64,000 nucleotides of DNA, taken from a virus. The DNA lies in the IMG/VR virus record IMGVR_UViG_3300025138_000014, positions 32,001 through 96,000 of that record; one strand, given 5' to 3'. How positions within the stretch are numbered: position 1 is the first letter of the stretch; every line of letters starts with the position of its first letter. Under the pieces are notes generated by a model that was given only the letters and a program-made list of their open reading frames with translations, had not been told where the DNA came from and made no database searches. The position numbers and the translations under genes were made by a program. This document shows, in pieces, positions 1-64,000 of this stretch.

Positions 1-14
1 AAGCAGTAAAAACT

Positions 15-569
15 ATGCTATCTCTTGATTTGGAAAAATACCTATATGAACTAAAAGAATTATTCTTTACGCATATTATGACCAAAAAATATCACGCACG
101 TTTACCAAAACCACTCAAAATGCAATTTGTATATCATTTCGGTAACTATGATACATCGCTTAATGATGACTCACCTATTGCAGAACTATTCTTATCTGAA
201 CGTATATGGAACTCCAAGACCATGCGCAAACCCACTGCTGGTAAGAATATAAAATTCAATAATATCACTAGTGCTGATATCAAATTATTTAAACACTTTG
301 ATAGTACATTCTTTAATACAGATACAGATAATCCAAAAATGATGAAGTCGGAATCATATAAACTAAACTGGATAGATGCTGTTAATGAAAATGAATTTTC
401 AGACAAGCTGTTAAATAAGATTATTGAAAACGAATCATCATTTAATAATCTTCTAACCCCTGTGTTTTCCATGGAACAATCTACAGTAAATAATTATTTG
501 GTAACAGCTTTATTTGAAGCACGAAATGATAATGATAAAGGTTTCTTAAAGAATTTTGCGATCATGTAA
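15..569 (+). CDS. Hypothetical protein, probably 5'-truncated by the window edge; part of the radical SAM island
   Basis: Frame is open back to base 3; the stop abuts the next ATG (TAAATG); no recognisable motif. Confidence 0.6.
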   Translation: MLSLDLEKYLYELKELFFTHIMTKKYHARLPKPLKMQFVYHFGNYDTSLNDDSPIAELFLSERIWNSKTMRKPTAGKNIKFNNITSADIKLFKHFDSTFFNTDTDNPKMMKSESYKLNWIDAVNENEFSDKLLNKIIENESSFNNLLTPVFSMEQSTVNNYLVTALFEARNDNDKGFLKNFAIM

Positions 570-1589
570 ATGTCTATATATGATCTATTAGAAAACAAAA
601 TAACAACTTATGGTGAGATTGTTTGCTGCTTATTTGAGCACTGCAATCTAAAATGTGTTTTCTGCCCTCAAGATCATAATGATATACAAGGTGCTGACCG
701 TGATGCTATTATGGCTAAAGTGCCACAGATTGTAGATTGGATTAATAATAATAGAAGAACTCAGGCTTATAAATTACATTTAATGGGCGGAGAACTCTTT
801 CAAGATGAATGGATAGATAAAGGTTTCCTAGAAATATATCAGGACTTTATTGATTCTATTATAGCACAAACGGAAGCTGATGTCTACATAAATTTTATAA
901 CTAATTTATGTTTTACTAAGTCAGATGTTGTAATGGAATTTTTAGAAGCAAATGATTTAACTATCTCTGTAAGTTATGATCCAGCTGGTAGATTTACTCC
1001 TAAAGCACATGAGATTTTTGTTTCTAATATTGAAACATATAAAGATAAGATTGAAATGATCTCGCTAGTTGCCACAAAACAGAATATAGCAAAAATTCAA
1101 CGTGGTGATAATTTATTTACATATCTTTACAATACATATCCTTGTGACTTTGACTCATTCTTACCTTCTGTAGATAACTCAAGAAAACTAATGCCTAGTG
1201 AAAGAACTCTTTTTGAGTTTAACAAATTGCTTGTATCTAAATATCCGAAATGTTTAAATGTTGATCATTTCGTTAATCAAAAAACACAGAATAAAATGAT
1301 TTGTACAAGAGGCAATTCTCTTACTGTAATGCCAGACGGATCTATTCCAACTGGTTGTTCTGGAGCAGTATTCTTAAAAGAAGCATCAACACCTGACCTG
1401 GCTGGTCCGGTGATCGTTGAAAAGTTTATGGCTAAATATAATTGCTTCGAGTGTAAATACTTTGCCCGATGCCCATTTAGCTGTTTCATTAAACAAGATT
1501 ATAAACACATTGAGCAAGATATGGACGAATGTGTATTTAAGGCGACATTCAAATATGCAGATAGCATTCATCAACCCACCGCATGCTGA
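570..1589 (+). CDS. Radical SAM protein with SPASM-like C-terminus (paralog of 24199-25323)
   Basis: CNLKCVFC (CxxxCxxC), GGELFQD, C-terminal C...GC...CFECKYFARCPFSC...C. Confidence 0.9.
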   Translation: MSIYDLLENKITTYGEIVCCLFEHCNLKCVFCPQDHNDIQGADRDAIMAKVPQIVDWINNNRRTQAYKLHLMGGELFQDEWIDKGFLEIYQDFIDSIIAQTEADVYINFITNLCFTKSDVVMEFLEANDLTISVSYDPAGRFTPKAHEIFVSNIETYKDKIEMISLVATKQNIAKIQRGDNLFTYLYNTYPCDFDSFLPSVDNSRKLMPSERTLFEFNKLLVSKYPKCLNVDHFVNQKTQNKMICTRGNSLTVMPDGSIPTGCSGAVFLKEASTPDLAGPVIVEKFMAKYNCFECKYFARCPFSCFIKQDYKHIEQDMDECVFKATFKYADSIHQPTAC

Positions 1590-3252
1590 TTGGTCATTAG
1601 CTAATAACTTCACATTTCTACTCATGCAAAGTTATTATAATCGCTTTGGTAAATATGCTGGGCAGATAGAATGGCTTGAATCTCCATATAAATGGAATAC
1701 CTATGAATCCTATGACGAAGTAACATCAGAGGTTATTAGTGCTGATGTAATTATGTTTTCATCTTATACATGGAACTATGTTATCTGTGATGAAATTTCG
1801 GCTAAAATTAAAAAAGAATATCCAAACAAAATATTAGTTTTAGGCGGTCCTCATATAGGTACAAATGAACCAGAACTATTAGCATCACGTCCGCAGTATG
1901 ATTTAATTTGTAGACCTACCAAACCAGGTGAGCCTTTTATGGCCGAGTTGATTGACCAGTTTATTGAAAAGAGAATTGATCCAACATATATCCCATGGGA
2001 GTTAAGGTCTGATATAGAAGTCATACACGATATAAGCAAAGAGGATTATTCAGTTTATGAAGATCACTTAGAATATATTACAAAGCTATTAGATTATTCA
2101 AGAGAACATAAGATGGAGCCTTTCATTGTTTTAGAGACAACAAGAGGTTGTCCTTACAAGTGTGTATTCTGTGAATGGGGTGGCGGTATCAATACAAAGA
2201 TTTATAAAAAGTCTGTAGATATTGTAAAGCGTGATATTAATGCTATGATAAAAGCTGGATATAGAGATGCTTATTTAACTGATGCAAATTTCGGAGCATT
2301 TCTAAAACGTGACTTTGAAATATTTGAATATGCTTGGGATAACAGTTTTAATTTAACAGATATATCCACTATGAAGTCAAAAGATTTACCAAGAAGAAAA
2401 GAGCTGATTGATAAGTGGTTTGAAATAGTAGATAAGCACGTTAAGGCGCCAGGTTCTACCGATGGTGAGGATATGTGGACTGAAACAGCTTTTGTTTCAT
2501 TAGTCCCAACTGTATCCATTCAAAGCAGTTCTGATACAGCCATGAAGTTAGCCGATCGTGTTGATTTAAATACTTATGATAAATTAAAATTAAGTGAATA
2601 TATTAATGAAAGATGTACTGAACACGGATATCCAATTCCAGCATTAGAGTTAATTCTTGCTATGCCCGGTTCTACAATAGATGACTTTTATTTTGAAATG
2701 GAATATATTTGGAACTTTAAAGCATTCGGTTCTTATCGGCACGACTATATGTTTTTGCCTGACTCAAGACTGAACTCTCCAGAATATAAGAAAAAACATA
2801 ATATTGAAACAGTAGAAGTATATTCAGATATTGTAGATGAACACGGCTCTGATAATTGGAACAGTTTATATAAAGACAAGAAATCATATTTTAGAACTAT
2901 CCTATCTTGTTTCTCTTTTACAAAAGAGGAGATGTATGAGATGTGGTTTATGAATAATGCGTGCAACTATATTCTACAGAAATTTTATCCACCTTTTGAG
3001 AAAAAAATGTCACCATCGGTATTTACAAAAGCAGTATATAATATTATAATAGAGTTAGACGAATGGATAGATATATATAATGAGATTAAAGATATTTACG
3101 ACCCAAATACTGCGCCTAAAAGTATTAGACAATTAGGTGGAAAATTTAGAACAGATTTTATAAATGATGTTCTGGAAAAAAATAGAATTATTATTATGTC
3201 GGAGGTTCATGGGGCATGTCAGGGAAGCAACTCACATTACAACTCACATTAA
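1555..3252 (+). CDS. Cobalamin-binding (class B-type) radical SAM protein
   Basis: Likely start MQIAFINPP at 1555; B12-binding-like N-domain (FSSYTWN, LGGPHI); ETTRGCPYKCVFCEWG; DANFG. Confidence 0.85.
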   Translation: MQIAFINPPHADWSLANNFTFLLMQSYYNRFGKYAGQIEWLESPYKWNTYESYDEVTSEVISADVIMFSSYTWNYVICDEISAKIKKEYPNKILVLGGPHIGTNEPELLASRPQYDLICRPTKPGEPFMAELIDQFIEKRIDPTYIPWELRSDIEVIHDISKEDYSVYEDHLEYITKLLDYSREHKMEPFIVLETTRGCPYKCVFCEWGGGINTKIYKKSVDIVKRDINAMIKAGYRDAYLTDANFGAFLKRDFEIFEYAWDNSFNLTDISTMKSKDLPRRKELIDKWFEIVDKHVKAPGSTDGEDMWTETAFVSLVPTVSIQSSSDTAMKLADRVDLNTYDKLKLSEYINERCTEHGYPIPALELILAMPGSTIDDFYFEMEYIWNFKAFGSYRHDYMFLPDSRLNSPEYKKKHNIETVEVYSDIVDEHGSDNWNSLYKDKKSYFRTILSCFSFTKEEMYEMWFMNNACNYILQKFYPPFEKKMSPSVFTKAVYNIIIELDEWIDIYNEIKDIYDPNTAPKSIRQLGGKFRTDFINDVLEKNRIIIMSEVHGACQGSNSHYNSH

Positions 3253-3764
3253 AAAAATGTTTAGATCAATTCGGATTTGCACAGCTATCTGAACCTGAAG
3301 GTCTTGGCGTGATAGATATTGATCAGTTTCAGTTAAGAAATACTGAAGAGCGAGCAAGAGATAATGGAGTTAATGATATACCACCATTTTTACAACTTCG
3401 CTTACACACATTCGGACACTTTTTATATGAAAAATATATTTTAAAAGATTGGCCGGATGCAGTTTTTAATAAGTATCTAATTTGGGACGGAGTGGATAAA
3501 GATAATCAAGGATGGCACACTGATATGTTTGAATCATATGACGTGTTTCTTTTATATTACTTAGATGACACATTTCCAGAAACTGGAGGCAGTATAAACT
3601 TTAAATGGAAAAATGAAGAAGGTATATCTGAAGAATTGTCTTTTCAACCAACAGCTGGAGACTTGTTTATGATTTCTAATAAAAGAGGTTTCTGGCACAA
3701 AGCTGGTCAGTCATCAATACAACGGAGGGTTTGTTCTTTTGACTTTAATACAAACGATAGTTGA
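3216..3764 (+). CDS. 2OG-Fe(II) oxygenase superfamily protein
   Basis: WHTD (HxD), GGSINF, distal HKA...RR. Confidence 0.75.
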   Translation: MSGKQLTLQLTLKKCLDQFGFAQLSEPEGLGVIDIDQFQLRNTEERARDNGVNDIPPFLQLRLHTFGHFLYEKYILKDWPDAVFNKYLIWDGVDKDNQGWHTDMFESYDVFLLYYLDDTFPETGGSINFKWKNEEGISEELSFQPTAGDLFMISNKRGFWHKAGQSSIQRRVCSFDFNTNDS

Positions 3765-4056
3765 CGAAAAAAATATTCTTTGTAAGGAAAGAGACTTGAC
3801 TGCAGAATTATATAATCTTTGGATTACTAAACTGCATGACTTTGAAGATATTCCAGAAAAATACGAACAGTATATGAAAATGATTGATAATCTTGAACCT
3901 TATGCAAATATGCTTAAAGAAGCCATAAGAGAAAAGAATAGTGAAATATGTAAACACTATGGAGTTAATTCTATTTCAGATACACCTCATTCAGTAGAAT
4001 GTATAAACAAATATGGTTATGATAGACCTAATGGAGCCGTACTGGAAAGAGGATGA
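3739..4056 (+). CDS. Hypothetical protein
   Basis: Packed operon ORF overlapping its neighbours; helical; no motif; start uncertain. Confidence 0.55.
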   Translation: MTLIQTIVDEKNILCKERDLTAELYNLWITKLHDFEDIPEKYEQYMKMIDNLEPYANMLKEAIREKNSEICKHYGVNSISDTPHSVECINKYGYDRPNGAVLERG

Positions 4057-4526
4057 TTGCTTTTGACACAGATCTGCTTGTAAATGGATATAAAGTTTTT
4101 GAGGATAAAAAAATACTCTTTACTTTAGGTAAAATACCTGATATAAAAGAATGGGAAGGAGATCAAGTAAAGTCTCCAAAAGGCTTTGATCTCCGACTAG
4201 CTCAAAATTATATTAACAATAAGTATGTTGCGCCAGTATTTGGTGGAGCAGTATTTGGTTATAGTAATATATGGAGTGGAACAGATAGCAATAGTAAAGA
4301 ATGGCACAATGATTTAATTGAAGGTTTTAATCTATTTTTTATGTATTACCTAAGTGATATAACAGAAGGCGGAGAGTTATGTTTCAGAGTTAATGGTAAA
4401 GAAACTGGTTCAATTCAGCCTAAGAAAGATATGCTGGTAATGGGATCTCAAGAAAGATACGTTGAGCATAAAGTGAACGACTGCAATCAGGAAAGAATAG
4501 TGTGTAACTTTGGATACAATATATAA
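4053..4526 (+). CDS. 2OG-Fe(II) oxygenase superfamily protein
   Basis: WHND, GGELCF, HKV...RIV; resembles 3216-3764. Confidence 0.75.
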   Translation: MIAFDTDLLVNGYKVFEDKKILFTLGKIPDIKEWEGDQVKSPKGFDLRLAQNYINNKYVAPVFGGAVFGYSNIWSGTDSNSKEWHNDLIEGFNLFFMYYLSDITEGGELCFRVNGKETGSIQPKKDMLVMGSQERYVEHKVNDCNQERIVCNFGYNI

Positions 4527-5190
4527 AATAGAAGAATATCTGCCTAAAATAGGTCCCTTTAGCATATACGCTCTATCTCATTTAATAACTCAAAGTGAAA
4601 AGTTTAATAATCACTTAGCTATGACTCAGCCAGATAATAAGTTTGAGTTAATGTATGCCAACTGGATAGCCACTGGTAATGAAAGTTTCATAGATTATTA
4701 TAAAGATATAGTTGCTCAAGCGTGCTTTGCTGAATTTCTTGAATGGTATGAGTACATAGCAAAGAACATACTACGAGATGATGTTCAAAGTGAACTTGGT
4801 ATTAAGTTTGACTATGATGCAATTAATTGGGAAAATGAAGTAAAAAAGTCCGAACTATTTGGATGGGCTTGGAGAACAACAGACTACAAACACTTTATGA
4901 ATAATTTGGATAAAGTCAGCAAAATCGGTGCTATGATGAACAACTTTTTTAATGATAGAAAACCGTTAAGCACTTTAGATGCAGATTACTTTGAATCAGA
5001 TCATGCTCAACTTGTACTCGACTCAATAGATAAAATTTTAATAAATAATGATAGACAAGAAATAATAGATCATTTAAATACAGAGAAAATTCTGTGTATG
5101 ATAGAAGTGTACGGTTGGGACAATCGGTTTAATAATATTCTATTGAAATGGATTTCAGACAATAGGAATAAAGTAAAACACTGGGCATGA
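4510..5190 (+). CDS. Hypothetical protein
   Basis: 226-aa ORF coupled to the downstream radical SAM gene (ATGA overlap). Confidence 0.6.
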   Translation: MDTIYKIEEYLPKIGPFSIYALSHLITQSEKFNNHLAMTQPDNKFELMYANWIATGNESFIDYYKDIVAQACFAEFLEWYEYIAKNILRDDVQSELGIKFDYDAINWENEVKKSELFGWAWRTTDYKHFMNNLDKVSKIGAMMNNFFNDRKPLSTLDADYFESDHAQLVLDSIDKILINNDRQEIIDHLNTEKILCMIEVYGWDNRFNNILLKWISDNRNKVKHWA

Positions 5191-6089
5191 TAATATCAAT
5201 AAACCCAACCTACTTTTGTAACTTTAGATGTGATTTCTGCTATCTATCTCCTAAACAATTGGGTGACCAGAAACAGATTTACCTTGAAAAACTAGATGAA
5301 TTATTAGCCCAAGTCCCAGATATAGAACACATTGACTTGTACGGCGGCGAAGTCGGCGCAATGAAAAAGTCCTATTTTTATGGCCTTAAAGAAGTCATTA
5401 GAAAATATTACTCTGGTACAATTAATATAAACACAAATTATTCTATGATGCATCCAGGCTTCTTTGACCCAGATGTTTATCTTTCTGTATCGTATGATTT
5501 TGAAGCAAGAGAAAAGTCTGAACTTGTCTTTAATAATATGATGATGGCTACAGCTCCAATGGCTGTTCTAGTCTTGGCTTCACCAACAGTATTAAAAAAA
5601 GATGTACTGGAGATGATAAGTTTACTAAATATGTGTAGTTCAGTCAGGTCTGTTGAAATTAAACCATATTCTACCAATCAAGCAAATGCTCATCCAGTAA
5701 CACATAAAGATTTTGAAGATCACGTTATTAAGTGGTTAGAGTATGAAGATGAAATGAAGTTCCAGTTTGTAAATGCAGATAGAATCATAGACTCATTGGA
5801 AGGCAACTATAATGCATTCTCTGACGATCATATTTATATTACACCAAATGGAAAATTCGGAGTATTAGAATTTGACAAAGAGGATAAAGAATACTTCCTA
5901 GAACTGGACAGTTGGGACGACTATATACTATGGACTCAAAAAGAAAAAACTGAAATGTCTCCTATCTGTACTTCTTGTAAGTATTTTGGTAAGTGCTTAA
6001 CAGAACATTATAGATATGTGAAAGACCTTACAAATAGTTGTAATGGATATAAAGGATTACTAGATTGGGCTGATTTAAATCTAAATTAG
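5187..6089 (+). CDS. Radical SAM protein with partial SPASM-like C-terminus
   Basis: NPTYFCNFRCDFCY, YGGE, C-terminal CTSCKYFGKC...C. Confidence 0.9.
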   Translation: MIISINPTYFCNFRCDFCYLSPKQLGDQKQIYLEKLDELLAQVPDIEHIDLYGGEVGAMKKSYFYGLKEVIRKYYSGTININTNYSMMHPGFFDPDVYLSVSYDFEAREKSELVFNNMMMATAPMAVLVLASPTVLKKDVLEMISLLNMCSSVRSVEIKPYSTNQANAHPVTHKDFEDHVIKWLEYEDEMKFQFVNADRIIDSLEGNYNAFSDDHIYITPNGKFGVLEFDKEDKEYFLELDSWDDYILWTQKEKTEMSPICTSCKYFGKCLTEHYRYVKDLTNSCNGYKGLLDWADLNLN

Positions 6090-6112
6090 TGTTATCTGAA
6101 GATTAGAACCAT

Positions 6113-6120
6113 TATAAATA
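6113..6120 (+). promoter_or_regulatory. T4-type late promoter
   Basis: Intergenic TATAAATA 33 bp upstream of the tail/virion block; gp55 is present in the window. Confidence 0.8.
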
Positions 6121-6152
6121 AACTAAACCACTATAACATTGGATTTAGTTGA

Positions 6153-6506
6153 ATGGCACAATTCGAGCAATTAGAAATTGATCAGGGCACAGATGTCGCT
6201 GTTGAAATGCACCTGACAGATAAGGACGGTTCGGCAAAGAACCTTACTAATCATACAATAACAGCTAAACTTAAAAAGAATTACAGTTCTGATAGCGCAG
6301 ATACGACAAACTTTAATTGTATTGTTGTTTCTCCTGCTACATCAGGTATTGCTACAATCTCTTTAACAAACTCACAAACAAGTGCGCTTAGATCAGGCAA
6401 ATACGTGTATGACGTAGAAATGGCCTTTGTAGATAGCGACTCTAATACAATTATTGAAAGAGTGTTAGAAGGTCAAGCTATTGTAACACCGAGTGTGACA
6501 AGATGA
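6153..6506 (+). CDS. Virion adaptor / BppU-N-like structural protein
   Basis: IDQGTD...LT..QT..L..GKYVYDV...RVLEG...V.P.VT pattern typical of small tail-associated beta proteins. Confidence 0.65.
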   Translation: MAQFEQLEIDQGTDVAVEMHLTDKDGSAKNLTNHTITAKLKKNYSSDSADTTNFNCIVVSPATSGIATISLTNSQTSALRSGKYVYDVEMAFVDSDSNTIIERVLEGQAIVTPSVTR

Positions 6507-6736
6507 GTTTTTCAATAAAACTTAGTGGCGGAACAACGCAAGTAAAAAAAGTTGTTGTCGGAACTCCAGTCAGAAAAGTAACATCAGGTTCTTTTTCTGT
6601 TAACAATATTGCTGGGATTAATCTCTCAGTAGGAGAGAAAATTGAAGGTTCTCTATTAGTATTTGATTCAGCGAGTGGGAATTTTATTCCTGCACAGACC
6701 CTCACAAACACTAATATAACAGGAGAGTCCTACTAA
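6503..6736 (+). CDS. Small virion-associated protein
   Basis: Coupled to neighbours; GSLLVFDSASGNF and a terminal ITGESY like fibre-assembly proteins. Confidence 0.55.
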   Translation: MSFSIKLSGGTTQVKKVVVGTPVRKVTSGSFSVNNIAGINLSVGEKIEGSLLVFDSASGNFIPAQTLTNTNITGESY

Positions 6737-8781
6737 TGGCTTCGATAGTACGAATAAAAAGATCAGCAACGGGAGGCGATCCGGCCAGTCTTGCTACAGG
6801 CGAATTAGCATACTCAAATTTACAGTCAAATGTATCTGGCTCTAATGGTGGTGATAAACTCTATATCGGACACGGTGCCGAAAATGCTGGGAATGCAGCA
6901 GTTCATGAAGTCATCGGTGGTAAGTATTTTACCAGTAAGTTAGACCATGCGATTGGTGTTCTTACAGGATCATCTGCTATTCTTGTTGACTCTGATAAGA
7001 AAATTGACGTGTTAAATGTTGATAATTTAACCTTAAATTTAAACACTATATCATCAACAAATACTAATGGTAATATTAATCTTATTCCAAATGGCTCTGG
7101 AGAAGTAGTTGCTGCAAATCTTAAAGTTAGTGACCTAACAGATAACAGAATTGTTATATCGGGTGCTGCTGGTAATATTGAAGATGACGCAACCTTTACT
7201 TTTGATGGCCAAACTTTAACAGTCGGTTCTACTACTATTGAAAAAGGTAGTACAGGAATTAATACTACAGGTCTTGAAGCTGACTCGGCTACTATAGGCA
7301 ACTTCACTCTTACATCTGGTACTTTTGGTACTGCTAAAGTTACTGATCTAACAAATAATAGAATTGTTATTGCTGGTGCATCAGGAGAACTTGAAGATGA
7401 TGCAAATCTAACATTTGACGGTAGTACATTTACAGTTAATACTACTACAATAAATCAAACAGGTTCTACAATAAATCAAACAGGTTCTGTTAATATTACT
7501 GGAGACTTGGACGTTGATAATCTTAATATCAACGGAAATAAAATTATTTCTACAAACACTAATGGAAATATTGAACTTGAACCTAACGGTTTAGGCTCTA
7601 TTGAAGTATTTGGTGCAGAAATTAAACAGGTTGGTAATGCTACTGATTCCGCCGATGCAGTTAATCTAAACACTTTAAATCAATATAATAACGCACAGAC
7701 ATTTAATTTTAGAGATGACGCAAACGATTCTGATGCTCTTATTATTAATAGTGAGATGTTTAATTTTATTGGTGGTACTGGTCTTACAACCTCTAAGGGT
7801 AATAATACAATTACCCACACACTCGACAATACTGCAGTATCAGCTGGCTCATATGGTAATGCTACAAACATTCCATCTTTTACTGTTGACGCACAAGGTA
7901 GATTAACAGCTGCTTCACAGACTTCAGTTGCTACAACATTAAATCTTACAGCTGATTCTGCCAGTACCGGTGCAGTTTCTATTCTTACCCAAGGACTAAA
8001 AATTATAGGTGGAGAAGGGCTAGATGTTAATGTAGCCAATCAACAATTTGTAATATCAGGTGAAAATGCAGCTTATGCTAATAAAGGTATTGCATCATTT
8101 GATAATACTGACTTTACAGTAACCAATGGTGCGGTTGCAGTAAATGCTACTACTCTCGGTTCTACAGCAATTAATCCGGGTCAAACAACTACAGCTATTG
8201 CAGGAATGACCCAACTAGATGTTGATAATGTAAGATTAGACGGAAATATAATCTCTACAACTGACTCAGCAGCATCTGTCATGTTCCTAGACCCAGGTAA
8301 TAATAATGCGGTTGCAGGTAAAGTTGTTATCAGAGGTGACTTGCAGATTGACGGTGTGACTACAACTGTTAATTCTACAACACTAGCTGTAGCCGATAAG
8401 AATATTGTACTAGCAGATGGCGCTGCTGATTCAGCCGCTTCTGATGGGGCAGGACTTACAGTTGAAGGTTCGGGTGCTAGCATTATATATAATTCTGGTA
8501 CTAATGCATGGGATATGAATCGCCATGTAAATATTACATCAGGTCACGATTTCAAGATCGGTGGAGTTGGGTTTGATGAGCGTGTAGATGATCGACTAAA
8601 TAGTTTACTGCTAGCAGGTGAAGCTATAGACTTGGTATATAATGATGGATCAAACTCTTTAACTATTTCATCAGAAACGGCGACAGCTTCAAATCTTGGT
8701 GTTTCTAAATTCAATACAGCAAACTTTGCAATTGCTTCTGGAGATGTTACAGTGACTGAGATTAATGGCGGAACATACTAA
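6736..8781 (+). CDS. Tail fibre protein
   Basis: N-terminal RIKRS...P..L..GELAY motif; G/T/N/S-rich with internal repeats; ends INGGTY. Confidence 0.8.
   Translation: MASIVRIKRSATGGDPASLATGELAYSNLQSNVSGSNGGDKLYIGHGAENAGNAAVHEVIGGKYFTSKLDHAIGVLTGSSAILVDSDKKIDVLNVDNLTLNLNTISSTNTNGNINLIPNGSGEVVAANLKVSDLTDNRIVISGAAGNIEDDATFTFDGQTLTVGSTTIEKGSTGINTTGLEADSATIGNFTLTSGTFGTAKVTDLTNNRIVIAGASGELEDDANLTFDGSTFTVNTTTINQTGSTINQTGSVNITGDLDVDNLNINGNKIISTNTNGNIELEPNGLGSIEVFGAEIKQVGNATDSADAVNLNTLNQYNNAQTFNFRDDANDSDALIINSEMFNFIGGTGLTTSKGNNTITHTLDNTAVSAGSYGNATNIPSFTVDAQGRLTAASQTSVATTLNLTADSASTGAVSILTQGLKIIGGEGLDVNVANQQFVISGENAAYANKGIASFDNTDFTVTNGAVAVNATTLGSTAINPGQTTTAIAGMTQLDVDNVRLDGNIISTTDSAASVMFLDPGNNNAVAGKVVIRGDLQIDGVTTTVNSTTLAVADKNIVLADGAADSAASDGAGLTVEGSGASIIYNSGTNAWDMNRHVNITSGHDFKIGGVGFDERVDDRLNSLLLAGEAIDLVYNDGSNSLTISSETATASNLGVSKFNTANFAIASGDVTVTEINGGTY
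7445..7488 (+). repeat. 21-bp perfect tandem duplication (TINQTGS x2)
   Basis: ctacaataaatcaaacaggtt repeated twice in frame. Confidence 0.9.
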
Positions 8782-8824
8782 ACTAGATTTATTAATCTGG
8801 TTAATACTTTTTTAAGGACGAATT

Positions 8825-11062
8825 ATGGCAACTAACATTATCCATAAGAAAAGTTCGGTTGCAGGAAAACAACCGAACGATAGTAGCGACCTAGTTTATG
8901 GCGAACTAGCTATTAACTATCAGGATGGTTACTTATACTATAAAGATACCTCTAATACAATTAGGAAATTTATGGATTCTGCTAAAACGCAGGGTCTTAT
9001 TGATAATGAATTAAATTCATTTGTAACTCCTACAGCCAGAGCGGCTATCTCTGTAGTATCTAATGGAACTGACGGATCCCTAGCTTATAACAATTCTACT
9101 GGTGTAATTACTTACACTGGAATTATTGACTCAGATGTTCGTTCAAGATTAAGTGCCACCGGAGATATTGCATACAATCAATCGACTGGTGTTTTCTCGG
9201 CCACAACTTACAAAACTGCTAATCATGATTCTGACTTTAATATAAGCCTTGCCACCAAAACAACAGCAAATCTAGCTGAAAACACAAATCTTTATTTTAC
9301 TAATACAAGAGCAGATGCCAGAGTACAAGCAGTACACCCAAATACTGGTAGTTTATCAGAAGGTTCAAATTTATATTATACTGATGCTAGAGCAGATGCC
9401 AGAGTACAAACAAGACTTGGTTCAAATCTAAAACTTGGTGATTCTGCTGGAAACTTTAATTATGTTTACCCTCAAACATTCGAAGGTTTATCGTGGAATC
9501 AAAATGCGCAACATGGGGATTCTAATCATACAGTTTATCATTTTGGTGGAGATTCATCTAGGGATACTATAGTATCTGTTGGTAAAAATGATCAATTTAA
9601 TCACGCAATCGGCGTTAAGGGAACAGCCGCAGCCAATGATTTTATTATCGGCTTTGATGGGCACGCAACTAATTTTAGAATCCAGAAAACAGTAGGATCA
9701 ACATATGATCTATCAGCTGGAACCGATGTTTTCTCAATCGACTCAGAAGGTCGTGCTAATATTCCATCAGCTCAAGCAGCTACTAATAAAACTACAGGTG
9801 CGCTAGTAATTGCAGGTGGTCTCGGTGTAAGCGGAGATATTAAAGCATCAGATATTGAAACTTCTGGGAATGTTCAAGCACAAGGTAGTTTTATTGGTAA
9901 CGTAACCGGCCAAATTTCTACTTTATCAAATCATAATACAGGCGCTTTAGCTGAAGGAACTAATCTTTATTATCTAAAGTCAAGAGCAGACTCAGATATT
10001 GATTCCGCTTTTGATAGTAGAAATACTGGAGGTCTATCTGAAGGATCCAATCTTTATTATACAACAGCACGAGCCGACTCAGATGCTAAAAACGCAATAT
10101 CTGTAGTAGATGGTGGTGGCGATGGAGCACTAAGTTATAATGCAGCAACTGGGGTTATATCTTACACAGGTCCAACCCCTGCGCAAACTAGAGCACATTT
10201 ATCTGGTGGAACAGGTGTAAGTCTTGCTAGCAATGGTGCTATTAGTATCGGACAAGCAGTTGGAGTTACTGACTCAGCTACACTAGGTGGTTTAGGTGTG
10301 AACGGCGATGTTCAAATCTTTGGCGACTTATTTGTTAGCGGATCCCAAGTTCAAACAGCTTCATCTACTTTATCCATTAACAGTTCAATGATTAGACTAG
10401 CTGATTCCAATACAGCAGATACTGTTGATATTGGTATTATCGGTAGATATTCAGAGGACGGCGGAACAACTATTAAAAGAACTGGTTTTATTCGTGATGC
10501 ATCAAACGGTGAATTTTATGTATTTGATGGATTAGTTCAAGACGGTATTGATAGTGGTGCAGAGTTTGACCAAACTGTTAATGTTGGTGGTACAGGTTGG
10601 AATTTACCAATTTGGAACTTTGGTGGACTTAGAGGGCAATACTTAGGATTTGATTCAGACTTTAGAGTATTTCAATCTGACTATAAAGTAAAAACTGCAA
10701 ATTATACAGCAGTAGCTGGAGACAGATTAGCAATCAATACATCAGGGGGAGCATTTACCGTAACTCTTCCAGCTAGCCCTGTAACAGGAAACACAGTTCG
10801 CTTTATAGATATAGGCAACTGGAATAATACAAATTATTTAGACGTTGCTAGAAATGGTAATACTATTGAAGGAGCGGCAGATAATTTTAGACTCGACATC
10901 GGACAGAATACAGTCGATTTTATCTTTATAAATAGTACATGGAACGTGTATGCGGCAATAGGACAAGTTGGACCAACAGGGCCACAAGGTGCAGCAGGCA
11001 TAAACGCAGACAGCGATACACTTAACCAAAATGCAATAGCATATGCAATAGCCTTAGGATAG
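8825..11062 (+). CDS. Tail fibre protein
   Basis: GELAINY.DG.LYYK N-terminus; four LxExxNLY(Y/F)...RAD repeats; long-tail-fibre-like C-domain (YTAVAGD..INTSGGAFTVTLPASP); short GXY stretch; ends AIAYAIALG. Confidence 0.8.
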   Translation: MATNIIHKKSSVAGKQPNDSSDLVYGELAINYQDGYLYYKDTSNTIRKFMDSAKTQGLIDNELNSFVTPTARAAISVVSNGTDGSLAYNNSTGVITYTGIIDSDVRSRLSATGDIAYNQSTGVFSATTYKTANHDSDFNISLATKTTANLAENTNLYFTNTRADARVQAVHPNTGSLSEGSNLYYTDARADARVQTRLGSNLKLGDSAGNFNYVYPQTFEGLSWNQNAQHGDSNHTVYHFGGDSSRDTIVSVGKNDQFNHAIGVKGTAAANDFIIGFDGHATNFRIQKTVGSTYDLSAGTDVFSIDSEGRANIPSAQAATNKTTGALVIAGGLGVSGDIKASDIETSGNVQAQGSFIGNVTGQISTLSNHNTGALAEGTNLYYLKSRADSDIDSAFDSRNTGGLSEGSNLYYTTARADSDAKNAISVVDGGGDGALSYNAATGVISYTGPTPAQTRAHLSGGTGVSLASNGAISIGQAVGVTDSATLGGLGVNGDVQIFGDLFVSGSQVQTASSTLSINSSMIRLADSNTADTVDIGIIGRYSEDGGTTIKRTGFIRDASNGEFYVFDGLVQDGIDSGAEFDQTVNVGGTGWNLPIWNFGGLRGQYLGFDSDFRVFQSDYKVKTANYTAVAGDRLAINTSGGAFTVTLPASPVTGNTVRFIDIGNWNNTNYLDVARNGNTIEGAADNFRLDIGQNTVDFIFINSTWNVYAAIGQVGPTGPQGAAGINADSDTLNQNAIAYAIALG

Positions 11063-11065
11063 AAA

Positions 11066-14014
11066 ATGGGAAAAAAACTAATACGTGATTATGTGTACGC
11101 ACCAGGTAATGCGGGAGCAGGAACAGTTCAGATACCTGGAACTTACAGTATGGACCAGATACTAATCATTACCAACGTAACAGATAATGTTGTAATCTAC
11201 AATTTTGCTTCAACTGAACATGCAGGTACAACTGTTACAGTAACAAATGCAAATACAGCCGCAGATGGGCATTGGGCCCATATAATGGAAATAGCAAATG
11301 GTTTTACTACTATCACTCTTGCTAAAAGTACAGCAGGGCAATCCGCTTCTGATGCTCTTCAAATATTTGTAGAGGACTCAGAAGGTGATATGGTTGTCAG
11401 ACCGTATAACTTTGGTACAGATGCTATTGAACGAATGCGTGTATCTCTTCCAGAGTCAATGATTGACGCAGACTTTGAGTACGGATTGCAGCCTACTAAA
11501 TGGGCTGGTTATGGTACTATTAAAGGTTACCCTTCTGTTTATTCTACCGAAGGCGTTGATCTTGATACTACAGCAGTTACAACTGATTATAATACAGGAT
11601 CATCCACAAACTCATTAATCACAGTTACATTTGGATCAGCTCATGGTTTATCTGTTAATGATGTTGTTAATGTAACTGGCTTAGATTCTGGGGTCCCAGG
11701 TTTCTCAAGAGCAGATGGTTCATTTCTAGTCGAGACAGTTGTTAGCAGTACAGTAATTAAATACTTTGCACGTGGTATTGTTGGCAGCAGTAATAATCAA
11801 TCATTATATACAGAAGAAACTTTAACAAAACTCGGAGGCATTTATGCAGGCGCATCTATCCCAGTTCAAAGTGCATCTTCAAACGGTGCTAACCCTAGTG
11901 TAATTACACTAACTTTTGCTAATCCACACGGACTTATCCCTGGTACAAATATTCATACATCAGTTGCGTCTGGTACTAACAAAGAGGAAGCCTCAGGGCC
12001 TTTCTTTATTAAATCGGTACCAACAGAGACAACATTTACATATACTGCACGAGGGGGTGCAGTAGTCGGCAGTCCAGCAACTGTTACACTCTTTGCTCTT
12101 TCTAATGCTACAATTCTTCACAGACCTGCTGATGGCGGAGTTATTCTACAAACAAAAACACCAACATATGCAGCTTCGGTTGTTCGTGTTAGTAAACGAT
12201 ATTTCAGGTATCAGTCTGGTAAGGGATTCCTATTCTCAACTGGTACATTAATGAAACCTAACTATGATATTAGAAGCATTTCAGCTGCTGGTACAGGCGT
12301 AGGACAATTAATTACTATCGGTACAGATGAGATTGATCACGGTCTACAACCCGGTGCTAAAGTTAGATTAGAAGGAATTGAAACTTCTGGATATGAAAAT
12401 ACTTATACGGTAAATTCTATTATAGATGATTACACATATACAGTTGCTGCTCTTGGAACTTTAGGATCTACAAACCCGGTACTCAAAAGAGTATGTACAA
12501 TGTATGTTACTGAGTGGCGTGGAGCAGCTGTTCGTGCAGGTATGTTTGATGATGTTAACGGAATTTTCTATGAGTTTGACGGAAAACAATTCTATGTTTG
12601 TAAAAGAAATTCAACTCAACAGATTTCTGGTACATTAGGAGTTACTGCTAACGGAAGTGCAGTTACAGGAGCCAATACTAGACTTACTGAACAATGTAAA
12701 GCTGGAGATAGAATTTCAATTCGTGGTATGATTCACTTCATTACTAAAGTTGCTTCAGATACTTCAATGTTTGTTACACCAGATTATCGTGGTATCACAG
12801 CCAGCGGTATCAAGGGAAGTATTGTTATTGACCACAAAGTTCCTCAATCACGCTGGAACATTGATAGAATGGATGGAACAGGTATTCACAATCCATCATT
12901 GCACACCCTTGATCTTAATAAAATGCAAATGGTTGGATTCCAATATTCATGGTATGGTGCTGGTTTCATTGACTTTATGATCCGTGGTCACGATGGCAAT
13001 TGGTGTTACATTCATAGAATGAAAAATAACAACATTAATAATGAAGCATTTATGAGGTCTGGTAACCTTCCAGTGAGATACTCTATTGAGAATGACTCAC
13101 CTGTTTCAAACCTAACTGCTTCGATTAACTCATCAGTCACGACTATTCCAATTGCAGAAATTAATGAGTTTGATGATACTGGTATTATTATGGTAGACAA
13201 CGAGATTATCTCATACACTGGAAGATCTGCTACAACTGGTCCAGCTAACTTTACAGGTTGTACAAGATCAGCTACTCTGACTCAATATCAACAAGGTAGT
13301 ACAAATAATCTTACTGCCGGAGCTGCAGCAAGTCACACAAATAAAACAGGTGTTATTGAGATTTCAAATACTTGTTCTCCAACACTATCACACTGGGGAT
13401 CTGCCCTAGTTATTGATGGAGACTTTGACTTTGATCGTGGTTATATCTTTAATTACTCAAACTCACATAACACTAATTCAGACCAGATTGTTACAACTCC
13501 AATTACATCGTTTGTAATTAGACTTGCGCCTTCGGTATCTAACTCATCAGTGGGTAGACTTGGAGCCAAGGACCTTCTCAATAGATCGCAGTTACTTCTT
13601 AAAGAATGTGCTGTTGTGTGTGGGCGTGGTTCATCATCATCCGGTGAGGTTCATATTCAAGGTATTATTAATCCTAAGAACTTCTCAGATGCTACATGGA
13701 AAGGTCTATCAGGATCTGCAGAAGGTGGTCAACCTAGTTTTGCTGAAGTTGCTAATAAAAATGATATTACATGGAGTAGTGGTTCATATGCGCAACCAGG
13801 AGAAAGAGTTTTCTCATTCGTTGCTGGTACAAGTAGACAAGACTCAGTTGTTACTACTGCTGATATTGATCAGCTTAAAGAATTATCAGGTGCTCCTCTA
13901 GGAGGAGATTATCAGTTCCCAGATGGGCCAGATGTTCTAGCAGTTAATGCATTCTGTTTATCAGGTGATGTTAAAGCGTCTATCCAGCTTCGCTGGTCTG
14001 AAGCACAAGCATAA
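11066..14014 (+). CDS. Large virion structural protein
   Basis: 982 aa, S/T/G-rich; three HGL-containing beta repeats; lies in the late tail block. Confidence 0.7.
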   Translation: MGKKLIRDYVYAPGNAGAGTVQIPGTYSMDQILIITNVTDNVVIYNFASTEHAGTTVTVTNANTAADGHWAHIMEIANGFTTITLAKSTAGQSASDALQIFVEDSEGDMVVRPYNFGTDAIERMRVSLPESMIDADFEYGLQPTKWAGYGTIKGYPSVYSTEGVDLDTTAVTTDYNTGSSTNSLITVTFGSAHGLSVNDVVNVTGLDSGVPGFSRADGSFLVETVVSSTVIKYFARGIVGSSNNQSLYTEETLTKLGGIYAGASIPVQSASSNGANPSVITLTFANPHGLIPGTNIHTSVASGTNKEEASGPFFIKSVPTETTFTYTARGGAVVGSPATVTLFALSNATILHRPADGGVILQTKTPTYAASVVRVSKRYFRYQSGKGFLFSTGTLMKPNYDIRSISAAGTGVGQLITIGTDEIDHGLQPGAKVRLEGIETSGYENTYTVNSIIDDYTYTVAALGTLGSTNPVLKRVCTMYVTEWRGAAVRAGMFDDVNGIFYEFDGKQFYVCKRNSTQQISGTLGVTANGSAVTGANTRLTEQCKAGDRISIRGMIHFITKVASDTSMFVTPDYRGITASGIKGSIVIDHKVPQSRWNIDRMDGTGIHNPSLHTLDLNKMQMVGFQYSWYGAGFIDFMIRGHDGNWCYIHRMKNNNINNEAFMRSGNLPVRYSIENDSPVSNLTASINSSVTTIPIAEINEFDDTGIIMVDNEIISYTGRSATTGPANFTGCTRSATLTQYQQGSTNNLTAGAAASHTNKTGVIEISNTCSPTLSHWGSALVIDGDFDFDRGYIFNYSNSHNTNSDQIVTTPITSFVIRLAPSVSNSSVGRLGAKDLLNRSQLLLKECAVVCGRGSSSSGEVHIQGIINPKNFSDATWKGLSGSAEGGQPSFAEVANKNDITWSSGSYAQPGERVFSFVAGTSRQDSVVTTADIDQLKELSGAPLGGDYQFPDGPDVLAVNAFCLSGDVKASIQLRWSEAQA

Positions 14015-14026
14015 GAAAGAAAAGAA

Positions 14027-16123
14027 ATGGTAACTAAACTCAGTACACATCTAAATACAAGCCTAGGTAATGTTGTACAAGGTGTAGACTCAGAAGATGT
14101 AATTACACTAATCGGCACCACAAAAGTAGCTGTTGACTCAGGTACTATTGGTAACTTTATTGCAACCATTTCACCAACTTCACCAAACCCTGGCATTGTT
14201 ATTACAGGATCTGGTTCAAACAGTGCAGCGGCTTTTCTAAGGTTAGATTCAGCCGTTGCAGTAACGAAAACTGGTACACAAACATTAACAAATAAAACAA
14301 TTAACCTTACTGCTAATACTTTGACTGGAACTGCAGCTCAATTTAATGCAGCTATGAGTAATGGTTCATTTGCTACTATCGGTGGAACAGAAACTTTAAC
14401 AGATAAAACTTTAACAAGTCCAGTAATTAACTCTGCAACAATTAATAATGGTACAGCAAATAATCTAGCAACACTTAGTTTAAGAGATGCTACAACTAAT
14501 ACTAAAAAACTTATAGTAACATCCAATGCCGCAAGCCCAGTTTTATCGGCTGATAGAACACTAACACTTGATGTTAACAATGCAGATAGAACATTATCAC
14601 TAATGGGTAATGTTACATTAGGCGGAGCATTAACTACATCAGGCGCTCACGCAACAACATTTACTACAGGCGGAACAACCGCACTTACTTTGCCAACATC
14701 TGGTACAGTTGTTACAAAAGATTCAGCTGGTGGAACAATCTCAGCTAACTATTTTATTGGTAATGGTGCACAGTTAACAGGTGTTGCTTCAGGCGATATC
14801 GTAGCTGATACTACTCCACAATTAGGAGGAGATTTAGATGCAAACGGAAACAATATTCTATTAGACAATGCTACAAAAATTAGTTTTGGTTCAGACACAC
14901 TTCAAGTAAAAACTGATGGAAGTAGTAATAGTATTATTCAAGGTTCCAGTACAACATACCTCAGAGGCAGTAGTGTTAATATCGGATCAAATGGCGGCAG
15001 TGGAGGATATCCAAATACAATACTTGTAACTGGAAACACAAGTACAAGTCACGTTGAAATGCTTTATGGCACAAGTAAAAAGTTTGAAACAACCAGTACA
15101 GGTGTTACAGTAACAGGTAATATAACTGTATCTGGTACAGTTGATGGTGTAGATGTTCTAACAATTGGTAATAAAGTAAATGGTATTGAAGCATCAGCTG
15201 ATGTTACAGATGCTACTAATGTTGGAACATCTCTTACAGCATTTAGCACATCAACAGATGATGCGCCAGGAGATTTAATTCCAGTCTATGATGTTTCAGC
15301 TAGTGCTTGGAAAAAGATGACTATTGCTAATGCGGCTCTTGGTGGAGCCCAAGGTAACAAAGGTCAAAAAGGTGAAGTAGGTGGAGACGGTGGAGCGGGT
15401 AGTAAAGGACAAAAAGGTGAAGTCGGCGGAGACGGTGGAGCGGGTAGTAAAGGCCAAAAAGGCGAAGTAGGTGGCACAGGTGGAGCAGGTGGAGCGGGTA
15501 GTAAAGGACAAAAAGGTGAAGTAGGAACATTTGGTGGCGGAAACATCACAATAACCAACCAAGCAATTTTATCTAATGCGTCATCTAACTGGACAGGTGA
15601 TCCAGGCACCCAAGGTAAAATTCAGTACCACTCAAATAGATGGTATATTGTTTCAGACCAATCTTCAGACAGAATTGTTCAGTTTAGAAGAAATGGAACA
15701 GATGTGTCATATGTAGATAACTCAGGTGTGTATCAGGGTACAGCAACGTCAGCAAATTGGTCTGACTTAGCGGAGAAATATAAAGCAGATGCAGTTTATG
15801 AAGCAGGTGATTTAGTAGGTATCGGCGGAGCTGAAGAGATTACTAAATACACTAAAGATATGCCATTTGCTGGAGTTATATCGGAAAAACCTGGCGTGAG
15901 AATGAATTGCAATGAAGAAAATATGGATGATCCACTATGGCCATATGTTTGTTTAAAAGGTCGTGTTCCAGTTAAGATTAATGGAACAGCAATTAAAGGC
16001 GATTATATTATTACAGACGATAATGGAAAAGCAAAGTCTAGCAAAGTTAAGCCAGATGATTTAAGTCTGCTTATCGGCATTGCTCTTGAAGATGGGACAG
16101 ACGAGGTAGAGGTTAAAATTTAA
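14027..16123 (+). CDS. Tail fibre with collagen-like segment and C-terminal intramolecular chaperone/autoproteolytic domain
   Basis: TLTNKT repeats, DTTPQLGGDLD, 22 GXY triplets, SANWSDLAEKY...GRVPVK...GD..I...G.A...IGIALE. Confidence 0.8.
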   Translation: MVTKLSTHLNTSLGNVVQGVDSEDVITLIGTTKVAVDSGTIGNFIATISPTSPNPGIVITGSGSNSAAAFLRLDSAVAVTKTGTQTLTNKTINLTANTLTGTAAQFNAAMSNGSFATIGGTETLTDKTLTSPVINSATINNGTANNLATLSLRDATTNTKKLIVTSNAASPVLSADRTLTLDVNNADRTLSLMGNVTLGGALTTSGAHATTFTTGGTTALTLPTSGTVVTKDSAGGTISANYFIGNGAQLTGVASGDIVADTTPQLGGDLDANGNNILLDNATKISFGSDTLQVKTDGSSNSIIQGSSTTYLRGSSVNIGSNGGSGGYPNTILVTGNTSTSHVEMLYGTSKKFETTSTGVTVTGNITVSGTVDGVDVLTIGNKVNGIEASADVTDATNVGTSLTAFSTSTDDAPGDLIPVYDVSASAWKKMTIANAALGGAQGNKGQKGEVGGDGGAGSKGQKGEVGGDGGAGSKGQKGEVGGTGGAGGAGSKGQKGEVGTFGGGNITITNQAILSNASSNWTGDPGTQGKIQYHSNRWYIVSDQSSDRIVQFRRNGTDVSYVDNSGVYQGTATSANWSDLAEKYKADAVYEAGDLVGIGGAEEITKYTKDMPFAGVISEKPGVRMNCNEENMDDPLWPYVCLKGRVPVKINGTAIKGDYIITDDNGKAKSSKVKPDDLSLLIGIALEDGTDEVEVKI
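15344..15541 (+). repeat. Collagen-like Gly-X-Y repeat (about 45-bp unit, GSKGQKGEVGGDGGA)
   Basis: 22 consecutive GXY triplets, 8 with Lys at Y, no Pro. Confidence 0.95.
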
Positions 16124-16510
16124 ATGCCCGATTATAATACACTAGATGCTTCACTACAAGCAAAAGCGGGTGGGGCACTGAGAACTTTTGATAAAACTAT
16201 GACTTTTACTGTAACTGCATATGTATTACAATCAGTTACTACTACTCAAGCAGGCCCTACAAGCACACTTGGCGTTACTCAAAGATTTGAATTTACAGGT
16301 GCTGCCGATTCACTTTACGACGATTATCTTGACTCTGGTATTTACACTGGGGCACGTATATATTCTCAAGATGTTATTGACTCAATTTCTAATACAATAC
16401 AAAGAACTGTAGATCAGATAGAAAGTCGAATCACTGATAGATCAATCTCAGCTTTAATTTGCCACAATAGTTGTCATACTAGCTGCCATACTTCAAGAGG
16501 GCGCAGATAA
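16124..16510 (+). CDS. Candidate radical SAM substrate/precursor A with C-terminal (CHxS)3-RGRR motif
   Basis: Ends CHNSCHTSCHTSRGRR; paralog of the next ORF; coupled to the tail fibre gene and the radical SAM operon. Confidence 0.7.
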   Translation: MPDYNTLDASLQAKAGGALRTFDKTMTFTVTAYVLQSVTTTQAGPTSTLGVTQRFEFTGAADSLYDDYLDSGIYTGARIYSQDVIDSISNTIQRTVDQIESRITDRSISALICHNSCHTSCHTSRGRR

Positions 16511-16896
16511 TGGGAAATATGACGAGAGACAGTGTCGACTCTTATATCCAAACTTATTCTGGAGCGAAGTTAAGAACATTTGACAAAACTATTACTATAA
16601 CAACTACAGCATATCAGAATAACAATCCCACTGCTATGGGTGGAACAGGTACTAATACTACGACACATAGGTTTGAATATACAGGTGCTGCCGATTCACT
16701 ATTCGATAACTATATTGATGGAGGTATCGCAGTGGGCCAAAGAGTTTATGCGCAAGATATTGTAGACACTTTAGAGGATGCAGTACAAAGAACAGTTGAT
16801 TTGATTGAAAGTCGAATTGATAACAGATCTATCAGCGCAGCGTTATGTCACAGTAGTTGTCATACAAGCTGTCACACATCGAGAGGAAGACGCTAA
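16510..16896 (+). CDS. Candidate radical SAM substrate/precursor B with C-terminal (CHxS)3-RGRR motif
   Basis: Ends CHSSCHTSCHTSRGRR; same length (128 aa) as A; TAATG overlaps at both ends. Confidence 0.7.
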   Translation: MGNMTRDSVDSYIQTYSGAKLRTFDKTITITTTAYQNNNPTAMGGTGTNTTTHRFEYTGAADSLFDNYIDGGIAVGQRVYAQDIVDTLEDAVQRTVDLIESRIDNRSISAALCHSSCHTSCHTSRGRR

Positions 16897-18080
16897 TGGC
16901 GATGCAAGAATCATATTGTAAGCAAATGAGATATTCTGGACCAGAAAGTCTAGCACCATCAGATGCTACAAAGTTTGATGTTTTAATTCAAATGGAAGTA
17001 TTAGCTGGATGTGAGCAAGGATGTTTAGGTTGTTTTGTAGATAAGGCTATTGATCCAAAAAGTAATCAGCAAATTATTGATCGTGCTAAAGAACTGGCAG
17101 ATGGTGTAAAAAGAACTGGTCTTAATTTAAGAGAATTTGTTATAGGACCAACGGATCTGTTTTCTGCTAAAAACACTAAAGAAGTATTGGAGAATAAAGT
17201 TGTCCAAGAAATTATGCGAGAACATACAGGCGCTAGAATTGCATCCCCTGCAAAATTTGATAAAGCGCCTATGGAAAAAGTTAGAGAAATATTTGATATC
17301 CTAGATGATGAGAATAAATTCCGTCGTGATATGATTATTGAGTTTATTATGCCTATTGGCCGTATTAACGAGATGTTAGATGACGAGGACTATTATAAGT
17401 CTGTTATGGAAAAAGTTGACTTTTTTAAGAACGATACTCCTAAGATGATGGATTGGTCTTGGACTTTACAGGCTTCAAATGTAGTCGGTAAACAAATAGA
17501 CAAAGAAAAATACAACAGACTTATTAAAAGATCAGTTGAAGATTTTGGTACTATCATGGAAATGAACCCAGCGTTCTCCCGTGCACCAAATCAGATAATT
17601 CAAAGAAAAAATCTATTCGGTTGGAATAAATTCCTTAGTTCTGTTATTGATGAAGATAATGCTAAAGAGACAGTAATGTCCATGGCTAATTTATATTGTA
17701 ATTCAATAAACTTTATTGGTATTACTATTGTACCCGGAGAAAATGGACCGACTACACATCTTAATGTTATGCTTCACGAGCAAGCATTTTTCTTATCAAA
17801 TAAAAATCTTGATGTTACTGGACTTACATTTGAAGAAATTCTACAACGTAAACACGAGTTGGTTACAAAAGGTATAAATAAATCAAGTAAGGTAAAAGAT
17901 TGTCAAGACTGCCAGTTCGCTATGGCTTGTGCAAATAGATTAGTATTTGAGGCTCAAGAGTCAATGAATATTAATGGTTGTGTTTTACCAAAAGAAACAT
18001 TAGAGCATTATAATCCATTCGACTTTACATGGAATGACGATGCAGAAAAATATAATATGAAAAACGGAGCAAGAGCATGA
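16896..18080 (+). CDS. Divergent radical SAM protein (GPTD family, copy 1)
   Basis: Start at TAATG overlap; LAGCEQGCLGCFV, IGPTDLF, CQDCQFAMAC...C. Confidence 0.85.
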   Translation: MAMQESYCKQMRYSGPESLAPSDATKFDVLIQMEVLAGCEQGCLGCFVDKAIDPKSNQQIIDRAKELADGVKRTGLNLREFVIGPTDLFSAKNTKEVLENKVVQEIMREHTGARIASPAKFDKAPMEKVREIFDILDDENKFRRDMIIEFIMPIGRINEMLDDEDYYKSVMEKVDFFKNDTPKMMDWSWTLQASNVVGKQIDKEKYNRLIKRSVEDFGTIMEMNPAFSRAPNQIIQRKNLFGWNKFLSSVIDEDNAKETVMSMANLYCNSINFIGITIVPGENGPTTHLNVMLHEQAFFLSNKNLDVTGLTFEEILQRKHELVTKGINKSSKVKDCQDCQFAMACANRLVFEAQESMNINGCVLPKETLEHYNPFDFTWNDDAEKYNMKNGARA

Positions 18081-19183
18081 TTGGTCAAAATCTATACTAT
18101 CTTAACAGTTCAAAATATGTGAGTAATACGAGCAATCTTGGAACAGTAATCGGTGAATTAAACTCATACTACCACACCAAAACTCCTAGAAATATAGTTA
18201 TTGTTCATATGCAAAATGGTGCACAACATATAGCCGGAGCGCATGAACACATTGCCAATGAAATTAGAGCAGGTGCTGCAGATTTAATTAGCTATAAGAC
18301 TTGGGACGAAGTTGACAATATTGATTATATTCAGAATAGTGAAAAAGCAATTATTCTGTTTGCTACAGTTGAAGATATGATAACAGTCTTGGTAAGATAT
18401 ACAGCTGGGCTTATAAAAGCGTCAGGTTTCTATCCAGCAGATTCAGACTTCCAAGCCATAACCAGTGCATTTGTAAATAAGATATTTGATGTTGACTTAA
18501 TGTTTACATATATTAATAATCACGAAATTGTTGCTGATATTCCTGGTCACTTAACTTCTTTTTGGGCAGGCGATACTAGACCAGCAGGTAGAAACACTCC
18601 TTATGAAGTAATTTTCCAGAATGGTAAAAACTTCAGCTATGATCTTTTGTTTTTCTTAAATGATTATTATAGATGTAGCGGAGTCCAAGGTTTAATTAAA
18701 GAGAAATTTACAGTTCATCAATCTACTATGGCACAAGATGTTATGGAACACTTTACATCACGTCGGCACTATATGGCTTATATTTTATCAGTCATTGATT
18801 GGATGAATGCAAATGTGTCACGTAACTCTCAATATGCTACAGATAAGAAACCATGGATTGTTGATGCTTATATCACTAAAGCCAATTCTGGCAACTATAC
18901 AGCTGCTTTTTATAAGCTGGAAGAGTTATGGAACCTAGTCAAAGATGATACGGCATTTATTGCAGCACACCAAGACAAAGCTGATTCGGATGCTACTGGT
19001 TGGGAATATATGGATTTATATACAGAATTTAAAAATGTATTTCCCATTGTCAGAAAAGTTTTACAGAATGATTTTGATATGAATAATCTTACTATGGAAT
19101 TAAGGCTTATTAATACAGACGTTCAGTTTTTCTCAAAAAGACAAAACAGGATCCCATACTTAATTCACAAATACCCTTTATAG
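18077..19183 (+). CDS. Hypothetical protein in the radical SAM operon
   Basis: 368-aa ORF with ATGA overlap; no recognised motif. Confidence 0.7.
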   Translation: MIGQNLYYLNSSKYVSNTSNLGTVIGELNSYYHTKTPRNIVIVHMQNGAQHIAGAHEHIANEIRAGAADLISYKTWDEVDNIDYIQNSEKAIILFATVEDMITVLVRYTAGLIKASGFYPADSDFQAITSAFVNKIFDVDLMFTYINNHEIVADIPGHLTSFWAGDTRPAGRNTPYEVIFQNGKNFSYDLLFFLNDYYRCSGVQGLIKEKFTVHQSTMAQDVMEHFTSRRHYMAYILSVIDWMNANVSRNSQYATDKKPWIVDAYITKANSGNYTAAFYKLEELWNLVKDDTAFIAAHQDKADSDATGWEYMDLYTEFKNVFPIVRKVLQNDFDMNNLTMELRLINTDVQFFSKRQNRIPYLIHKYPL

Positions 19184-19197
19184 GATTATAATATATC

Positions 19198-19962
19198 ATG
19201 AATGAAAAAACAGACATTGAAGCTAAGTGCTATGTGCTACCATTAGCACCTCAAGACTTAGTGGGAATTTACAAGCATAAAGAAACTGTTGAAGATTTTA
19301 CTTTATGGGTAGATTATTTAATATCTAAAGAAAAGCTATCAGCAAAACACATAATTATATATTTGGCTAATACTAATTTTAGAGCATCATTTGCGCAAAT
19401 TGATGATGATCTTATTCGTGAGTATATTAAATCAGATTTCATGGTAGATTGCCCTTTACTTGCAAGGATAGTTGTTCTAATAGTTAAACATTATTATAGA
19501 CATGAACCAAATGAACAAGAGCGTGAATTGTATAGTATATTCTCACCTTCAAATATTAATATTTTTATCAGAGATAATAACGATCTAGTCAAAGAGTTAG
19601 TTCGTACTATAGCAAGTGCTATACCATTTGTATTAAATAAATTTTATGATGGTCTTGACGAAGAGGGTAAAGAAAAAGAAATTAATATAAGAGAATTTGT
19701 AAACGATATTACTATAGCAGATAAACCATCTAATTGCGGTCCGAATATTGCTAGATTGCTCACAGTAGGTTTTGATGCATTCTTACTTATTATTCAAAAA
19801 GAAGGCTTGTCTATGGAATACAATAAGCAAGTTTATAACGATGCTCCTAAATTTCTGGGAAAAGATTTATATTTTATTTTCTGTAACACTAAAATTACAG
19901 ATCATATTATGGATTTCTTTCCTGACGACTGGATAAAATCATATGATAGTACATCTGAATGA
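19198..19962 (+). CDS. Hypothetical protein in the radical SAM operon
   Basis: 254-aa ORF; AGGA upstream; overlaps the next gene. Confidence 0.7.
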   Translation: MNEKTDIEAKCYVLPLAPQDLVGIYKHKETVEDFTLWVDYLISKEKLSAKHIIIYLANTNFRASFAQIDDDLIREYIKSDFMVDCPLLARIVVLIVKHYYRHEPNEQERELYSIFSPSNINIFIRDNNDLVKELVRTIASAIPFVLNKFYDGLDEEGKEKEINIREFVNDITIADKPSNCGPNIARLLTVGFDAFLLIIQKEGLSMEYNKQVYNDAPKFLGKDLYFIFCNTKITDHIMDFFPDDWIKSYDSTSE

Positions 19963-20965
19963 TACATATGCTGGATACTGGAATTTCAAAAAAGATAAAT
20001 CTCCAGTAAATCAGGCATTTTTAAGAACAGAGATCAACCTTGACATTCTTCACGGCTGTAGCCAGATGTGTCCAGGCTGTTTTATTCCCAGAAAAAACTT
20101 AACTGATCCAAATGGAATGATAGAACTTCATAAGTTGCTTATCAATGGGCAATTTTATCCAGATGAAATCACTATTGGTCCAACTGATATATTTGATGCA
20201 GAAAATTTTGATGAAGTTATGAGACATCCTGGGCTCAAACTTCTTTATGAAATATCAGGTGTCGGATATACAACTACTTTACTACAACATGAAGAAGTTG
20301 TAAAGAGAAAACTTGCTATGATCTGGGATATTTATCAGCACATACATAGAATGCCAGATATGGATTTCAAAATTGTATTTGATATTGACAAATATCTTGA
20401 TGGAGAACTAGATGATTGGTATAAAAAATTAGAGTTATTCAATCTAGGTTCCGTTCAATTTAGGGTAAACTACCATAAAGGTGTGTTTGATAGAATTGGA
20501 TATAATGAGTTATGTAAAAGAGTTAAAGAGGATTTTAATACTCCGATTATTATTACTCCAAGTTTCTTAACTGATAGAAATGTAAGAGGAAAGGTTGATC
20601 AACATCTTGCTTCATTTAGACAAGAGTTATTAGATCAGAAAATAGATAGAGAATGGCTTCAGTATTATACATTCTTTGACGCCGAGTTTAATGGACTTGG
20701 TTGCCAGAACTATTCTTTTTATAATGGAAAGCTATATACAAATCCATTTTTATATGATAATATAATCCAGAGAACACCTAAGTTTGAAACAACTATGGAT
20801 GAAAATACCCTGTTTGATAATATAGATTATGCTCAACAGGTAGATGACTGTAATGGGTGTGAATATATGATGAGTTGTGCAGAGCGCAATATTCACTTAT
20901 ATATGGAGTCACGTAATTTGGAATCATGCGTTGCTCTTAAAGAGTATATGTATGCCCCTCATTAA
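19943..20965 (+). CDS. Divergent radical SAM protein (GPTD family, copy 2)
   Basis: LHGCSQMCPGCFI, IGPTDIF, CNGCEYMMSC...C. Confidence 0.85.
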   Translation: MIVHLNDTYAGYWNFKKDKSPVNQAFLRTEINLDILHGCSQMCPGCFIPRKNLTDPNGMIELHKLLINGQFYPDEITIGPTDIFDAENFDEVMRHPGLKLLYEISGVGYTTTLLQHEEVVKRKLAMIWDIYQHIHRMPDMDFKIVFDIDKYLDGELDDWYKKLELFNLGSVQFRVNYHKGVFDRIGYNELCKRVKEDFNTPIIITPSFLTDRNVRGKVDQHLASFRQELLDQKIDREWLQYYTFFDAEFNGLGCQNYSFYNGKLYTNPFLYDNIIQRTPKFETTMDENTLFDNIDYAQQVDDCNGCEYMMSCAERNIHLYMESRNLESCVALKEYMYAPH

Positions 20966-22115
20966 AAATAATCTATTCTATGAATTAACTACAGAGACAC
21001 AAACCAAACCAGTATCAGCCGTAAAACTTCAGCTTGATGTATTAGACGGATGCCATCATAAGTGTCCGGGTTGTTTTGTTCACAGACGTGGTAATTCTAG
21101 TAATAAACATCAGTTAAGTGATGCTAAAAAATTCATAAGAAGTATAACAGACCAGGGTATTCTAGTTGATGAAATGCTTATTGGTCCTACAGATTTTCTT
21201 GCTTCAGAAAATTTCTATGAAGTTATGCCAGATCTGTTAGATATAATTAATGAAAATTCTCCTATTCTTGCATTTGTTTCAACTCTTATTGATGGAGACT
21301 TGAAGCGATGGACTCAATATATTACAGATAATATTAATATCAATACTGAAATAGAAATTGGTATTGCTACAAATCCTGCAAAGTTTTATGAAGAAGGCTA
21401 TAGACAACTGATTCAAGATAAGTTAGATTATATAGATAAGAATTTGGAACACGAGGTAACTTATACTTTTGTTGTAAATATTAGAGATTATGGTATTGAC
21501 TATGAAAAATTACATAACCATTCTGTCGTTTGTTTTAAAACGGTTTTAGACTTTGTTCCGTCTGTTAGTAGGTCACATAAGAATTACCTCATATTAAAGA
21601 TTTTAGATAAATTTAACGTGTTTTTTAATGAGCTAAGTGCTTATAAAGAAAGCAAAATAAATAACATTATGGTAGACCATTCACACGGTGGTCTGAATTA
21701 TACTGTTTTAAACTACAAGACAGGCAAGTGGTATTTAAGTCCTTTTATGTATGAGAACATGGCTATCTATGATGATATGTTTCATATAGATAATTTCAAT
21801 GATGTTACTGCTATTGTGGAGAAACAGATACAAAGAGCAAAAGGAACTGAGTGCGAAGATTGCCCTCTATTCTTTAGTTGCTATAATAGAAAAATTATAT
21901 TACTCAGAGATTATCTTGGCGTTGATAGATGTATTGCACCTAAAGAAAACATGATGGCACATATACATAACTACAACGGTCCTGCTCAGACTATGTATGA
22001 CTGGGATGGTTATTCAGTTGAGAACGATAAAAACGGATATAGAAAAAAGTTTTTAGTGACTCAAGAGAATGACCCAGAATTAGAACGACTCAGAGAAATA
22101 TCCTATGTTAAATAA
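20952..22115 (+). CDS. Divergent radical SAM protein (GPTD family, copy 3)
   Basis: Likely start MPLIKNN; LDGCHHKCPGCFV, IGPTDFL, CEDCPLFFSC...C. Confidence 0.85.
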   Translation: MPLIKNNLFYELTTETQTKPVSAVKLQLDVLDGCHHKCPGCFVHRRGNSSNKHQLSDAKKFIRSITDQGILVDEMLIGPTDFLASENFYEVMPDLLDIINENSPILAFVSTLIDGDLKRWTQYITDNININTEIEIGIATNPAKFYEEGYRQLIQDKLDYIDKNLEHEVTYTFVVNIRDYGIDYEKLHNHSVVCFKTVLDFVPSVSRSHKNYLILKILDKFNVFFNELSAYKESKINNIMVDHSHGGLNYTVLNYKTGKWYLSPFMYENMAIYDDMFHIDNFNDVTAIVEKQIQRAKGTECEDCPLFFSCYNRKIILLRDYLGVDRCIAPKENMMAHIHNYNGPAQTMYDWDGYSVENDKNGYRKKFLVTQENDPELERLREISYVK

Positions 22116-23241
22116 CGATTGGGCAGACATTGTAAATAACGGCAAAATGTTAGAAGAATATTCTGCAATTAGCCAAATGAAACAATACAAGATTCAAGTA
22201 ACTCTTGAGCTGCTTGAAGGCTGTTCTTATCTTTGCCCGGGTTGTTTTGTAAAACGTAGGGGTAATTGGCATCCAAAATCAATAGCATTATTTCATAGTT
22301 TAGCATATGAACTTAAAGATAGAACTGATATTGTTCTTGATGATATTGTTATCGGACCTACAGATTTCTATGGCGCAGAAAACTTAGAAGAAATACTTGA
22401 TGATCCTAGATTGGCTGATGCTATTCTTATGATGCCTGAGGATAATAGAAACATACAACATAACTGTTCTATTTTAGGTTCTCTATCTGAAAAAGATATT
22501 GAGAGTAAAATTAAGAAAGTTGAAAATTCTAGGCTGGGAGCTGTAGTTAAATGTTGGGATGTGCAAATTGCACTAGATTTAAATAGGTTACTTAACGATG
22601 ATGATTATAGACAAGCACTTGAAAATAGAGTAAAGATGTTTGAAGATAGTTCACTAGAATTTGAAATATCAATGGCAACTAACATTGTAAATAATATTGA
22701 AAGTATATTATTTGAAGCCATAAATTACACTAGAGAAAAATATTCTACAGTTATAGAAATACTTCCATCTGTAGTTAGGTCATTAAGTGCTAATAGCAAA
22801 CATGCCGTGAAACTATTTAAGTGGAACTCCATGCTTGATACTTTTGCCAAAGAGCCGGATTTTAAAAATAAGTTTCATTTCCTACAAGGAGATATATCTC
22901 ATAAGACTTTTCAATATGCAGTTGTTAATATACATTTTGGAAAGTTTTATGCTTCACCATTTATTTATGAAAATGCTCAGATTTATAAAGAATCATTTGA
23001 AATTAAAATTAATGATTCTATCCATGAATCTATACTAGCACATAAAGATGCAATTGTAAACAAACAAATAGAAAGTAGTGCAAATAAAGAGTGTGGTTCT
23101 TGTAAATATTTAACCATATGTTCTCATAGAATGATTCCACAAGTAATGGACACATTTTTTAAAGACCGATATGAGTGCATATTAAATAAAGATGTAATAA
23201 GTATCTGGGATTATGAGGTGTATCGTGGGAATAGTTATTAA
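22105..23241 (+). CDS. Divergent radical SAM protein (GPTD family, copy 4)
   Basis: LEGCSYLCPGCFV, IGPTDFY, CGSCKYLTIC...C. Confidence 0.85.
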   Translation: MLNNDWADIVNNGKMLEEYSAISQMKQYKIQVTLELLEGCSYLCPGCFVKRRGNWHPKSIALFHSLAYELKDRTDIVLDDIVIGPTDFYGAENLEEILDDPRLADAILMMPEDNRNIQHNCSILGSLSEKDIESKIKKVENSRLGAVVKCWDVQIALDLNRLLNDDDYRQALENRVKMFEDSSLEFEISMATNIVNNIESILFEAINYTREKYSTVIEILPSVVRSLSANSKHAVKLFKWNSMLDTFAKEPDFKNKFHFLQGDISHKTFQYAVVNIHFGKFYASPFIYENAQIYKESFEIKINDSIHESILAHKDAIVNKQIESSANKECGSCKYLTICSHRMIPQVMDTFFKDRYECILNKDVISIWDYEVYRGNSY

Positions 23242-24241
23242 CAATAAAAGAGCTGCCCAAGCAGATGCAGACTTTGATGTAAGTTTAGGTCAAGGACATG
23301 AAATAAAAGTCCAGTTCAATTGTGAGATATTATCTGGCTGTGAGTTTAAATGTAAAGGATGTTTTGTTAATAAATTAGGCAACAATGTTGGGTCATTTGA
23401 TAGGTTAAACAATGCCATTGATCTGTTTAGCGCAAATGGATATAGAGTATCAACAATTAATATCGGACCCACAGATTTATTCGGTAATAATAATGTTATT
23501 GAGTTATTGAAAGATGAAACCTTTCGTGAATGTTTAAGCAAAGTTTCTACTATACAATTCGTCACGACCCTAATAAACATTTCGTCAGAAGTAATTGATT
23601 TACTTAACAGCATACCTAAAATAGATGGGTTTATGTATGATGCAAACATAGCTTTACAACCACCAGTAAATTGGGATATGATAGAGGAACGGCTAAAACT
23701 ACTCAACGGTTTTACCGATGATCTAAATTATTATATGGTTTATAATATGGGTAATGATGACGAGTACAATAATAAAGTATTAGAAATGTCTGATATTGTA
23801 GATGATAGATTTGATTCTATTCTTACATTAAATCCATCATTCTTTAGAGCGCCAAAAAGTAAAGTACAAACACATCTAATTGAGAAGTGGAAAAATTATG
23901 ACTTTTCACCTGACTTATATCCAAAGACAATTATTGATAAATCGCAAGGTGGAAGTCTTGAACTAAATTACACATACTGTAATGGTAGGTTTTTCTGGAC
24001 TCCATTTGTATATGATATTGCTATGATCGGAACTAAGGAGTTTGAAGTCAAAGATGAGAACGATATTGAATCTTGGACTGAAGCTAAATCATTTCAATTT
24101 ATGAAACAATTAACGTATTCTAGTGAAACGGAAAACTGTGGTTCTTGCGGTAACATGATGACTTGTATAGACAAAGGGGTTCTAAGTTATATGGAACATC
24201 ATTCAATTAAATCTTGTGTCTTTCCTGGAGTCTTTTCATAA
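23213..24241 (+). CDS. Divergent radical SAM protein (GPTD family, copy 5)
   Basis: LSGCEFKCKGCFV, IGPTDLF, CGSCGNMMTC...C; the start may be GTG at 23225. Confidence 0.85.
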   Translation: MRCIVGIVINNKRAAQADADFDVSLGQGHEIKVQFNCEILSGCEFKCKGCFVNKLGNNVGSFDRLNNAIDLFSANGYRVSTINIGPTDLFGNNNVIELLKDETFRECLSKVSTIQFVTTLINISSEVIDLLNSIPKIDGFMYDANIALQPPVNWDMIEERLKLLNGFTDDLNYYMVYNMGNDDEYNNKVLEMSDIVDDRFDSILTLNPSFFRAPKSKVQTHLIEKWKNYDFSPDLYPKTIIDKSQGGSLELNYTYCNGRFFWTPFVYDIAMIGTKEFEVKDENDIESWTEAKSFQFMKQLTYSSETENCGSCGNMMTCIDKGVLSYMEHHSIKSCVFPGVFS

Positions 24242-25323
24242 TCAAATCCTGTTATAAGATTTTGACCAGTTTTATCCATGTAATTAAACCACATTCTCAT
24301 AATACAATCTGGTAAATCTCTCTCACGATTTTTCCAGTCCCATTGTGTATAGCATCTAAATCCACACTTGTTGTACCACTTACATGATAAGCAACCATTT
24401 TCATCCATATAAGCCTGCATCATGCCAGTATTATCTTTACGCTCAAACTTTGTATTAAAGTCCCTTTGATCGTATCTATCCCATCTACAATTAGATGTAG
24501 AATTATCTGGAAATATGGTAACTTTATTCAGAGCCAAACAGTGCATGTGATTAGACTCATTATAGATTAGATCCTTAATAGGGTTAATATCAGGATAGTT
24601 GTGATATACAAACTTTAGAAACTCCAGATATTTACTATCGGACGGAATCATATAATCATATCCACGGTCTGGAATATAATCGTCAAAATAGAAGTTGTCA
24701 AATTTATCATACAGATAATGAAAATACTCATCATCATCTGCCATGAACTTTTCTATACTGAGAGTAGTTGCTACCATATTAATTGAAGTAATATAATCAG
24801 CAAAATATTCAATGTTCTTTGCGTAGGGACCTTTTGTTGGTCTCCCGTCAAAGTCATAAGAGCAAATAATAAAGCTAGGTATATCAATAGCATTTAAATC
24901 ATCTAATAACTTTTTTAGTCTTTCTCTTTTACTAAATTGAAAAGAAGTAACCCACACAATTTTTATTGTTTGATCATGCTCGTCATAAATCTTTTTAACA
25001 GCTACTAGGAAATCATAATAATATGGATAAAACTCTTCCGATATTCTATCTTGAAATAATTCTCCTCCAAGCATATTGATCTGAATAATATCAGCACGAC
25101 CTTTCATCTTTATAACGTGTTCTTCAACCAATTCAAGCTTTGAAAATATACCCTCACGAGATAGTCCAACTTCAGACTTTTTATCATGGTGGCAGAACGA
25201 GCAGTTGAGATGACAATTCTCAAATAGAGTCATCTCAATCTCTGCTATATCAGGCCGTTTAGCCTCAAGCAAAGTTCTTGTAAAATCATATTCTGGGTTC
25301 GACTGAACCTTAGAGTTGATCAA
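24199..25323 (-). CDS. Radical SAM protein with SPASM-like C-terminus (paralog of 570-1589)
   Basis: LFENCHLNCSFC, GGELFQD, CLSCKWYNKCGFRC...C. Confidence 0.9.
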   Translation of the reverse strand: MINSKVQSNPEYDFTRTLLEAKRPDIAEIEMTLFENCHLNCSFCHHDKKSEVGLSREGIFSKLELVEEHVIKMKGRADIIQINMLGGELFQDRISEEFYPYYYDFLVAVKKIYDEHDQTIKIVWVTSFQFSKRERLKKLLDDLNAIDIPSFIICSYDFDGRPTKGPYAKNIEYFADYITSINMVATTLSIEKFMADDDEYFHYLYDKFDNFYFDDYIPDRGYDYMIPSDSKYLEFLKFVYHNYPDINPIKDLIYNESNHMHCLALNKVTIFPDNSTSNCRWDRYDQRDFNTKFERKDNTGMMQAYMDENGCLSCKWYNKCGFRCYTQWDWKNRERDLPDCIMRMWFNYMDKTGQNLITGFDYEKTPGKTQDLIE

Positions 25324-25717
25324 ACATCATTTCCTCTTCATAGTATTTCCTTATATCTGGAACCATTCCTCTGCTTTCATCCCAATCTTCAAGTACAATA
25401 TCTAGGATAGCATGATAAACATCTGGATCGGTAGTATATCTTTTAAAGTATGGATCGTTATTAAAAAGTAAATCTACATCATCTAGTGCGGCAAAGAAGT
25501 CTTCGTTAAAATCTTCGGAGATCCATTTAGCATAACAGATAGCCACGGCATATGATTTTGCTGGATAAAGCCAAATATCCACTTTCTCATAAAAGTGCAT
25601 GATTGCATTATTAATAATTTCTTCATCAATAACAATATCAACTTTGTTTAGATCATCTTCATGTTCTGTTACCATATGGTGAAATGCTTTTTGTCTTACT
25701 TTCCATTCCTGCATCAC
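25310..25717 (-). CDS. Hypothetical protein between radical SAM genes
   Basis: 135 aa, acidic; overlaps both neighbours. Confidence 0.7.
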   Translation of the reverse strand: MMQEWKVRQKAFHHMVTEHEDDLNKVDIVIDEEIINNAIMHFYEKVDIWLYPAKSYAVAICYAKWISEDFNEDFFAALDDVDLLFNNDPYFKRYTTDPDVYHAILDIVLEDWDESRGMVPDIRKYYEEEMMFDQL

Positions 25718-26769
25718 GCAACTCCTTCTAAATACATTTGCGATTCATCAACATAAGGTGTAATAGCATTTTCACTCATACCATTCATCTTTAATATTTG
25801 AGGTGCTAGTCCTTTCATCTGTTTACAATGTGCTTCAACAGTCTTTTCTCTTTTCATGTCACGTACTGTCTTTTTACAACCATTACATATTTCAAACATA
25901 GGACAACTAAAGCAAGACATTTTCATAGACTGAATATTTGGATCATGCTGTAACGGAGTTTGCATTTTTCCATTCATCTCTTCCTCAAAGTTGATTGGAT
26001 AATCCATATCATCTGCAAAAGAGCCACATGAATAATAATCTCCACCTGGATTAAATGCTCTAATTCCTTCATCACATTTTCTATTTTGCGGACAAGTTGT
26101 AGCACTTCCACCCAGCCGTCTTACCAACTGCTTTGTATTATATTCCCATTCGGTAAGACCTTGGTTATACACGTCAACGTAAATGGCATACATCTTACTT
26201 AATCTGTAAGTACTGCCTTGAACTCCAGAAGCCATAGCATAATTTAATTTACATTCGACATTCATTTCTTTAGCCAGCTTCACATTATCAATAGCACGAT
26301 AATCACTCATATCAGTCATAACGGAAATAAAGTCTGCTCTTTCACCGCAATACTTCAACATAGCATCTTGGCATCTCCAAAAGTCCTCTACAGTAAATTC
26401 GGTAAAATCACCTTTTAATCTACCACCACCAAATTGGAAAGATGTAGCAATACCCATTCGTTCGTGATTAAATAGATCAACCCACTTTTGTGGCTTCATT
26501 AAGAATGGCCATAAGTTTGTAGTGAAACTGATACTGGCTTTATAGTCATGTTCATCTAAGTGATCAATTAGATCCCAATAATATTTGGGCTTGACCATAA
26601 GTGGATCGCCACCATTAATAATTAAAGTATTGGTTTCTGGGTATCTTTTAAGGAATCTGTAGATATAATCTAAATCTAGTAACCCGGCTTTATCTGGGTC
26701 AATAGCGGTAGATGAACAGAATGAGCATTTAAAGTTACACGCTTCTGTAGGTTTAATAATTAGATCCAT
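25714..26769 (-). CDS. Radical SAM/SPASM protein (anSME/peptide maturase-like)
   Basis: IIKPTEACNFKCSFC, GGDPL, C..NRKC...NPGGDYYSC...CFSCPMFEICNGC...C. Confidence 0.9.
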   Translation of the reverse strand: MDLIIKPTEACNFKCSFCSSTAIDPDKAGLLDLDYIYRFLKRYPETNTLIINGGDPLMVKPKYYWDLIDHLDEHDYKASISFTTNLWPFLMKPQKWVDLFNHERMGIATSFQFGGGRLKGDFTEFTVEDFWRCQDAMLKYCGERADFISVMTDMSDYRAIDNVKLAKEMNVECKLNYAMASGVQGSTYRLSKMYAIYVDVYNQGLTEWEYNTKQLVRRLGGSATTCPQNRKCDEGIRAFNPGGDYYSCGSFADDMDYPINFEEEMNGKMQTPLQHDPNIQSMKMSCFSCPMFEICNGCKKTVRDMKREKTVEAHCKQMKGLAPQILKMNGMSENAITPYVDESQMYLEGVA

Positions 26770-27791
26770 TGCTTTTCTTCCGCTAGAGTCATCATCAAGG
26801 TTTTAGGTGCAGGACAGACATCATCCATCCAATAGAGTTGGTGACAATCAGATTTACAATATAAGAAAACTGGGCACTTATAACATCTCTCATCTCTATC
26901 GTTTATTTCTTCACTTATTGTGCACATTCGTGCAGGATTTAATTTTACTACCTCTGCTGGAGTATTTATAGTATCGTAATGTTTTGTTGGTGCAGTATTT
27001 GGACAACCCGCTACTGTTCCATCAGCATTAATAGTAAAAATTTTCTGCTCACAGTCACGACAAAAAGTACCAATACTAAATTGCCCATGTGAAAATTTCT
27101 TATAAACTGAGTCTAAAAATCCATTAAAGACATTATGATCTTTAGTTGTTTTGTGCATCTTCATCCACCAAGCATCTAATTCTCTATTATGTGGAAAAAT
27201 ATCAGTATTAATTTTAGCATTACCATCGTGGGTTAATCTCTCATAACTAATTTCATCAATGCCTATTGATTCCATATAGTCCGCTATCCATAGAGGTTCT
27301 AGTTTTAGAATGTCCTTAGATACCGAAATAAAACATTTCATTCTGTGACCACGAGAAGCTAAAAACTTTACATTGTTTTCCCATAGTTCTCTTTGTTTTT
27401 CATTAGAAAATCTAATATTTGGATCCCAGCTGGTTCCAATACTTCCGCCATCAATACATTCTTCAAGGAATGATAATCTTGCTTCATTTAATTTAAAAAC
27501 TAGATTGCTAGTTATTCCATGGGTACAACGGTCTCCCCATTGATCTTTAGTTATCCGATGAAATTCACGTAAATGATCCATTGGTGCAAGAAGAGGTTCT
27601 CCACCGTGATATTCTAAATGAATTTGATTTGTTCCGTTATCTAATTGATTGACCCAGTTAGCAGTCTTTATATGGTCAAAATAAATCTTTCTACCATTCT
27701 TACCGCTAGTGAAGCAATGGAAACAATTAAGATTGCAGGTTTCCGTTGTCTTCACATACACGCAAGTAAATTTTTGTGTCACTAATGCCAT
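26760..27791 (-). CDS. Radical SAM/SPASM protein (peptide maturase-like)
   Basis: KTTETCNLNCFHC, YHGGEPLL, CRDC...INADGTVAGCP...CYKCPVFLYCKSDC...CP. Confidence 0.9.
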   Translation of the reverse strand: MALVTQKFTCVYVKTTETCNLNCFHCFTSGKNGRKIYFDHIKTANWVNQLDNGTNQIHLEYHGGEPLLAPMDHLREFHRITKDQWGDRCTHGITSNLVFKLNEARLSFLEECIDGGSIGTSWDPNIRFSNEKQRELWENNVKFLASRGHRMKCFISVSKDILKLEPLWIADYMESIGIDEISYERLTHDGNAKINTDIFPHNRELDAWWMKMHKTTKDHNVFNGFLDSVYKKFSHGQFSIGTFCRDCEQKIFTINADGTVAGCPNTAPTKHYDTINTPAEVVKLNPARMCTISEEINDRDERCYKCPVFLYCKSDCHQLYWMDDVCPAPKTLMMTLAEEKQWI

Positions 27792-28206
27792 AACTGAATA
27801 TCAATGCTTCCTGAGTGTTTAATGCACGATGTTTTGTGCCTTTTGGTATTTCTACTTGTTCACCTGGATTTAGTAACTTTGTAGAACCTTCAATTTCTAA
27901 TATTTTATTACCATCGCAGCAATATATTACTACATCTACTGGATCTGTATGTTCTTCAAAAGATGGACCATCAATAGGATTATAAAATATATGCATCGTG
28001 CCTTCATTATAATCAACAATCTTTTCATACATCTCAATTTTTAATGTATTCTTTTCTGCGATTAAAGCCGAAATTTTACCATAATATACCCAATAGTTAT
28101 CTTGTTCAACATACTGTATTCTGTGTTCACTATCTATAACCGAAACATTACAAACATTGAAGCACTGTTCGGAGAGAATAAACTCAAAGAACTGTTCAAA
28201 ATTCAT
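27727..28206 (-). CDS. Cupin/JmjC-like oxygenase
   Basis: SFEEHTDPVDV...G.K...LNPGE.V.IPKGTKHRA. Confidence 0.7.
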   Translation of the reverse strand: MNFEQFFEFILSEQCFNVCNVSVIDSEHRIQYVEQDNYWVYYGKISALIAEKNTLKIEMYEKIVDYNEGTMHIFYNPIDGPSFEEHTDPVDVVIYCCDGNKILEIEGSTKLLNPGEQVEIPKGTKHRALNTQEALIFSYGISDTKIYLRVCEDNGNLQS

Positions 28207-28237
28207 TTTTAAATCCCTACTAAATAATCATATATTA

Positions 28238-28245
28238 TATTTATA
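28238..28245 (-). promoter_or_regulatory. T4-type late promoter for the minus-strand cupin/radical SAM operon
   Basis: TATTTATA on + (TATAAATA on -), 32 bp before the 28206 start. Confidence 0.75.
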
Positions 28246-28262
28246 ACTGCAGTGAGGACTTC

Positions 28263-28847
28263 ATGATAAAGCAAGCATTTGCAACACCCATATCCATAGA
28301 AAAAATTACTGTGGATGATATTGTCGAAACCATCTTTTTAGAATATGATTTATCTAAGCCCCCTGATGATAAGTATAACATATTCGAAGGTGATTGTAAA
28401 CCCGCCGTTAAAGAATTAGAAAAAATAGCCTATGATAGATTTCGTAATTATGTTGACAAAGCATTTGATATTGATATAGACAAATATGAGTCGGCGATGA
28501 AAGCATGGATAACAGGTCATGGGGAACAATATTCTATGGCTATACATAATCATTCTGGTTCTTGGTTCTCTGCTGTATACTATGCACTTGCAGAAGAACA
28601 AGGTCGTGGAGGAGCAATTTCTTTTCATGATCCAAGAACTAATGCAAATCGTGGATATGATGCTAATTTTGCACCACATTTTGCAGCAGAAAAGTTACAA
28701 CCAGAAACTGGAGACCTTGTGATATTTCCATCATTTTTATATCATCATGTAGATCCATATTTCTCAAAATTTAGAATAGCAATTCCAATTGATTTGTATC
28801 TGGCAGATTGGCCAGATGGAAAAGATAATGAAAGAATTTTTGAATGA
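28263..28847 (+). CDS. Putative 2OG-Fe(II) oxygenase (TIGR02466-like)
   Basis: HNHSGSWFSAVYY, F.DPR, GDLVIFPSFLYHHV.P...RIAI. Confidence 0.8.
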   Translation: MIKQAFATPISIEKITVDDIVETIFLEYDLSKPPDDKYNIFEGDCKPAVKELEKIAYDRFRNYVDKAFDIDIDKYESAMKAWITGHGEQYSMAIHNHSGSWFSAVYYALAEEQGRGGAISFHDPRTNANRGYDANFAPHFAAEKLQPETGDLVIFPSFLYHHVDPYFSKFRIAIPIDLYLADWPDGKDNERIFE

Positions 28848-30781
28848 AAAAATTTATTATACACTTAGATGAAGATATTGACCGTAAAAATATATGGGAA
28901 TTTAATAATAGTTGGTTAGAGGATGCTCAATTCGTTAAAGCTATCAATGGTAAAGATATTGACCATCAGTTAATGGAAATAAAAAAGTTTGGAATTAACC
29001 ATACTTGGAGAGATCCATTTAAAAATAGAAGAATTACACGTGGTGAAGTAGGTTGCTTTATATCTCACTATGAAACGTGGAAGCACGTTATTCAAGAAAA
29101 TAAGCCTTGTCTTATTCTTGAAGATGATGCTGTTCTGGATAAAGATTTATGGGATGAAGAAACTTGGCTCTTTCATATGCAAGAACACAAGCTTGATATA
29201 TTATATCTAGGATACAATGAAAATGAACCAAAAGAAGTTGAAGACCTTGGAGATGTTGTTAAAGTAGGTTATCCATATAATGCTCACGCATATATCCTTA
29301 GTCCAGAAATGGCTAATGAATTAGTGTATTCTGGTTATCATCGCAAAATTATTCCAGTAGATGAAATTCTTTCTCAAAAAACTTTAACACATAACCTTGG
29401 CGCATTAAAAGTAGAAGTCGCTGGACAAACTCCAAGAAGTATCTCACCATCTAAAATAGAACCGATGGATGATGACGATTGGTTTTTAAACTTTAAAACC
29501 CATGCTATTACTGTTGGTACCGATAGATCATTGTGCTCTGCTCTTAATGATACTGCAACAGAACAAGGATTTGTTAGTAAGAATTTAGGTTCTAATGTAA
29601 CATGGCGTGGAACGGATATGAGTGGACCGGGTGGTGGCCACAAAATTAACCTAGTCAGAGATCATTTAGATACATTAAATCCGAATGATGTAGTATTATT
29701 CACTGATGCATATGACGTATTCTTTATTAGGTCATTAGAAGAAATTACAAAGCGATATTTATCTATGAGTACTGAAATTGTATTTAGTGCAGAAAGCACA
29801 TGTTGGCCAGATGAAAGTATGACTACTTTACATCCTAAAGCATTATATGATAGTAAATATAAATTTTTAAATGCTGGCGCATATATTGGAAGAGTTGCTA
29901 GTTTAAAAGAATTTTTTGCAGAAAGAGTAGATGACGAAGACGATGATCAGTTGTATATGCAAAGAGTTTGGACGAATAACTTAAAAAGCAAAAAACCACT
30001 TTCTATTACATTAGATTATGAGCAATATATTTTTCAGACTCACGAGCCAGAATGCGTTACTATAGAAAAAGATATTCTAAATCCTATTACAAACACACAC
30101 CCTTGCTTATATCACGGAAACGGCGGACCAGAAGCAAAAGCTAAATTTGCCGAAATGTATAAAGCTATTACTACTCCGAATCGCTTCAAAGCAACAAAGA
30201 GTTTAAAAAGTGAAACAAATAGTGGCGGTCCTATGTTTATTAAACACAGAGGAGCGATAGAAATAATTAGTGATGATATGATGATTATGGACTTTATGAA
30301 TCAGTCTCAGTGTGAAAGAATGATAGAGATTGCAGATAAGAAAAATACTTGGGCACCAATGCCAGAAGATAAGTTTCCAGCATATGAAATTAGATTAACT
30401 GAACTAGGTTTATGGGATGAAATTAGTAGGCATTGGCAAGAGCATGTATTTCCTATTGTAGAAAGATATTGGGCTCCCATGCAGATGTACGGAATGAGAG
30501 ACGGTTTCGTAATGAGGTATTCAGCCGAAACTCAAAAGAGTTTATCAATGCACTGTGATGCATCTATGGTTACTGGTTCAGTTAAATTAAATGAAGAATA
30601 TCAAGGAGCATCATTAAGATTTCCTAGACAAAGAGTGAATAACGATGATGTACCAGTTGGTAAAATGATTCTATTCCCTGGACAAGTTACCCACGGTCAT
30701 GAATGTACCGAACTCACTTCTGGAGTGAAGTATAGCTTGACGATGTGGACTAGCAGGTATCCAGGTGATGTAAATGTATAA
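28844..30781 (+). CDS. GT25 glycosyltransferase + PLOD-type glycosyltransferase + lysyl-hydroxylase-like 2OG-Fe(II) fusion
   Basis: GEVGCFISH...LILEDDA (GT25); GGGHK...LFTDAYD...FSAE..CWPD...FLNAG..IG...DDQL...HGNG (PLOD GT); FVMRY...L.MHCDAS...HGH...G.KY (lysyl hydroxylase). Confidence 0.85.
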   Translation: MKKFIIHLDEDIDRKNIWEFNNSWLEDAQFVKAINGKDIDHQLMEIKKFGINHTWRDPFKNRRITRGEVGCFISHYETWKHVIQENKPCLILEDDAVLDKDLWDEETWLFHMQEHKLDILYLGYNENEPKEVEDLGDVVKVGYPYNAHAYILSPEMANELVYSGYHRKIIPVDEILSQKTLTHNLGALKVEVAGQTPRSISPSKIEPMDDDDWFLNFKTHAITVGTDRSLCSALNDTATEQGFVSKNLGSNVTWRGTDMSGPGGGHKINLVRDHLDTLNPNDVVLFTDAYDVFFIRSLEEITKRYLSMSTEIVFSAESTCWPDESMTTLHPKALYDSKYKFLNAGAYIGRVASLKEFFAERVDDEDDDQLYMQRVWTNNLKSKKPLSITLDYEQYIFQTHEPECVTIEKDILNPITNTHPCLYHGNGGPEAKAKFAEMYKAITTPNRFKATKSLKSETNSGGPMFIKHRGAIEIISDDMMIMDFMNQSQCERMIEIADKKNTWAPMPEDKFPAYEIRLTELGLWDEISRHWQEHVFPIVERYWAPMQMYGMRDGFVMRYSAETQKSLSMHCDASMVTGSVKLNEEYQGASLRFPRQRVNNDDVPVGKMILFPGQVTHGHECTELTSGVKYSLTMWTSRYPGDVNV

Positions 30782-30784
30782 ATA
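30777..30784 (+). promoter_or_regulatory. T4-type late promoter
   Basis: TATAAATA upstream of gp13. Confidence 0.8.
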
Positions 30785-30817
30785 GAAGAAACAAAAACTT
30801 TAGTTTAGGATTAAGCA

Positions 30818-31570
30818 ATGGCGATTAACTCAAAGCAAACTCTAATTGATTATTGTAAACGGCGTCTGGGTGATCCCGTAATTGAGATTAATGTTGATGA
30901 AGATCAAGTAGATGATAGAATAGACGAAGCACTAGATTTATTTAAAGAGTTTCATTCCGATGGTGTTTTAAAAATGTATTTGAAACATCAAATTACAGCG
31001 GATGATGTCACGAATGGATATATTAGTGTTGCTTCTGACGTTGCTCATGTAACTAGAATGATGGCGGGTAGTTCAAGTAACTCTACAATGGGTGGAAGCT
31101 GGAGTGTTAAATATCAGCTAATGCTTAATGACGTTATGAACTATTCTACTTGGATGGCAGACCTTGCATACTATACTATGATTCAAACTAACCTAGCTAT
31201 GCTTGATATGCAACTTAATGGTTTACCGATTGTAAATTTCAGTCAACACGCAAATAAAGTTTATATTCACGGCGAGTTTGAAACTAAGTCCATTAAAGCG
31301 GGCGACTATGTAGTTTTTGAAATATATCAGGTTCTTGACCCAGATACACATACATCAATATATAATGATAAATTCATTAAGGCTATGTCTACAGCTCTTA
31401 TCAAACAGCAGTGGGGAACTAATCTTTCCAAGTTTGAGGGGATGCAACTTCCAGGTGGTGTTACGATGAATGGTGCAACTATTTACGAACAAGCTACAGC
31501 TGAAGTTGAAAAGCTGAAAGAAGATTTAAGAATGGAACACGAATTACCAGCAGACTTTTTTGTAGGATAA
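30818..31570 (+). CDS. gp13: Neck protein gp13
   Basis: LIDYC.RRLG.PVIEINV; KQQWG.NL.KF.G.QLPGGVT.NG; synteny. Confidence 0.92.
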   Translation: MAINSKQTLIDYCKRRLGDPVIEINVDEDQVDDRIDEALDLFKEFHSDGVLKMYLKHQITADDVTNGYISVASDVAHVTRMMAGSSSNSTMGGSWSVKYQLMLNDVMNYSTWMADLAYYTMIQTNLAMLDMQLNGLPIVNFSQHANKVYIHGEFETKSIKAGDYVVFEIYQVLDPDTHTSIYNDKFIKAMSTALIKQQWGTNLSKFEGMQLPGGVTMNGATIYEQATAEVEKLKEDLRMEHELPADFFVG

Positions 31571-31576
31571 TATTAA

Positions 31577-32503
31577 ATGGCACGTAACTTATATTTTTCG
31601 GCTGGACATAAACAAGAGCAAAATCTATATGAAGATTTAATCATTGAATCTTTAAAGATTTATGGTCAAGACCTATATTACTTGCCAAGAGATTTAGTGA
31701 AAATAGATGATGTATTCAGAGAGGATCCAGCATCTAAATTTAACTCATCTTATATGATGGAAATGTATGTTGATAATCAAGAAGGATATGACGGAGAAGG
31801 AGATTTATTCTCAAAGTTCGGAATAGAAATCAGAGATGCTATTAATATCACTTTATCACGTAAAAGATGGGAAAATGCAGTAAAGAGATATGATAATGAA
31901 ATAAAAGGCGCTAGACCATTTGAGGGTGATTTAATCTTTGTTCCATTTTCTAAAAAGATATTTCAGATTATGCACGTTGAACATGAGCAACCTTTTTATC
32001 AACTTGGTAATTTACCTATCTATAAACTACGTTGCGAAATGTTTGAATATTCTGATCAAGACTTTGATACAGGTCTTGACGTTATTCAAGATATTGAAAC
32101 ACAAAGATCATACACATTTAATCTTAAACTAGACAGCTCGGGTGGTGGTTGGAGTGTAGGTGAACAAGTAACACAAACCTTAGCAACTGGAGTTATTATG
32201 TCGGGGGAAGTTTCCGCTTATAACGATTCAGATAAAATTGTTAGTATTATCCATGCTGGCGCTAACGACGGTAAATATCACCAGTTTGTCACAGGGCTTA
32301 ATCTAATCGGAGGCACTGATCTAAGACCAGATCAGCCAGGCACTGATGTACGCAATACAATTAATGTTAATCAAGTAACTGAAAGCCATGGTGATTCTGA
32401 TATGAATACATCTGGTGTTTTTCAGAATACTATATTTAAAAATGAAACAACAGGGTTCCTAGACTTTTCGGAGTCTAATCCATTCGGCGAGGTTGATCAA
32501 TAA
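31577..32503 (+). CDS. gp14: Neck protein gp14
   Basis: EQ.LYEDL..ESLKIYGQD.YYLPR; SKFG; RPFEGDLI; DFSESNPFG. Confidence 0.92.
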   Translation: MARNLYFSAGHKQEQNLYEDLIIESLKIYGQDLYYLPRDLVKIDDVFREDPASKFNSSYMMEMYVDNQEGYDGEGDLFSKFGIEIRDAINITLSRKRWENAVKRYDNEIKGARPFEGDLIFVPFSKKIFQIMHVEHEQPFYQLGNLPIYKLRCEMFEYSDQDFDTGLDVIQDIETQRSYTFNLKLDSSGGGWSVGEQVTQTLATGVIMSGEVSAYNDSDKIVSIIHAGANDGKYHQFVTGLNLIGGTDLRPDQPGTDVRNTINVNQVTESHGDSDMNTSGVFQNTIFKNETTGFLDFSESNPFGEVDQ

Positions 32504-33285
32504 TGTTTGGAACTTATTTCTACCACCAAAAAATGAGAAAGTGTGTTTCAACATTCGGTTCTCTTTTTAACAATTTATATGTTATTCGTCAAGATGCTAG
32601 TGGACAAGTTATTAATACACAAAAAGTACCTCTTGCTTATGCTTCAAGAGAAAAGTTTTTGGAGAGGATTAGAACACATGCAAATTTAGATGATGAGAAT
32701 ATAGCAATTAAACTTCCACGTATGTCTTTTGAGATGACGTCAATTATGTATGACTCAACTAGACAACTTAATAAGATGCATAGACAATTAAAAACAGGTG
32801 ATGGTCCGACAAAACGTGGTAAAATAAACTCACCAGTTCCATATATTATGATGTTTACATTGAATATATACACCAATACACAAGATGATGCTTTACAGAT
32901 TGTAGAACAAATTGTACCATTTTTTAGTCCGCAATATACAGTTACCATGAAACCTTTTGCAGAATATAGTGATGTAAAGGAAGATATTCCTGTAACTCTT
33001 ATGGGAGTCAATTTTACAGACGATGTAGAAGGTTCTATGGAATCAAGAAGAACCATTATGTATACACTAGACTTTGAACTCAAGATGCAGTTTAACGGAC
33101 CGATAAGTACCGATAATAGTATTATTACAAAAACCATTACTGAATTTGAAATTGAGAAAATAGGAACAACTACATTTAGACAAATAATAACTCCAAATCC
33201 AGCTGCTATTCTATATGATTCAGATTATGGATTTGTACGAAATGATTATGACTTTACAGTAAAGATTACAGATGACATCAGTTAA
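32503..33285 (+). CDS. gp15: Tail sheath stabiliser/terminator gp15
   Basis: MFGTYFYH; FGSLFN; KVPLAY; LPRMSFE; QIVEQI.PFF.P. Confidence 0.92.
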   Translation: MFGTYFYHQKMRKCVSTFGSLFNNLYVIRQDASGQVINTQKVPLAYASREKFLERIRTHANLDDENIAIKLPRMSFEMTSIMYDSTRQLNKMHRQLKTGDGPTKRGKINSPVPYIMMFTLNIYTNTQDDALQIVEQIVPFFSPQYTVTMKPFAEYSDVKEDIPVTLMGVNFTDDVEGSMESRRTIMYTLDFELKMQFNGPISTDNSIITKTITEFEIEKIGTTTFRQIITPNPAAILYDSDYGFVRNDYDFTVKITDDIS

Positions 33286-33640
33286 TAAAAATATACAAAG
33301 CGATTATGATGAGTCCAAAGAAACTTATAAAGAGTTGATTGAAAAGGGACGAGACGGTATTGAGATGATGATGGAAGTTGCTCGGGAGTCAGAACACCCT
33401 AGAGCATTTGAAGTATTATCAGGCATGATAAAAAATGTTTCAGATGTTAATGATAGATTAATGGATCTGAATAAAAAGATGAAAGACATTACTGGAGAAG
33501 AAAAAGCCGCTCGGATTGAAACAACTAATAATAATGTTTTTATTGGTACATCTACCGATCTACAAAGATTGTTGAAAGATGTTAAAGATAAAGAAACCAT
33601 TGATATAACTCCAGAGGAAAATAATGGAAGCAGTAAATGA
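33272..33640 (+). CDS. gp16: Terminase small subunit gp16
   Basis: ESEHPRAFEV; NNVFIG.STDLQ. Confidence 0.9.
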   Translation: MTSVNKNIQSDYDESKETYKELIEKGRDGIEMMMEVARESEHPRAFEVLSGMIKNVSDVNDRLMDLNKKMKDITGEEKAARIETTNNNVFIGTSTDLQRLLKDVKDKETIDITPEENNGSSK

Positions 33641-35225
33641 TGGTTATCTAGGTAATAGCCAAGTAAAAAAAGATGGTGTAATTACTGATTGGACACCTGA
33701 CGCAATTATAGAATATAAAAAATGTATGGGAGATCCCATTTATTTTGCCAAGACTTATTGTAAAGTTATATCTCTTGATAAAGGTCTTGTTAATTTTGAT
33801 CTATATCCATATCAAGAAGATATGTTCAATCACTTCCATAATAACAGATTCTCAATAGTTCTTGCTTGTAGACAGTCTGGTAAATCTATCTCATCTGTTG
33901 CTTATTTACTTTGGTATGCTATATTTAATTCAGAAAAAGTTGTCGCTGTTTTAGCCAACAAAGGCGCTACTGCAAGAGAGATGTTAGCTAGGGTTACACT
34001 TATGCTAGAAAATCTACCTTACTTTCTGCAGCCTGGTACAAAAGTATTAAACAAAGGTTCAATCGAGTTTAGTAATAATTCAAAGATTGTTGCTTCGGCA
34101 ACTTCTGGTTCTTCTATTCGTGGTCTATCTATCTCATTATTGTTTTTGGATGAGTTTGCTTTTATTGAGAATGATGCCACTTTTTACACATCTACATATC
34201 CAGTTATTTCATCAGGTAAAGATACCAGAATTATTATAACATCTACAGCTAACGGTATCGGTAATGTCTTTGAGAAAATTTGGTCTGGTGCGGTTCAAGG
34301 TGTTAATGATTATAAACCCTACAGAGTAGATTGGTGGGACGTTCCTGGTCGAGATGATAAGTGGAAACAGGAGACTATTAACAACACGTCTCAACTTCAG
34401 TTTGATCAAGAGTTTGGAAATACATTCTTTGGTACCGGAGATACACTTATTAATGCTGAGACATTAATGAATTTAAGAGCAGCTGCACCAATACACGTAA
34501 TTGGCGATGTTAAAGTATATCACGATGTTAAACCAGGCCATGATTATGTCATGGTAGTTGATGTTGCGAAGGGAAGAGGCCAGGACTATTCTACGTTTAA
34601 CGTGATCGATATTACCACCAGGCCATTTAGGCAAGTGGCCGTTTATCGCAATAATCTTATCTCTCCAATCCTCTTCCCTGATATTATATATAAGTATGCA
34701 AATGTGTACAACGAAGCATATGTTATAGTTGAATCGAATGACCAAGGATCAGTTGTTTGTAATGGACTATATCACGAAATGGAATATGAAAACTTACACG
34801 TTGAGTCTGCTATTAAAGCAAATGCTCTTGGCGTTGAAATGTCCAGAAAGATAAAAAGGATTGGTTGTTCAGCATTTAAAGATGTTCTGGAAACAGGCAG
34901 ACTAGAGATTGTAGATGAGCAAACTATTTTGGAAATTTCTACATTTGAGGCTAGTGGTTCTTCATATTCAGCATCTAATGGTAACCATGACGACTTAGTT
35001 ATGAACTTTGTTTTATTTGGTCACTTTATCGGTTCAATGGTTTTCACCGATATGACTGATATTAATCTTAAAGATATGCTATTTAATCAACAAATGAAAG
35101 CCATATATGATGATATTTTACCATTAGGTATTATTGATAACGGTTTAGAACATGAAGTTGCAGCAATAGATCCGGGTAAGGGTAATTGGTCTATAGAAAA
35201 AGACTGGCGGAATGATGGGTTTTAA
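33624..35225 (+). CDS. gp17: Terminase large subunit gp17
   Basis: RQSGKS Walker A; LDEFAF; STANG; DVAKGRGQDYS; HDDLVM. Confidence 0.95.
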   Translation: MEAVNDGYLGNSQVKKDGVITDWTPDAIIEYKKCMGDPIYFAKTYCKVISLDKGLVNFDLYPYQEDMFNHFHNNRFSIVLACRQSGKSISSVAYLLWYAIFNSEKVVAVLANKGATAREMLARVTLMLENLPYFLQPGTKVLNKGSIEFSNNSKIVASATSGSSIRGLSISLLFLDEFAFIENDATFYTSTYPVISSGKDTRIIITSTANGIGNVFEKIWSGAVQGVNDYKPYRVDWWDVPGRDDKWKQETINNTSQLQFDQEFGNTFFGTGDTLINAETLMNLRAAAPIHVIGDVKVYHDVKPGHDYVMVVDVAKGRGQDYSTFNVIDITTRPFRQVAVYRNNLISPILFPDIIYKYANVYNEAYVIVESNDQGSVVCNGLYHEMEYENLHVESAIKANALGVEMSRKIKRIGCSAFKDVLETGRLEIVDEQTILEISTFEASGSSYSASNGNHDDLVMNFVLFGHFIGSMVFTDMTDINLKDMLFNQQMKAIYDDILPLGIIDNGLEHEVAAIDPGKGNWSIEKDWRNDGF

Positions 35226-35230
35226 AATCT

Positions 35231-35238
35231 TATAAATA
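35231..35238 (+). promoter_or_regulatory. T4-type late promoter
   Basis: TATAAATA upstream of gp18. Confidence 0.8.
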
Positions 35239-35296
35239 AAGATAATAATTGAAAATTCGTATTATGAATCCGCATATTAACTAAAGGAACACAAAT

Positions 35297-37021
35297 ATGG
35301 CTATTGGAACACCCTCCCAATCACCAGCTATTATCGTCAAAGAGATTGACTTATCGGGTGTAGTACCCAATGTTCAATCTACTACAGGCGCAATAGTTGG
35401 TAATTTCCGTTGGGGTCCTATCGGAGAAAGAGTTAGAATTGGTTCAGAAACCTCTCTTGCTGCTGCATTCGGTAACCCTGATTTAGACAACACAATCGAC
35501 TTTCACTCTGCCGCTTATTATCTAAGATATTCAAGCGACTTGTTTGTTACACGTGAAGCAACCACCGCTGCGATTAATGCGCACTCATCTTTTGCTACCG
35601 GAACAAACCCACTAATTAAAAACAGAGCTGACTTTGATGCCAAGATGGCATCTCTGGAATCAGACGGTCACACATTTATTGCTAAATGGGCCGGAACAGC
35701 AGGTAACGGACTTAGAGTTTCCGTATGCCCATCAGATACAACACAGTTTAACAGCTGGGCTTATAACTCATCTTTTGATAGAGCACCAGGTTCATCGGCC
35801 TTTGCAACAGATCGTGGCGCTTCGGACGACGAAGTACACATTGCAGTCATTGATGAAAATGCACAATTTGGTCCAAAAGATGCTGTTCTTGAAATATTCC
35901 CTCACGTATCTATTACAAAAGATGCAAAGAATGCAGATGGTTCATCTAACTTCCTCAGAGACGTTGTAAACAACGGATCTAACTATGTTTGGTGTGCAGG
36001 CTTTGATGCAGCTTATACTACAGCTGGAGCAAACACTACTACTGATTCTGGAGACGATTTCAGTCTAGCATCCCCTGCAGTTATAAACTATGACATGGTT
36101 ACAGGCGAAAACTCTGCTACCTTAACACCTAGTGAATATGCAACTGGATTTGATATTTACGAAGATGCAGATACAGTACAAGTTGACTTCTTAATTGCAC
36201 CTGGTATGAATGCTTCCGGTGATCAGGCTACAGTTACAAATGATCTAGTTGCGATTGCATCAGCACGTAAAGATTGTTTAGTTGTTTCTTCTCCTAACAG
36301 AGCAGCTGTTGTTGGAGTTAATAATCCAGCTACTATTACAAATAATGTAACAACTACTGCGAACACATTTACATTCAAGAACAACCTGGTAGTTGATAAT
36401 AACTATCTAAAAGTTTACGATAAGTATAATGATCAATATATTAAAATTGCTGCTTCATCATCCACTGCCGGTATTATGGCGGCTGCAGATGCTAATGCTG
36501 CTCCATGGGTTTCACCAGCTGGTGCAAGGCGTGGTAATTATTTGGGTATTACTTCAATTGAATATAGCCCAAACAAAACTCAGCGTGATACATTGTATAA
36601 AGCAGGCATAAACCCAATTTCAAATATCCCAGGTCAAGGTGTTTTACTCTTCGGAGATAAGACTCACGAATCAAGACCATCAGCTTTCGATAGGATTAAC
36701 GTCCGAAGACTGTTCTTTGTACTAGAAAGAGCAATTGCAGAAGCCGCTAAAAATGTTATGTTTGAGTTGAACGATGAGTTTACCAGAGCAGAATTTACTA
36801 ATATCGTCGAACCATTCCTAAGGGAAGTTAAGGGCCGACGTGGTATTACAGATTTCAGAGTTGTTTGTGACGAAACAAATAACACTGCTAATATCATCGA
36901 CACTAACCAATTTGTTGCGACAATCTTCATTAAGCCCGCACGTTCTATTAACTTTATCACATTGAACTTTGTGGCAGTTAGAAGTGGCGTTGAGTTTGAA
37001 GAAGTTGTTGGAACTGTATAA
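35297..37021 (+). CDS. gp18: Tail sheath protein gp18
   Basis: SP...VKEIDLS; FRWGP; SPAG..RG; SAFDRINVRRLF; IKPARSINFITLNF. Confidence 0.95.
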   Translation: MAIGTPSQSPAIIVKEIDLSGVVPNVQSTTGAIVGNFRWGPIGERVRIGSETSLAAAFGNPDLDNTIDFHSAAYYLRYSSDLFVTREATTAAINAHSSFATGTNPLIKNRADFDAKMASLESDGHTFIAKWAGTAGNGLRVSVCPSDTTQFNSWAYNSSFDRAPGSSAFATDRGASDDEVHIAVIDENAQFGPKDAVLEIFPHVSITKDAKNADGSSNFLRDVVNNGSNYVWCAGFDAAYTTAGANTTTDSGDDFSLASPAVINYDMVTGENSATLTPSEYATGFDIYEDADTVQVDFLIAPGMNASGDQATVTNDLVAIASARKDCLVVSSPNRAAVVGVNNPATITNNVTTTANTFTFKNNLVVDNNYLKVYDKYNDQYIKIAASSSTAGIMAAADANAAPWVSPAGARRGNYLGITSIEYSPNKTQRDTLYKAGINPISNIPGQGVLLFGDKTHESRPSAFDRINVRRLFFVLERAIAEAAKNVMFELNDEFTRAEFTNIVEPFLREVKGRRGITDFRVVCDETNNTANIIDTNQFVATIFIKPARSINFITLNFVAVRSGVEFEEVVGTV

Positions 37022-37042
37022 TAGCGCGGAAAGGGAAATAAA

Positions 37043-37570
37043 ATGGCTATTTTAGGCGTAGACGATTTCAAAGCCAAGCTAGCTGGCGGAGGCGCAAGAC
37101 CGAATCTTTTTAAAGTAACGGTCAACTTTCCAGCTTATGCAGGCGGAGATGTCGAGAACACATCTTTTATGTGTAAAGGAGCCCAGTTACCGGGCTCAAC
37201 GATTGCACCAATCGCGGTACCATTCCGCGGTCGGTTCTTAAATATTGCAGGTGATAGAACATTCGAACCATGGACTGTATCAATTATTAATGATACAGAT
37301 TTCAAAACTAGAGATGCTATGGAAAGATGGATGAACGGGATGAACGGACACAGTACAAATACTGGTCTAGTAAACCCCAGCGATTACCAAGCCGATATGA
37401 TTGTAGATCAATTGGATCGTGATGAGAGTGTTCTCAAGCGATATAACTTTAGAGGCGCTTTCCCTACGAATGTTGCTCCTATTGATCTTAACTATGAGAC
37501 TACAGGTGCTATTGAGGAATTCACTGTTGAATTCCAAATCCAGTACTGGGAATCAAATACCACTTCCTAA
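37043..37570 (+). CDS. gp19: Tail tube protein gp19
   Basis: GGARPNLF; FRGR...AGDRTFEPW. Confidence 0.95.
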   Translation: MAILGVDDFKAKLAGGGARPNLFKVTVNFPAYAGGDVENTSFMCKGAQLPGSTIAPIAVPFRGRFLNIAGDRTFEPWTVSIINDTDFKTRDAMERWMNGMNGHSTNTGLVNPSDYQADMIVDQLDRDESVLKRYNFRGAFPTNVAPIDLNYETTGAIEEFTVEFQIQYWESNTTS

Positions 37571-37576
37571 AGTGAG

Positions 37577-37584
37577 TATAAATA
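37577..37584 (+). promoter_or_regulatory. T4-type late promoter followed by a leader hairpin (37589-37614)
   Basis: TATAAATA, then GGTAGAGG...CCTCTACC. Confidence 0.75.
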
Positions 37585-37639
37585 AAATGGTAGAGGGATT
37601 AATTTTCCTCTACCTAACTTTAAAATTTGGATGTTTAAA

Positions 37640-39199
37640 ATGGCAGAAGAAAAAGGCGTGAAACTATTTGGATTTGAAATCCGAAAAGCCAATAAAGAAA
37701 AAAAAGTAAAGCTCGACTCGATAGTTCCGCCCACAGATGATGATGGAGCGGGTTATGTAACTGCATCAGGTTCACACTTTGGTCAATATATAAACCTAGA
37801 CGGTGACAATGCTAAAGATAATGCTCAGCTAATTAGACAATATCGTGGTGTATCAATGCACCCTGAAGTAGATGCTGCAGTAGAAGATATTACAAATGAA
37901 GCAATTGTGACACAAGATGACCGTGCTTCATTAGAATTAAACTTAGATAATGTAGATGTTTCTGATAAAATTAAAAAGACTATGAACGATGAATTTAAAA
38001 ATATTCTTGGTATGCTTAGATTCAACGATAATGGCCATGATATATTTAGGCGTTGGTATGTTGACGGAAGAATTTTTCACCACTTGGTTGTAGATGAAAG
38101 TAATCCTAAGCTAGGTATCAGAGAGATTAGACACATTGATGCTGCTAAAATCAGAAAAGTAAAAGAGATTAAATCCAAAAAAGATGCAGACACTGGTACT
38201 ACAATTATTGAGAATGTAAAAGAACATTACATCTATCAAGAGAAACCTGGGTCTCACACAGGTGGTGTGAAGATGACCGAGGATTCCATCAGTTATGTAA
38301 CATCTGGTCTATTGGATGAAACACGTAAGAAAGTTGTTTCATATTTACATAAAGCATTAAAGCCGATTAACCAATTGCGAATGATGGAAGACTCATTAGT
38401 CATCTATAGACTTGCAAGGGCTCCAGAGCGTAGAATTTTTTATATTGATGTTGGTAACTTACCACGTGGTAAAGCCGAAGAATACATGAAAAACATTATG
38501 ACTAAGTATCGTAACAAATTAGTTTATGATGCATCTACTGGACAGCTTAAAGATGATCGTAAGCATATGTCGATGCTGGAAGATTTCTGGTTACCAAGAC
38601 GTGAAGGCGGTAGAGGAACAGAAATTTCTACTCTCCCTGGTGGTGAAAATCTTGGACAGATAGATGATATTGTTTACTTCCAGAAACGTCTATATAGGTC
38701 ATTAAATGTTCCTGTTCAAAGATTAGAGCAAGAACAACCAATGATGGGTATTGGTAGATCACAGGAAGTAAATAGAGACGAGTTAAAATTTCAGAAATTT
38801 ATTGACCGTTTACGGCGTAGATTTGCTCAGCTATTTTTAGAAGTTCTGAGAAAGCAGTTAATACTTAAAGGTATTATTACAGACGAAGATTGGAAAAGTT
38901 GGACGACAGATATTATTGTTGATTTCATCAGCGATAATAACTTTTCTGAATTAAGAGATGCTGAAATGTTGAGGGAAAGATTACAAACCCTTGATATGAC
39001 ACAGCAGTATATAGGCGAATTTTATTCTAAGGAATGGGTTTGGAAGCATGTTCTTAACTTAACAGATGAAGATATTAAGAATATGAAGAAAGAGATTGCT
39101 CAAGAAAGCGCCAATGGAGAAATTGATAATGAAGATGATGATAATGATAAACAACCGGTTGCTAAAAAACCAAAAGGAGTAAATGATGGAAATGAATAG
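37640..39199 (+). CDS. gp20: Portal protein gp20
   Basis: RRWYVDG; QLRMMEDSLVIYRLARAPERRIFYIDVGNLP; EDFWLPRREG. Confidence 0.95.
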   Translation: MAEEKGVKLFGFEIRKANKEKKVKLDSIVPPTDDDGAGYVTASGSHFGQYINLDGDNAKDNAQLIRQYRGVSMHPEVDAAVEDITNEAIVTQDDRASLELNLDNVDVSDKIKKTMNDEFKNILGMLRFNDNGHDIFRRWYVDGRIFHHLVVDESNPKLGIREIRHIDAAKIRKVKEIKSKKDADTGTTIIENVKEHYIYQEKPGSHTGGVKMTEDSISYVTSGLLDETRKKVVSYLHKALKPINQLRMMEDSLVIYRLARAPERRIFYIDVGNLPRGKAEEYMKNIMTKYRNKLVYDASTGQLKDDRKHMSMLEDFWLPRREGGRGTEISTLPGGENLGQIDDIVYFQKRLYRSLNVPVQRLEQEQPMMGIGRSQEVNRDELKFQKFIDRLRRRFAQLFLEVLRKQLILKGIITDEDWKSWTTDIIVDFISDNNFSELRDAEMLRERLQTLDMTQQYIGEFYSKEWVWKHVLNLTDEDIKNMKKEIAQESANGEIDNEDDDNDKQPVAKKPKGVNDGNE

Positions 39200-39404
39200 A
39201 ACTATTGAAGACTTTATTAATGCCATTGGCCAAGATGACTATGCTAAAGCAGAACCTGTTTTTAATGATTTAATGTCAGGGAAGATTGAGACAGCTTTAG
39301 ATGCACAGAAAATTGACGTAGCAGACAAGATATATAATGGTGTTGAAGACGAAGAGCCAGAAGCCATTGAAGCTGAAGAAGCTGAAGATGAAGAAACCTC
39401 TTAA
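39183..39404 (+). CDS. Small acidic prohead core protein (gp67 position)
   Basis: Acidic ORF directly after the portal gene; synteny. Confidence 0.55.
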   Translation: MMEMNRTIEDFINAIGQDDYAKAEPVFNDLMSGKIETALDAQKIDVADKIYNGVEDEEPEAIEAEEAEDEETS

Positions 39405-39416
39405 AATATTAACACT

Positions 39417-39424
39417 TATAAATA
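39417..39424 (+). promoter_or_regulatory. T4-type late promoter
   Basis: Intergenic TATAAATA. Confidence 0.75.
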
Positions 39425-39446
39425 TATCTAAAGTCAAAGGATCAAC

Positions 39447-39671
39447 ATGAAAACTTTTAAACATATACGAGAAGCAAGAATATCTGGCATGCCGCCAGGT
39501 GATCACGTTTTCGATACAAAGGTTAAAGGTGTTGAGATAATGGTACACAAGGGTAATGATAAAAAGAATCCTTATATCACTTATGTCGATAAAGAAATGT
39601 TAGATAAATTTGCAGATTTAAAAAGTGCGAAGGCAGCTGGTTTAGAGTTTGTCAAGCAGTCGAAAGGATAA
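39447..39671 (+). CDS. Small head-region protein (gp68 position)
   Basis: MKTFK..RE N-terminus like T4 capsid-targeting sequences; synteny. Confidence 0.55.
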   Translation: MKTFKHIREARISGMPPGDHVFDTKVKGVEIMVHKGNDKKNPYITYVDKEMLDKFADLKSAKAAGLEFVKQSKG

Positions 39672-39677
39672 TATACA

Positions 39678-40340
39678 ATGAAGTTTATGGTGGAATCAAT
39701 TGATAACGAACTAGAAGTTATCACTGAAGCTAAAGAGAATGGAGAAAAGTCCTATTCTATTAGCGGTATCTTCGCCATGGCCGAAGGTGTAAATAAGAAT
39801 AAGCGTTCATATCCGAAGCCTATTATGGAAAAGGCAGTTCAGAGATATGTAGACGAACAGATAAAAACCAAAAGAAGTGTTGGAGAGTTAAATCACCCTG
39901 CGGGGCCAACAGTTAATTTGGATAAAGTATCCCATCTAATTACCGAACTCAAATGGTCTGGTAATAATGTGATGGGTAAGGCACAAATATTGGATACTCC
40001 GATGGGTAAAATCGTAAAAGGTTTGCTTGACGGTGGTGTACAACTTGGAGTGTCAACTCGTGGTATGGGTAGCCTCGAGCAGAGAAACGGCGTAAGTTAT
40101 GTAAAAGATGACTTTCTTCTTAACACGGTTGATATCGTGCAAGATCCATCAGCACCAAATGCTTTTGTAAATGGAATTATGGAAGGTGTGGATTGGGTTT
40201 GGAATAACGGCGTTATCGAAGCAAGAGAAATTGAAAGAATGGAGACTGAAATAAAGAAGGCTCCGCGTGCTGACCTCTATGAGGCTCAAACACGTGAGTT
40301 TAAGAATTTCCTCTCGTTGCTCAAAAACAAGAAAATGTAA
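39678..40340 (+). CDS. gp21: Prohead protease gp21
   Basis: GELNHP; LGVSTRGMGSL; DIVQDPSAPNAFV. Confidence 0.95.
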   Translation: MKFMVESIDNELEVITEAKENGEKSYSISGIFAMAEGVNKNKRSYPKPIMEKAVQRYVDEQIKTKRSVGELNHPAGPTVNLDKVSHLITELKWSGNNVMGKAQILDTPMGKIVKGLLDGGVQLGVSTRGMGSLEQRNGVSYVKDDFLLNTVDIVQDPSAPNAFVNGIMEGVDWVWNNGVIEAREIERMETEIKKAPRADLYEAQTREFKNFLSLLKNKKM

Positions 40341-40350
40341 AGGAGTCACA

Positions 40351-41370
40351 ATGACTGACGAAAATCAGATCGCTGATACAGAACTCCATGACGAGGACGT
40401 TATGGAAGGTTCAGTAGATCCAAAAAATGCAGAACAAGCTTCGGTTGCTTCGGTGGATAAAGCCGCAGACGCAACTAAAAAAGCTACGCCTCCAAAGACT
40501 AAAGCAGCTATGATTAATGCTATGTACGGTAAATTGCACAGCATGAATAAAACTCAGTTGTCTGCCGCTTACAATGGTATGCATTCTGAAGATGTAGATG
40601 TTGATGAAGATATGGCAGAAATTGCAGAAGCACCTGAAGTAGATTATAACTACAACGGTGAATTGCAATCTGTTATGGAATCAGAAGCAACTCTATCAGA
40701 AGAGTTTAAAGAAAAAACTGCAGTAATCTTTGAAATGGCGCTAAAAAGCACACTTGCAGAGAAAATCACTTCACTGGAAGAAAATTATGCAACCGAACTA
40801 GCAGAAGAGATTGAACAACATCAATCTGCCATGGTAGAGAAAGTTGACGGCTACCTCAATTATGTCGTAGAAAATTGGATGGAAGAAAATAAAGTTGCCA
40901 TCCAGCAAGGACTACGCACAGAAATCGCAGAAGGTTTTATGGACAAACTTAAAGATGTATTCACAGAATCATACATCGCAGTTCCAGAAGGCAAAGTTGA
41001 TCTACTTGACGAACTCTCCGAGCAAGTCACAGACCTAGAAACAGCTTTGAATGAAAGAACAACTGAAGTCTTGCAAAGCCATGAGTTGCTAGAAAACTAT
41101 GCACGAAACGAAGTAATTCGTGAAGCATCAGTTGATCTAGTTGAAACCCAAGTTGAAAAACTGGCAGCTCTTGTAGAGAATATTGACTTTGATGATATCG
41201 AATCTTTCACCAAGAAAGTCGCTATTGTTAAGGAAACTCACTTCTCCCCAGAAGCAGTCGAATCACCAATTACTGAAGATGTAGATGTTGATCAGCCTGA
41301 AGAAATCGCAGAAAAAGTTAGCGATCAAATGGCCCAGTATCTTACAGCTATCAGAAGTCAAACAAAATAA
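40351..41370 (+). CDS. gp22: Prohead scaffold protein gp22
   Basis: ATG after AGGAG; LSEEFKEK...IFE; YLNYVVE.WM.EN; synteny. Confidence 0.9.
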   Translation: MTDENQIADTELHDEDVMEGSVDPKNAEQASVASVDKAADATKKATPPKTKAAMINAMYGKLHSMNKTQLSAAYNGMHSEDVDVDEDMAEIAEAPEVDYNYNGELQSVMESEATLSEEFKEKTAVIFEMALKSTLAEKITSLEENYATELAEEIEQHQSAMVEKVDGYLNYVVENWMEENKVAIQQGLRTEIAEGFMDKLKDVFTESYIAVPEGKVDLLDELSEQVTDLETALNERTTEVLQSHELLENYARNEVIREASVDLVETQVEKLAALVENIDFDDIESFTKKVAIVKETHFSPEAVESPITEDVDVDQPEEIAEKVSDQMAQYLTAIRSQTK

Positions 41371-41386
41371 AGAAGGATCCTATTAA

Positions 41387-42703
41387 ATGGAAATGCAATC
41401 TTACGATACACTCGTAGAAAAGTGGGCACCGGTTCTGAATGAAGAATCAGCCGGAAATATCGGTGACCGTCATAAAGTAGCTGTAACAGCTGCTCTCTTG
41501 GAGAATACTGAAAAAGCACTGCGCGAAGAGCGTTCTTTGACAGAAGCTGCTCCAACTAACTCTAACGCAGGCGTAAACAACTGGGATCCAATCTTGATCT
41601 CCCTAGTCCGTCGTGCAGCACCAAACTTGGTAGCATATGAACTAGCAGGCGTTCAGCCTATGTCTGGTCCAACTGGTCTTATCTTTGCGATGAAATCACG
41701 TTACACTAGCATGAGTGGAACAGAAGCATTGTTCAACGAAGCAGACACTAAGTTCTCTGGAACTCAGAACGATGCAGGAAACGGCGCAGCAGGTCCATCG
41801 GGCTTGAGTGTTACTAATGCTAACTCTGCTCACACAATCGACTCTGACCGTGCAGTAGACATCTTCGGTAATGCAATGGCTACCGACTCGGCAGAAGCAC
41901 TTGGATCATCTGGTTCAACTGACTTTGCAGAGATGGGTTTCAGCATTGAAAAGCAGACTGTTACTGCTAAGTCACGTGCTCTGAAAGCAGAATATTCGCT
42001 TGAACTCGCACAAGACTTGAAAGCAATCCACGGTTTGGATGCAGAAACAGAACTTGCGAATATCCTTTCAACTGAAATTCTTGCAGAGATTAACCGCGAA
42101 GTAATTCGTACAATTAACTCACAAGCTAAAACAGGTTGTTTACAAGCTAACGTAACTACTGATGGTATCTTCGATCTTTCAACAGACGCAGACGGCCGTT
42201 GGAGCGTAGAGAAATTCAAAGGTCTCGTTGTACAACTTGAGCGTGAAGCTAACGTAATTGCTAAAGAAACACGTCGCGGCAAAGGTAACATCATGGTATG
42301 TTCATCTGACGTTGCGTCTGCTCTTTCTGCAGCTTCTATGTTGGATTACTCTCCAAGCCTGAGCACAGGTCTGAACGTAGACGATACAGGCAACTTGTTT
42401 GCAGGTACTTTGAACGGTCGCATGAAAGTCTATATTGACCCATATGCAACTGTAGACTATGTAACAGTCGGCTACAAGGGTTCTAACCCATATGATGCTG
42501 GTGTGTTCTATTGCCCATACGTGCCGCTTACAATGATGCGTGCCGTAAGTGAAAATACTTTCCAGCCTAAGATTGGCTTTAAGACCCGTTACGGAATGGT
42601 AGCCAACCCATTCGTGCCAGGTGCTATCGCAGCTAACGGTCTTGGTACTGCTAAGTCTAACCAGTATTACAGAATCTTCCGTGTTGATAACATTCTCGAC
42701 TAA
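41387..42703 (+). CDS. gp23: Major capsid protein gp23
   Basis: GVQPMSGPTGLIFAM; KSRALKAEYSLELAQDLKAIHGLDAE; FQPKIGFKTRYG. Confidence 0.97.
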   Translation: MEMQSYDTLVEKWAPVLNEESAGNIGDRHKVAVTAALLENTEKALREERSLTEAAPTNSNAGVNNWDPILISLVRRAAPNLVAYELAGVQPMSGPTGLIFAMKSRYTSMSGTEALFNEADTKFSGTQNDAGNGAAGPSGLSVTNANSAHTIDSDRAVDIFGNAMATDSAEALGSSGSTDFAEMGFSIEKQTVTAKSRALKAEYSLELAQDLKAIHGLDAETELANILSTEILAEINREVIRTINSQAKTGCLQANVTTDGIFDLSTDADGRWSVEKFKGLVVQLEREANVIAKETRRGKGNIMVCSSDVASALSAASMLDYSPSLSTGLNVDDTGNLFAGTLNGRMKVYIDPYATVDYVTVGYKGSNPYDAGVFYCPYVPLTMMRAVSENTFQPKIGFKTRYGMVANPFVPGAIAANGLGTAKSNQYYRIFRVDNILD

Positions 42704-42729
42704 ACGGAAATAAACATAACTACTACCTT

Positions 42730-42757
42730 GGGGGGGCTTCGGCCCTCCCTTTTTTTT
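42730..42757 (+). terminator. Rho-independent terminator after gp23
   Basis: GGGGGGG-cttcgg-CCCTCCC followed by a T run. Confidence 0.9.
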
Positions 42758-42778
42758 GTCTTTTTTTTAAATTAGGGG

Positions 42779-42807
42779 TTTACATACTATATTGGATAAG
42801 TTATAAC
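42779..42807 (+). promoter_or_regulatory. Sigma70-type early promoter
   Basis: TTTACA-N17-TATAAC. Confidence 0.85.
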
Positions 42808-42847
42808 TATCATATCAGAAACATAACTTAGATAAGGAAGAGTACAA

Positions 42848-43030
42848 ATGCAACAGTTATTTAATGTAGAAGTAGACGGCGTTGACCTTCAGGACTATCC
42901 GAAATTTTGTGATGCATATATTAGTTTTGCGGAAGACAACTGGGGAGTACCACTTACAGAACTAGAACTAGATGCTGTAAATGAAGACCCGCAGCTTGTC
43001 TGGGAATATGTGTTTGCAGATTTATATTAA
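42848..43030 (+). CDS. Small, highly acidic early protein
   Basis: 60 aa with 14 D/E and 1 K; own promoter and RBS. Confidence 0.75.
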   Translation: MQQLFNVEVDGVDLQDYPKFCDAYISFAEDNWGVPLTELELDAVNEDPQLVWEYVFADLY

Positions 43031-43058
43031 AAAAAATGGCTGTAAGCAATTTTAGTTG

Positions 43059-43087
43059 TTTACAGCCTAACAAAAGTCTGCTATAAC
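43059..43087 (+). promoter_or_regulatory. Sigma70-type early promoter
   Basis: TTTACA-N17-TATAAC; the -35 box lies in the arm of the inverted repeat 43038-43067. Confidence 0.85.
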
Positions 43088-43119
43088 CATTATATCGAAA
43101 CCAAACTGGAGATAATATT

Positions 43120-43404
43120 ATGATTAATCACGTCACTCGCCACGAATACCAAGGACAAAATGCAGCTAATCTGATGGCTCTTGGATTTGATGAGACAGAT
43201 GAATTTGTAACATTTAAGCAGGCTATCAAGCTGCCAGGACTCAATGGTAAACTTCTAAAAGGTATCAAGTCTAAAGCAACTCTCGTGCGTTATAGCCGAG
43301 TTGAGAAAGTGCAAGACGAAACGGGGAAGCAAACTCCTAAGCCTATCTACTTTGCAGTGTTTCACATCCTCGATGTTCTAGCACGTCGGCCAAAAGAAAT
43401 ATAA
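43120..43404 (+). CDS. ArdC N-terminal-like (ssDNA-binding) early protein
   Basis: N..T..Y.G.N...L...TFKQA...G..LKG.K pattern of the ArdC-N/DUF1738 domain. Confidence 0.6.
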   Translation: MINHVTRHEYQGQNAANLMALGFDETDEFVTFKQAIKLPGLNGKLLKGIKSKATLVRYSRVEKVQDETGKQTPKPIYFAVFHILDVLARRPKEI

Positions 43405-43423
43405 AAAAAGATTGCTGGAGGGG

Positions 43424-43452
43424 TTTACATCTCTTCCAGTATCTGTTATAAC
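43424..43452 (+). promoter_or_regulatory. Sigma70-type early promoter
   Basis: TTTACA-N17-TATAAC; the -35 box lies in a hairpin loop. Confidence 0.85.
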
Positions 43453-43476
43453 TAATTAACAGAAGCAAACTAGAAA

Positions 43477-43713
43477 GTGAATACAATGATTATAGTTCAA
43501 GATATCCAAGATGCAATGATGATGCAAAAGAAACTAGGAAGCATTATCCGCCGCTCAGTAAATAGCAATAAAACATTGAAAGATGTACAAGTTGAGTTAC
43601 TGATGCTTGTTGAAGACCTCGGTAAGAATATCGAACGGTTAGATGCAGAGATAGATAAAGAGATTGAAGCACAATGGACACTCATTGAAAAGCACAACAA
43701 AGTAGAAGCATAA
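43477..43713 (+). CDS. Hypothetical coiled-coil early protein
   Basis: ORF behind an early promoter; start may be ATG at 43486. Confidence 0.65.
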   Translation: MNTMIIVQDIQDAMMMQKKLGSIIRRSVNSNKTLKDVQVELLMLVEDLGKNIERLDAEIDKEIEAQWTLIEKHNKVEA

Positions 43714-43796
43714 TGAAAAACTGGCTCTTTGCAACACTAAGCACTACAATGTCTTTTATAGTTGTAGTTGCTTTAATAACATACTACATGAATTAA
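43713..43796 (+). CDS. 27-aa single-TM peptide (not in the ORF track)
   Basis: TAATG coupling; MKNWLFATLSTTMSFIVVVALITYYMN; ends just before the terminator. Confidence 0.55.
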   Translation: MKNWLFATLSTTMSFIVVVALITYYMN

Positions 43797-43800
43797 TCTA

Positions 43801-43822
43801 AGGACTCTTCGGAGTCCTTTTT
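43801..43822 (+). terminator. Rho-independent terminator
   Basis: AGGACTC-ttcg-GAGTCCT followed by a T run. Confidence 0.9.
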
Positions 43823-43830
43823 ATTTGCGT

Positions 43831-43838
43831 TATAAATA
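43831..43838 (+). promoter_or_regulatory. T4-type late promoter
   Basis: TATAAATA upstream of gp3. Confidence 0.8.
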
Positions 43839-43863
43839 CTTCTGTAATAAGGAAGTATGAATA

Positions 43864-44376
43864 ATGGCTGATCTAACAAAAAACATGAATTTCTTACAAC
43901 CCACTGGATTCAAGGTTGTAATTGATCGAAAAAATTACCCTAACTTAGAATACTTTGTACAGAGTACAAACCTTCCTGGCGTGTCTAGTCCAGCAGTTGA
44001 AATCGGTTACCCGAGAGCAAATATTCATATGACTGGTGGTCAATTAGATTATGATGAAATTACCATGGACATTATTTTAGATGAAAATATGGATGCATAT
44101 ACCGAAATGTATTCATGGATGGAAAGAAATGCTGAAACAAAGCAAACAACTTTAATATCTGATATTGGAAAATACAACACTCAAGCAGATGCTCCAACAA
44201 CATCAGATATAACACTTTTGGTTCTATCAAGTCATAATAATAAAACCAAAAAAATTACATATAGAGATTGTATTCCTGTGCAGCTTGGCGCAGTACAACT
44301 TATGTCTAATGTTGCCGATGTTCAGTATATTATATTGCCAGTAACATTCTCTTTTACTTACTTTGAAATTTTATAA
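43864..44376 (+). CDS. gp3: Tail tube terminator/completion protein gp3
   Basis: NFLQPTGFK; YF.Q..NLPG; DENM..Y.E...W; position before uvsY. Confidence 0.85.
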   Translation: MADLTKNMNFLQPTGFKVVIDRKNYPNLEYFVQSTNLPGVSSPAVEIGYPRANIHMTGGQLDYDEITMDIILDENMDAYTEMYSWMERNAETKQTTLISDIGKYNTQADAPTTSDITLLVLSSHNNKTKKITYRDCIPVQLGAVQLMSNVADVQYIILPVTFSFTYFEIL

Positions 44377-44392
44377 ATCATGAGGACTTTTT

Positions 44393-44836
44393 ATGACACT
44401 AGAACAGTTATTGGAAATGTGGAAAACTGACTCCGAGATTGATCGGTATAAGTTAGATGAAACTTCACTAAACACTCCCAAGTTACATTCTAAATATTTA
44501 GAAATTCTGAGTATCGCTAAACTTCAGAAGAAGAAAGCTGAGCACTCACAGAAAAAATTGCTAAAGAAAAAATGGCTTTACTATAACGGGAAGCTAACTA
44601 AAGATGATATAGAAGAATTGGGTTGGGAATATGATCCATTTCAAGGACTTAAAGTTCTAAAAGGTGAAATGGAATACTACTATAATTCAGATATAGATAT
44701 TCAGAAGTCAGAAGAAAAATGCGAGTATCATAAAGTTTTTGTTGAAACAGCAACTGAAATAGTAACAAATTTAAATTGGAGACACCAGACAGTTGGTAAT
44801 ATTATTAAATGGAGGCAGTTCGAAGCGGGCGGCTAA
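44393..44836 (+). CDS. uvsY: Recombination mediator UvsY
   Basis: W..DS.ID...SL..PKLHSKYL; YYNGK; I.WRQFEAG. Confidence 0.9.
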   Translation: MTLEQLLEMWKTDSEIDRYKLDETSLNTPKLHSKYLEILSIAKLQKKKAEHSQKKLLKKKWLYYNGKLTKDDIEELGWEYDPFQGLKVLKGEMEYYYNSDIDIQKSEEKCEYHKVFVETATEIVTNLNWRHQTVGNIIKWRQFEAGG

Positions 44837-46353
44837 ACCAAGTGGATAAAATTGTAATACAAAAACGTAATCAGTCAGTAATGAATGTTATATCAGATTA
44901 TGGAGTTATGAATGAGTTATCCGATCATTTCTCATTTTTCGTGCCAGGTTATAAATTCATGCCAGCTTTCCGAAATAAAGTTTGGGATGGTAAGATTAGA
45001 TTGTTTAATGCTCAGTCAGGCGAGTTGCCTGTAGGGCTATACCCATACGTTCAAGAGTTTGCTAAGCCTCGGGGCTATCATGTTGAAGTTGAGCATGATG
45101 CTATGTATGGTCGACCAGATTCAACCAATGATGTAGATCCTAAAGAATTGAATGCATTCATTGAGTCACTTAATCTCAGATCAAGAGGGACTAGAATTGG
45201 ACCAAGAGATTATCAGGTTGAAGCAATCGCAGAGGGCATTCACAGAAAAAGAGCAATTCTATTAAGCCCGACTGGTTCTGGTAAATCACTTATCATCTAT
45301 GTACTTCTCAGATGGTTGCTAGAAAAGACAAATAAAAAATTATTAATTATTGTACCAACTACAAGTTTGGTTCAGCAGATGTATACAGATTTTGAAGATT
45401 ACTCAAGCGCTGACGAAGACTGGTTTGTAGAAGATGAGTGCCACAGGATTTACTCTGGTAGACCTAAAAAGATGGATGAGCGGGTAGTTATCTCAACTTG
45501 GCAATCTGTCTATAAGTTACCAGGGGTTTGGTTTGAACAATTCTGTGGTGTATTTGGTGACGAGTGCCATGGATTTAAATCTAAGTCACTTACATCAATT
45601 ATGAATAAATCTAGGGAAGCTGAATATAGATTTGGTACGACTGGTACATTAGACGGGACTCAAACTCATAAGCTAGTATTAGAAGGTCACTTTGGTAAAA
45701 TTTATAATGTAACAACTACTCGGAAACTCCAAGACAAAGGAACACTAGCAGCACTCGATATTAAAATTCTTTTGCTAAAATATCCAGAAGAAATTTGTCG
45801 TGCTTTAAAGGGAGCAGAATATCAAGCTGAGATTGATTTCATTGTAAAGAATGAAGCACGAAACAAACTCATTACTAATTTAACAGTTGACCAAGATGGT
45901 AACACATTGGTGCTATATCAATTTGTAGAAAAGCACGGCAAACCACTCTATGATATGATCAAAGCAAAAGCGCACGAGAAAAGAAAAGTGTTCTTTGTAT
46001 CTGGTTCAGTAGAAGCATCAGATAGGGAGCAAATCAGAAAGATTGTAGAGAAACAAAAAAATGCTATTATCGTTGCCAGCCTAGGTACATTTTCTACTGG
46101 TATAAATATAAGAAATCTACACAATATAGTTTTTGCTTCCCCATCTAAATCTCAAATAAAAATACTTCAGTCAATAGGTAGAGGTTTAAGAAAGTCAGAC
46201 AATGATGTAACGACTAAACTATTTGATGTGGCAGACGATCTACATTGGAAAAGCAAGAAGAATTATACGCTAGTACATTCCGCCGAACGAATTAAGATAT
46301 ATGCTAAAGAAAACTTTAAATATAAAATTTATGAGATAGAGTTAAAAATATGA
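44809..46353 (+). CDS. uvsW: DNA helicase UvsW
   Basis: WDGKIRLF; SPTGSGKS; DECH; QSIGRGLR; start may be GTG at 44842. Confidence 0.95.
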   Translation: MEAVRSGRLNQVDKIVIQKRNQSVMNVISDYGVMNELSDHFSFFVPGYKFMPAFRNKVWDGKIRLFNAQSGELPVGLYPYVQEFAKPRGYHVEVEHDAMYGRPDSTNDVDPKELNAFIESLNLRSRGTRIGPRDYQVEAIAEGIHRKRAILLSPTGSGKSLIIYVLLRWLLEKTNKKLLIIVPTTSLVQQMYTDFEDYSSADEDWFVEDECHRIYSGRPKKMDERVVISTWQSVYKLPGVWFEQFCGVFGDECHGFKSKSLTSIMNKSREAEYRFGTTGTLDGTQTHKLVLEGHFGKIYNVTTTRKLQDKGTLAALDIKILLLKYPEEICRALKGAEYQAEIDFIVKNEARNKLITNLTVDQDGNTLVLYQFVEKHGKPLYDMIKAKAHEKRKVFFVSGSVEASDREQIRKIVEKQKNAIIVASLGTFSTGINIRNLHNIVFASPSKSQIKILQSIGRGLRKSDNDVTTKLFDVADDLHWKSKKNYTLVHSAERIKIYAKENFKYKIYEIELKI

Positions 46354-46733
46354 GTGAAATTAAACAGTTTAGATTAACAGACGGATCCGAGATCATATGC
46401 GAAGTTCTCGAATGGAATGATGACGCCACTGACCAAATAGTAATTAGAAATGCTTTAGAGATTATTTGGATGCAAAGAGGAGATAACAGGATGTGTACTT
46501 ATCGTCCATGGTTATTTCAACAGATTAGAGAAAATAGCATTTCTTGTATTACCTCTGGTCACATTATGGCCGAGAGTACACCAACAGATGAAGCTGTAGA
46601 TCAGTGGAAAGAAACCATTGACTACTTTCAAGAAAAGCCAGAGGATGAATCTACAAGTAGTTTAATGGATTCCGATACAATACCAGATGAAAACAATCTA
46701 ATATATTTGAAGCCTAAACCGGGGATTCACTGA
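46350..46733 (+). CDS. Hypothetical protein between uvsW and gp55
   Basis: FRLTDGSEIIC N-terminus; similar genes occupy this position in marine T4-like phages. Confidence 0.65.
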   Translation: MSEIKQFRLTDGSEIICEVLEWNDDATDQIVIRNALEIIWMQRGDNRMCTYRPWLFQQIRENSISCITSGHIMAESTPTDEAVDQWKETIDYFQEKPEDESTSSLMDSDTIPDENNLIYLKPKPGIH

Positions 46734-46773
46734 TTTGGACATACTATCTCTCCATCCCCAAAATGCTTAATTT

Positions 46774-46802
46774 ATTATACTAACATTTCTCTGTCCTGTA
46801 AA
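46774..46802 (-). promoter_or_regulatory. Antisense sigma70-type promoter
   Basis: On - strand TTTACA(46802-46797)-N17-TATAAT(46779-46774). Confidence 0.7.
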
Positions 46803-46835
46803 CACCTAATATCGCCAAAACAGAAAATAATTTAC

Positions 46836-46864
46836 TTTACTTTCCCAGCCAAATGATTTATAAT
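46836..46864 (+). promoter_or_regulatory. Sigma70-type promoter for gp55
   Basis: TTTACT-N17-TATAAT. Confidence 0.75.
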
Positions 46865-46884
46865 TAACCAATAAGGAGTGAATA

Positions 46885-47478
46885 ATGGCTAAAACTAAAA
46901 AGCGTAGTATTCACTATGTAAACAACAAAGACTTCTCATATGCTGTAGTTGACTATTGTACAGAACTAAAACAAGCAAAAGAAAATGAGTCTGCACTACC
47001 CATTGTTCCAGATTACATAGCTGAATGTTTCTTAAAAATTTCTGAAGGTCTTTCTCATAAGTCCAATTTTATCAGATACACATATCGTGAAGAAATGGTT
47101 ATGGATGCAGTTGAAAACTGTCTCAAAGCCATTGAGAATTATAATATCGAAGCTGCTACACGTACGGGTAAACCAAATGCTTTTGCATACTTTACTCAAA
47201 TTAGTTGGTATGCATTCCTCAGGAGAATTGCTAAAGAAAAACGGCAACAAGAAATTAAATTTAAATATATGGTTTCCTCTGGTATTGATGCTTTCTTGGA
47301 TACAAAAAATGGAGATGTTATATCAAATAGTGTCGCAACAAACTTTATTGATGGTCTTAAAGACAGAATTGAAAAGATTAAAGAAAAAGATGTTGTTGTA
47401 AAAGAACTTGTAAAAGCAGAGAAAAAGAAAAGAAGAACCAAGTCAGCAGACTCGGATTTGACAGATTTTATAAAATGA
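46885..47478 (+). CDS. gp55: Late-transcription sigma factor gp55
   Basis: HYVNNK; YIAECFLKI...LSHK.NF..YTYREEM..DA.ENC; NAFAYFTQI.WYAFLRRI.KEK. Confidence 0.95.
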   Translation: MAKTKKRSIHYVNNKDFSYAVVDYCTELKQAKENESALPIVPDYIAECFLKISEGLSHKSNFIRYTYREEMVMDAVENCLKAIENYNIEAATRTGKPNAFAYFTQISWYAFLRRIAKEKRQQEIKFKYMVSSGIDAFLDTKNGDVISNSVATNFIDGLKDRIEKIKEKDVVVKELVKAEKKKRRTKSADSDLTDFIK

Positions 47479-47487
47479 GAAATATAT

Positions 47488-48549
47488 ATGAAAATAGCTA
47501 TATTAAATGATACGCATGCAGGTATAAGAAATGCGAGTGAAATATTTTTAAACAATGCAGACAAATTCTACTCTGAACTATTCTTTCCATATTTATTAAA
47601 AAATGATATCAAACATATTGTCCATCTAGGAGATATATTTGATCAGAGAAAATTTGTTAACTTTAAAGTGATTAATAAATTCCGTAAATGCTTTCTCAGT
47701 AAGTTAAGAGAATACAAAATCACTATGGATGTTATCCCTGGTAATCACGATGTGTTTTTTAAGAACACAAATGATCTAAACAGCTTGAAAGAGTTACTAG
47801 GTCATTACATGAATGAAGTCAACATTGTTATGGAGCCTAAAGTATTAGAATATGGCTCATTAAAAATGGGCTTAATTCCGTGGATGAATCAAGAGAATAC
47901 TGATACAACTATGGAGTTTATCAGGACTTGTAAAGCAGATATTCTGGGCGGCCATTTTGAGTTTAATGGCTTTGATATGATGCGAGGGATTAAAAATAAT
48001 CACGGAATGGATCATAAACTCTTCAAGAGATTTGAAGCAGTTTATTCTGGACACTTCCATACAAAATCACAAATAGATAATGTAATGTATCTTGGTACTC
48101 AGATGGAATTTTTCTGGTCTGATGCTCATGATAGAAAACACTTTCATGTTCTTGATTCTGAGAGCAGAGAACTAACAGCTATTGAAAACCCGCATACTTT
48201 ATATGAAAAAATTATTTATGATGACAAAGATAGGTCTTACTCTGATTATCCAGTAGATCATTTAGATGAAAAGTTTGTAAAAATAGTTGTAATTAATAAG
48301 CAAGACCTCTTTACATTTGATCGTTTTGTTGATAGAATACAGAATAGGAATATACATGAACTAAAGATTGCAGAAAACTTTGAAGAGTTTGTTGGTAATA
48401 AAGTTGAAGATTCATCAATCTCGGTCGAAGATACTAGTGAATTATTAGATAGTTATATTGAAAGTGTAGATACCACATTGGATAAAGAATTATTGAAAGG
48501 TGAAATGAGAGCACTTCTTACTGAAGCGCAGTCTCTTGAAATTGCATGA
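47488..48549 (+). CDS. gp47: Recombination endonuclease gp47 (Mre11-like)
   Basis: DTH.G.RN; HLGD.FD; GNHD; SGHFH. Confidence 0.95.
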   Translation: MKIAILNDTHAGIRNASEIFLNNADKFYSELFFPYLLKNDIKHIVHLGDIFDQRKFVNFKVINKFRKCFLSKLREYKITMDVIPGNHDVFFKNTNDLNSLKELLGHYMNEVNIVMEPKVLEYGSLKMGLIPWMNQENTDTTMEFIRTCKADILGGHFEFNGFDMMRGIKNNHGMDHKLFKRFEAVYSGHFHTKSQIDNVMYLGTQMEFFWSDAHDRKHFHVLDSESRELTAIENPHTLYEKIIYDDKDRSYSDYPVDHLDEKFVKIVVINKQDLFTFDRFVDRIQNRNIHELKIAENFEEFVGNKVEDSSISVEDTSELLDSYIESVDTTLDKELLKGEMRALLTEAQSLEIA

Positions 48550-50258
48550 TTGTATTTAAATTATTACGATATAAAAACTTTCTCTCGACGGGTAACAGTT
48601 GGACGGAAGTTGATCTGAACCAGCATAGAACCACCTTAGTTATTGGTGATAATGGTTCTGGTAAATCAACTATGTTAGATGCTTTATCATTTACATTGTT
48701 TGGAAAACCACATAGAAATATTAACAAACATCAACTGGTCAATTCTATTAACAATAAAGATTGTGAAGTGGAAGTTACGTTTTCTGTTGGAATGAATGAG
48801 TTTAAAGTTTCTCGTGGAATTAAACCTGCCAAGTTTGAGATATTGAAAAACGGTGTTCTGATTAATCAAAACTCCCATGCTAAAGAGTACCAGAAAATTC
48901 TTGAGCAGAATATAATCAAATTAAATCATAAATCATTCCACCAGATTGTGGTACTTGGTTCATCTTCCTTTATTCCTTTCATGCAACTACCTGGCGGTCA
49001 CAGACGTGATGTGATTGAAGACCTATTAGACATTAACGTGTTCTCCAAGATGAATCATTTACTCAAAGAGAAAACAGCTATTGTAAAAAATAAACTACAA
49101 GACATTAAATACAATATTGAAATCTTGGATAACAAGATTAAAACTCAATCTAAATATATTAAAGATGTTAAAATATTAACGGAGTCAAACGTTGCCTCAA
49201 AACAATCGACGATTACGACCAATCAATCTGAGATCATTGCCTTACAGGAAGTCAACACATCCCTATCGGGCGAGGTTGATGGTAAAAATGATGAGGTGCA
49301 AAAAAGTCTTAAAAAGTACCACGACAAAAAACAAGCGCTCTTACAATACGGTGGGCAGTTCAAAACTCAAACCAACCAAATTACAAAAGAGGCTAAATTT
49401 TACGAAAACAATGAAGATTGCCCAACGTGTTCCCAAAATATTAGTTCAGAACTTAGAGAAACAAAGTTGGCAGCCTCTCGGTCTAAAGCCAAAGAATTGC
49501 AAACTGCAATGGGTAAGCTCGCTATCCAGCAAGCTGATATTGAAAAGAATATCGAACATGCAGGGATTGCACTTGAGGAACTTAGAGAAAAACAATCAAC
49601 TCTACATAGTAACAATACAGAAATTGATAGGCTACAAAAGCAGATACGAAGTATTGAAAAAGAGTTATCATCAACTGTTGTAGCAGATCTTGATGAAGCA
49701 AGACTTGAACTAGATGCTATGGAGGCAGATAAAAATACTTATCGTGAGGAAAGATTAAAGCAAAATGAGAAGTATAGCATCAATTCAGCAATGTCTGAAA
49801 TGCTTAAAGATACTGGTATTAAAACAAAAATTATTAAAGAGTATCTGCCAGTAATTAATAATCTGGTCAATCAATACTTACAAGTGCTTGACTTCTTTGT
49901 TCACTTTAATCTTGATGAAAGTTTCCAAGAAACTATTAGATCAAGACATAGAGATGCTTTCTCATATGATTCTTTCTCAGAAGGCGAGAAGCAAAGAATT
50001 GATCTATCCTTATTGTTTACCTGGAGAATGATTGCAAAGATGAAAAACTCAGTAGCAACTAATCTGCTACTATTAGATGAAACCTTTGACTCATCATTGG
50101 ATCACGAAGGTGTAGAAAATTTAATGAAAATTCTAAATACACTTGAAGAGGATACTAATGTGTTTGTTATCTCGCATAAAGGAGAGATACTAGACGGCAA
50201 GTTTGAGAACAAGATTGAATTTGTCAAAGAAAAGAATTTTAGCAAACTTGCTAAATAA
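48546..50258 (+). CDS. gp46: Recombination ATPase gp46 (Rad50-like)
   Basis: KNFLSTGN; GDNGSGKST; CPTC hook; FSEGEK; LLDE. Confidence 0.95.
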   Translation: MIVFKLLRYKNFLSTGNSWTEVDLNQHRTTLVIGDNGSGKSTMLDALSFTLFGKPHRNINKHQLVNSINNKDCEVEVTFSVGMNEFKVSRGIKPAKFEILKNGVLINQNSHAKEYQKILEQNIIKLNHKSFHQIVVLGSSSFIPFMQLPGGHRRDVIEDLLDINVFSKMNHLLKEKTAIVKNKLQDIKYNIEILDNKIKTQSKYIKDVKILTESNVASKQSTITTNQSEIIALQEVNTSLSGEVDGKNDEVQKSLKKYHDKKQALLQYGGQFKTQTNQITKEAKFYENNEDCPTCSQNISSELRETKLAASRSKAKELQTAMGKLAIQQADIEKNIEHAGIALEELREKQSTLHSNNTEIDRLQKQIRSIEKELSSTVVADLDEARLELDAMEADKNTYREERLKQNEKYSINSAMSEMLKDTGIKTKIIKEYLPVINNLVNQYLQVLDFFVHFNLDESFQETIRSRHRDAFSYDSFSEGEKQRIDLSLLFTWRMIAKMKNSVATNLLLLDETFDSSLDHEGVENLMKILNTLEEDTNVFVISHKGEILDGKFENKIEFVKEKNFSKLAK

Positions 50259-50261
50259 TGG

Positions 50262-50290
50262 TTTACAATCTCTTCGGATTGTACTATAAT
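50262..50290 (+). promoter_or_regulatory. Sigma70-type promoter for the gp45 operon
   Basis: TTTACA-N17-TATAAT. Confidence 0.85.
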
Positions 50291-50319
50291 TATTATATTA
50301 TCAAAAATTGGAGTATATT

Positions 50320-50994
50320 ATGCAACTAACAGAAACCACTTTATCTGTTCTAAAAAATTATGCCACAATCAATTCAAATATTGTTATTGATCAAGGCTCT
50401 AAACTTAATACAATCTCAGAAGCTAAAAATGTTATGGCTTCTGTTAATGTCAAAGAAGAATTTCCTAAGAAATTCGGTATCTATGATCTAAATGAATTTC
50501 TCGGTGTTCTTGGCTTGGTAGATGAACCAAACCTAGATTTTACTGATGAATATGTAACAGTCAGCGACTCATCTGGTAGATCAAAAGTTAAGTATTTTTT
50601 CTCAAGTCCTGAAATCTTAACTCAACCTACAAAGACTGTTACTATGCCAGCAGCTGATGTTACCTTTGATCTGGACACAGATACTTTAATGCGTGTTAAA
50701 CGTGCTGCTACAGCACTCGGACATAATGAAGTATCTATTTCTGGAAAAGAAGGTGTAATCACTATTAATGTTGTAGATAATAAAAACTCAACATCAAATG
50801 TTTATTCCATTGATATTGCCGGTGAGTTTGAAATGGAAGAATTTAAGTTTGTCCTTAACATTTCTAATCTAAAAATTATGCCTGGAGACTATGAAGTCAA
50901 GATTTCATCCAAGCTGATTTCAGAATTTACAAATAAAGAAACAGATGCGCAATACTGGATTGCTCTCGAAAAGACATCATCAACAGGAGTATAA
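50320..50994 (+). CDS. gp45: Sliding clamp gp45
   Basis: LKNYATINSNI; FGIYDLNEFL; YWIALE. Confidence 0.93.
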   Translation: MQLTETTLSVLKNYATINSNIVIDQGSKLNTISEAKNVMASVNVKEEFPKKFGIYDLNEFLGVLGLVDEPNLDFTDEYVTVSDSSGRSKVKYFFSSPEILTQPTKTVTMPAADVTFDLDTDTLMRVKRAATALGHNEVSISGKEGVITINVVDNKNSTSNVYSIDIAGEFEMEEFKFVLNISNLKIMPGDYEVKISSKLISEFTNKETDAQYWIALEKTSSTGV

Positions 50995-51246
50995 ATGATG
51001 AATAAGAAGAATACAAATACACCACCTATGAGTCAGCCACAACTAAATGAAATGGCTCAAGCTAACAGTGATATGGATGCAGCTTATGCTTTGATGGCTC
51101 AGATGGGCCGAAGCACAATTGCAGTCATTGATGCTATTGTACAACGAGGTGGTTTCAGAGGAGAAGAACTTTCAACAATCGGAGGGCTACGTGATCAATG
51201 TATTCAGGCTATTTCAATGTCTGAAGCATACGAACAAAAAGACTAA
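50995..51246 (+). CDS. Hypothetical protein
   Basis: ORF packed between gp45 and gp44 (ID..VQRG.F.GEEL). Confidence 0.65.
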   Translation: MMNKKNTNTPPMSQPQLNEMAQANSDMDAAYALMAQMGRSTIAVIDAIVQRGGFRGEELSTIGGLRDQCIQAISMSEAYEQKD

Positions 51247-51270
51247 ACTGAAACTAAGGAATATTATATA

Positions 51271-52224
51271 ATGGATTTGAGTACACGTGAGAATGAATTC
51301 CTATGGTGTGAAAAGTATCGGCCCCAAAAGGTATCAGATTGTATCTTGCCTGAGGGGCTGAAAAATACCTTTGAAACACTTGTTAAAAAAGGTGAAATTC
51401 CAAACATGCTATTCACCGGCACAGCAGGTCTTGGTAAAACTACAGTAGCAAAAGCTATTTGTAATGAACTGGACCTAGACTATATACTGATTAACGGATC
51501 CGAAGAGGGTAACATTGATACGCTCCGTGGAAAGATTAAGCAGTTTGCATCTTCAATCAGCCTTCAAGGTGGTTATAAAGTTGTTATCCTAGATGAAGCG
51601 GACTATCTAAATCCGCAGAGTACACAACCAGCACTACGTGGTTTCATTGAAGAATTTTCTAATAATTGTAGATTTATTTTAACCTGCAATTTTAAAAATC
51701 GTATTATTGAACCTTTACATTCCAGATGTGGTGTGTATGAGTTTAATACTACCAAGAAAGAAATGGCCAAGTTATGCGAGAATTTCTTTTTCCGTTTCCG
51801 GCAGATATTGGAAAACGAGTATGTCGGATTTGAACAAAAAGATGCCGCCGATCTTATTGTCAAATATGCACCGGATTGGCGACGGGTACTTAACGAAGCC
51901 CAGCGTTCTGGAGTTAATGGCCAATTGGTCCTTAGCAGTCGGGTGGTGGGCAATAGTGATCAGTATAATCTTCTGTTTCAATTGTTAAAAGCAAAAGATT
52001 TTAAAAAGATGCGCACATGGGTAGTTAATAATATGGATGTAGATGCAGCCGCTATCTTCCGTGGTATATATGATAATATGCAGACAAGTGTTTCACAGGG
52101 TTCTATACCTCAGCTTGTTCTTATTCTAGCAGACTACCAATATAAGAATGCCTTTGTAGCAGATCACGAATTAAATATTGTGGCATGTTGTACAGAAATC
52201 ATGGCTAACGTGGAGTTCACATGA
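51271..52224 (+). CDS. gp44: Clamp loader large subunit gp44
   Basis: LWCEKYRP; GTAGLGKTT; ILDEAD; PLHSRC. Confidence 0.95.
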   Translation: MDLSTRENEFLWCEKYRPQKVSDCILPEGLKNTFETLVKKGEIPNMLFTGTAGLGKTTVAKAICNELDLDYILINGSEEGNIDTLRGKIKQFASSISLQGGYKVVILDEADYLNPQSTQPALRGFIEEFSNNCRFILTCNFKNRIIEPLHSRCGVYEFNTTKKEMAKLCENFFFRFRQILENEYVGFEQKDAADLIVKYAPDWRRVLNEAQRSGVNGQLVLSSRVVGNSDQYNLLFQLLKAKDFKKMRTWVVNNMDVDAAAIFRGIYDNMQTSVSQGSIPQLVLILADYQYKNAFVADHELNIVACCTEIMANVEFT

Positions 52225-53324
52225 GAATTGATCCAGATACAAAACTAGACTATAAAGATGTGTTATTAAGTCCTAAGAGGTCTACACTAACAAGTCGCAA
52301 TGAAGTAGACCTACGGCGTGAATTTTCATTTAGGTCAACTTCAGCCCAATATTTTGGCGTACCAATTATAGCAGCTAATATGGACGGCGTTGGTACTTTT
52401 GAAATGTCTGATAAACTTGGATCAAGAGGTTTATTCACTTGTCTTAATAAAAATTATAATGTAATGGAATACGTTGCTTATTTTGATGATCCAGATATGC
52501 CATTAGATCGTAAAGAATTTTCAGCATATACAATGGGTATTAGCGATAAAGATATGGCTGACTTCCTTAGTGTATATGAAATGTGCGATGGCAATATTAA
52601 ATATGTTTGCGTGGATGTAGCTAACGGCTACACACAAAGATTTATTACATTTGTTAAAGAATTAAAGAGATATTTTCCAACCCTAATTATTATTGCTGGT
52701 AATGTTGTTACAGCAAATCAAACAGAGGAGTTAATTTTAAATGGAGCCGATATCGTTAAAATTGGGATTGGTCCTGGTTCTGTTTGTACTACTCGCTTAC
52801 AGACTGGCGTTGGTTACCCTCAGCTTTCTGCAGTTATCGAGTGCGCTGATGCTGCTCATGGTTTGGGTGGGCATATCATTGCTGATGGTGGTTGCAACAC
52901 TCCAGCTGATGTAGTAAAAGCATTTGCAGGTGGAGCTGATTTTGTTATGCTTGGAGGTATGCTATCTGGTCACGATGAAGGCGGCGGAGAAGTTATTACC
53001 AAAGTCTATGAAACAAATGAAGTTACTCTCATGGCTGACGGTTTTTATGATTCAGTATATGAAGAAAAGAACTTTGTAAAATTTTATGGAATGAGTTCAG
53101 ATACTGCTAATGTTAAACACAACGGTGGGCTTAAAGATTATCGTAGTTCAGAAGGCCGTGAAGTTTTAGTTCCTTATCGAGGTCTTGTAGATGATACACT
53201 TCAAGATATTCTTGGTGGACTTAGAAGTGCGTGTACTTATGTTGGAGCAGAACAAATAAAAAATCTAAGTAAATGTACTACATTTATTCGTTGTAATGAT
53301 ACTCATAATAGGGTTTACGAATGA
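52221..53324 (+). CDS. guaC: GMP reductase
   Basis: KLDYKDVLL.PKRSTL.SR; AANMDGVGTFEM; DVANGY; GIGPGSVCTTR; FYGMSS; YRSSEGR. Confidence 0.9.
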   Translation: MRIDPDTKLDYKDVLLSPKRSTLTSRNEVDLRREFSFRSTSAQYFGVPIIAANMDGVGTFEMSDKLGSRGLFTCLNKNYNVMEYVAYFDDPDMPLDRKEFSAYTMGISDKDMADFLSVYEMCDGNIKYVCVDVANGYTQRFITFVKELKRYFPTLIIIAGNVVTANQTEELILNGADIVKIGIGPGSVCTTRLQTGVGYPQLSAVIECADAAHGLGGHIIADGGCNTPADVVKAFAGGADFVMLGGMLSGHDEGGGEVITKVYETNEVTLMADGFYDSVYEEKNFVKFYGMSSDTANVKHNGGLKDYRSSEGREVLVPYRGLVDDTLQDILGGLRSACTYVGAEQIKNLSKCTTFIRCNDTHNRVYE

Positions 53325-53587
53325 TAAAAAATCTGTTATTATATACAAAAGACAACTGCATCTATTGCCACTTTCTAAAAGAAAAGTTAGATGACTGGGA
53401 ATTTAAATATGATGTAGTACATAATGTTGGCTTACCTGCCGATCATAAAACTTATCCACAATTGTATTATGAAGGTATAGATGTTCAAAGAGGTTCTTCT
53501 ACTGATCTAACAAGAGATGATCTAATGAATAGAATTGAAAGAATAGAATGGCCAAATATGGATAGCGGAGTAGAAGGTAAATTATGA
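53321..53587 (+). CDS. Glutaredoxin-like protein
   Basis: YTKDNCIYC; TYPQ. Confidence 0.8.
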   Translation: MIKNLLLYTKDNCIYCHFLKEKLDDWEFKYDVVHNVGLPADHKTYPQLYYEGIDVQRGSSTDLTRDDLMNRIERIEWPNMDSGVEGKL

Positions 53588-53973
53588 GTATAAGTCCTTT
53601 TGATTTTTTAAATACAATCAATTCTAGTAAAAAAGATATTATGGTAGATGACTTAGCAGAAAAAGCATATGCTCCTTTTGTTATCAATCGCACTCTATCA
53701 TACTTTCCAGATACTGTTGGAATTGCAAATGAGATGAACCGATATCATCATATAGATAAAAAGCTACAATATCACTTTCTTATAAATATAGTTAGAAAAA
53801 GAAAGCGTTTTTCTAAATGGGCCAAGGCTCAAAAAGATAGTGATATTGATGCAGTTAAGACATATTATGGGTATAGTAATGAAAAAGCCCGTCAAGCCTT
53901 AACTCTATTATCACCTGAACAAATACAGATAATAATAGAGAAGGTGAGTAAAGGTGGAAAAAGAAGAAAATAA
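53584..53973 (+). CDS. gp62: Clamp loader small subunit gp62
   Basis: PF.INR.LS...D; RKRKRFSKW; YYGYS.EKA..AL. Confidence 0.92.
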   Translation: MSISPFDFLNTINSSKKDIMVDDLAEKAYAPFVINRTLSYFPDTVGIANEMNRYHHIDKKLQYHFLINIVRKRKRFSKWAKAQKDSDIDAVKTYYGYSNEKARQALTLLSPEQIQIIIEKVSKGGKRRK

Positions 53974-54370
53974 AATTATACAGTGGTCTCCGCAAACTAT
54001 GCTTGAGATTACATTAAATGAACCCGATGACTTTCTCAAAGTAAGAGAAACTTTAACACGTATCGGTGTTGCATCCCGAAAAGATAATAAATTATACCAA
54101 TCGTGCCATATCTTGCATAAACAAGGAAGATATTTTATAGTGCACTTTAAAGAATTGTTCCTTTTAGATGGAAAGAAGTCCAACCTAGATGAGAATGATA
54201 TATCAAGACGAAACACAATTGCAACTCTTATGTCTGATTGGGGTTTGGTTACAATGGAAACTAGAGGACAAACTCTCAGTTTAGCACCATTGAGACAAAT
54301 TAAAATTATACCATTTAAAGAGAAATCAAATTGGCAACTGTGTCCAAAATATAATATAGGAAATAAATAA
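53954..54370 (+). CDS. regA: Translational repressor RegA
   Basis: DDFLKVRETLTRIG; LYQSCHILHKQGRY.IVHFKELF. Confidence 0.95.
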   Translation: MEKEENKIIQWSPQTMLEITLNEPDDFLKVRETLTRIGVASRKDNKLYQSCHILHKQGRYFIVHFKELFLLDGKKSNLDENDISRRNTIATLMSDWGLVTMETRGQTLSLAPLRQIKIIPFKEKSNWQLCPKYNIGNK

Positions 54371-54410
54371 CAGCTATTCCATAACCGACTAGCTAAAAAT
54401 TAATAACTTG

Positions 54411-54418
54411 TATAAATA
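54411..54418 (+). promoter_or_regulatory. T4-type late promoter for the hsp20-atpE cassette
   Basis: Intergenic TATAAATA. Confidence 0.75.
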
Positions 54419-54421
54419 GAC

Positions 54422-54481
54422 TTGTAGAGCGGATAATCCGGCTACAATTTAATCTTGCTTGCTCAAAAGGAGATAACAATG
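54422..54481 (+). promoter_or_regulatory. ROSE-like RNA thermometer in the hsp20 5' UTR
   Basis: Two hairpins; in the 3' one AUCUUGCUU pairs with AAGGAGAU (SD) with a bulged G. Confidence 0.7.
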
Positions 54482-54937
54482 ACAGGCTTACACACACTCT
54501 TCCCTCGCTCATCTTTTGTAGGATTTGATCATCTATTCAACGAACTAGAATGGACGGCAAAACATGCTCAGGATCATTACCCACCCCACAATATTATTAA
54601 GACAGATGAATCAGAATATTTGATTGAACTTGCTATTGCTGGGTTTTCCAAAGATGAAATTAACGTTGAAGTTAAAGATAGAACTTTGACTGTTAAAGGG
54701 GAACATATTTCTAAAGGTCGTGACTTTATTCATCGTGGTATTTCTACGAAGAAATTTAAGCGCACTTTTCGGCTGTCTGAACATGTAAATGTAAACGGAG
54801 CAGATATTCAAGACGGTATTCTGGCAATTCAGTTGCAGTATATTATCCCAGAAGAAATGCGTCCTCGTAAAATCAATATTGGTCAAACGAGGAATTCAAA
54901 TGACACAGACAAAGAACTACTTAACGAAGGCCGTTAA
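54479..54937 (+). CDS. Small heat-shock protein Hsp20 (IbpA-like)
   Basis: GFD.LF; YPPHNI; IELA.AGF; HRGIS...F.RTF.L; DGIL.I.L. Confidence 0.92.
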   Translation: MTGLHTLFPRSSFVGFDHLFNELEWTAKHAQDHYPPHNIIKTDESEYLIELAIAGFSKDEINVEVKDRTLTVKGEHISKGRDFIHRGISTKKFKRTFRLSEHVNVNGADIQDGILAIQLQYIIPEEMRPRKINIGQTRNSNDTDKELLNEGR

Positions 54938-55184
54938 GTTACCACTCAACATACTAAAATCAATTTGGAACGGCATTAAATTAAGTGCTGATATCCGTCA
55001 AACACGAGGTGAACTTTCAAAACTAAATGATGCTGAGTTAAGAGACATCGGTATAACTAGAGGTGATATTGAAGCGATAGCAAGAGGCGATGCTGATTTA
55101 CTACGTTCCGCAGTAAGGAATAAATTTTATTTACCAGATGGTCCTATAAGTTATGTTAATCCTAATTTAAAAGGATGGAGCTAA
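54900..55184 (+). CDS. DUF1127 (YjiS-like) protein
   Basis: RQTRGELSKLNDAELRDIGITRGDI. Confidence 0.8.
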   Translation: MTQTKNYLTKAVKLPLNILKSIWNGIKLSADIRQTRGELSKLNDAELRDIGITRGDIEAIARGDADLLRSAVRNKFYLPDGPISYVNPNLKGWS

Positions 55185-55366
55185 TGACAGCTATCAATAC
55201 AAACATATCTTTCTCTTCGCCATTATCGGACTTGTGGTTAGCATTCGAACGTTGGTTCCAGATAGTGGGATACAGCCGAGCGGCAGCGGAGTTGGCAAGA
55301 CATGGTCAATTAGAAGCAGCCAAAATGTGCATGATGGAAGTGAAAAGAGTACGTAATGGAAGGTGA
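55184..55366 (+). CDS. Small hypothetical protein
   Basis: TAATG coupling; [13 protein letters not shown] motif. Confidence 0.6.
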
Positions 55367-55577
55367 TATCGCAACAATGGGCGCTCTAATTGGCGCTGGA
55401 CTAGCAACGTTCGGAATGGGTGGCGCCGCCATCGCAGTAGGAATGATTGTTGGTAGTGTACTTAAAGTTATGCCCAAGAAGCCTGACTCTGGTACTATGT
55501 TTGTTGGTATTGCTTTTGCAGAAGCATTAGGCATCTTTGCCTTTCTAACAGCATTGTTACTTATGTTCGCAGTCTAA
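55356..55577 (+). CDS. atpE: F0 ATP synthase subunit c homolog with an altered loop
   Basis: Two TM helices; IGAGLA...; [11 protein letters not shown] with the proton-binding Glu; ends LLLMFAV. Confidence 0.85.
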
Positions 55578-55789
55578 TGGCTGAGAATCATTTTAGTGCA
55601 GAAGTGGTACAACGCATAGGCTTTTACTCTTTTGCAACAATGTCTTCATTAATAGTAATATGTATTGCCTTTGGGTTTTATGCAGTATTACAAAAATTTA
55701 ATGAACCAAGTTGGAAAGAGGCATGTATTACCAATGGCGGAGTTCCCGTCCAGATTGCAAAGTCAACATTCGACTGTAAAGTCATATAA
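55577..55789 (+). CDS. Small membrane protein
   Basis: TAATG coupling; one TM helix, then C...GG...C. Confidence 0.6.
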   Translation: MAENHFSAEVVQRIGFYSFATMSSLIVICIAFGFYAVLQKFNEPSWKEACITNGGVPVQIAKSTFDCKVI

Positions 55790-55793
55790 AATA

Positions 55794-55817
55794 AAAAGAG
55801 GGCTTCGGCCCTCTTTT
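55794..55817 (+). terminator. Rho-independent (possibly bidirectional) terminator
   Basis: AAAAGAGGG-cttcgg-CCCTCTTTT. Confidence 0.85.
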
Positions 55818-55821
55818 GCTA

Positions 55822-55850
55822 TTTACAACACCGTCATAATAGTTTATAAT
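55822..55850 (+). promoter_or_regulatory. Sigma70-type promoter for gp43
   Basis: TTTACA-N17-TATAAT. Confidence 0.85.
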
Positions 55851-55876
55851 GATTATATCATAACGGAGTAATAATA

Positions 55877-58372
55877 TTGTCTTTTTACACATCAGTTAAT
55901 CGTTACGGCAACTCTATCTTATATCGTGGATATAATGACTCTGGAGTTGCTACAGAAACAAAATATAAATTTACCCCTAAACTTTATATTCGATCTCAAG
56001 ATACAAATACAGAATACAAAGCCCTAGATGGTACACCTGTAAAAGAAGTCAACTTTCCTAAAATGGCAGAAGCAAAAGAGTTTTGTGAACAGTACAAAGA
56101 TATTAAAGATTTCAGCGTGTATGGTCAGACCAATTATATTCAACAGTTTATTACAGATAAGTTTCCCGGCAATATTATATTTAATCCTAAACAAGTTAAT
56201 GTTGTAAACTTTGACATAGAAGTCGCTTCCGATGAGGGTTTTCCTAGACCAGAAGAAGCATTGTTTCCAGTTATATCTATTGCTCTCAAGTCTAGCAAAT
56301 CTTCCATATATGAAGTGTGGGGCCTTGGTGATTACGATCACGAGAAAACAGAATTGAATATGAATGGCGATCTTATTCGTTATAGAAAGTTTGATAGTGA
56401 GCAAGCACTTCTTGCCAGCTTCCATAAATATTGGTGTGAGAATAGACCAGATATTGTAACTGGCTGGAACTGTAGATTTTTTGATATACCATATATTATT
56501 AATAGATTGTATCGTATTGGTTCTCCAGAAGCAGTCAAAAGATTGTCTCCCTGGAACTTAGTAAATGAACGCAATACCAAAATCATGGGTAAAGAACAGC
56601 AAGGATATGAAATTGTTGGTATTCAACAAGCAGACTATCTTGAGCTGTTTAAAAAGTTTGGTTACTCTTATGGAACCCAAGAGTCATATGCATTAAATCA
56701 TGTTGCATTTACTGTTCTTGGCGAGAAGAAATTATCATATGAAGAACATGGTAGTTTGCATACACTCTATGAAAAAGATCACCAAAAGTTTATTGATTAT
56801 AACATTAAAGATGTTCAACTTGTTCAACGCATTGACGATAAGATGGGTCTTATTGAACTGGTACAAACTATGGCTTATCGTGCTGGTGTTAATATATCAG
56901 ATACATTTGGTACTACGGCGATATGGGATTCAATCATATATCGTTCACTAAATAGTCAAAAGATTGTTATCATGCCTATCACAGAAAAACAGAAACTACC
57001 TTACCCTGGTGGTTATGTAAAAGATCCAAAAGTTGGCATGCACGAGTGGGTTGTATCCTTTGACCTTAACTCACTATATCCAAATCTTATTGTACAATAT
57101 AATATGTCTCCAGAAACAATCGTTGGTGGTTATCCCCTTGAGAATGGCGTAGAACATTATATGAACTGTGACAAAGTTGTTAGCGAATATGCTGTAGCAG
57201 CTAACGGTTCTCAATATAGAAAAGATAAGCAAGGCATTATCCCTAAAATTATTATTCAGTATTATTCAGAACGTAAAGAAGTCAAGAAGCGCATGTTAAA
57301 AGCGCAGAGTGATTATGAGAAGAATAAAACCACAGAACTTGAAAGAGAAATCAATACACTTCATAACCAACAGATGGCTATTAAGATTTTGTTAAACAGT
57401 CTTTATGGCGCACTCGGTAATCGGTTCTTTAGATATTTTGATATGAGAATGGCCGAAGGTATTACTCTATCTGGTCAACTTTCTATCCTGTGGGCTGAAC
57501 GTGCTATCAATGCAGAAATGAATAAAATTCTAAATACAACGGAGAAAGATTATGTTATTGCTATTGACACTGACTCAGTCTATATTAATTTTGGTCCTCT
57601 TATTGCTAAACTGGCGCCAGCGGACCCTGTTAAAGCACTGGACAAAATATGTAAGGAGCACTTCACTAAAATACTAGCTGACTCTTATGCTAAACTGTTT
57701 GATAATATGAATGGTTATGATAATAGAATGGTTATGGAGCGTGAAGCAATTGCTGATAAAGCTATCTGGACTGCAAAGAAAAGATATATTTTAAACGTGC
57801 ATAATAACGAAGGAGTCCAGTACAAAGAACCTAAACTCAAGATCATGGGTATTGAAGCTGTTAAATCTTCGACACCTCAGGTTGTTAGAGACAAGTTCAA
57901 AGAAATTTTTGATGTTCTAATTAACGGTACTGAAGTTACCACTCAGAAATACATAGCAGACTTCAGACGTGAATTCAATTCTCTACCTCCCGAAGCCGTA
58001 TCATTTCCAAGAGGTGTGACTAATGTTACAGATTGGATAGATAGAAAGACCATTTTCAAGAAAGGCTGTCCAATTCATGTTCGTGGTTCTATTCTATACA
58101 ATAATACGGTCAAAAGTAAAGCAGTGGACAAAAGATATGGTTTAATTCAGAATGGTGAGAAGATTAAGTTTGTTTATCTCAAGATGCCAAATCCAATAAA
58201 GCAAAATGTTATAGCATTTCCGCAATATCTGCCTACTGAATTAGCCCTGCATAAATACATTGACTACGATAAAATGTTTGAGAAAACTTTTATTGAACCT
58301 ATTAAACCTATTCTGGACGCAATCGGATGGACTGTTGAAGATCAGATGACGCTGGAAGACTTTTTTGGATAA
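55877..58372 (+). CDS. gp43: Family B DNA polymerase gp43
   Basis: FDIEV exonuclease motif; SFDLNSLYP; KILLNSLYGALGN; DTDS; KKRY. Confidence 0.97.
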   Translation: MSFYTSVNRYGNSILYRGYNDSGVATETKYKFTPKLYIRSQDTNTEYKALDGTPVKEVNFPKMAEAKEFCEQYKDIKDFSVYGQTNYIQQFITDKFPGNIIFNPKQVNVVNFDIEVASDEGFPRPEEALFPVISIALKSSKSSIYEVWGLGDYDHEKTELNMNGDLIRYRKFDSEQALLASFHKYWCENRPDIVTGWNCRFFDIPYIINRLYRIGSPEAVKRLSPWNLVNERNTKIMGKEQQGYEIVGIQQADYLELFKKFGYSYGTQESYALNHVAFTVLGEKKLSYEEHGSLHTLYEKDHQKFIDYNIKDVQLVQRIDDKMGLIELVQTMAYRAGVNISDTFGTTAIWDSIIYRSLNSQKIVIMPITEKQKLPYPGGYVKDPKVGMHEWVVSFDLNSLYPNLIVQYNMSPETIVGGYPLENGVEHYMNCDKVVSEYAVAANGSQYRKDKQGIIPKIIIQYYSERKEVKKRMLKAQSDYEKNKTTELEREINTLHNQQMAIKILLNSLYGALGNRFFRYFDMRMAEGITLSGQLSILWAERAINAEMNKILNTTEKDYVIAIDTDSVYINFGPLIAKLAPADPVKALDKICKEHFTKILADSYAKLFDNMNGYDNRMVMEREAIADKAIWTAKKRYILNVHNNEGVQYKEPKLKIMGIEAVKSSTPQVVRDKFKEIFDVLINGTEVTTQKYIADFRREFNSLPPEAVSFPRGVTNVTDWIDRKTIFKKGCPIHVRGSILYNNTVKSKAVDKRYGLIQNGEKIKFVYLKMPNPIKQNVIAFPQYLPTELALHKYIDYDKMFEKTFIEPIKPILDAIGWTVEDQMTLEDFFG

Positions 58373-58380
58373 GGAAATAA

Positions 58381-59088
58381 ATGAAACATTATATTTTTGA
58401 TATTGACGGAACTTTAACTCCAAGCCGTGGCAGAATTGATCCAGAGTTTGAAACATTTTTTAAAAGTTTTATCAATAAGAATAAAGTGTCTTTAGTTACT
58501 GGGTCAGATAGACCAAAAACTTTAGAACAAATTGGTATTGAAATCTCTGATAGTGTTGATACAATGTATCAATGCTCTGGTAATCACATTTGGAAAAAAG
58601 GTAAAGAGGTATCAAGAATAGATTGGCGCTTACCACATAAAGTGGTTCAATGGCTTTTAATAACTCTTGAGAATAGCAGCTATTCAAAAAGAACCGGTGA
58701 TCATCTTGAAGAAAGAGTTGGTCTTGCCAATTTCTCCATAGTGGGAAGAAAAGCAGATGCACGTCAAAGAAAAGCATATGTAAAATATGATACTAACGTG
58801 GGGGAACGTAAGCTAATTGCTTACAGATTTAATGAAAAATTTGGTAAAAAACTTAAAGCACAGGTTGCTGGAGAAACTGGTATAGATATTATCCCACTTG
58901 GTTGTGATAAGTCTCAAATATTAAAACAGATACCACTTGATGATACAATAATCTTTTTTGGGGATAAGACTGAACTAGGTGGCAATGACTATGAAATTGC
59001 ACAAGCTGTGGATAAAAGATTAAACGGACACTTCCATACAGTCACTGAATGGAAACATACATATAGTATATTGAAAGAGGAAATATAA
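58381..59088 (+). CDS. HAD IIB phosphomannomutase-like protein (eukaryotic PMM type)
   Basis: FDIDGTLTPSR; VTGSD; R.G..NFS.VGR; FFGDKT..GGNDYEI. Confidence 0.8.
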   Translation: MKHYIFDIDGTLTPSRGRIDPEFETFFKSFINKNKVSLVTGSDRPKTLEQIGIEISDSVDTMYQCSGNHIWKKGKEVSRIDWRLPHKVVQWLLITLENSSYSKRTGDHLEERVGLANFSIVGRKADARQRKAYVKYDTNVGERKLIAYRFNEKFGKKLKAQVAGETGIDIIPLGCDKSQILKQIPLDDTIIFFGDKTELGGNDYEIAQAVDKRLNGHFHTVTEWKHTYSILKEEI

Positions 59089-59396
59089 TGAACGAAGTAG
59101 CACATTACGAAGAACTTATTGCACAGTGGCACCATGACCGCAATCTAATTAACGGAAGTACCGATAAAGATCAATATATGAAGTTGATTCAAGAAGCAGG
59201 TGAGTTGTCTGATAACATCTGCAAGGGCAGAGATATTCGTGACGACATTGGTGATATGATGGTAGTATTAATTAATATTGCAGAGCGTAATAAATTAACT
59301 CTTGCAGAATGTCTTAAAGTAGCATATGATGATATTAAAGACCGAAAGGGTAAAATGATTGACGGAGTATTTGTCAAAGAAAGTGATTTACAATAG
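59088..59396 (+). CDS. MazG-like nucleotide pyrophosphohydrolase
   Basis: KL..E.GEL...DDIGD..VVL...CL..AY..IKDRKG...DG.FVKE. Confidence 0.8.
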   Translation: MNEVAHYEELIAQWHHDRNLINGSTDKDQYMKLIQEAGELSDNICKGRDIRDDIGDMMVVLINIAERNKLTLAECLKVAYDDIKDRKGKMIDGVFVKESDLQ

Positions 59397-59415
59397 TGTT
59401 GGATTATGTTATAAT
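59387..59415 (+). promoter_or_regulatory. Sigma70-type promoter
   Basis: TTTACA-N17-TATAAT. Confidence 0.8.
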
Positions 59416-59434
59416 AAGACAATAAGGAGAATAC

Positions 59435-60376
59435 ATGACTGATTACACTCAACCAAAATATCCAATTTATATTATTTCTAAAGGACGTGCAGACTCTAGG
59501 TTCACATCTAAAACTTTAGATGAACTTAATGTACCATATCGTATTGTTATTGAGCAATCTGAATACAAAGATTATAATAAGAATATTCCAGCAGAGAAAA
59601 TTTTGGTATTACCTGAAGGGTTTCGTGAAAATCCAAATTATGCTTTTCCAGATGCAGCTGGTCGGATGGGTGGTTCTATTCCAGCCAGAAACTTTGTATG
59701 GGAACACTCCATATCTGAAGGTCACAAGCGGCATTGGATTATGGATGATAACATTAGGCACTTTTATAGAGTGCATCAAAATCTAAAAACAATTGTTACA
59801 TCTGGTAATACTATTAGAGCATGTGAAGATTTCACAGATCGTTTTAAAGATGTAGCAATGTCTGGTATGAACTATCAGTATTTTGTTCCAGCTTCCCAAG
59901 CTAAAAAAGCATACACATTAAACACTAGAGTGTATTCTTGTATTCTACTCCGCAATGATATTAAACATCGTTGGCGTGGTAGATATAATGAAGATACTGA
60001 TTTGAGCATAAATATTTTAAAAGACAATCATAATACAATTTTATTTAATGCATTTGTTTGTGGAAAAATGACTACTCTTACAATGGGTGGCGGTAATACC
60101 GATAATGTTTATATTGATCAAGACAATAGACGGACCTTTGCTGAAGCACTAAAAGAACAGCATCCCGATATTGTAGAAATAGTTTATAGGTACCGACGTT
60201 GGCACCATCACGTTGATTACTCTGGTTTTAAAAAGAATAAACTTGAGTTACGTGATGACTATGTTAAGAAAACTGGTATAAATGAATATGGAATGAAGAT
60301 GGTTAAATTAACCGAAGCACAGCACGAGTTGCATAAAGCGACCTTCGGCAATACGGAGAATAGATATTATGACTAA
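59435..60376 (+). CDS. GT-A glycosyltransferase, TET-associated (TAGT)/GREB1-like
   Basis: YPIYIISKGR; ARNF.WEHS; WIMDDNI; YNEDTDL; GGNT. Confidence 0.7.
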   Translation: MTDYTQPKYPIYIISKGRADSRFTSKTLDELNVPYRIVIEQSEYKDYNKNIPAEKILVLPEGFRENPNYAFPDAAGRMGGSIPARNFVWEHSISEGHKRHWIMDDNIRHFYRVHQNLKTIVTSGNTIRACEDFTDRFKDVAMSGMNYQYFVPASQAKKAYTLNTRVYSCILLRNDIKHRWRGRYNEDTDLSINILKDNHNTILFNAFVCGKMTTLTMGGGNTDNVYIDQDNRRTFAEALKEQHPDIVEIVYRYRRWHHHVDYSGFKKNKLELRDDYVKKTGINEYGMKMVKLTEAQHELHKATFGNTENRYYD

Positions 60377-60644
60377 AAAGAGTAAAGCATCAAGCTTGTT
60401 TGTACTTGATGGAACCGAGGAAGATTACGCACAAAACTACTGGGAAGATATGCCAGAGTTTGAGCAGAATGATTTAGATATTTATGGATCAATGAATATT
60501 GCTTTTCGTACAGAAGAGGACTTCAGAGCATTTGTTCAACTTATTGAACAGCCGAGTGTATCTATTAAATCACGTGGAGTTTACTACCCAGTTAGAGCAA
60601 AGAGTGAGAACACATTGCTCCGTTGGATGCCTGATGAAGAATAA
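60369..60644 (+). CDS. Hypothetical protein coupled to the glycosyltransferase
   Basis: W.DMPEF.Q...F..EED...F..LI.Q. Confidence 0.65.
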   Translation: MTKKSKASSLFVLDGTEEDYAQNYWEDMPEFEQNDLDIYGSMNIAFRTEEDFRAFVQLIEQPSVSIKSRGVYYPVRAKSENTLLRWMPDEE

Positions 60645-60646
60645 AC

Positions 60647-60675
60647 TTTACAGAAACCTTTAAATGTGATATAAT
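60647..60675 (+). promoter_or_regulatory. Sigma70-type promoter
   Basis: TTTACA-N17-TATAAT. Confidence 0.8.
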
Positions 60676-60681
60676 TATATT

Positions 60682-61602
60682 ATGATAGACATTACAATAT
60701 TTAAAAATCAATTCGACAATAAGACTCATCGTAAGATGAGCTTTGCCGATAAAGATCAGTTTCTTGGATTTCTATCACAGTTATCAAAGAAACCCTTGGA
60801 GGGTAAAAGAAATGCGCAACTTATTAGTCCGGCTGTATATGTCGATGGTTCTACTAGAGCCAACAAAAATGTTTCTCATTGGGCAGGTTGGTGTGCTGTT
60901 GATGTTGACGATTATGTCTTTGAAGGAAAACTGAAGGAAGTTTTAGATGAAAAACTCTCATGGGGGTATATTTGCTACAGTACTGCTAGCAGCACGATTG
61001 AACAACCAAAATTTAGATTGGTTTTCCAAATCAAAGGAAACGTCCCCGCTGAAAGAATTAGACACTTCTGGTTTGCGCTCAACCAAGAACTTGAAGGAAT
61101 GGGAGATAAACAGACTAAGGATCTCAGCCGAATGTACTTCATACCGGCCGAGTACAAAGATGCGAATAATTTCTTTTTCAGTAATCCTGGCGTGTCTATT
61201 GATCCCTATGAGTTAATGTCTCGGCATGAGTATAATGAAAAGAAAAACTCAAATAACTTTTTGGATAGACTACCAGAAAGTTTACAAGAACAAGTAATTG
61301 CTTATAGACAAACTCAATTAACTAATACCGATATCACTTGGACTTCTTATCTTGATTGCCCATTCTGGCCAAAACACTTAGCAACAGAATATATGATGAT
61401 TGCTGGAGAAGGTTGGTATCGTAAGATGTATGCAATTATGGTTAGAGTAGCAGCTACTGCTATCTATAGAGAGTATCCAATTACTGCTGATGAAATTGCT
61501 ACACTATGTAAACAATTTGATATGGCTAACGGTAACTGGTATGAAAACCGACCAATGAGAACTGAAGCAGATCGTGCTTTAGAATATGTACACAGAAATT
61601 AA
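60682..61602 (+). CDS. Putative primase-polymerase (AEP/VirE-N)-like protein
   Basis: AVDVDD acidic motif; YSTASS...PKFRLV; KDLSRMYF.P. Confidence 0.5.
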   Translation: MIDITIFKNQFDNKTHRKMSFADKDQFLGFLSQLSKKPLEGKRNAQLISPAVYVDGSTRANKNVSHWAGWCAVDVDDYVFEGKLKEVLDEKLSWGYICYSTASSTIEQPKFRLVFQIKGNVPAERIRHFWFALNQELEGMGDKQTKDLSRMYFIPAEYKDANNFFFSNPGVSIDPYELMSRHEYNEKKNSNNFLDRLPESLQEQVIAYRQTQLTNTDITWTSYLDCPFWPKHLATEYMMIAGEGWYRKMYAIMVRVAATAIYREYPITADEIATLCKQFDMANGNWYENRPMRTEADRALEYVHRN

Positions 61603-61605
61603 TGA

Positions 61606-61634
61606 TTTACAATAACCGAAAAATGTGATATACT
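61606..61634 (+). promoter_or_regulatory. Sigma70-type promoter
   Basis: TTTACA-N17-TATACT. Confidence 0.75.
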
Positions 61635-61679
61635 TACAGAATATTATTCACTAAATTTATATTATGGAGATTACAGAAT

Positions 61680-62186
61680 ATGGAGACTATTGCTCAACGT
61701 ATGCGCAAAGTTGGTACTTACCTCGGATACTTTGATATCCAACCCTATGAGAATGTGAATGAAGATAGTCCTAATTTTGGTGTATCTTACGACAGACTTA
61801 TTTTCCACGCAGTACTTAAACGGCGAGAGTTTATCGCCTTTGGTGATCTAGTGTATTTTATGTACATTAACAATGATCTAGTCAAAGTCGGTAAAGCCGA
61901 AGGTGCTATTGGCTGGGCTGGTAGAATGAACACTTACAGAAAAGATCCTGCTGACGATGCTACCAATAAAAAAATTATGGATATTATGAAAGAGGACTAT
62001 AGTGTTGTAGAACCCATTTATGTGTATGCTATTTCAGTTCCAAGAGTTTCTTCAGATTACTATTGCAACTTAACAGATTCTGCAGTATGTGTATCAATAC
62101 CACGTGCAGGTAAAGTTGAGACATATCTCACTGAATGTGTAGAGGCTCAAGGTGAACAATTAATCTTTTGCAATCAAAAAACCTAA
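61680..62186 (+). CDS. GIY-YIG-like protein
   Basis: LVYFM...LVKVG.A...R...Y and a distal E...N. Confidence 0.45.
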   Translation: METIAQRMRKVGTYLGYFDIQPYENVNEDSPNFGVSYDRLIFHAVLKRREFIAFGDLVYFMYINNDLVKVGKAEGAIGWAGRMNTYRKDPADDATNKKIMDIMKEDYSVVEPIYVYAISVPRVSSDYYCNLTDSAVCVSIPRAGKVETYLTECVEAQGEQLIFCNQKT

Positions 62187-62226
62187 TCATATATATAATG
62201 TATAAACAAAATTTGAAGGATATAAC

Positions 62227-63063
62227 ATGAAGAACAAAGTTGCCATTCTCGGTCACGGGTATGTAGGTAAAGCAGTAGAGTACGGCTTTTCAAATAAAAA
62301 GAATAAAATCCAATTAATTGATCCACATCTTTATGATAACTGTGTTGAAGATATTGAAGATCCAACTGTATCATTTGTATGTGTACCTACACCGATGAGT
62401 AGTGATGGCAATATTGATTCTAGTATCGTCGAAGAAGTAACCGAACAATTGATGATTCGTACTTCTGGTTTAATTGTTATCAAGTCTACAGTAATACCAT
62501 CAGTAGTGAAAAGATTAAGCGATAAAAATCATAGAGTAATTTATAACCCAGAATTTTTAACTGAAAGAAATGCTCTTATTGATTTTGTTAATCCTCCAAT
62601 GCACGTATTTGGCGGACACGAAAATGAGACAGAGCAGCTACATAAATTCTATACAACTAATAGCCGTTGTAAACCTGCTCCAATTTTTAAGATGAGTGCT
62701 GCAGAAGCAGCTTTTGTAAAATACGGAATTAATAGTTTCCTTGCAACAAAGGTACTATGGTTCAATCAATATAAGGATATGATAGATGACTTTGGAGCTG
62801 ATTTTGATAACATTTCTAGCGCTATCGGTTCTGATCCCAGAATTGGCCAATCTCACACTCAAGTTCCTGGCCCTGACGGTCGTGCTGGGTTTGGCGGCGC
62901 TTGTTTCCCCAAGGATACATCAGCTCTTATCGGATTTGATCACGGTAATATCCTCAGCGTTCTAAAATTAGTCGTGCAGGAAAACAGTGTTTATCGTAAC
63001 CAGTATGAGTTAGATAGCCGAGAAAAAGAACAGAATGTTGTTTACATTGAGTCAAATGTATAG
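62227..63063 (+). CDS. UDP-glucose/GDP-mannose dehydrogenase family protein (short form)
   Basis: GHGYVG; CVPTP; IKSTV.P; NPEFL.E; GFGGACFPKD. Confidence 0.88.
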   Translation: MKNKVAILGHGYVGKAVEYGFSNKKNKIQLIDPHLYDNCVEDIEDPTVSFVCVPTPMSSDGNIDSSIVEEVTEQLMIRTSGLIVIKSTVIPSVVKRLSDKNHRVIYNPEFLTERNALIDFVNPPMHVFGGHENETEQLHKFYTTNSRCKPAPIFKMSAAEAAFVKYGINSFLATKVLWFNQYKDMIDDFGADFDNISSAIGSDPRIGQSHTQVPGPDGRAGFGGACFPKDTSALIGFDHGNILSVLKLVVQENSVYRNQYELDSREKEQNVVYIESNV

Positions 63064-63069
63064 TATAAT
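63041..63069 (+). promoter_or_regulatory. Sigma70-type promoter
   Basis: TTTACA-N17-TATAAT. Confidence 0.8.
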
Positions 63070-63092
63070 AGACAGATTATAAGGAAGTTAAA

Positions 63093-64000
63093 ATGAAAAA
63101 ACATATAATGGTAACAGGTGGTGCAGGCTTTATTGCTTACCATCTAATACAAAAACTTATTAAAGATGGCTATGAAGTATCTGCATTCGACAACTACAAT
63201 GATTATTATGATCCAAAGTTGAAACATAAACGTGCAGAGGAATTAATGTCTCTTGTTAATGTAGATGTACTTAATTGTGATCTAAAACAAGAAGAGGATC
63301 TGACTGATCTAGTTAGTGCTTACAAACCAGATGCTATTATCCATTTAGCTGCTTATGCTGGCGTAAGACATTCTTTGAGTGAACCACAAACATACATTGA
63401 TAATAATATTACTGGAACACAAAATCTTATTAATGCTTGTGAAAAAGCAGATGTTCAGCATGTAGTGTATGCTTCAACTTCTTGTACTATGGCGGGTAAT
63501 GAATTACCGTGGAATGAAGATGAGAAAACTGGTTATCAATTGAACCCATATGGCTATTCTAAATCAGCTAATGAAAACCAGATGATGTCCAGTAAAATTA
63601 AATTTACAACTGGTCTTCGGTTCTTTACTGTTTACGGACCATGGGGTCGCCCAGATATGGCTCTATTTGACTTTACTAAAGATATTATTGCAGGTACACC
63701 AATCAAGCTATTTAACTATGGCGACATGGTTCGTGATTTTACTTATGTAGATGATATTGTACAAGGCGTTGGCTTAGTTCTAAAAGATAGTTTTGATCGT
63801 GATAGTGAAGATACATTCGGCGAGATATATAATATTGGTTACGGAGACCAAGTTAAGTTATTTGATTTTGTAACTGAGATTGAAGCTAATCTTGGTCGTG
63901 TAGCACAACGCGAGTTAGTTAAAATGCATCCAGCCGATACACGTGAAACTTGGTCCGATACAACTAAAATTCGGAAGCTAGGTTACAATCCTACTACATC
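63093..64000 (+). CDS. NAD-dependent epimerase, UDP-glucuronate 4-epimerase-like (3'-truncated; not in the ORF track)
   Basis: MKKHIMVTGGAGFI; HLAA.AGVR.S; YGYSK; RFFTVYGPWGRPDMA; RDFTYVDDIV. Confidence 0.88.
   Translation, partial: MKKHIMVTGGAGFIAYHLIQKLIKDGYEVSAFDNYNDYYDPKLKHKRAEELMSLVNVDVLNCDLKQEEDLTDLVSAYKPDAIIHLAAYAGVRHSLSEPQTYIDNNITGTQNLINACEKADVQHVVYASTSCTMAGNELPWNEDEKTGYQLNPYGYSKSANENQMMSSKIKFTTGLRFFTVYGPWGRPDMALFDFTKDIIAGTPIKLFNYGDMVRDFTYVDDIVQGVGLVLKDSFDRDSEDTFGEIYNIGYGDQVKLFDFVTEIEANLGRVAQRELVKMHPADTRETWSDTTKIRKLGYNPTT

Follow-up and report, generated by a model that had tools for sequence, protein, structure and literature searches.

A radical SAM gene island beside the tail-fibre genes of a marine T4-like phage, and its proposed role in maturing Cys-His-tailed fibre-associated proteins

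Closest described systems

The closest precedent for the phage island described here is the bacterial HXS antiphage system, composed of HxsA, the radical SAM (rSAM) enzymes HxsB and HxsC and the small protein HxsD, in which HxsB and HxsC modify the protein HxsA at an HxS motif (Li et al., Nat Commun 2026, PMC13128918). The likeness lies in the use of several rSAMs and a small accessory protein to mature a whole protein with tandem His-x-Ser repeats, and the phage tail has three H-x-S units, as in the HXS target motif. However, the phage system is not a member of HXS. Its repeat has a period of four, an invariant Cys and a C-terminal RGRR; its enzymes score only 17-26 bits against HxsB/HxsC cut-offs of 268-370 (NCBIfam TIGR03976-03979), and the NCBIfam profiles gave no HxsA or HxsD match in the island. 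It also comprises 4-12 rSAMs plus cupin and 2OG oxygenases, and its genes lie by fibre genes with a target placed in virions, whereas the HXS target resides in the periplasm of the defending cell.

Three further comparisons are informative. The anaerobic sulfatase-maturating enzyme anSME (TIGR03942; PDB 4K36-4K39), a minimal rSAM/SPASM that lacks a leader-recognition domain and targets Cys/Ser of a folded protein, is the best structural or profile match of two phage enzyme types, termed rS10 and group A below, and we observe that the last phage repeat, C-H-x-S-R, has the Cys/Arg spacing of the sulfatase motif C-x-P-x-R. Nevertheless, TIGR03942 reaches 42.6 bits against a cut-off of 349, there is no sulfatase in the phage island, the Pro/Ala of the sulfatase motif are absent from the tail, and group A has only four C-terminal Cys. 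The maturases of ranthipeptides and other Cys repeats (PapB/PapA of freyrasin, NF047865; the CXXX-repeat family, TIGR04115; CefB, 'Cys-every-fifth', NF038107; and CteB) are rSAM/SPASM enzymes that crosslink regularly spaced Cys in short repeats, and PapB is the top full-length NCBIfam match of the phage group B enzyme (1e-10; TIGR04115, 7.5e-9), yet with 35-41 bits against cut-offs of 340-350. These systems process small leader-dependent bacterial peptides, with a protease and export, whereas the phage motif is a tag on structural proteins. Finally, in the QhpD/QhpC system of the quinohemoprotein amine dehydrogenase gamma-subunit (TIGR03906), an rSAM/SPASM puts several Cys thioether crosslinks into a small protein that is a permanent subunit of a larger assembly. 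TIGR03906 aligns with group B over its full length (7e-7), but at 28 bits against a cut-off of 453, and that system has a single enzyme, another motif and is not viral.

Gene content and extent of the island

The window analysed is a 64,000-nucleotide stretch of a 151-kb contig (IMGVR_UViG_3300025138_000014, positions 32,001 to 96,000), which belongs to a marine T4-like phage. Its relevant features are the following.

15-569, plus: u184, unknown 184-aa ORF of an upstream half-cassette, with a homologue in the same position in loci L055 and L056
570-1589, plus: group C rSAM/SPASM; CxxxCxxC at residue 25, 7-8 C-terminal Cys, phrog_1802 2e-28
1555-3252, plus: accessory B12-binding (class B) rSAM; PF02310 30.8 bits, PF04055 match, KedN5-type 6.5e-25
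3216-3764 and 4053-4526, plus: two 2OG-Fe(II) oxygenase-like genes (2OG-FeII_Oxy_3); PF13640 23.3 and 29.5 bits
3739-4056, plus: small unknown ORF between the two oxygenase-like genes
4510-5190, plus: unknown 226-aa ORF, no family match
5187-6089, plus: rS3-type rSAM, core; PF04055 29.7 bits (at cut-off), phrog_1802 1e-32, four C-terminal Cys
6153-16123, plus: tail-fibre block of six ORFs; PHROG tail-fibre and structural matches
16124-16510 and 16510-16896, plus: two tandem 128-aa (Cys-His-x-Ser)3-Arg-Gly-Arg-Arg proteins, proposed substrates; invariant C-terminal tail
16896-18080, plus: group A rSAM-like enzyme (rS4); CxxxCxGCF, GPTD and four C-terminal Cys conserved, AF2 model
18077-19183 and 19198-19962, plus: two conserved unknown ORFs that travel with group A; no family matches
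19943-24241, plus: four more group A paralogues, starting at 19943, 20952, 22105 and 23213; invariant group A motifs, phrog_31457 matches
24199-25323, minus: group C rSAM/SPASM; CxxxCxxC, 7 C-terminal Cys, phrog_1802 3e-19
25310-25717, minus: small conserved unknown protein of 135 aa, core; phrog_20737 3e-40
25714-26769, minus: anSME-like rSAM/SPASM (rS10 type), core; PF04055 35.1 bits, 8 C-terminal Cys
26760-27791, minus: group B rSAM/SPASM, 44% identical to the upstream rS0
27727-28206, minus: cupin/JmjC-like, first gene of the minus-strand operon; Cupin_2 31.2 bits, JmjC_2 1e-4
28238-28245, minus: TATAAATA, T4-type late-promoter-like box preceding the cupin operon, in the intergenic gap
28263-28847, plus: 2OG-Fe(II) oxygenase (2OG-FeII_Oxy_5); PF13759 1.2e-14, phrog_81 match

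All 11 rSAM-motif ORFs that had been predicted within 28 kb (570, 1555, 5187, 16896, 19943, 20952, 22105 and 23213 on the plus strand; 24199, 25714 and 26760 on the minus strand) are present, with one N-terminal CxxxCxxC in each. When ORFs of at least 100 aa were counted across the whole 151-kb contig, only a 12th appeared in addition, at contig 29116-30135, which is 2.9 kb to the left of the window. The 12 occupy 31 kb surrounding the fibre genes and the remaining 120 kb has no such ORF, so the clustering is not due to chance. A third (CHxS)3RGRR protein, of 195 aa, is encoded immediately 3' of the 12th rSAM, just upstream of the window, in a half-cassette with the order rSAM B, third CHxS protein, u224, u184. 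The island therefore continues beyond the left edge of the window, and while the content proposed for 570-28206 holds, its boundaries do not. The island is also composite: a core cassette common to cultured jumbo phages is combined with a marine add-on consisting of the two 128-aa tail proteins, five divergent group A rSAMs and two unknowns.

The enzymes flank, as proposed, the tail-fibre block, identified by PHROGs, and the two (CHxS)3RGRR proteins. The last fibre ORF (14027-16123), which contains a collagen-like segment, is always followed by the CHxS genes, rS4 directly adjoins the CHxS pair on its 3' side, and the fibre/CHxS gene order is conserved in loci L009-L048. Pfam domains bear out the interspersed oxygenases (3216, 4053, 27727 on the minus strand, 28263), which stand among unknown ORFs; u184 had no match in Pfam, PHROG or NCBIfam. 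In related cassettes a cupin gene lies ahead of group B, homologues of the 28263 oxygenase are found inside the core cassette of other phages, and the 25310 protein occurs in nearly all, including RSL2 and Atu_ph07. All type-1 loci that are long enough to include the ORFs at 18077 and 19198 have both.

The proposed late promoters fared less well. Copies of TATAAATA do lie in gaps ahead of key genes, namely before the fibre block (6113), the minus-strand enzyme operon (28238, minus), the sheath gene and the portal gene, but with 14 copies against 11 expected the motif is not enriched window-wide. Thus, the box at 28238, and with it the promoter argument for a virion role, is only suggestive.

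The enzymes resemble protein and peptide maturases

It had been set beforehand that assignment of the enzymes to cofactor or nucleotide-modification families would count against protein maturation. Their best family and structure matches are instead anSME, PapB, DynA, DarE, CteB, SuiB and ChlB, all protein- or peptide-modifying rSAM/SPASM enzymes. The family profile of rS10 can be aligned along its entire length to anSMEcpe 4K36 (E 6e-7); group B has PapB, DynA and anSME as best full-length matches and passes the SPASM domain model (28.3 against 27 bits). For group A, the AF2 model of rS4 (pTM 0.84) matches anSMEcpe with Z 14.3 over 310 residues and anSME, SuiB, ChlB, TigE and CteB at Z 12-14, with CteB as top Foldseek match; its predicted fold is thus like that of anSME despite the lack of a sequence match. 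Since all family scores are far below curated cut-offs, these enzymes are not members of the matched families and their chemistry cannot be read from homology.

The original prediction had ten enzymes with SPASM-type C-terminal Cys motifs and one of B12 type. The latter is borne out by the B12-binding domain followed by the rSAM motif in 1555-3252, although PF02310 (30.8 bits, cut-off 32.1) and the KedN5-type family (87 bits, cut-off 700) fall short; B12 enzymes are found in some related cassettes (L051-L056). As for the former, all ten non-B12 enzymes have CxxCx5C, but the full set of 7-8 SPASM Cys is present in the window only in 570, 24199, 25714 and 26760, while 5187 and the five paralogues from 16896 to 23213 have just four each. 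The group C enzymes at 570 and 24199 are paralogues (29% identity), the former with weak matches to peptide-maturase families; the four additional group A paralogues share 23-31% identity among themselves and with rS4; and the rS3 type has orthologues in RSL2, Atu_ph07 and marine loci. Because CxxxCxxC starts at residues 11-43, no recognisable RiPP-recognition domain is present in the island enzymes.

The tail is invariant and travels with the enzymes

The CHxS tail is invariant over 87 aligned homologues whose bodies are 44-94% identical, and Cys outside the tail is absent in 100 of 116 relatives. Of 240 representatives of clusters drawn from two body families, 233 have the canonical tail, and 213 of these lack any other Cys. 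In the wider family, the fourth position of the repeat also admits Asn and Ala besides Ser. The three copies in this genome differ in codons but keep the peptide. Besides the 128-aa protein, which has a predicted folded body (pLDDT 81.5) and a low-confidence tail, different bodies carry it: those of 195 aa, the 296-aa gp170 of Atu_ph07, jumbo-phage proteins of 178-187 aa, and proteins of 396-541 aa, among them one that has a Pfam Gly_rich_2 domain and another with a PA14-like one.

Co-occurrence of tail and enzymes, as had been anticipated, is essentially without exception in both directions, including three cultured jumbo phages that were inspected. In each of the 50 viral loci retrieved via the tail protein, rSAM-like ORFs adjoin it, in conserved order. 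Conversely, among 80 loci found with group B, whose gene directly adjoins the tail-protein gene in other phages, a tail ORF starts -25 to +39 nt from the enzyme stop in 69 and lies within about 1 kb in five more; the remaining six end too early to tell, so that 74 of 74 with room carry it. Marine T4-likes, contigs of 240-260 kb and the cultured phages RSL2, Atu_ph07 and pPa_SNUABM_DT01 all share one core order: cupin, B, tail protein, u224, C, rS10, rS3, u25310. Conserved synteny overstates the number of independent observations, because related phages share ancestry; this is mitigated by tail-protein identities as low as 31-45% and by the very different phage types.

A tail-bearing relative resides in virions

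Outside support for a virion component rather than a secreted product, as originally inferred, comes from Atu_ph07. Its tail-bearing gp170 was detected in purified virions (8 peptides, covering 35% of the sequence), being most abundant in the top gel band, and the neighbouring rSAMs gp171, gp168 and gp165 are not in the virion list (PMC6102473, Table S5). The listed mass of gp170, 31.89 kDa, agrees with that of our translation. No reductant is listed for the gel buffer, so the top-band position may stem from disulfides formed by the three Cys of the tail, or from a trimer that withstands SDS, and need not indicate an enzymatic crosslink.

Proposed function and alternatives

We favour, at a probability of roughly 60% and without mass-spectrometric or biochemical evidence for any member, that the rSAM/SPASM enzymes make covalent changes to the tail carried by virion proteins associated with the fibres. 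The 16-residue C-terminal tail would be an exposed, portable tag on the two 128-aa proteins and the 195-aa protein, which we take as folded, fibre-associated virion proteins encoded right after the tail-fibre genes, in a gp38-like position. The core that travels with the tail (cupin, group B, group C, the anSME-like and rS3-type rSAMs and two small unknowns) would act on the whole protein, as anSME, QhpD or HxsB/C do, before or during virion assembly. Thioether or C-C crosslinks at Cys/His are the likeliest inferred changes, possibly also Cys-to-formylglycine; the cupin and 2OG enzymes may add hydroxylation, and the five group A paralogues, two unknown ORFs and the B12 enzyme may be lineage-specific additions that diversify the chemistry.

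The most serious competitor, though still unlikely, is that the Cys-His tail is an unmodified structural tag for metal binding or disulfide oligomerisation, the rSAMs acting on something else, for instance other residues of fibre proteins or a glycan. T4 gp37 offers an analogy in its His-coordinated iron, and a Zn/Fe site on the three-fold axis of the fibre tip can be pictured. Strict invariance of Cys and His in proteins otherwise lacking Cys, the location among fibre genes, and gp170 at the top of an apparently non-reducing SDS-PAGE, which disulfides would explain, all suit such a tag. It leaves unexplained, however, why group B is joined to the tail gene wherever this can be judged, often with overlapping stop and start codons, and why four rSAM types follow the tail onto unrelated bodies and phage lineages; and the core cassette shows no other conserved candidate substrate that is Cys-rich or repetitive.

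We give considerably less credit to release of the tail as a small modified peptide or redox cofactor, in the manner of PQQ, mycofactocin or a classical RiPP, with the body as a long leader. PqqA and MftA do have short, C-terminal cores, as here next to SPASM enzymes, and the body could serve as recognition element. But family searches detected no peptidase or exporter in the island or core cassette, consistent with the predicted absence of an exporter or leader protease; the bodies are conserved, predicted to be folded, highly varied and up to 541 aa long with adhesin-like domains; and the Atu_ph07 homologue is a virion protein at substantial (35%) coverage. Least plausible of all, to the point of being nearly discounted, is a pile-up of auxiliary metabolic or nucleic-acid-modifying genes (viperin-like, QueE, MoaA, NrdG-like) in a hypervariable island. 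Host-recognition clusters of pelagimyophages are known to collect varied genes (PMC7029224), and weak N-terminal matches to MoaA, NrdG, viperin and QueE models exist, but these span only the shared rSAM core, whereas full-length alignments identify protein/peptide maturases, and strict gene order across distant phages with obligate tail-protein linkage is at odds with random accumulation.

Covalent modification of the tail thus remains our preferred reading, with the tail as substrate, the type of chemistry and the virion role inferred only, whereas gene content, tail invariance, co-occurrence in both directions, the fold class of the enzymes and the presence of one tail-bearing relative in virions rest on the data presented. 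The proposed post-translational pathway is supported as protein modification, but the label 'RiPP-like' fits only loosely, since what would be modified is a folded protein tagged at its C-terminus and not a leader-core peptide. We found no paper describing this system. As a probable phage-encoded protein-maturation system, the island hints that proteins of phage particles undergo a chemical finishing step not described so far.

Enzyme inventory and genomic setting

Our preferred reading of this island, to which we assign a probability of about 0.6 with its chemistry untested, is that radical SAM (rSAM)/SPASM enzymes covalently modify the C-terminal (CHxS)3RGRR tail of fibre-associated virion proteins, referred to here as tail proteins. 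The eleven CxxxCxxC ORFs of the original prediction are all present, and a twelfth was found upstream of the window, with a third tail protein directly after it; no further ORF of at least 100 aa with this motif occurs in the remaining 120 kb of the contig. In all twelve enzymes the motif is found once, near the N-terminus, and it is invariant in the alignments of groups A and B and of the rS10 type. These groups were defined by pairwise BLAST, as follows.

Radical SAM-like enzymes and associated genes (window positions unless marked as contig).
Group A, 23-31% identical: 16896-18080 (rS4), 19943, 20952, 22105 and 23213, plus strand
Group B, 44% identical: contig 29116-30135 (rS0, upstream of the window); 26760, minus strand
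Group C, 29% identical: 570, plus strand; 24199, minus strand
Singletons: 5187, plus strand (rS3 type); 25714, minus strand (rS10 type)
B12-domain enzyme: 1555-3252, plus strand
Tail-fibre block: 6153-16123
Two 128-aa tail proteins: 16124-16896

In its longest frame the B12-domain enzyme would open with a TTG at 1417 and overlap the preceding gene (570-1589) by 173 nt; the likelier start is the ATG at 1555, which reduces the overlap to 35 nt.

The contig belongs to a T4-like myovirus, as judged from its terminase, sheath, portal, scaffold, major head protein, helicase, SbcCD and DNA polymerase. The sequence identity of the major head protein to the counterparts in Phage C48C1, Methylophilales phage Melnitz and Pelagibacter phage HTVC008M is 60-69%. 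Near-identical DNA was detected in the seawater metagenomes from eight studies. No cultured phage matched in a megablast search with 25 kb of sequence. The island has the gene for a VrlC-like giant protein (DUF4815), which lies outside the window, upstream, on one side and the genes for neck and terminase on the other, a position that corresponds to the 'host recognition cluster' of pelagimyophages (PMC7029224). Interspersed among the enzymes, as had been predicted, are four oxygenase-type genes, namely, two P4H-type 2OG enzymes, a cupin/JmjC-like protein and a 2OG-FeII_Oxy_5 protein, together with six ORFs without any family match. The late promoters that had also been predicted find only partial support: TATAAATA boxes occur at 6113, 28238 (minus strand), 30777, 35231, 37577 and 43831, all in short intergenic gaps, and precede the fibre block, the minus-strand enzyme operon, the sheath, the portal and other structural genes, but the motif occurs 14 times in all versus 11 by chance. 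Elsewhere, a 645-aa protein (28844-30781, plus strand) brings together GT25 and PLOD-type glycosyltransferase (PF25342, 1.5e-44) domains with a 2OG oxygenase domain at its C-terminus; its substrate could be the Pro-free collagen-like G-x-K segment at 15344-15541 of the fibre gene 14027-16123. A 367-aa 'dehydrogenase' (52221-53324, plus strand; phrog_9582, 1e-110) lies amid replication genes.

Radical SAM and SPASM features of the enzymes

The PF04055 gathering score of 29.5 bits was reached only by the enzymes at 25714 (35.1) and 5187 (29.7), with six others at 18.6-23.1 bits, and Pfam returned no match for four of the five group A proteins. Searches of the PDB with single enzymes yielded weak MoaA matches or nothing, and with the group A family profile nothing meaningful; alignment of group A with the rS10 family by hhalign was confined to the CxxCx5C stretch, at 5.8% probability. 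The alignment of 89 group A sequences contains an invariant GCxxxCxGCF and four C-terminal cysteines that are nearly invariant, and has GPTD where GGEP is usual. An AlphaFold2 model of rS4, the first group A enzyme (pLDDT 78.6, pTM 0.84), matched anSMEcpe with a Z of 14.3 (rmsd 4.5 over 310 aa, residues 27-382), and also SuiB (13.7), ChlB (13.2), CteB (12.9) and TigE (likewise in the Z range of 12-14). On the strength of this predicted structure we accept the group A proteins as putative rSAM enzymes that are divergent and whose SPASM-like domain is reduced; their rSAM identity is not shown by sequence alone.

The original prediction of ten SPASM-type C-termini stands for groups B and C and for the enzyme at 25714, which have seven to nine C-terminal cysteines, as in a full SPASM domain with two auxiliary [4Fe-4S] clusters; with TIGR04085 (cut-off 27 bits), rS0 scored 28.3, 26760 23.7 and 25714 22.1. 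It holds only in reduced form for group A and 5187, which lack the seven-cysteine SPASM motif and have four conserved C-terminal cysteines only (CxxCx5C plus one). Two rS4 orthologues from other viral loci (L047:14304-15500 and L048:881-2077) keep CxxxCxGCF but have lost the CxxCx5C cysteines; therefore, either the auxiliary cluster is dispensable or those copies are non-catalytic. The enzyme at 1555-3252 has the layout of a class B (cobalamin-dependent) radical SAM enzyme, with an N-terminal B12-binding domain (PF02310, 30.8 bits, marginally below the cut-off of 32.1) followed by an rSAM domain, and reaches 87 bits against the 700-bit cut-off of the KedN5 subfamily.

Tail proteins and their linkage to the enzymes

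The 128-aa tail proteins have 152 homologues. An alignment of 87 sequences, whose bodies share 44-94% identity with the protein of the window, has a single fully invariant block, C-H-x-S-C-H-x-x-C-H-x-S-R-G-R-R. For the 195-aa tail protein upstream of the window, 761 homologous clusters at 90% identity were retrieved. Among 240 cluster representatives drawn from both body families, the canonical tail is present in 233, 213 of which have no other cysteine. The three copies in this genome encode the same tail peptide with different codons. The predicted body fold is a helix, a long hairpin and a helix, with the tail at low confidence, and fold searches with the body (PDB Foldseek, VIA wide with a best Z of 5.7, BFVD, Atlas) returned nothing credible. 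Three variants of the 128-aa tail protein, 208-209 aa long (P0020, P0021 and P0026), have an insertion of about 70 residues in the hairpin region, with tail and flanking helices unaltered. The same tail also terminates unrelated longer proteins of 396, 413, 461 and 541 aa, including one with a Pfam glycine-rich domain (461 aa) and one with a weak PA14 match (413 aa), and thus behaves as a portable C-terminal tag.

Co-occurrence of enzymes and tail in other viral genomes, which the original prediction had put forward as a check, was found in both directions. In every one of the 50 IMG/VR loci that the tail protein retrieved, rSAM-like ORFs adjoin it. Conversely, among 80 loci retrieved with a group B enzyme, drawn from at least 344 viral contig relatives, the tail ORF starts -25 to +39 nt from the enzyme stop in 69 and about 1 kb downstream in five; the other six end within 300 nt, too short to show a tail ORF, so that all 74 loci with room contain it. 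Mapping of locus ORFs onto the island proteins revealed two recurrent arrangements, the first of which recurs in contigs of 240-260 kb as well as in jumbo phages in culture.

Recurrent arrangements and cultured carriers (u224 and u25310 are small unknown ORFs).
Core: cupin, group B, tail protein, u224, group C, sometimes the B12 enzyme, rS10 type, rS3 type, u25310, with or without a 2OG oxygenase
Marine add-on: fibre gene, two 128-aa tail proteins, rS4, two unknowns, four more group A genes
Core in Ralstonia RSL2: ORF066-081, tail protein ORF068
Core in Agrobacterium Atu_ph07: gp172-164, tail protein gp170
Core in Pseudomonas pPa_SNUABM_DT01: PA10_00067-54, tail protein PA10_00065

In the genome of the window, one complete set of core enzyme types is distributed over both strands, groups B and C are duplicated, and the add-on is present as well. 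These loci are not independent events, because the carrier phages are related; however, the linkage spans T4-like marine, phiKZ-related and Rak2-like phages, which shows that it is long-term. The two small core unknowns had no usable match in the protein atlas. No phage record was matched by the 128-aa tail protein in tblastn, probably because its body is restricted to marine phages and its tail is removed by filtering. In a scan of genome contigs with narrow patterns, true relatives were confined to three phage-like contigs (FZLS01000005, 78 and 29; L062-L064) of one MAG, 'Rhodobacteraceae bacterium Water_Bin34'. The fibre, tail-protein and rSAM genes of their cassette follow the order of the phages, and the contigs are probably phage DNA binned with a bacterial genome, not a bacterial system. 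The 'tail' matches of three further loci (L065-L067) were rejected as simple CHTS DNA repeats without RGRR or an rSAM neighbour.

Presence of a tail protein in virions

The virion proteome of Atu_ph07, obtained by ESI-MS/MS, includes gp170 (31.89 kDa, 8 unique peptides, 35% coverage), which was detected in gel bands 1-9 and was most abundant in band 1, and does not list the rSAM enzymes gp171, gp168 and gp165 (PMC6102473, Table S5). The translated tail-bearing ORF has exactly the listed mass, as do the neighbours gp176 and gp177. Since band 1 otherwise contains proteins of 75-139 kDa, gp170 ran far above the size of a monomer. No reductant is named in the description of the gel buffer (PMC6102473), and therefore this shift may reflect disulfides or an SDS-stable oligomer; an enzymatic crosslink is not proven.

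Relationship to known systems and alternative explanations

Over their full length the enzymes resemble the protein- or peptide-modifying rSAM/SPASM enzymes anSME, PapB, DynA, DarE, QhpD, CteB and SuiB, but no family cut-off was reached, all being missed about ten-fold. Membership in the anSME, HXS and PapB families was rejected on these grounds. The best anSME score is 42.6 bits versus the 349-bit equivalog cut-off of TIGR03942; like the phage enzymes, anSME has no N-terminal recognition domain, but the sulfatase motif that it modifies, C/S-x-P/A-x-R, has a Pro/Ala position that the phage tail lacks, and no sulfatase gene was seen. Against the PapB-type ranthipeptide maturase (NF047865, cut-off 340 bits), rS0 scored 41.3 and 26760 30.5. 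In HXS defence, HxsB and HxsC, with HxsD, modify HxsA at S-H-R-S-S, with a shift of +8 Da (PMC13128918). The phage enzymes score 22-26 bits for HxsB (cut-off 370) and 17-26 for HxsC (cut-off 268), NCBIfam, HxsA and HxsD included, has no match for the tail proteins or the small unknowns, and the H-x-S unit alone is shared; HXS is nonetheless the closest functional precedent for the phage cassette.

It is because of this full-length resemblance, with HXS as precedent, that we propose modification of the tail. The core enzymes would introduce Cys-based thioethers, His-centred crosslinks and/or formylglycine derived from Cys, and hydroxylation would fall to the cupin and the 2OG enzymes, to give a fibre-associated virion protein; any assignment of steps to individual enzymes is inference only. 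Complex prediction for rS4 with the adjacent tail protein scored 0.00 and gives no verdict either way. A purely metal-binding or disulfide tag would account for the invariant cysteines and histidines of the tail, but it leaves the obligate linkage to the enzymes unaccounted for, and we consider it unlikely.

The original prediction had envisaged a RiPP-like pathway without exporter or leader protease. Family searches indeed found no peptidase or transporter among the island ORFs, but the strict RiPP definition (leader-core precursor, leader peptidase or exporter, released small product) is not met, and the tail carriers are folded proteins of 125-541 aa. Release of the tail as a peptide or cofactor is quite improbable, given this lack of a protease or exporter, bodies that are varied as well as folded, and a tail carrier resident in virions. 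That the rSAMs are metabolic enzymes unrelated to the tail is scarcely credible, being contradicted by the conserved gene order and linkage. Beyond tail modification itself, it is tempting to speculate, although we think it unlikely, that oxygen-sensitive radical chemistry converts the Cys/His tag of 16 residues into a 'warhead', reactive or crosslinked, at host-recognition fibre tips. Examples would be thioether or His-linked macrocycles and formylglycine aldehydes. Such groups could link fibre parts covalently, perhaps with attachment to the collagen-like, Lys-rich fibre that its PLOD-like neighbour would hydroxylate, or, alternatively, could engage the host receptor.

Novelty and implications

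Literature searches on pelagimyophages, jumbo phages and SPASM/tail fibre/RiPP/virion gave no functional account of the cassette and no description of the tail, in line with the original statement that no system of this architecture is known to have been characterised; phage genome papers mention 'radical SAM cassettes' in passing or contain gene lists only. Maturation of a Cys/His repeat on a protein by rSAM/SPASM enzymes is known logic; what is new is the phage setting, the virion target, the tag and the number of enzymes. To our knowledge, covalent maturation of phage virions is otherwise limited to proteolysis, autocatalytic isopeptide or chainmail links, and glycosylation.

The family is abundant, with 761 clusters for the 195-aa body alone, at least 344 viral contig matches for group B and eight seawater studies for this phage, and cultivable carriers exist among phages of Agrobacterium, Ralstonia, Burkholderia and Pseudomonas. 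They include RSF1 alongside RSL2, and S13/FLC6 of Burkholderia. If our preferred reading is true, an rSAM battery acting on virion or fibre proteins would be a new type of virus-particle chemistry and a new substrate class for the rSAM/SPASM superfamily. It would also be a conceptual mirror of HXS defence, in which the same kind of enzyme acts on an HxS-repeat protein and phage DNA entry is blocked. Were the warhead to exist as well, it would represent a new class of enzymatic virion maturation, with a tag transferable among unrelated receptor-binding proteins.

Follow-up and report, generated by a model that had tools for sequence, protein, structure and literature searches.

Among the described systems that resemble the locus analysed here, PapB joins Cys to Asp or Glu at the +4 position, QhpD, a radical SAM/SPASM enzyme, puts several Cys thioethers into a small protein that is retained in a larger complex, and anSME/AtsB (TIGR03942, PDB 4K36-4K39) is a compact, RRE-less radical SAM/SPASM enzyme that acts on a short Cys/Ser motif in a full-length folded protein. 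The substrates of PapB/CXXX-repeat enzymes (NF047865, TIGR04115; freyrasin-type) are built of tandem units in which Cys recurs every four or five residues. The bacterial, periplasmic and defensive HXS antiphage system (HxsA/B/C/D) has as its effector the protein HxsA, whose HxS repeats contain many basic residues and which is matured by two radical SAM enzymes, with a mass change of +8 Da on SHRSS (Li et al., Nat Commun 2026; PMC13128918). In addition, radical SAM gene cassettes have been mentioned in the host-recognition cluster of pelagimyophages and cyanomyophages, in a paper that names no function, no substrate and no tail (PMC7029224). The locus described below occupies the corresponding position, with VrlC on one side and the neck genes on the other. 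No paper on a Cys-His-tail/radical SAM system was found in the literature.

We analysed a stretch of 64,000 nt from a marine T4-like phage, hereafter the window, and all coordinates are window positions (Table 1). Two tandem ORFs of the window encode the tail proteins A1 and A2, which are 58% identical (E 2e-50), share the blocks LRTFDKT, RFE(F/Y)TGAADSL and QRTVD.IESRI..RSISA, and both end in CH.SCH.SCH.SRGRR; they are thus the two 128-aa paralogues with near-invariant C-termini that the sequence-only reading had recognised. Other points of that reading held as well: ten of the 17 tail codons differ between A1 and A2, nine of them synonymously and one by an N/S exchange at an x position, and all three Cys residues of each protein lie within the tail. 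The genes are chained by a TAAATG junction from the fibre gene to A1 and by TAATG junctions from A1 to A2 and from A2 to the radical SAM gene, whose ATG lies at 16896, the latter two as had been claimed. The N-terminal parts of A1 and A2 are modelled as conserved folded domains. The AF2 model of the class-A protein has a pLDDT of 81, with a low-confidence helix at residues 115-124, and searches of the PDB, BFVD, a wide VIA search and the Atlas gave no fold match above noise (best Z 5.2, TM 0.32). Homotrimer predictions for the 128-aa protein gave scores of 0.27 and 0.01, the mark being 0.42, which is evidence neither way. The tail proteins matched no family in Pfam or NCBIfam and only the uncharacterised phrog_35144 in PHROGs, and a tblastn search of phages with the class-B body gave no match.

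Table 1 Features of the window around the tail-protein pair and of the class-B cassette.
Feature	Position	Strand	Description
Downstream half of class-B cassette	570-6089	+	its tail gene, the third tail-bearing gene, lies 1.3 kb upstream of the window start
fam2 radical SAM	570-1589	+	class-B cassette
B12-radical SAM	1417-3252	+	class-B cassette
2OG oxygenases	3216-3764, 4053-4526	+	class-B cassette
fam4 radical SAM	5187-6089	+	class-B cassette
Fibre-like protein	14027-16123	+	698 aa; collagen-like KGQKGEVGG repeats; conserved ~160-aa CTD at about nt 15635-16108
Tail protein A1, class A	16124-16510	+	128 aa; body of helix, long beta hairpin, helix (predicted); tail CHNSCHTSCHTSRGRR at 16460-16507
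Tail protein A2, class A paralogue	16510-16896	+	128 aa; tail CHSSCHTSCHTSRGRR at 16846-16893
Radical SAM fam0	16896-18080	+	394 aa; GCxxxCxGCF, IGPTD, C-terminal CxxCx5C...C; ATG overlaps the A2 stop
c10	18077-19183	+	368 aa; class-A counterpart of c4; seen in 29 loci
c3 helper	19198-19962	+	254 aa; most widespread tail-protein companion; 109 loci, one copy each
Four further fam0 paralogues	19943-20965, about 20952-22115, 22105-23241, 23213-24241	+	span 19943-24241
Radical SAM fam2	24199-25323	-	374 aa
c11	25310-25717	-	135 aa; homologous to the C-terminal extension of some fam4 radical SAM proteins (hhalign probability 99.9)
Radical SAM/SPASM fam3	25714-26769	-	351 aa
Radical SAM/SPASM fam1	26760-27791	-	343 aa; RRE-less family, directly before class-B tail proteins elsewhere
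Cupin (Cupin_2, weak JmjC_2)	27727-28206	-	first gene of the minus-strand operon
2OG-Fe(II) oxygenase (2OG-FeII_Oxy_5)	28263-28847	+	recurrent cassette member

The tail is conserved far beyond this pair. It is present in 103 of 103 class-A homologues from a whole-protein search (one with a Cys-to-Ser change and one with two repeats) and in 94 of 95 class-B homologues scored by their body only, so that about 197 of the 198 metagenomic homologues found via their bodies bear it in the two classes together. The 123 distinct tail DNA sequences encode Ser by AGY as well as TCN codons and Arg by AGR as well as CGN codons, and a reversed-pattern control returned 0 matches. Because the tail is near-universal in homologues found by their bodies, uses mixed codons and has no reversed-pattern matches, its chance origin is excluded. 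Borne by at least 10 unrelated body families, the tail is conserved and modular. The motif (Cys-His-x-Ser)3-RGRR of the sequence-only reading stands as the class-A consensus, as do its CH pairs and R-x-R-R, whereas its Ser and Gly do not survive in class B, where S, N, A or D occupies position 4 and S, A, T or I stands in for the glycine of RGRR in some tails; the invariant form is therefore (C-H-x-x)3-R-x-R-R-COOH. As Ser is replaceable in class B, HxS cyclophane or Hxs chemistry, which had been suggested in the form of His-to-Ser crosslinking, is weakened as the defining step. Nothing shows the role of a cleavage tag that had been proposed as one option for RGRR, and a furin-like cleavage site was rejected since no residues lie downstream of RGRR. 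Attachment of c-type haem at the overlapping C-x3-C-H was likewise rejected, as there is no haem lyase/Ccm context, assembly takes place in the cytoplasm and one Cys is common to both motifs. A loose scan for at least six repeats matched 12-bp tandem DNA repeats and no tails.

To place the tail genes in their genomic context, their neighbours were compared across loci. Radical SAM genes lie beside the tail gene in 108 of 118 viral loci and in all 18 genome loci, so the association of the motif with these enzymes, which had been drawn from the window, extends to most loci, and occurrence without a nearby radical SAM gene is not common. The gene order is stereotyped: fibre, (cupin, radical SAM fam1), tail protein, c3, c4/c10, and then radical SAM fam0/2/3/4. 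Among class-B loci with at least 2 kb of upstream sequence, fam1 is found in 56 of 59 and the cupin in 51 of 59, in each of these 51 before fam1; among those with at least 4 kb downstream, fam2 is found in 38 of 38 and c3 in 37 of 38. Class-A loci with at least 4 kb downstream all contain fam0 and c3 (21/21 each), and the class-A pairs are flanked by fam0, not fam1. A CTD-bearing fibre protein is encoded upstream of 109 of the 136 tail ORFs with enough upstream sequence; in the window, the CTD profile matches the fibre-like ORF with E 1e-49, and this fibre resembles the one before the class-B cassette (BLASTP E 3e-16). The tail genes belong to late structural operons, in which overlapping stop/start codons chain the cassette genes behind the fibre genes. 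The cupin-fam1-tail triad is common to T4-like marine phages and phiKZ-like or Rak2-like jumbo phages. Among cultured jumbo phages the cassette also occurs in RSL2, SURPRISE13, DT01 and Atu_ph07, with the set of cupin, fam1, tail, c3/c4, fam2, fam3 and fam4 in RSL2, pPa_SNUABM_DT01 and Atu_ph07, and RSL2 ORF067 shares 46% identity with the fam1 paralogue that precedes the third tail gene. Moreover, one compact operon of the Bdellovibrionota type (L129) consists of the tail protein, c3 and five radical SAM genes only, with no fibre between them, and a Pseudobdellovibrio chromosome carries the cassette with an S74 fibre-like gene adjoining; a search for terminase in five MAGs found none, which is uninformative. 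A megablast search of the island against phages gave no match. Because radical SAM genes are nearby in most loci, the gene order is fixed and the triad is kept across phage lineages, a functional tie between the tail and the radical SAM enzymes is supported, and tail and enzyme set are coupled across many lineages.

The genome contains 12 radical SAM/SPASM genes, and 11 CxxxCxxC ORFs were counted in the window. The two helper types that accompany them matched no family in Pfam or NCBIfam (c3, c4 and c10), and c10 is related to c4 by a weak profile match (hhalign E 4e-4). The AF2 model of c3 is well defined (pLDDT 88, pTM 0.86); fold searches with it gave no match (best Z 4.6), its profile found nothing in the PDB, and an Atlas feature search returned scores of 0.82, which is noise. 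The idea that c3, c4 and c10 are degenerate radical SAM enzymes was not borne out by hhalign.

Evidence for the location of a tail protein comes from Atu_ph07, in which the tail protein is gp170 and the c3 homologue gp169, the proteins having been mapped by exact mass (31.89, 66.07 and 21.66 kDa for gp170, gp176 and gp177). In Atu_ph07 particles, gp170 was detected by 8 unique peptides with 35% coverage, with its highest abundance in the uppermost gel fragment, and the CTD protein gp176 is also in the virion list, whereas the cupin, the radical SAM enzymes and c3 (gp164-169, 171, 172) are absent from it (PMC6102473 Table S5). The tail protein is hence the only cassette member in these proteomics data, from a single PEG-purified preparation that also contains the non-structural RNR, SSB and RecA-like proteins. 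Within the scope of that preparation, one distant tail-protein orthologue appears to be virion-associated and the neighbouring enzymes do not.

On balance, we lean towards the view that the tail proteins are small, folded, late virion-associated proteins whose C-terminal tag is modified by the co-encoded enzymes without a leader peptide. The 128-aa proteins would end in or on the particle, most likely joined to the fibre encoded just upstream, and their 16-residue (Cys-His-x-x)3-Arg-x-Arg-Arg C-terminus would be a portable tag, which the enzymes would recognise directly and modify chemically before or during assembly. The enzyme set would comprise five radical SAM families (fam0-4), the cupin, the 2OG-Fe(II) oxygenases and the helpers c3 and c4/c10, with the tail as the putative substrate. 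Since the class-A pairs are flanked by fam0 and not by fam1, the tail may be read by more than one kind of enzyme, or the enzymes may recognise the bodies instead.

The sequence-only reading had assigned the proteins to a different type of substrate, a leader followed by a core. In its full form this would make them classical RiPP precursors, in which the body is a long leader and the 16-residue tail a core that, once cross-linked by the radical SAM enzymes, would be cleaved and set free as a short bioactive peptide acting as toxin, signal or metallophore. The best scores of the radical SAM/SPASM enzymes, to the peptide maturases PapB, DynA, DarE and the CXXX-repeat family, would fit such a pathway, as would Cys at every fourth residue, as in PapB substrates, and long folded leaders do exist, as in NHLP and Nif11. 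A constant tail on diverse bodies is nevertheless the reverse of RiPP logic, fam1 lacks an RRE, the recurrent cassette families include no recognised protease or exporter (c3 and c4/c10 themselves having no assigned function), the genes sit in late structural operons, and the Atu_ph07 counterpart was detected in particles. The leader-plus-core assignment is therefore not upheld, and we regard release of a small peptide as improbable. More doubtful still is a role as an Fe-S or sulfur carrier, in which the tail, with its Cys and His, would bear an Fe-S cluster or persulfide for supply to the 12 cluster-rich radical SAM enzymes. Each of these enzymes needs two or three clusters, and three Cys plus a His form an IscU-like ligand set; however, Atu_ph07 particles hold the tail protein and none of the enzymes, the bodies are diverse and fibre-linked, and similarity to the IscU, SufA and Nfu families was not found.

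The enzymes of the favoured tag-modification pathway are distant from all characterised families. Their matches reach 17-43 bits against curated cut-offs of 268-650, so the chemistry cannot be read from homology, and PDB searches with single radical SAM sequences and the fam0 profile found nothing. The fam1 profile nevertheless gives full-length alignments with anSME PDB 4K36 (E 7e-8) and with the PapB, DynA and anSME profiles, and its alignments start at profile position 75-98 of the RRE-bearing maturases, which indicates that it has no N-terminal RRE. Like anSME, fam1 is compact and RRE-less and is predicted to act on a short motif in a full-length folded protein, and the last tail repeat, C-H-x-S-R, has the Cys-Arg spacing of the sulfatase motif C-x-P-x-R, a form of (C/S)-x-(P/A)-x-R. 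In contrast to the anSME system, fam1 and fam3 stay at 39-43 bits where 349 are required, the tail proteins have neither a sulfatase domain nor the Pro, the motif is repeated three times, and four more radical SAM families and oxygenases are present. The PapB/CXXX-repeat family is the best NCBIfam match of the fam1 protein beside the third tail gene (full length, E 1e-10), but at 35-41 bits against cut-offs of 340-350; furthermore, the phage tail has no Asp/Glu at +4, and PapB substrates are small leader-bearing peptides, not virion proteins. QhpD/QhpC (TIGR03906; quinohemoprotein amine dehydrogenase gamma subunit) gives fam1 a weak full-length match (E 7e-7) of 28 bits against a cut-off of 453, and differs by an N-terminal extension absent from fam1 and by Asp/Glu acceptors. 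The triceptide/cyclophane maturases XyeB, GrrM/OscB, YhhB and AmcB, whose substrates have aromatic-x-x units, are matched at 17-32 bits against 310-450; H-x-S units are present in the tail, with a variable third residue. Given its anSME-like build and PapB-like scoring, fam1 probably acts on the Cys residues of the tail, by thioether cross-linking or by oxidation of Cys to formylglycine. The other enzymes would add later steps, for example hydroxylation or methylation, and the finished fibre accessory would be hardened, cross-linked or metal-binding. Tail modification is itself a proposal, and the enzymes could target the fibres instead.

The HXS system shares with the phage locus a protein substrate with tandem His-x-Ser units and basic residues and several radical SAM maturases. 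Accordingly, the tail protein might be conceived as a DNA-binding or anti-defence effector, a basic repeat protein matured by radical SAM enzymes like HxsA (HxS repeats with basic residues, two maturases, +8 Da; PMC13128918), which would be carried or injected by the phage and act on DNA entry in superinfection exclusion or HXS-type counter-defence. The phage tail indeed joins H-x-S units with R-x-R-R. Membership of the HxsA (TIGR03979), HxsB, HxsC or HxsD families was, however, not found: the tail proteins have no NCBIfam match, the radical SAM enzymes score 17-26 bits against HxsB/HxsC cut-offs of 268-370, and no HxsD match occurred among the scanned neighbours. The invariant Cys of the tail is no part of the HXS repeat, class-B tails tolerate loss of the Ser, which is thus not essential, the genes are located behind fibre genes, and the Pseudobdellovibrio cassette lies beside its S74 fibre-like gene. 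Such an effector therefore appears rather improbable.

Invariant Cys and His are also classic metal ligands, for which no enzyme is required. The tail might accordingly be an unmodified Cys3His3 site that binds Zn, Fe or Cu, or its Cys residues might form interchain disulfides that staple an oligomeric fibre accessory, with the enzymes modifying collagen-like fibres, sugars or the like. In its favour, it is Cys and His that are invariant, with S, N, A or D tolerated at position 4, and the 4-residue spacing would align the Cys residues on one helix face, where the AF2 model has its low-confidence helix. The tip of T4 gp37 binds iron via HxH motifs, a type of fibre site in which a metal on the axis is coordinated by ligands from three chains. 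The island also encodes PLOD-like collagen-modifying enzymes aimed at fibres, which would agree with enzymes directed elsewhere than the tail. In addition, gp170 runs far above its own mass in the gel, and since the published loading buffer lists no reductant, this could be plain disulfide bonding. An unmodified site leaves unexplained the gene-to-gene flanking by fam1 or fam0 in more than 100 loci of unrelated phage lineages, the fibre-free L129 operon and the invariant R-x-R-R-COOH, and we consider it unlikely, though worth keeping in view.

The tag-modification reading can be carried further. In phages and predatory Bdellovibrionota, a fibre-tip accessory protein might receive a non-proteinogenic prosthetic group at its C-terminus from a dedicated multi-enzyme radical SAM pathway. 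This group could be a knot that is cross-linked or bears an aldehyde, or a metal site resembling a metallophore, and as a virion-displayed RiPP-type moiety it might serve host or prey recognition or covalent fibre assembly; we put this forward as a speculative extension that is itself unlikely to hold in full. Should the proposed modification of the tail be real, radical SAM, RiPP-style chemistry would for the first time be seen finishing a virus-particle protein, and the radical SAM cassettes in marine myophage host-recognition clusters, so far unexplained, would gain a function. Nor is the system a rarity: it is found in abundant T4-like phages of the sea, in predatory bacteria, and in cultured jumbo phages that infect Ralstonia, Burkholderia, Pseudomonas and Agrobacterium, and with these cultured phages the idea can be tested directly. 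It also offers five uncharacterised radical SAM families together with a defined 16-residue putative substrate, and a tag that is portable and recognised without a leader, as proposed, may serve protein engineering.

As for the expression of the enzymes, TATAAATA boxes are not enriched overall (14 versus 11 expected), and one such late-promoter-like box lies at 28238-28245, ahead of the minus-strand enzyme operon.

The tail, a C-terminal Cys-His repeat, was found on two tandem proteins of this phage, A1 and A2. The sequence-only reading had described tandem 128-aa paralogues sharing the tail, synonymous divergence of the motif codons, confinement of all Cys residues to the motif and TAATG chaining to the first radical SAM (rSAM) gene, and all of these features were confirmed: A1 and A2 are 58% identical, both end in CH.SCH.SCH.SRGRR, 9 of the 10 tail codons that differ between them are synonymous, the three Cys residues of each protein all lie within the tail, and the genes run fibre-TAAATG-A1-TAATG-A2-TAATG-rSAM. 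The window contains 11 ORFs with a CxxxCxxC motif. A third tail gene, encoding a 195-aa protein with a body unrelated to A1/A2, is located 1.3 kb upstream of the window, immediately 3' of a twelfth rSAM gene. The AF2 model of the tail protein (pLDDT 81) consists of a helix, a long beta hairpin, a second helix and then a flexible linker, with the tail predicted as a low-confidence helix, and a fold search with this model gave no match.

Features of the tail-gene cassette and its surroundings (window positions)
Feature	Position	Strand	Remarks
B12-rSAM	1417-3252		Best match KedN5-type C-methyltransferases (E 9e-25), far under cut-off
Collagen-like fibre	14027-16123		KGQKGEVGG repeats; CTD at E 1e-49
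CTD (conserved C-terminal domain) of fibre	15635-16108		~160 aa; ADLAEKY...LKGRVPV.I.G..KGD...IGIALE
Tail protein A1	16124-16510		128 aa, class A
Tail protein A2	16510-16896		128 aa, paralogue of A1
Five fam0 rSAM paralogues	16896-24241		IGPTD replaces the usual GGEP-type SAM motif
c11 (companion protein)	25310-25717	-	135 aa; free-standing form of the C-terminal extension fused to some fam4 rSAMs (hhalign probability 99.9)
gp13/14-like neck/tail gene	31577-32503		
gp15	32503-33285		

The bodies of the 171 tail-bearing ORFs (124-309 aa for complete ORFs) sort into eight small, unrelated families and two large ones: class B, with 82 members of ~190 aa, and class A, with 72 members of 124-140 aa, mostly in tandem pairs. 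A whole-protein search yielded 103 metagenomic class-A homologues with identity down to 38%, all of which carry the tail, one with a Cys-to-Ser change and one with only two repeats. The tail was also present on 94 of 95 class-B homologues from a search scored on the body only, and 190 of 198 homologues have three repeat units. The strict pattern CH.SCH.SCH.SRGRR proposed earlier held for its Cys-His and R-x-R-R positions, but not, in class B, for the Ser at position 4 (S, N, A or D) or the Gly of RGRR (G, S, A, T or I). What stays constant is (C-H-x-x)3-R-x-R-R at the extreme C-terminus, and the variability of position 4 argues against His-to-Ser crosslinking being obligatory. The DNA pattern of the strict tail matched at least 118 viral contigs and 18 genome contigs, with 0 matches for reversed-pattern controls; both codon families are used for Ser and for Arg among 123 distinct tail DNA sequences.

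The 360 rSAM ORFs at tail loci form five families, fam0 to fam4, and the expected proximity of rSAM genes to the motif was upheld, with the families in stereotyped order. Type B loci run fibre, cupin, fam1, tail-B, c3, c4, fam2, then fam3, fam4 and 2OG-Fe(II) (2OG) oxygenases, and type A loci fibre, tail-A, tail-A, fam0, c10, c3, then several fam0 copies (c3, c4 and c10 being companion proteins). Among loci with enough flanking sequence, class B is accompanied by fam1 (56/59), cupin (51/59), fam2 (38/38) and c3 (37/38), and class A by fam0 and c3 (21/21 each). Where no rSAM gene accompanies the tail, the locus is a short fragment.

Fam1 (~345 aa) combines an rSAM core with a SPASM domain and matches best, over the full length in each case, the PapB, DynA and anSME profiles; its alignments to QhpD, DarE, HxsB and CefB begin at profile positions 75-98, indicating that fam1 lacks the leader-recognition domain (RRE). 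Among solved structures, only anSME (4K36, E 7e-8) is related over the full length; this enzyme targets a short Cys/Ser motif in folded proteins. Because scores of the cassette rSAMs against these and other profiles are far under the family cut-offs, no family membership is claimed. Some fam1 members (e.g. L122:1775-2806) carry CHSDCHQL in the SPASM region, two units echoing the CH.. spacing that are probably just cluster-binding residues. Fam0 has unusual CxxxCxGCF and IGPTD motifs, and its family-profile search detected no solved relative. The B12-rSAM recurs at 16 cassette loci; the other cassette enzymes are a number of 2OG oxygenases and a cupin that scores weakly for JmjC_2. The predicted c3 fold (pLDDT 88) had no match in a fold search; c4 shows a weak relationship to c10, and neither is related to the rSAMs.

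The source record is a 151-kb T4-like myophage, in which the tail genes and cassette occupy the variable fibre region between the gp8 and VrlC-like genes, upstream of the window, and the gp13/14-gp15 side. This region was named the host-recognition cluster in pelagimyophages, where radical SAM cassettes were mentioned but not explained (PMC7029224). A CTD-bearing fibre-like protein is encoded upstream of 109 of the 136 tail genes with sufficient upstream sequence; the CTD of this phage's fibre has no Pfam match.

A cassette of cupin, fam1, tail, c3/c4, (fam0), fam2, fam3 and fam4 is also present in the phiKZ-like Ralstonia/Burkholderia phages RSL2 and SURPRISE13 (RSL2 ORF067 shares 46% identity with fam1 of the phage studied here), Pseudomonas phage pPa_SNUABM_DT01 (tail ending in CHSARGRR) and the Rak2-like Agrobacterium phage Atu_ph07 (CHNSRSRR). 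The papers on these phages treat the rSAM genes as accessory genes with no assigned role. In the published Atu_ph07 virion proteome, the tail protein AUZ94952 corresponds to gp170, a mapping based on the masses calculated for gp170, gp176 and gp177, which agree with Table S5 to 0.01 kDa. Gp170 was detected with 8 unique peptides and 35% coverage (PMC6102473 Table S5) in a PEG-purified preparation that also contained RNR, SSB and RecA-like proteins. The virion list includes the CTD fibre gp176 (PMC6102473) and none of the cupin, rSAM and c3 gene products (gp164-169, 171, 172). Gp170 peaks in gel fragment 1, the zone of 120-137 kDa proteins, and other ~32 kDa proteins peak in fragment 7 (PMC6102473). 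Since the loading buffer, as described, contained no reductant, this high apparent mass could reflect disulfide bonding, which would favour the main rival explanation, that the tail is purely a metal or disulfide staple and the enzymes act on other substrates.

The 18 genome contigs carrying the tail all come from MAGs, and 9 of these contigs belong to Bdellovibrionota. One, from Pseudobdellovibrio and 299 kb long, is clearly part of a chromosome. Its complete cassette (G008:C4:190001-208000, locus L149, with L146 and L147) has PilMNOPQ, prepilin-peptidase and ABC genes to one side and CarAB and elongation-factor genes to the other, and a neighbouring gene encodes a 336-aa protein that bears the Peptidase_S74 fibre-chaperone domain. 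Bdellovibrio employs phage-like fibre proteins in prey recognition (PMC10769870), and a link of the Bdellovibrionota cassette to this process may be taken as a lead only. In another such MAG, the compact operon L129 encodes only a tail protein, fam1, c3, fam0, fam2, fam3, fam4 and c11, which argues that the common partner of the enzymes is the tail protein rather than a fibre, contrary to the staple explanation.

A constant tag on variable bodies, an adjacent enzyme without an RRE and the detection in Atu_ph07 particles of the tagged protein but none of its neighbouring enzymes fit poorly with the leader-core RiPP precursor proposed by the sequence-only reading; together with the position of the genes behind fibre genes, they fit best with a fibre-associated particle protein carrying an enzymatically modified C-terminal tag. 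The modification might consist of Cys thioethers (PapB- or QhpD-like), Cys-to-formylglycine conversion (anSME-like) with possible subsequent cross-linking, or His-centred cross-links. A literature search turned up no description of either the tail or the cassette. The closest idea in print is bacterial HXS defence, where an HxS-repeat protein undergoes maturation by rSAM enzymes (PMC13128918).

Near the collagen-like fibre, GT25, PLOD-type GT and 2OG oxygenase domains are joined on a single polypeptide (28844-30781), suggesting collagen-style hydroxylysine glycosylation of the fibre. TATAAATA boxes, a motif with no enrichment across the whole window, lie 30-65 nt 5' of gene starts at 28238-28245 (-) and at 6113-6120, 30777-30784, 35231-35238, 37577-37584 and 43831-43838 (+). 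They look like T4-type late promoters, and the minus-strand box precedes the start of the cupin/rSAM operon.

Follow-up and report, generated by a model that had tools for sequence, protein, structure and literature searches.

A divergent radical SAM protein family forms an optional arm of a phage cassette built around Cys/His-tailed proteins

In a 64,000-nucleotide stretch of the genome of a marine T4-like phage (IMG/VR record IMGVR_UViG_3300025138_000014, positions 32,001 to 96,000; hereafter the window), a pair of genes for small proteins with a Cys/His-rich C-terminal tail is followed by five paralogous radical SAM genes, whose family we call "GPTD-type", a name coined here. We found that this family is an optional, expandable arm of a gene cassette built around (CHxS)3-RGRR-tailed proteins. 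On balance, we think it probable that the GPTD copies are functional, non-redundant enzymes that form an optional tailoring arm acting on the Cys/His tail of a virion-associated protein. Motifs, orthogroups, purifying selection, synteny and the predicted fold were observed in our analysis; the virion presence of one tailed relative is taken from the literature.

All five genes lie on the plus strand, and each represents one orthogroup. Copy 1 (orthogroup 1; 16896..18080, 394 aa) carries CEQGCLGCF, IGPTD and CQDCx5C..C. Copy 2 (orthogroup 2; 19943..20965, 340 aa) was assigned by its motifs and its place in the tree, and copy 3 (orthogroup 3; 20952..22115) comprises 387 aa from an ATG within an ORF that opens at a GTG at 20877. 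Copy 4 (orthogroup 4; 22105..23241, 378 aa) gave the best match of any GPTD protein to the SPASM-domain model TIGR04085, with a weak E of 0.005 that is under threshold, and copy 5 (orthogroup 5; 23213..24241, 342 aa) was used for AF2 modeling. The interval 16896-24241 also holds two non-radical-SAM genes, at 18077-19183 and 19198-19962. Pairwise identity among the paralogs is 21-24%, and L-x-G-C-x3-C-x-G-C-F, I-G-P-T-D and C-x2-C-x5-C...C are invariant in all five. The PFxY(E/D) motif that the first-pass annotation had reported in four copies is indeed there; copy 1 lacks it and has GPTTHLN at that place.

The same annotation had drawn attention to the GCxxxCxGCF motif, the Gly before its third Cys and the terminal CxxCxxxxxC...C, which we recovered in all five copies and in nearly all relatives. 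In a census of 198 distinct full-length relatives, 193 kept all three motif sets, 197 had Gly before the third Cys, and 184 had GPTD proper. CX3CX2C, the ligands of the SAM-binding [4Fe-4S] cluster, was complete in each copy, in 137/137 aligned relatives and in 198/198 full-length ORFs. Across the 137-sequence alignment, no Cys reached 90% conservation apart from the three of CX3CX2C and the four near the C terminus. The motifs are thus family-wide and not there by chance.

The family is small: a profile search of 1.84 billion protein representatives returned 212 clusters at 50% identity. None of the curated Pfam or NCBIfam models reached threshold on the GPTD proteins. With the radical SAM model PF04055, the top copy scored 18.8 bits, below the gathering threshold of 29.5 bits, and only 13 of 137 relatives matched at E <= 0.001; membership in the radical SAM superfamily rests on motif and fold rather than on this model. 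None of the five proteins matched the HxsB/HxsC equivalog models TIGR03978/TIGR03977 at E <= 0.1, and there was no match to the anaerobic sulfatase maturase model TIGR03942 and no significant match to the ranthipeptide or CXXX-repeat NCBIfam models. All five did match PHROG 31457, which has no annotated function (E 3.5e-5 to 2.2e-10). These results support the first-pass view of a distinct subfamily. Judged from sequence, the GPTD proteins appear to be one distinct radical SAM family, PHROG 31457, that has not been characterized so far.

We then considered the predicted structure. The AF2 model of copy 5 (pLDDT 91.8, pTM 0.91) consists of alternating strands and helices and matched dozens of radical SAM structures with Z 8-14.6, so that a radical SAM/SPASM fold with a partial (beta/alpha)6 barrel is confidently predicted. 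The top matches were anSMEcpe (Z 14.6), ChlB (14.0), CteB (13.1), SuiB (12.8), SkfB (12.3) and PqqE (11.4), scores tied within about 1.5 at the top, so likeness of fold cannot tell anSME-like oxidation from cross-linking. The match to anSMEcpe spanned residues 31-342 of copy 5 (281 residues aligned, rmsd 4.0).

A complete SPASM domain uses seven Cys to ligate two auxiliary [4Fe-4S] clusters, and a Twitch domain holds auxiliary cluster I only, with ligand Cys that flank a beta-hairpin. In place of the seven-Cys SPASM motif (TIGR04085; CX9-15GX4C ... CX2CX5CX3C ... C), the GPTD proteins have four conserved C-terminal Cys: no conserved Cys was seen around the SPASM hairpin across the five copies and the 137-sequence alignment, and the fourth Cys of the SPASM CX3C occurred in 0/195 relatives. 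The C-terminal CX2CX5C..C aligned, with equal spacing, to the CX2CX5CX3C..C of a canonical SPASM paralog. By motif spacing and alignment, the four Cys are the likely ligands of auxiliary cluster II, and this pattern agrees with the earlier suggestion that auxiliary cluster I has been lost.

In radical SAM enzymes, the GGE motif after strand beta2 binds the methionine amino group of SAM. Motif inspection and profile alignment revealed no canonical GGE after beta2 in the GPTD family. When the family was aligned by hhalign to radical SAM family D of the cassette, IGPTD-LF-GNN was placed against IGHVD-LY-GGE, and model strand 78-88 of copy 5 agrees with this placement. GPTD is therefore the end of beta2, three residues ahead of the GGE-equivalent position, which is degenerate (x-A/G/N-E/N/K) and followed by a nearly invariant Asn. 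The first-pass reading of GPTD "in place of GGEP" was right in that IGPTD is present and GGE is degenerate, but GPTD adjoins the GGE site and does not replace it. Because GGE is degenerate and Gly takes the place of the aromatic residue ahead of the third Cys, we treat SAM binding by the GPTD enzymes as an assumption.

The candidate substrates are encoded immediately upstream. Tailed protein 1 (16124..16510, plus strand; PHROG 35144, function unassigned) and tailed protein 2 (16510..16896, plus strand) each have 128 aa and end in CHNSCHTSCHTSRGRR and CHSSCHTSCHTSRGRR, respectively. The stop codon of the second overlaps the start codon of GPTD copy 1 (TAATG), and from this stop codon on the five copies sit in one translationally coupled array. 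In 30 aligned relatives the C-terminal tail, (Cys-His-x-Ser/Asn)x3-x-R-G-R-R, is invariant, and its "x" positions and the protein body are variable; the cassette was defined here by a broader tail form, (CHxx)3-x-R-G/S-R-R, encoded no more than a few kb away and accompanied by families A-D. The AF2 model of tailed protein 2 shows a helix, a long beta-hairpin, a second helix and a low-confidence C-terminal tail, which suggests that the tail is flexible. In the phage Atu_ph07, the tailed protein gp170 was detected in purified virions, and the neighboring enzymes gp165-169 and gp171-172 were not (PMC6102473 Table S5). On the basis of this one relative, encoded in a cassette with no GPTD gene, we regard the tailed protein as virion-associated. 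The first-pass term "precursors" fits poorly: the tailed proteins are folded and 125-364 aa long, and are not leader-core peptides.

The five orthogroups each received 100% SH-aLRT support and are conserved across many phage contigs. Values of dN were 0.10-0.25 against saturated dS, indicative of purifying selection. The copies are inherited together as a set in fixed gene order; in reduced arrays, orthogroups 1 and 3 are most often retained, and retained together. The five copies are ancient, appear to be non-redundant, and all keep their cluster ligands. They do lie directly 3' of the CHxS-tailed genes, as the first-pass annotation had it, but the tandem expansion it proposed is not recent. 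Nor is its idea of site-specific action on the CHxS units supported in the form of one copy per unit: copy number per cassette ranges from 0 to 6 (RSL2 1, namely ORF071; DT01 2; Atu_ph07 0) while the tail stays at three units, and it tracks neither tail-unit number nor tailed-gene number.

The cassette core consists of radical SAM families A-D, cupin and 2OG-oxygenase-like proteins, and two accessory proteins. In the window, the accessory genes lie on the plus strand within the GPTD array. One (18077..19183, 368 aa) belongs to no known family, with no Pfam or PHROG match and a weak Atlas lead to PI-PLC-X; each of its 70 related loci is a cassette with GPTD genes. The other (19198..19962, 254 aa) belongs to the RSL2 ORF070 family. 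This copy has no PHROG match, and an upstream cluster-1 copy of the family (L008:1555-2229) matches PHROG 20767; iterated searches with the 254-aa protein and ORF070 converged on 153 matches in 149 loci, nearly universally beside a tailed gene. Downstream, on the minus strand, are radical SAM/SPASM family B (CHLNCSFC; 24199..25323; 36% identity to RSL2 ORF072, E 6e-69; PHROG 1802), a 135-aa cassette protein of unassigned function that recurs in 70 loci (25310..25717), family C (CNFKCTFC; 25714..26769), family A (26760..27791; RSL2 ORF067, E 1e-85; weak matches to RiPP maturases) and a cupin-like protein (27727..28206) whose iterated search gave 76 matches identical to those of RSL2 ORF066. Family C has a full SPASM Cys set, matches RSL2 ORF075 (E 1e-131) with 51-58% identity to jumbo-phage copies, and exceeds the Pfam Radical_SAM threshold. 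A 2OG-Fe(II) oxygenase-like protein follows on the plus strand (28263..28847; PHROG 81, E 2.9e-25; TIGR02466, E 2.9e-11). Also on the plus strand are a second family B copy (570..1589), in an upstream cluster around a third tailed protein just beyond the window edge, and family D (5187..6089; RSL2 ORF077, E 5e-81), which keeps GGE and has a four-Cys half-SPASM as in the GPTD family. We found the cassette in T4-like marine phages, in phiKZ-like RSL2 and DT01, and in contigs of Bdellovibrionota. A (CHxx)3-xRGRR protein was present at every GPTD-related locus with upstream context, and wherever context is available the GPTD family was not seen away from a tailed-protein gene.

Family D is also the closest GPTD relative detectable by profile (hhalign E 4e-6, probability 87%). 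Both have a four-Cys CX2CX5C...C end with no further conserved C-terminal Cys and an invariant Asp on beta2; however, family D has Phe before the third Cys, an invariant GGE and a single-copy place in the core, whereas GPTD genes come as an optional set of variable copy number. Among solved structures, the best whole-length match was the anaerobic sulfatase maturase anSMEcpe (PDB 4K36-4K39), which is of similar size, likewise lacks an N-terminal RiPP-recognition domain, and acts on Cys or Ser of a folded protein; the GPTD candidate substrates are also folded. Identity is 10-11%, though, and in anSME both auxiliary clusters and a canonical GGE are present. The last tail unit, C-H-x-S-R, bears only a loose resemblance to the anSME substrate motif, C/S-x-P/A-x-R, and has no Pro or Ala at position 3. 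The cluster II motif of anSME, which we take to be CX2CX5C...C, matches the four Cys kept in the GPTD family. SuiB, CteB, ChlB, SkfB and PqqE share the fold class (Z 11-14). SPASM RiPP maturases install radical cross-links or oxidations on ribosomal peptides and, like the GPTD genes, are clustered with their (candidate) substrates. They differ in using leader peptides and usually an RRE domain; the GPTD candidate substrates, by contrast, are folded, span 125-364 aa and carry the core at the C terminus, and no RRE is present. The GPTD enzymes keep 4/7 SPASM Cys, and Gly stands where an aromatic residue would precede the third Cys. In PapB-type ranthipeptide maturases (Cys-X3-Asp thioether rings) and the CXXX-repeat system (TIGR04114-04117), the substrate Cys are evenly spaced at short intervals, and one small ring is formed per unit by radical SAM/SPASM enzymes; acceptors there are Asp/Glu, and the cassette tail would offer His/Ser. 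Other cassette paralogs gave weak NCBIfam matches.

A precedent for radical SAM maturation of HxS repeats is the HXS antiphage system (HxsA/B/C/D; TIGR03976-03979), in which at least two radical SAM enzymes, together with a small partner, mature a tandem His-x-Ser protein (Li et al., Nat Commun 2026; PMC13128918). Like the cassette, it joins a repeat protein to several radical SAM enzymes, and other radical SAM proteins of the cassette match the HxsB/HxsC models weakly (E 1e-3 to 1e-6). The cassette units, however, are Cys-His-x-Ser at the extreme C terminus followed by RGRR, rather than His-x-Ser; they belong to a phage late/structural module rather than a bacterial defense island; and HxsA resides in the periplasm, whereas one tailed relative is a virion protein.

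Because the GPTD family travels only with CHxS-tailed proteins, it probably modifies the tail chemically. Our inference on substrate, chemistry and division of labor is as follows. Late in infection, each GPTD enzyme would cleave SAM at its CX3CX2C-bound [4Fe-4S] cluster, and the 5'-deoxyadenosyl radical would remove a hydrogen atom at a residue within or close to the flexible Cys/His tail that both 128-aa proteins carry. The outcome would be a cross-link (of the thioether or His/Cys-carbon type) or an oxidation, with site, residue or order of action varying among the five orthogroups. Once modified, the protein would be built into or onto the host-recognition fiber apparatus.

It is also conceivable, if rather unlikely, that the GPTD enzymes modify another host-recognition protein, such as the product of the large tail fiber gene directly upstream in the window or the tailed-protein body, and are linked to the tail indirectly through the shared cassette. 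Cassettes that look complete yet have no GPTD gene (Atu_ph07 and at least 10 metagenomic loci) encode an unchanged tail; whatever families A-D do to it thus does not depend on GPTD enzymes, whose substrate could be another. Moreover, in GPTD-rich cassettes the 368-aa accessory protein replaces the ORF069 type and the tailed protein has a different, small body with distinctive conserved motifs (QLRTFDKT, RFEY, RRTVDLIEGR), and fiber or giant surface-protein genes always adjoin the cassette. Against this, translation of copy 1 is coupled to that of the tailed gene, RSL2 and DT01 pair GPTD genes with a long-bodied tailed protein, so that no single body type follows the family, and no invariant motif shared by the fiber proteins matches the tail in conservation.

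A non-protein substrate (nucleotide, sugar or lipid), as for viperin, MoaA and BtrN, with the family a mere cassette passenger, strikes us as quite improbable. Viperin, MoaA and BlsE are among the structural matches (Z 10-11.5), but the best and longest are protein or peptide maturases, the family always lies by a tailed-protein gene where context is available, and Pfam and NCBIfam scans found no small-molecule pathway genes in the cassette. Slimmer still are the chances of a hetero-oligomer in which some paralogs are catalytic and the rest serve as scaffold or substrate clamp. Co-inheritance in fixed order and the joint retention of orthogroups 1 and 3 would suit such a complex; however, CX3CX2C and the four auxiliary Cys are kept in 5/5 copies and 193/198 relatives, contrary to the first-pass idea that some subunits are catalytically altered, all copies are under purifying selection, and a single one suffices in RSL2. 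To our knowledge, solved SPASM enzymes are monomers or homodimers.

A bolder extension of the tail-tailoring proposal, possible but doubtful, is that the GPTD enzymes are a new structural class (cluster II only, a non-canonical SAM pocket, the GPTD strand) whose five orthogroups each install a different tail modification. With families A-D, they would make a fiber end-piece with dense cross-links that might bind metal or anchor covalently, and this RiPP-like virion chemistry would be shared by phages and predatory bacteria for gripping prey.

Peptides (RiPPs), a few enzymes (sulfatases, quinohemoprotein amine dehydrogenase) and, since 2026, one antiphage effector are known to undergo radical SAM maturation; in the literature searched, we found no description of a virus-particle protein modified by a battery of radical SAM enzymes. 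The compact GPTD enzyme (about 340 aa), which appears to keep the second auxiliary cluster only, can test ideas on the role of each SPASM cluster, and the family, as the copy-number-variable part of the cassette, offers a natural way to ask what additional chemistry it brings and for what reason. Marine T4-like phages of abundant bacteria commonly carry the cassette, as do predatory Bdellovibrionota and jumbo phages that infect plant-associated bacteria; because it is always beside fiber or giant surface proteins, it may bear on how these predators recognize or hold their prey.

The interval 16896-24241 is occupied by seven ORFs that abut or overlap one another. Five of these are paralogs with a pairwise identity of 21-24% (16896-18080, 19943-20965, 20952-22115, 22105-23241 and 23213-24241). 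L-x-GCxxxCxGCF, IGPTD and CxxCx5C...C are among the columns that never vary between them, and PFxY(E/D) is present in four of the five. The remaining two, 18077-19183 and 19198-19962, contain none of GCxxxCxGCF, IGPTD, CxxCx5C...C or PFxY(E/D). The first paralog begins at an ATG that overlaps the TAA stop codon of the gene before it (TAATG), and the GPTD-type copies in the whole virus genome are only the five of this array. The surrounding window comes from an IMG/VR virus record of 151 kb and carries T4-type portal, major head, sheath, terminase and neck genes at 30-43 kb and tail-fibre genes at 6.7-16.1 kb. Marine metagenomes, among them those of Tara, are rich in close relatives of the studied genes; no GenBank phage matched window 14-26 kb by megablast. 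Sigma-70-like and terminator-like sites in the window occurred at shuffle level, so that their counts are uninformative, and the T4 late-promoter word TATAAATA was not enriched as a count (14 in the window vs 11 expected). Many copies of TATAAATA lie directly 5' of structural genes (6113, 30777, 35231, 37577 and 43831), and another at 28238 (-) precedes a minus-strand enzyme block.

We then compared the five copies with curated and structural databases. None of the Pfam or NCBIfam models reached its threshold on any copy; the best curated-model score was 18.8 bits for Radical_SAM (cut-off 29.5), and the sub-threshold matches included NrdG-type activases and Fer4_12. All five copies matched PHROG 31457, a family of unknown function. 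A five-copy profile run against 1.84 billion representative proteins retrieved only 212 clusters at E <= 0.001, of which 182 also passed E <= 1e-10; the GPTD family is small and sharply bounded. Only 13 of 137 members matched Pfam Radical_SAM at E <= 0.001. Conservation of 90% or more in the 137-sequence alignment was confined to the three CX3CX2C Cys, the Gly preceding the last of them, P-T-D, an Asn six residues after P-T-D, one Arg and the four C-terminal Cys. Across 198 distinct full-length GPTD ORFs from all fetched loci, 193 kept all three motif sets, Gly preceded the third Cys in 197, Phe followed it in 175 and GPTD was spelled exactly in 184. Our literature search found no paper characterising any member of the family, and jumbo-phage genome papers just list entries as "radical SAM domain proteins".

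A profile of 137 relatives found no structural homolog among all PDB sequences from sequence alone, its sole match being a weak one to the GDGT-MAS cluster-binding loop (E 0.008). AlphaFold2, supplied with the 137-sequence alignment, modelled the 342-aa copy with high confidence (pLDDT 91.8, pTM 0.91), and the neighbours of this model by Foldseek and VIA-align were radical SAM/SPASM enzymes with protein or peptide substrates. The match to anSMEcpe (Z 14.6) aligned 281 residues across model residues 31-342 and was followed by ChlB (Z 14.0), CteB (13.1), SuiB (12.8), SkfB (12.3) and PqqE (11.4), with MoaA and viperins next (Z 10-11.5). The top Z-scores are nearly tied; the fold therefore tells the class of the enzyme, not its reaction. 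The model of this copy contained no N-terminal RRE-like domain.

In an alignment with a canonical SPASM paralog from the window, the four C-terminal Cys of the family fall on its CX2CX5C(X3C)...C segment. In SPASM enzymes, the X3 Cys belongs to cluster I. This residue is replaced in the GPTD family, with Cys at the fourth-Cys position of CX2CX5CX3C in 0 of 195 ORFs, and the retained set would thus correspond to auxiliary cluster II, as expected from the half-SPASM that the first-pass annotation had proposed. The array belongs to a cassette in which radical SAM families A-D, a cupin, 2OG oxygenases and accessory proteins surround a small tailed protein, and the C-terminus of family D (window 5187-6089 and the alignment of family D) has the same four-Cys CX2CX5C...C with the other SPASM Cys absent, so a half-SPASM is not unique to the GPTD family within the cassette. 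Unlike the GPTD family, family D keeps a canonical GGE and the Phe before the third Cys. It is the nearest detectable relative of that family: profile comparison gave 87% probability (E 4e-6) and aligned IGPTD-LF-GNN with IGHVD-LY-GGE. In the model, strand beta2 comprises residues 78-88 and the next loop residues 89-94, which together with the family D alignment places GPTD at the end of beta2. The Asp of GPTD matches an Asp that is also invariant in family D. The GGE-equivalent triplet lies three residues after GPTD, is degenerate in the five copies (SAK, DAE, ASE, GAE and GNN) and is directly followed by a conserved Asn; the earlier suggestion that GPTD stands in place of GGEP must be revised in this sense. 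An hhalign comparison with family C put GPTD on beta3 instead, and was set aside for its 33% probability and its conflict with both the model secondary structure and the better family D alignment.

Two 128-aa proteins directly upstream of the array (16124..16510 and 16510..16896) end in CH(N/S)SCHTSCHTSRGRR at the stop codon. A third tailed protein, of 195 aa and ending in CHSSCHSSCHGSRGRR, is encoded 1.3 kb ahead of the window start and has enzymes of its own. The same tail terminates ORF068 of the phiKZ-like phage RSL2, a protein of the phiKZ-like phage DT01 and gp170 of Agrobacterium phage Atu_ph07 (...RSRR in gp170). From the family assignment of all ORFs in about 170 fetched loci, the canonical order was cupin, A, tailed protein, ORF070-type accessory, ORF069-type accessory, B, (B12 enzyme), C, D, (GPTD copies), 135-aa protein and 2OG-oxygenase-like protein. 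The pelagimyophage order was two tailed proteins, one GPTD gene, the 368-aa accessory (18077-19183), the 254-aa accessory of the RSL2 ORF070 family (19198-19962) and four GPTD genes, with families B, C and A, the 135-aa protein and the cupin on the opposite strand. BLASTP detected no similarity between the 368-aa accessory and RSL2 ORF069, and iterated searches gave non-overlapping sets, so the two are treated here as different families. ESM Atlas gave a weak lead for the 368-aa accessory (PI-PLC-X-like features, 0.91) and none for the 254-aa accessory.

Judged by similarity, the cassette enzymes of the window are clear orthologs of those of RSL2 (E 1e-85 for family A, 6e-69 and 1e-45 for the two window copies of family B, 1e-131 for family C and 5e-81 for family D). 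Family C (25714-26769, -) shares 51-58% identity between the marine T4-like phage and jumbo phages of Ralstonia, Burkholderia, Pseudomonas, Agrobacterium and Sinorhizobium, which are soil phages; this family is unusually conserved, all other cassette parts being far more diverged. We also observed a second, more canonical cassette copy just upstream of window position 1 (G000:C1:29209-32238 of the whole virus record, locus L008) and at window 15-6089, in the order family A, 195-aa tailed protein, ORF070-type and ORF069-type accessories, family B (570-1589), B12-binding radical SAM (1555-3252) and family D (5187-6089). Fibre genes separate the two cassette halves.

A tailed protein was found at every GPTD locus with enough upstream sequence. 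However, the converse fails: Atu_ph07 and at least 10 metagenomic cassettes reach family D and beyond without a GPTD gene, and the GPTD family is an optional part of the cassette. Its copy number took every value from 0 to 6 (1 in RSL2, 2 in DT01 and in some marine contigs, 5 in most marine contigs), and the tail had three units at all these loci. Elsewhere, rare four-unit tails (L094:864-1433, L100:156-764 and L093:3907-4266; example CHSSCHSSCHGSCHGSRGRR) demonstrate that the unit number can vary.

The model of the 128-aa tailed protein consists of a helix, a long beta-hairpin and a helix, with a low-confidence tail (pLDDT 54-61), and a fold search of this model against the PDB returned nothing at E <= 0.001. 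One of the 128-aa tailed proteins and the 195-aa one gave no match by tblastn, probably owing to low-complexity masking and divergent bodies. Virion mass spectrometry of Atu_ph07 listed gp170 (31.89 kDa, 8 unique peptides, 35% coverage), and gp165-169 and gp171-172 are missing from the same list (PMC6102473, Supplementary Table S5). The listed mass matches the 296-aa tailed protein (L229:7983-8873) of this GPTD-free cassette, and the missing products are, by gene identity in Atu_ph07, the cassette enzymes and accessory proteins adjoining gp170. The tailed protein is therefore a component of the particle, and the enzymes are not. gp170 reached its highest abundance in the uppermost SDS-PAGE band (gel band 1), a position much higher than its mass would predict (PMC6102473); this anomalous migration fits, but does not prove, covalent or SDS-resistant assembly or attachment.

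The fibre gene directly upstream of the tailed genes always ends similarly (...IG(I/V)AL(E/S)DG...VEVK(I/V)), in window 14027-16123 and at loci L032, L040, L047, L049 and L051, over fibre lengths of 258 to 2486 aa. This shared C-terminus may be a docking or chaperone module. The fibre at 14027-16123 carries Gly-X-Lys collagen-like repeats and is adjoined by a 645-aa protein (28844-30781). This protein combines GT25, a PLOD-type glycosyltransferase domain (PF25342, E 1.5e-44) and a 2OG-Fe(II) oxygenase domain with a weak match, and so looks like a collagen lysine modification enzyme of the animal type.

The nearest system described so far is HXS, in which the radical SAM proteins HxsB and HxsC, with HxsD, mature HxsA, on which a +8 Da change is located at an SHRSS unit (PMC13128918). 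The GPTD proteins are not members of the HxsB or HxsC families. Synteny, the fold and the likeness of the tail to a substrate incline us towards the tail as the GPTD substrate, a reading that we hold to be somewhat probable and in which we infer the substrate, the bond and the division of labour among the five copies. The main rival is that the GPTD enzymes modify another substrate, either the fibre or the body of the small tailed proteins. The occurrence of the same tail in cassettes without GPTD genes keeps this rival alive, and we consider it rather unlikely.

To define the reach of the tail, we searched for it as a DNA pattern, (CH..)3..RGRR, with an estimated chance expectation of <1 match in the genome collection. 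The pattern was present in more than 118 viral contigs and in 39 stretches of cellular assemblies, ~34 of which were true C-terminal tails, mostly in Bdellovibrionota/Bacteriovoracaceae MAGs. Several cellular loci had full cassettes with strong GPTD matches (E 1e-76 to 1e-100), and chromosomal cassettes of predatory Bdellovibrionota were found at L230:9866-18645 and L231 (Bacteriovoracaceae MAG, 2.84-Mb contig), and also at L074-L109. On the 2.84-Mb contig, the cassette is flanked by genes for a lysyl-tRNA synthetase, an MFS transporter, a periplasmic binding protein, a transposase-like protein and a DinG-like helicase, and the tailed gene is followed by that of a 2355-aa surface-type protein with Big_2/RCC1 repeats. 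Phage families in Pfam had no matches among the ten largest ORFs sampled in 40 kb of this contig, and in the 40 kb checked the cassette does not look like a prophage. This cassette among housekeeping genes rules out a phage-only family; the GPTD family is therefore not restricted to phages.

Lastly, we built a quick maximum-likelihood tree (IQ-TREE, SH-aLRT support only) of 57 GPTD proteins from 14 loci. The tree resolved five groups with 100% support each, every group holding one copy per pelagimyophage-like contig. The stems of these orthogroups measured 1.3-2.0 substitutions per site, which rules out recent tandem duplicates. Two-copy phages keep orthogroups 1 and 3, and three-copy phages 1, 2 and 3; the RSL2 and DT01 copies group loosely with orthogroup 3 on long branches. 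Ortholog pairs had a dN of 0.10-0.25 with saturated dS. Both Cys sets are retained in all five copies and all motifs are kept, which argues against pseudo-enzymes among them; the catalytically altered subunits envisaged in the first-pass annotation are not supported, as none of the copies looks inactive. Overall, the ancient orthogroups, low dN and retained Cys show that the array is no recent burst, and the five GPTD copies would represent an old and maintained division of labour.

Follow-up and report, generated by a model that had tools for sequence, protein, structure and literature searches.

Why does a phage carry an ATP synthase c subunit whose cytoplasmic loop no longer contains the residues that couple the rotor to F1? 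The R-N-P loop of c subunits couples to the gamma/epsilon foot of F1, and few features of F-type ATP synthases are as conserved as the R-(N/Q)-P loop. The gene in question was located in the window, a stretch of 64,000 nucleotides covering positions 32,001 to 96,000 of the IMG/VR virus record IMGVR_UViG_3300025138_000014. The features of the locus are listed in Table 1.

Table 1. Positions of the c-subunit variant, its functional sites and the neighbouring features in the window
Feature	Position	Strand	Basis or remark
TATAAATA, T4-type late-promoter-like motif	54411..54418	+	about 40 nt upstream of hsp20
hsp20, putative head of the unit	54479..54937	+	PF00011, E 2.7e-17; ORF open from 54455
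DUF1127 (YjiS-like), first gene of the overlapping string	54900..55184	+	PF06568, E 2.8e-10
orf63-family small protein	55184..55366	+	probable start 55184; ORF open from 55175
c-subunit variant, 73 aa, Rhodobacterales atpE-derived	55356..55577	+	PF00137 and 5dn6_J matches
remodelled cytoplasmic loop, codons of M39-P-K-K-P-D44	55470..55487	+	alignments; AF2 loop 39-44
E56 codon GAA, ion-carrying carboxylate in FAEAL	55521..55523	+	read from the sequence
orf70TM, single-pass membrane protein	55577..55789	+	constant neighbour of the c variant
GC-rich hairpin GAGGGC-ttcg-GCCCTC with A4/T4 flanks, terminator-like	55794..55817	.	directly after orf70TM

The identity of the protein was examined by profile, structure and residue. 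The 73-aa ORF matched PF00137 (ATP-synt_C) over profile positions 1-60 of 60, with E 3.8e-11 and 43.5 bits against a cut-off of 24. Its closest solved structure was 5dn6_J, the c subunit of Paracoccus denitrificans (E 1.2e-14), and 25 PDB c subunits matched it at E<=1e-3. Apart from PF00137 no Pfam family matched the c variant, and PHROGs contained no family for it. The AF2 model, made with 29 relatives as input, consisted of H2-38, a loop at 39-44 and H45-72 (pLDDT 80.7), which predicted the two-helix transmembrane hairpin expected of AtpE. The segment A53-F61, which includes E56, was invariant in 29 viral sequences and the same as in Roseovarius AtpE. In the glycine motif of helix 1, G13, G15, G22 and G33 were invariant in these 29 sequences, and G9 and G20 were nearly so. 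The window protein read AIAVG where the host reads AVGVG, a change of one motif Gly to Ala. It contained no Arg. The earlier note had described a c subunit with intact helices, the Glu in FAEAL and no Arg at all, and this description held, with the loop reading MPKKPD. Full-hairpin homology, the helix-2 carboxylate and the glycine-rich helix-1 motif of AtpE were all present, whereas the R-(N/Q)-P loop and the atp operon context were not. Judged by its sequence, the c variant is a PF00137 member by descent.

The c variant was then compared with its host counterparts. Among cellular proteins the top relative was from Roseovarius (67%). The window protein was identical to Roseovarius AtpE at 26/33 positions of helix 1 and 24/27 positions of helix 2, and at 2/18 positions of the loop region. 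This corresponded to 79-89% identity in the helices and 67-71% over the whole protein. The best 80 cellular loci were all from Rhodobacterales, and their products had 78 aa, RNP, a MEGD start and an LLLMFAV-like end; the earlier note had given the MEGD start, the LLLMFAV end and the RNP loop for Rhodobacteraceae AtpE, correctly for these loci. In an even sample of 201 Alphaproteobacteria, 3 genomes had a protein of more than 50% identity to the c variant, and the others were mostly at 30-47%.

The loop was where the viral proteins departed from the host. MPKKPD stood in place of the host L-R-N-P-S-A, and the hairpin of the window protein was 5 residues shorter, on the F1 side. When 186 distinct sequences were aligned, R-(N/Q)-P was found in 82/82 cellular-type rows and in 0/104 viral-type rows. 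The alignment with host AtpE and other viral copies, which the earlier note had proposed as a check, thus gave host-like helices and a loop of another kind. The viral rows comprised three types. Type A, with the loop K-x-M-P-K-K-x-D and 73-76 aa, included the window protein; none of its 64 rows had R-(N/Q)-P, and all 64 had a basic residue 1-2 positions past Pro. Type C, with A-(L/M)-P-H-R-S and the host protein length of 78 aa, had 19 rows, none with R-(N/Q)-P and all 19 with such a basic residue. Type B had a loop without Pro and 76-77 aa; R-(N/Q)-P was found in none of its 21 rows and the basic residue in 2. No cellular-type row (0 of the 82) had a basic residue at that place. In type A, P40 was nearly invariant, and K or R was present within two residues of Pro in 64/64 sequences. 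The conserved viral loop motif was hydrophobic-Pro-(K/H)-(K/R), and the residue after PKK varied between P, A, T, S and G. An alternative HMMER alignment set K-K-P against R-N-P.

Selection on the loop was estimated from pooled Nei-Gojobori dN/dS of 40 distinct type-A coding sequences, with dS about 0.9. The value was 0.083 for the whole gene, 0.097 for the N-terminus and helix 1, 0.087 for the loop and 0.038 for helix 2. The loop value indicated that the new loop was a maintained feature, not drift. On the row counts and these estimates, the replaced loop is virus-specific and under purifying selection. The earlier note had called the c subunit one lacking the conserved Arg loop. The Arg loop was indeed absent; however, it was not merely missing, and a conserved new motif was present instead. 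The note had also named a loop shared with cellular homologs as a finding that would speak against its reading. This was looked for with the pattern KVMPKKPD in a scan of cellular genomes, one genome per species for 185,579 prokaryote species, and no copy of the viral loop was found in them.

The c variant belonged to a large family, with three loop grades, to which the earlier note had not extended. It was present at 78 IMG/VR viral loci, and a second scan gave 6 further contigs, for at least 84 contigs in all. This second IMG/VR scan was seeded with the Roseovarius RNP AtpE and returned 62 type A, 5 type C and 0 RNP sequences. About 100 distinct metagenomic sequences of loop-altered c were found. 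A metagenomic protein search gave dozens of 73-76-aa relatives at 80-92% identity, followed by the two other loop grades and then by 78-aa Rhodobacterales AtpE at 60-68%. Type-A copies were also present in the Tara <0.22 um fraction. In a tblastn search of 50,697 GenBank phage records with the c protein, no match was obtained, and no cultured carrier is known. A quick IQ-TREE maximum-likelihood search on this short alignment, with midpoint rooting, gave a single branch that split RNP from non-RNP rows (SH-aLRT 87-94), with type C basal, then B, and A nested. These results would fit a single acquisition of the gene from a Rhodobacterales host, after which the loop was remodelled and shortened step by step. 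GC3 was 35% in the c variant, 28% in the phage gp43 and 76% in Roseovarius atpE. It was near that of gp43 and far from that of the host gene, and the c variant is therefore a long-standing resident of the phage genome.

One type-A protein was attributed to a bacterium in NCBI, and it was the only one. This protein, HAW04348.1 (P0257; loci L166-L169), is labelled 'F0F1 ATP synthase subunit C [Saprospirales bacterium]' and comes from a MAG. The contigs that encode it carried gp46, gp45, gp44, gp62, regA, hsp20, the cassette and gp43. The T4-like genes around it meant that a phage contig had been mis-binned in the MAG and that the annotation was misleading. Across the collections scanned, the c variant is restricted to phage contigs. 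A separate case was L102, from a MAG labelled Limisphaerales (Verrucomicrobiota), which carried a Paracoccaceae-type atpE near-identical to that of Gemmobacter/Rhodobacter; it was probably a mis-binned contig as well.

The statement that no other atp genes lay in the window held beyond it. The source record, an IMG/VR virus of 151 kb with an estimated completeness of 71%, had one PF00137 match, and the whole 151 kb had no match to PF00119 (a), PF00430 (b), PF00006 (alpha/beta), PF00231 (gamma) or PF02823 (epsilon). A relative of 221 kb, rated 100% complete (G002), had exactly one PF00137 match and no match to PF00119, PF00430, PF00231 or PF02823, the four profiles searched there besides PF00137. 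The cellular context of atpE is atpI-B-E-F'-F.

The surroundings of the gene were those of a T4-like phage. Clamp loader genes, regA (PF01818, E 3.5e-44) and hsp20 were located upstream, and a gp43-type DNA polymerase was located downstream. The slot from regA/hsp20 to gp43 held the c variant on dozens of independent contigs. Judged by gp43, the closest complete phage was C48C1 (Kyanoviridae, 59% identity), in which the regA-hsp20-gp43 slot was present and the cassette was absent. Two further observations were made on the backbone. A GMP reductase (367 aa) and a glutaredoxin-like ORF were found between the clamp-loader genes (window 52221-53587), and related loci had Rv2179c-like exonuclease or glutaredoxin genes in the GMP reductase slot. 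Because its contents varied in this way, the slot appeared to be a hypervariable insertion point. In addition, in L004 (3927-4495) and also in L019, L030, L036 and L043, genes for a conserved 44-aa protein and for a cupredoxin with a signal peptide came after the cassette. This cupredoxin (PF00127, E 1.7e-13; PHROG 515, 'PetE plastocyanine') was present two genes downstream on many cassette-bearing contigs; it was found in G003 and was absent from the source record and from G002. It was a second respiratory-chain-type gene near the c variant.

The gene had been called lone, and this did not hold. It belonged to an overlapping string of four genes, DUF1127-orf63-c-orf70TM, which recurred, with differing flanks, in practically every locus of the T4-like lineage. 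DUF1127 preceded the c variant in almost all of these loci. In the window, the orf63 start overlapped the DUF1127 stop (TAATG), and the end of orf63 overlapped the c start by 11 nt. The orf63 family had the motif G-Y-S-R-A-A-A-E-L-x-R-x-G, some members had a TM helix, and no PHROG family matched. Its 2074 metagenomic homologues, all unnamed, made it broader than the c family and therefore probably not specific to the c variant. The family appears to be widespread and undescribed in marine phages. DUF1127 and orf63 were considered as specific partners of the c variant, and this was downgraded because of the 2074 orf63 homologues and because both genes were missing from one locus (L160, described below).

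The transcription signals were read from the same region. The hsp20 ATG at 54479 was preceded by AAGGAG. In hsp20-context loci, including the type C loci L067 and L077, TATAAATA was located 886-960 nt upstream of the c start, and its position upstream of hsp20 was retained across diverged loci of this context. The motif was not enriched in the window (14 found and 11 expected). Late expression of the unit from hsp20 to orf70TM is plausible from this arrangement. The earlier note had proposed that the protein was made late, and the retained position gave this modest support, with the lack of enrichment on the other side. A sigma-70-type promoter, TTTACA-17-TATAAT with 11/12 matches, was also seen between the hairpin and gp43 (window 55822-55850). 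It suggests that the polymerase is transcribed early or in the middle phase, apart from the hsp20-to-orf70TM unit.

The most constant neighbour was orf70TM (55577-55789), a partner gene that the earlier note had not included. Where a locus reached far enough, an orf70TM homologue adjoined the c gene in essentially every case. In the window its start overlapped the c stop (TAATG), and from this reading the two genes are translationally coupled there. The family was small: of 1.84 billion representatives, 7 clusters belonged to it. It matched nothing in Pfam or PHROGs, and a feature search of the ESM Atlas returned only unnamed viral clusters, below 0.9. Its members had a single TM helix and a conserved juxtamembrane motif, and most of them also had a C-terminal domain, C-x4-GGVP...FDCK, with two conserved Cys. 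The AF2 model had H3-41, H46-52 and a beta-hairpin at 55-69 (pLDDT 77.8). An origin of orf70TM from host AtpI, b' or b was considered and rejected, with hhalign values of 0.2-2.7% against the Roseovarius proteins. Prediction of a complex of 3 c copies with orf70TM gave a score of 0.00, which was below the mark and spoke neither for nor against contact. A truncated form of orf70TM (49-59 aa) was seen in L025, L031-L035 and L041-L062; it kept the N-terminal motif and the TM helix without GGVP...FDCK and co-occurred with the loop subtype K-(Y/H)-M-P-K-K-(A/T)-D-N-S.

The association of the two genes was also seen in a different genome. In L160 (positions 3774-4237 of a seawater contig from ENA, 8998 bp), an orf70TM homologue was located immediately upstream of the c variant. 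The backbone was unrelated and encoded an Eco57I/N6 methylase, ClpP, WYL_2 and a 168-aa Gly-rich secreted protein, and the locus had neither DUF1127 nor orf63. Its c loop, A-L-S-N-P-R-N, was intermediate, with the Arg now after Pro instead of before it. L160 is an independent branch of the module of c and orf70TM, or else one that split off very early. Since the pair persisted there with the order reversed, the core module was independent of gene order and backbone.

Based on the above results, we propose that the viral c subunit would fit the host Fo and would be unable to couple F1, and would thereby act as an uncoupler or a proton leak. We hold this reading tentatively, with somewhat less than even confidence. 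The viral c would insert into the host inner membrane. With membrane surfaces that match those of the host, it would either enter host c-rings or assemble a separate ring on the host a/b stator. The simplest reason for keeping host-like membrane surfaces would be the need to fit neighbouring c and/or subunit a. Rotors containing viral c would be unable to grip F1, and proton flow through Fo would be disconnected from ATP synthesis and hydrolysis. The outcome would be an uncoupled or leaky Fo, in which orf70TM might serve as an assembly, gating or plugging partner. A more specific form, in which a c-ring docks on the host a/b stator, cannot bind F1 and is gated or plugged by orf70TM, is possible but doubtful. 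Candidate gains for the phage would be a PMF lowered or clamped late in infection, respiration freed from PMF control, a superinfection block or the setting of lysis time.

The background on the bacterial enzyme bears on this proposal in both directions. Fo stripped of F1 conducts protons. Work from the Fillingame laboratory reportedly established that R41 of E. coli c is essential for F1 coupling and that R41K, R41H and Q42E bind F1 and are uncoupled. The earlier note had suggested a dominant-negative or uncoupling subunit, and this was borne out in part: a selected, virus-specific loop on host-like helices with the Glu is the pattern that such a subunit would be predicted to have. Its further suggestion, a role in lysis timing, gained no specific support. 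However, the Lys residues, or in type C the Arg two positions past Pro, might still touch the host gamma/epsilon, and the alternative HMMER alignment with K-K-P opposite R-N-P points the same way. Uncoupling also seems costly to a phage, which needs ATP. E. coli is known to avoid assembling an open Fo without F1, so that a viral ring turning freely on the host stator might not assemble. In addition, the Gly to Ala change in the helix-1 motif could hinder mixing with host subunits.

A working c subunit is an unlikely alternative. The phage would supply the most-used subunit of the enzyme, or shift ring size and the H+/ATP ratio, and its loop would still couple. The conserved helices, glycine motif and Glu are consistent with this, as are the positive charges retained in the loop and the alignment that places KKP opposite RNP. 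G-to-A variation is seen in the glycine motif, and changes of this kind alter ring stoichiometry. However, the Pro of KKP is not conserved, the hairpin is shortened by 5 residues on the F1 side, and R41K is non-functional in E. coli. Three loop solutions (A, B and C) occur, each without the Arg position. Phages often carry host energy genes, and atp a, b and c were reported on a cyanophage scaffold (PMC3877843). A supplementary copy would nevertheless be expected to keep the R-N/Q-P motif, which was universal in the cellular rows and absent from the viral ones. The virus-specific selected loop, together with the host-like helices and Glu, argues against a plain spare AtpE.

The pair might instead have left the ATP synthase altogether, with c and orf70TM forming a pore, a holin-like timer or a superinfection-exclusion pair. 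In size and topology they are comparable to T4 Imm/Sp or to holin/antiholin pairs. The two genes encode a 2-TM and a 1-TM protein and stay together across backbones and gene orders, which would suit such a device, and so would the late-promoter-like motif upstream and a partner with a small extramembrane domain and two conserved Cys. To our knowledge, no holin has been recognised in these phages. We nevertheless regard this explanation as quite unlikely. It leaves unexplained why helix 2 and its Glu are identical to the host at saturated synonymous divergence and why the F1-facing loop alone was rebuilt, and no similarity to holin, Imm or Sp was found in Pfam or PHROGs.

It is improbable that the ring serves as a rotor with a new rider, in which the loop would bind, in place of F1, some phage protein or a different host protein, and rotation or docking would serve another purpose. 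Besides the C-terminal domain of orf70TM, candidates would be the orf63-family protein and DUF1127. The loop has the conservation of a motif and is no degenerate linker, and the four overlapping genes travel together in the T4-like lineage, both of which favour a binding partner. Against this, the orf63 family outnumbers the c family by far, L160 has neither DUF1127 nor orf63, and a subgroup of orf70TM has no C-terminal domain. We know of no precedent for a c-ring with a new rider. Finally, a relic without function or a product of misassembly, for instance a host fragment joined into a chimeric contig, would agree with the plain 'F0F1 ATP synthase subunit C' label of public databases, but this reading is effectively refuted by an ORF intact in all loci, a dN/dS of 0.08, GC3 ameliorated to phage values, the same slot on dozens of contigs and presence in the complete 221-kb G002.

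The preferred reading, an uncoupling or leaking c subunit, would have several consequences. A large family in which the loop is replaced and the Fo-fitting parts are kept is a natural experiment on rotor-to-F1 coupling. If uncoupling or leak is true, abundant ocean phages would manipulate the host PMF directly, beyond metabolism or photosynthesis. This would bear on the energetics of infected cells, lysis timing and superinfection, and a function would be assigned to the orphan membrane protein orf70TM. If the uncoupling rotor is true, it would be the first natural dominant-negative ATP synthase subunit and a new class of phage takeover. Public annotation pipelines treat these genes as ordinary AtpE of bacteria, once within a bacterial MAG. 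The literature searched, which covered sources outside subscription, contained no account of a viral c subunit with an altered loop or of its orf70TM partner; phage-borne Fo genes were mentioned there once, on the cyanophage scaffold described below.

The c variant was compared with five known systems. Rhodobacterales AtpE, as in the c12 ring of Paracoccus denitrificans (PDB 5DN6), shares the MEGD start, the glycine-rich helix 1, the LLLMFAV helix 2 and the Glu. In contrast, the viral protein has the M-P-K-K-x-D loop, the hairpin shorter by 5 residues, an orphan membrane protein as a neighbour and a location on phage DNA. The E. coli uncE mutants R41K, R41H and Q42E resemble it in that the change is confined to the cytoplasmic loop and the proton-binding hairpin is intact, and their phenotype is the one predicted here. 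They are laboratory point mutants, however, whereas the viral loop is wholly rebuilt, shortened, fixed by selection and natural, and is known here from sequence.

Bioenergetic genes on phage DNA and leaking c-rings have been described in other settings. On the GOS cyanophage scaffold JCVI_SCAF_1096628171668, atp genes for a, b and c were reported (Sharon et al. 2011, cited in PMC3877843), which likewise places Fo genes on marine T4-like phage DNA. According to that report, the scaffold has several Fo subunits of cyanobacterial type, whereas the c found here is single and alphaproteobacterial, its loop is altered and its partner is new. The idea of a c-ring leak in the mitochondrial permeability transition (PMC12325954) is similar in that a ring freed of F1 leaks ions and small single-pass subunits are located at the ring. 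That idea is eukaryotic and contested and concerns a canonical RNP c, whereas the viral ring would be hard-wired to be free of F1. Lastly, cyanophage petE and PTOX are also host-derived bioenergetic genes kept by marine T4-like phages. Their catalytic features are kept, whereas the c variant has lost its defining functional motif.
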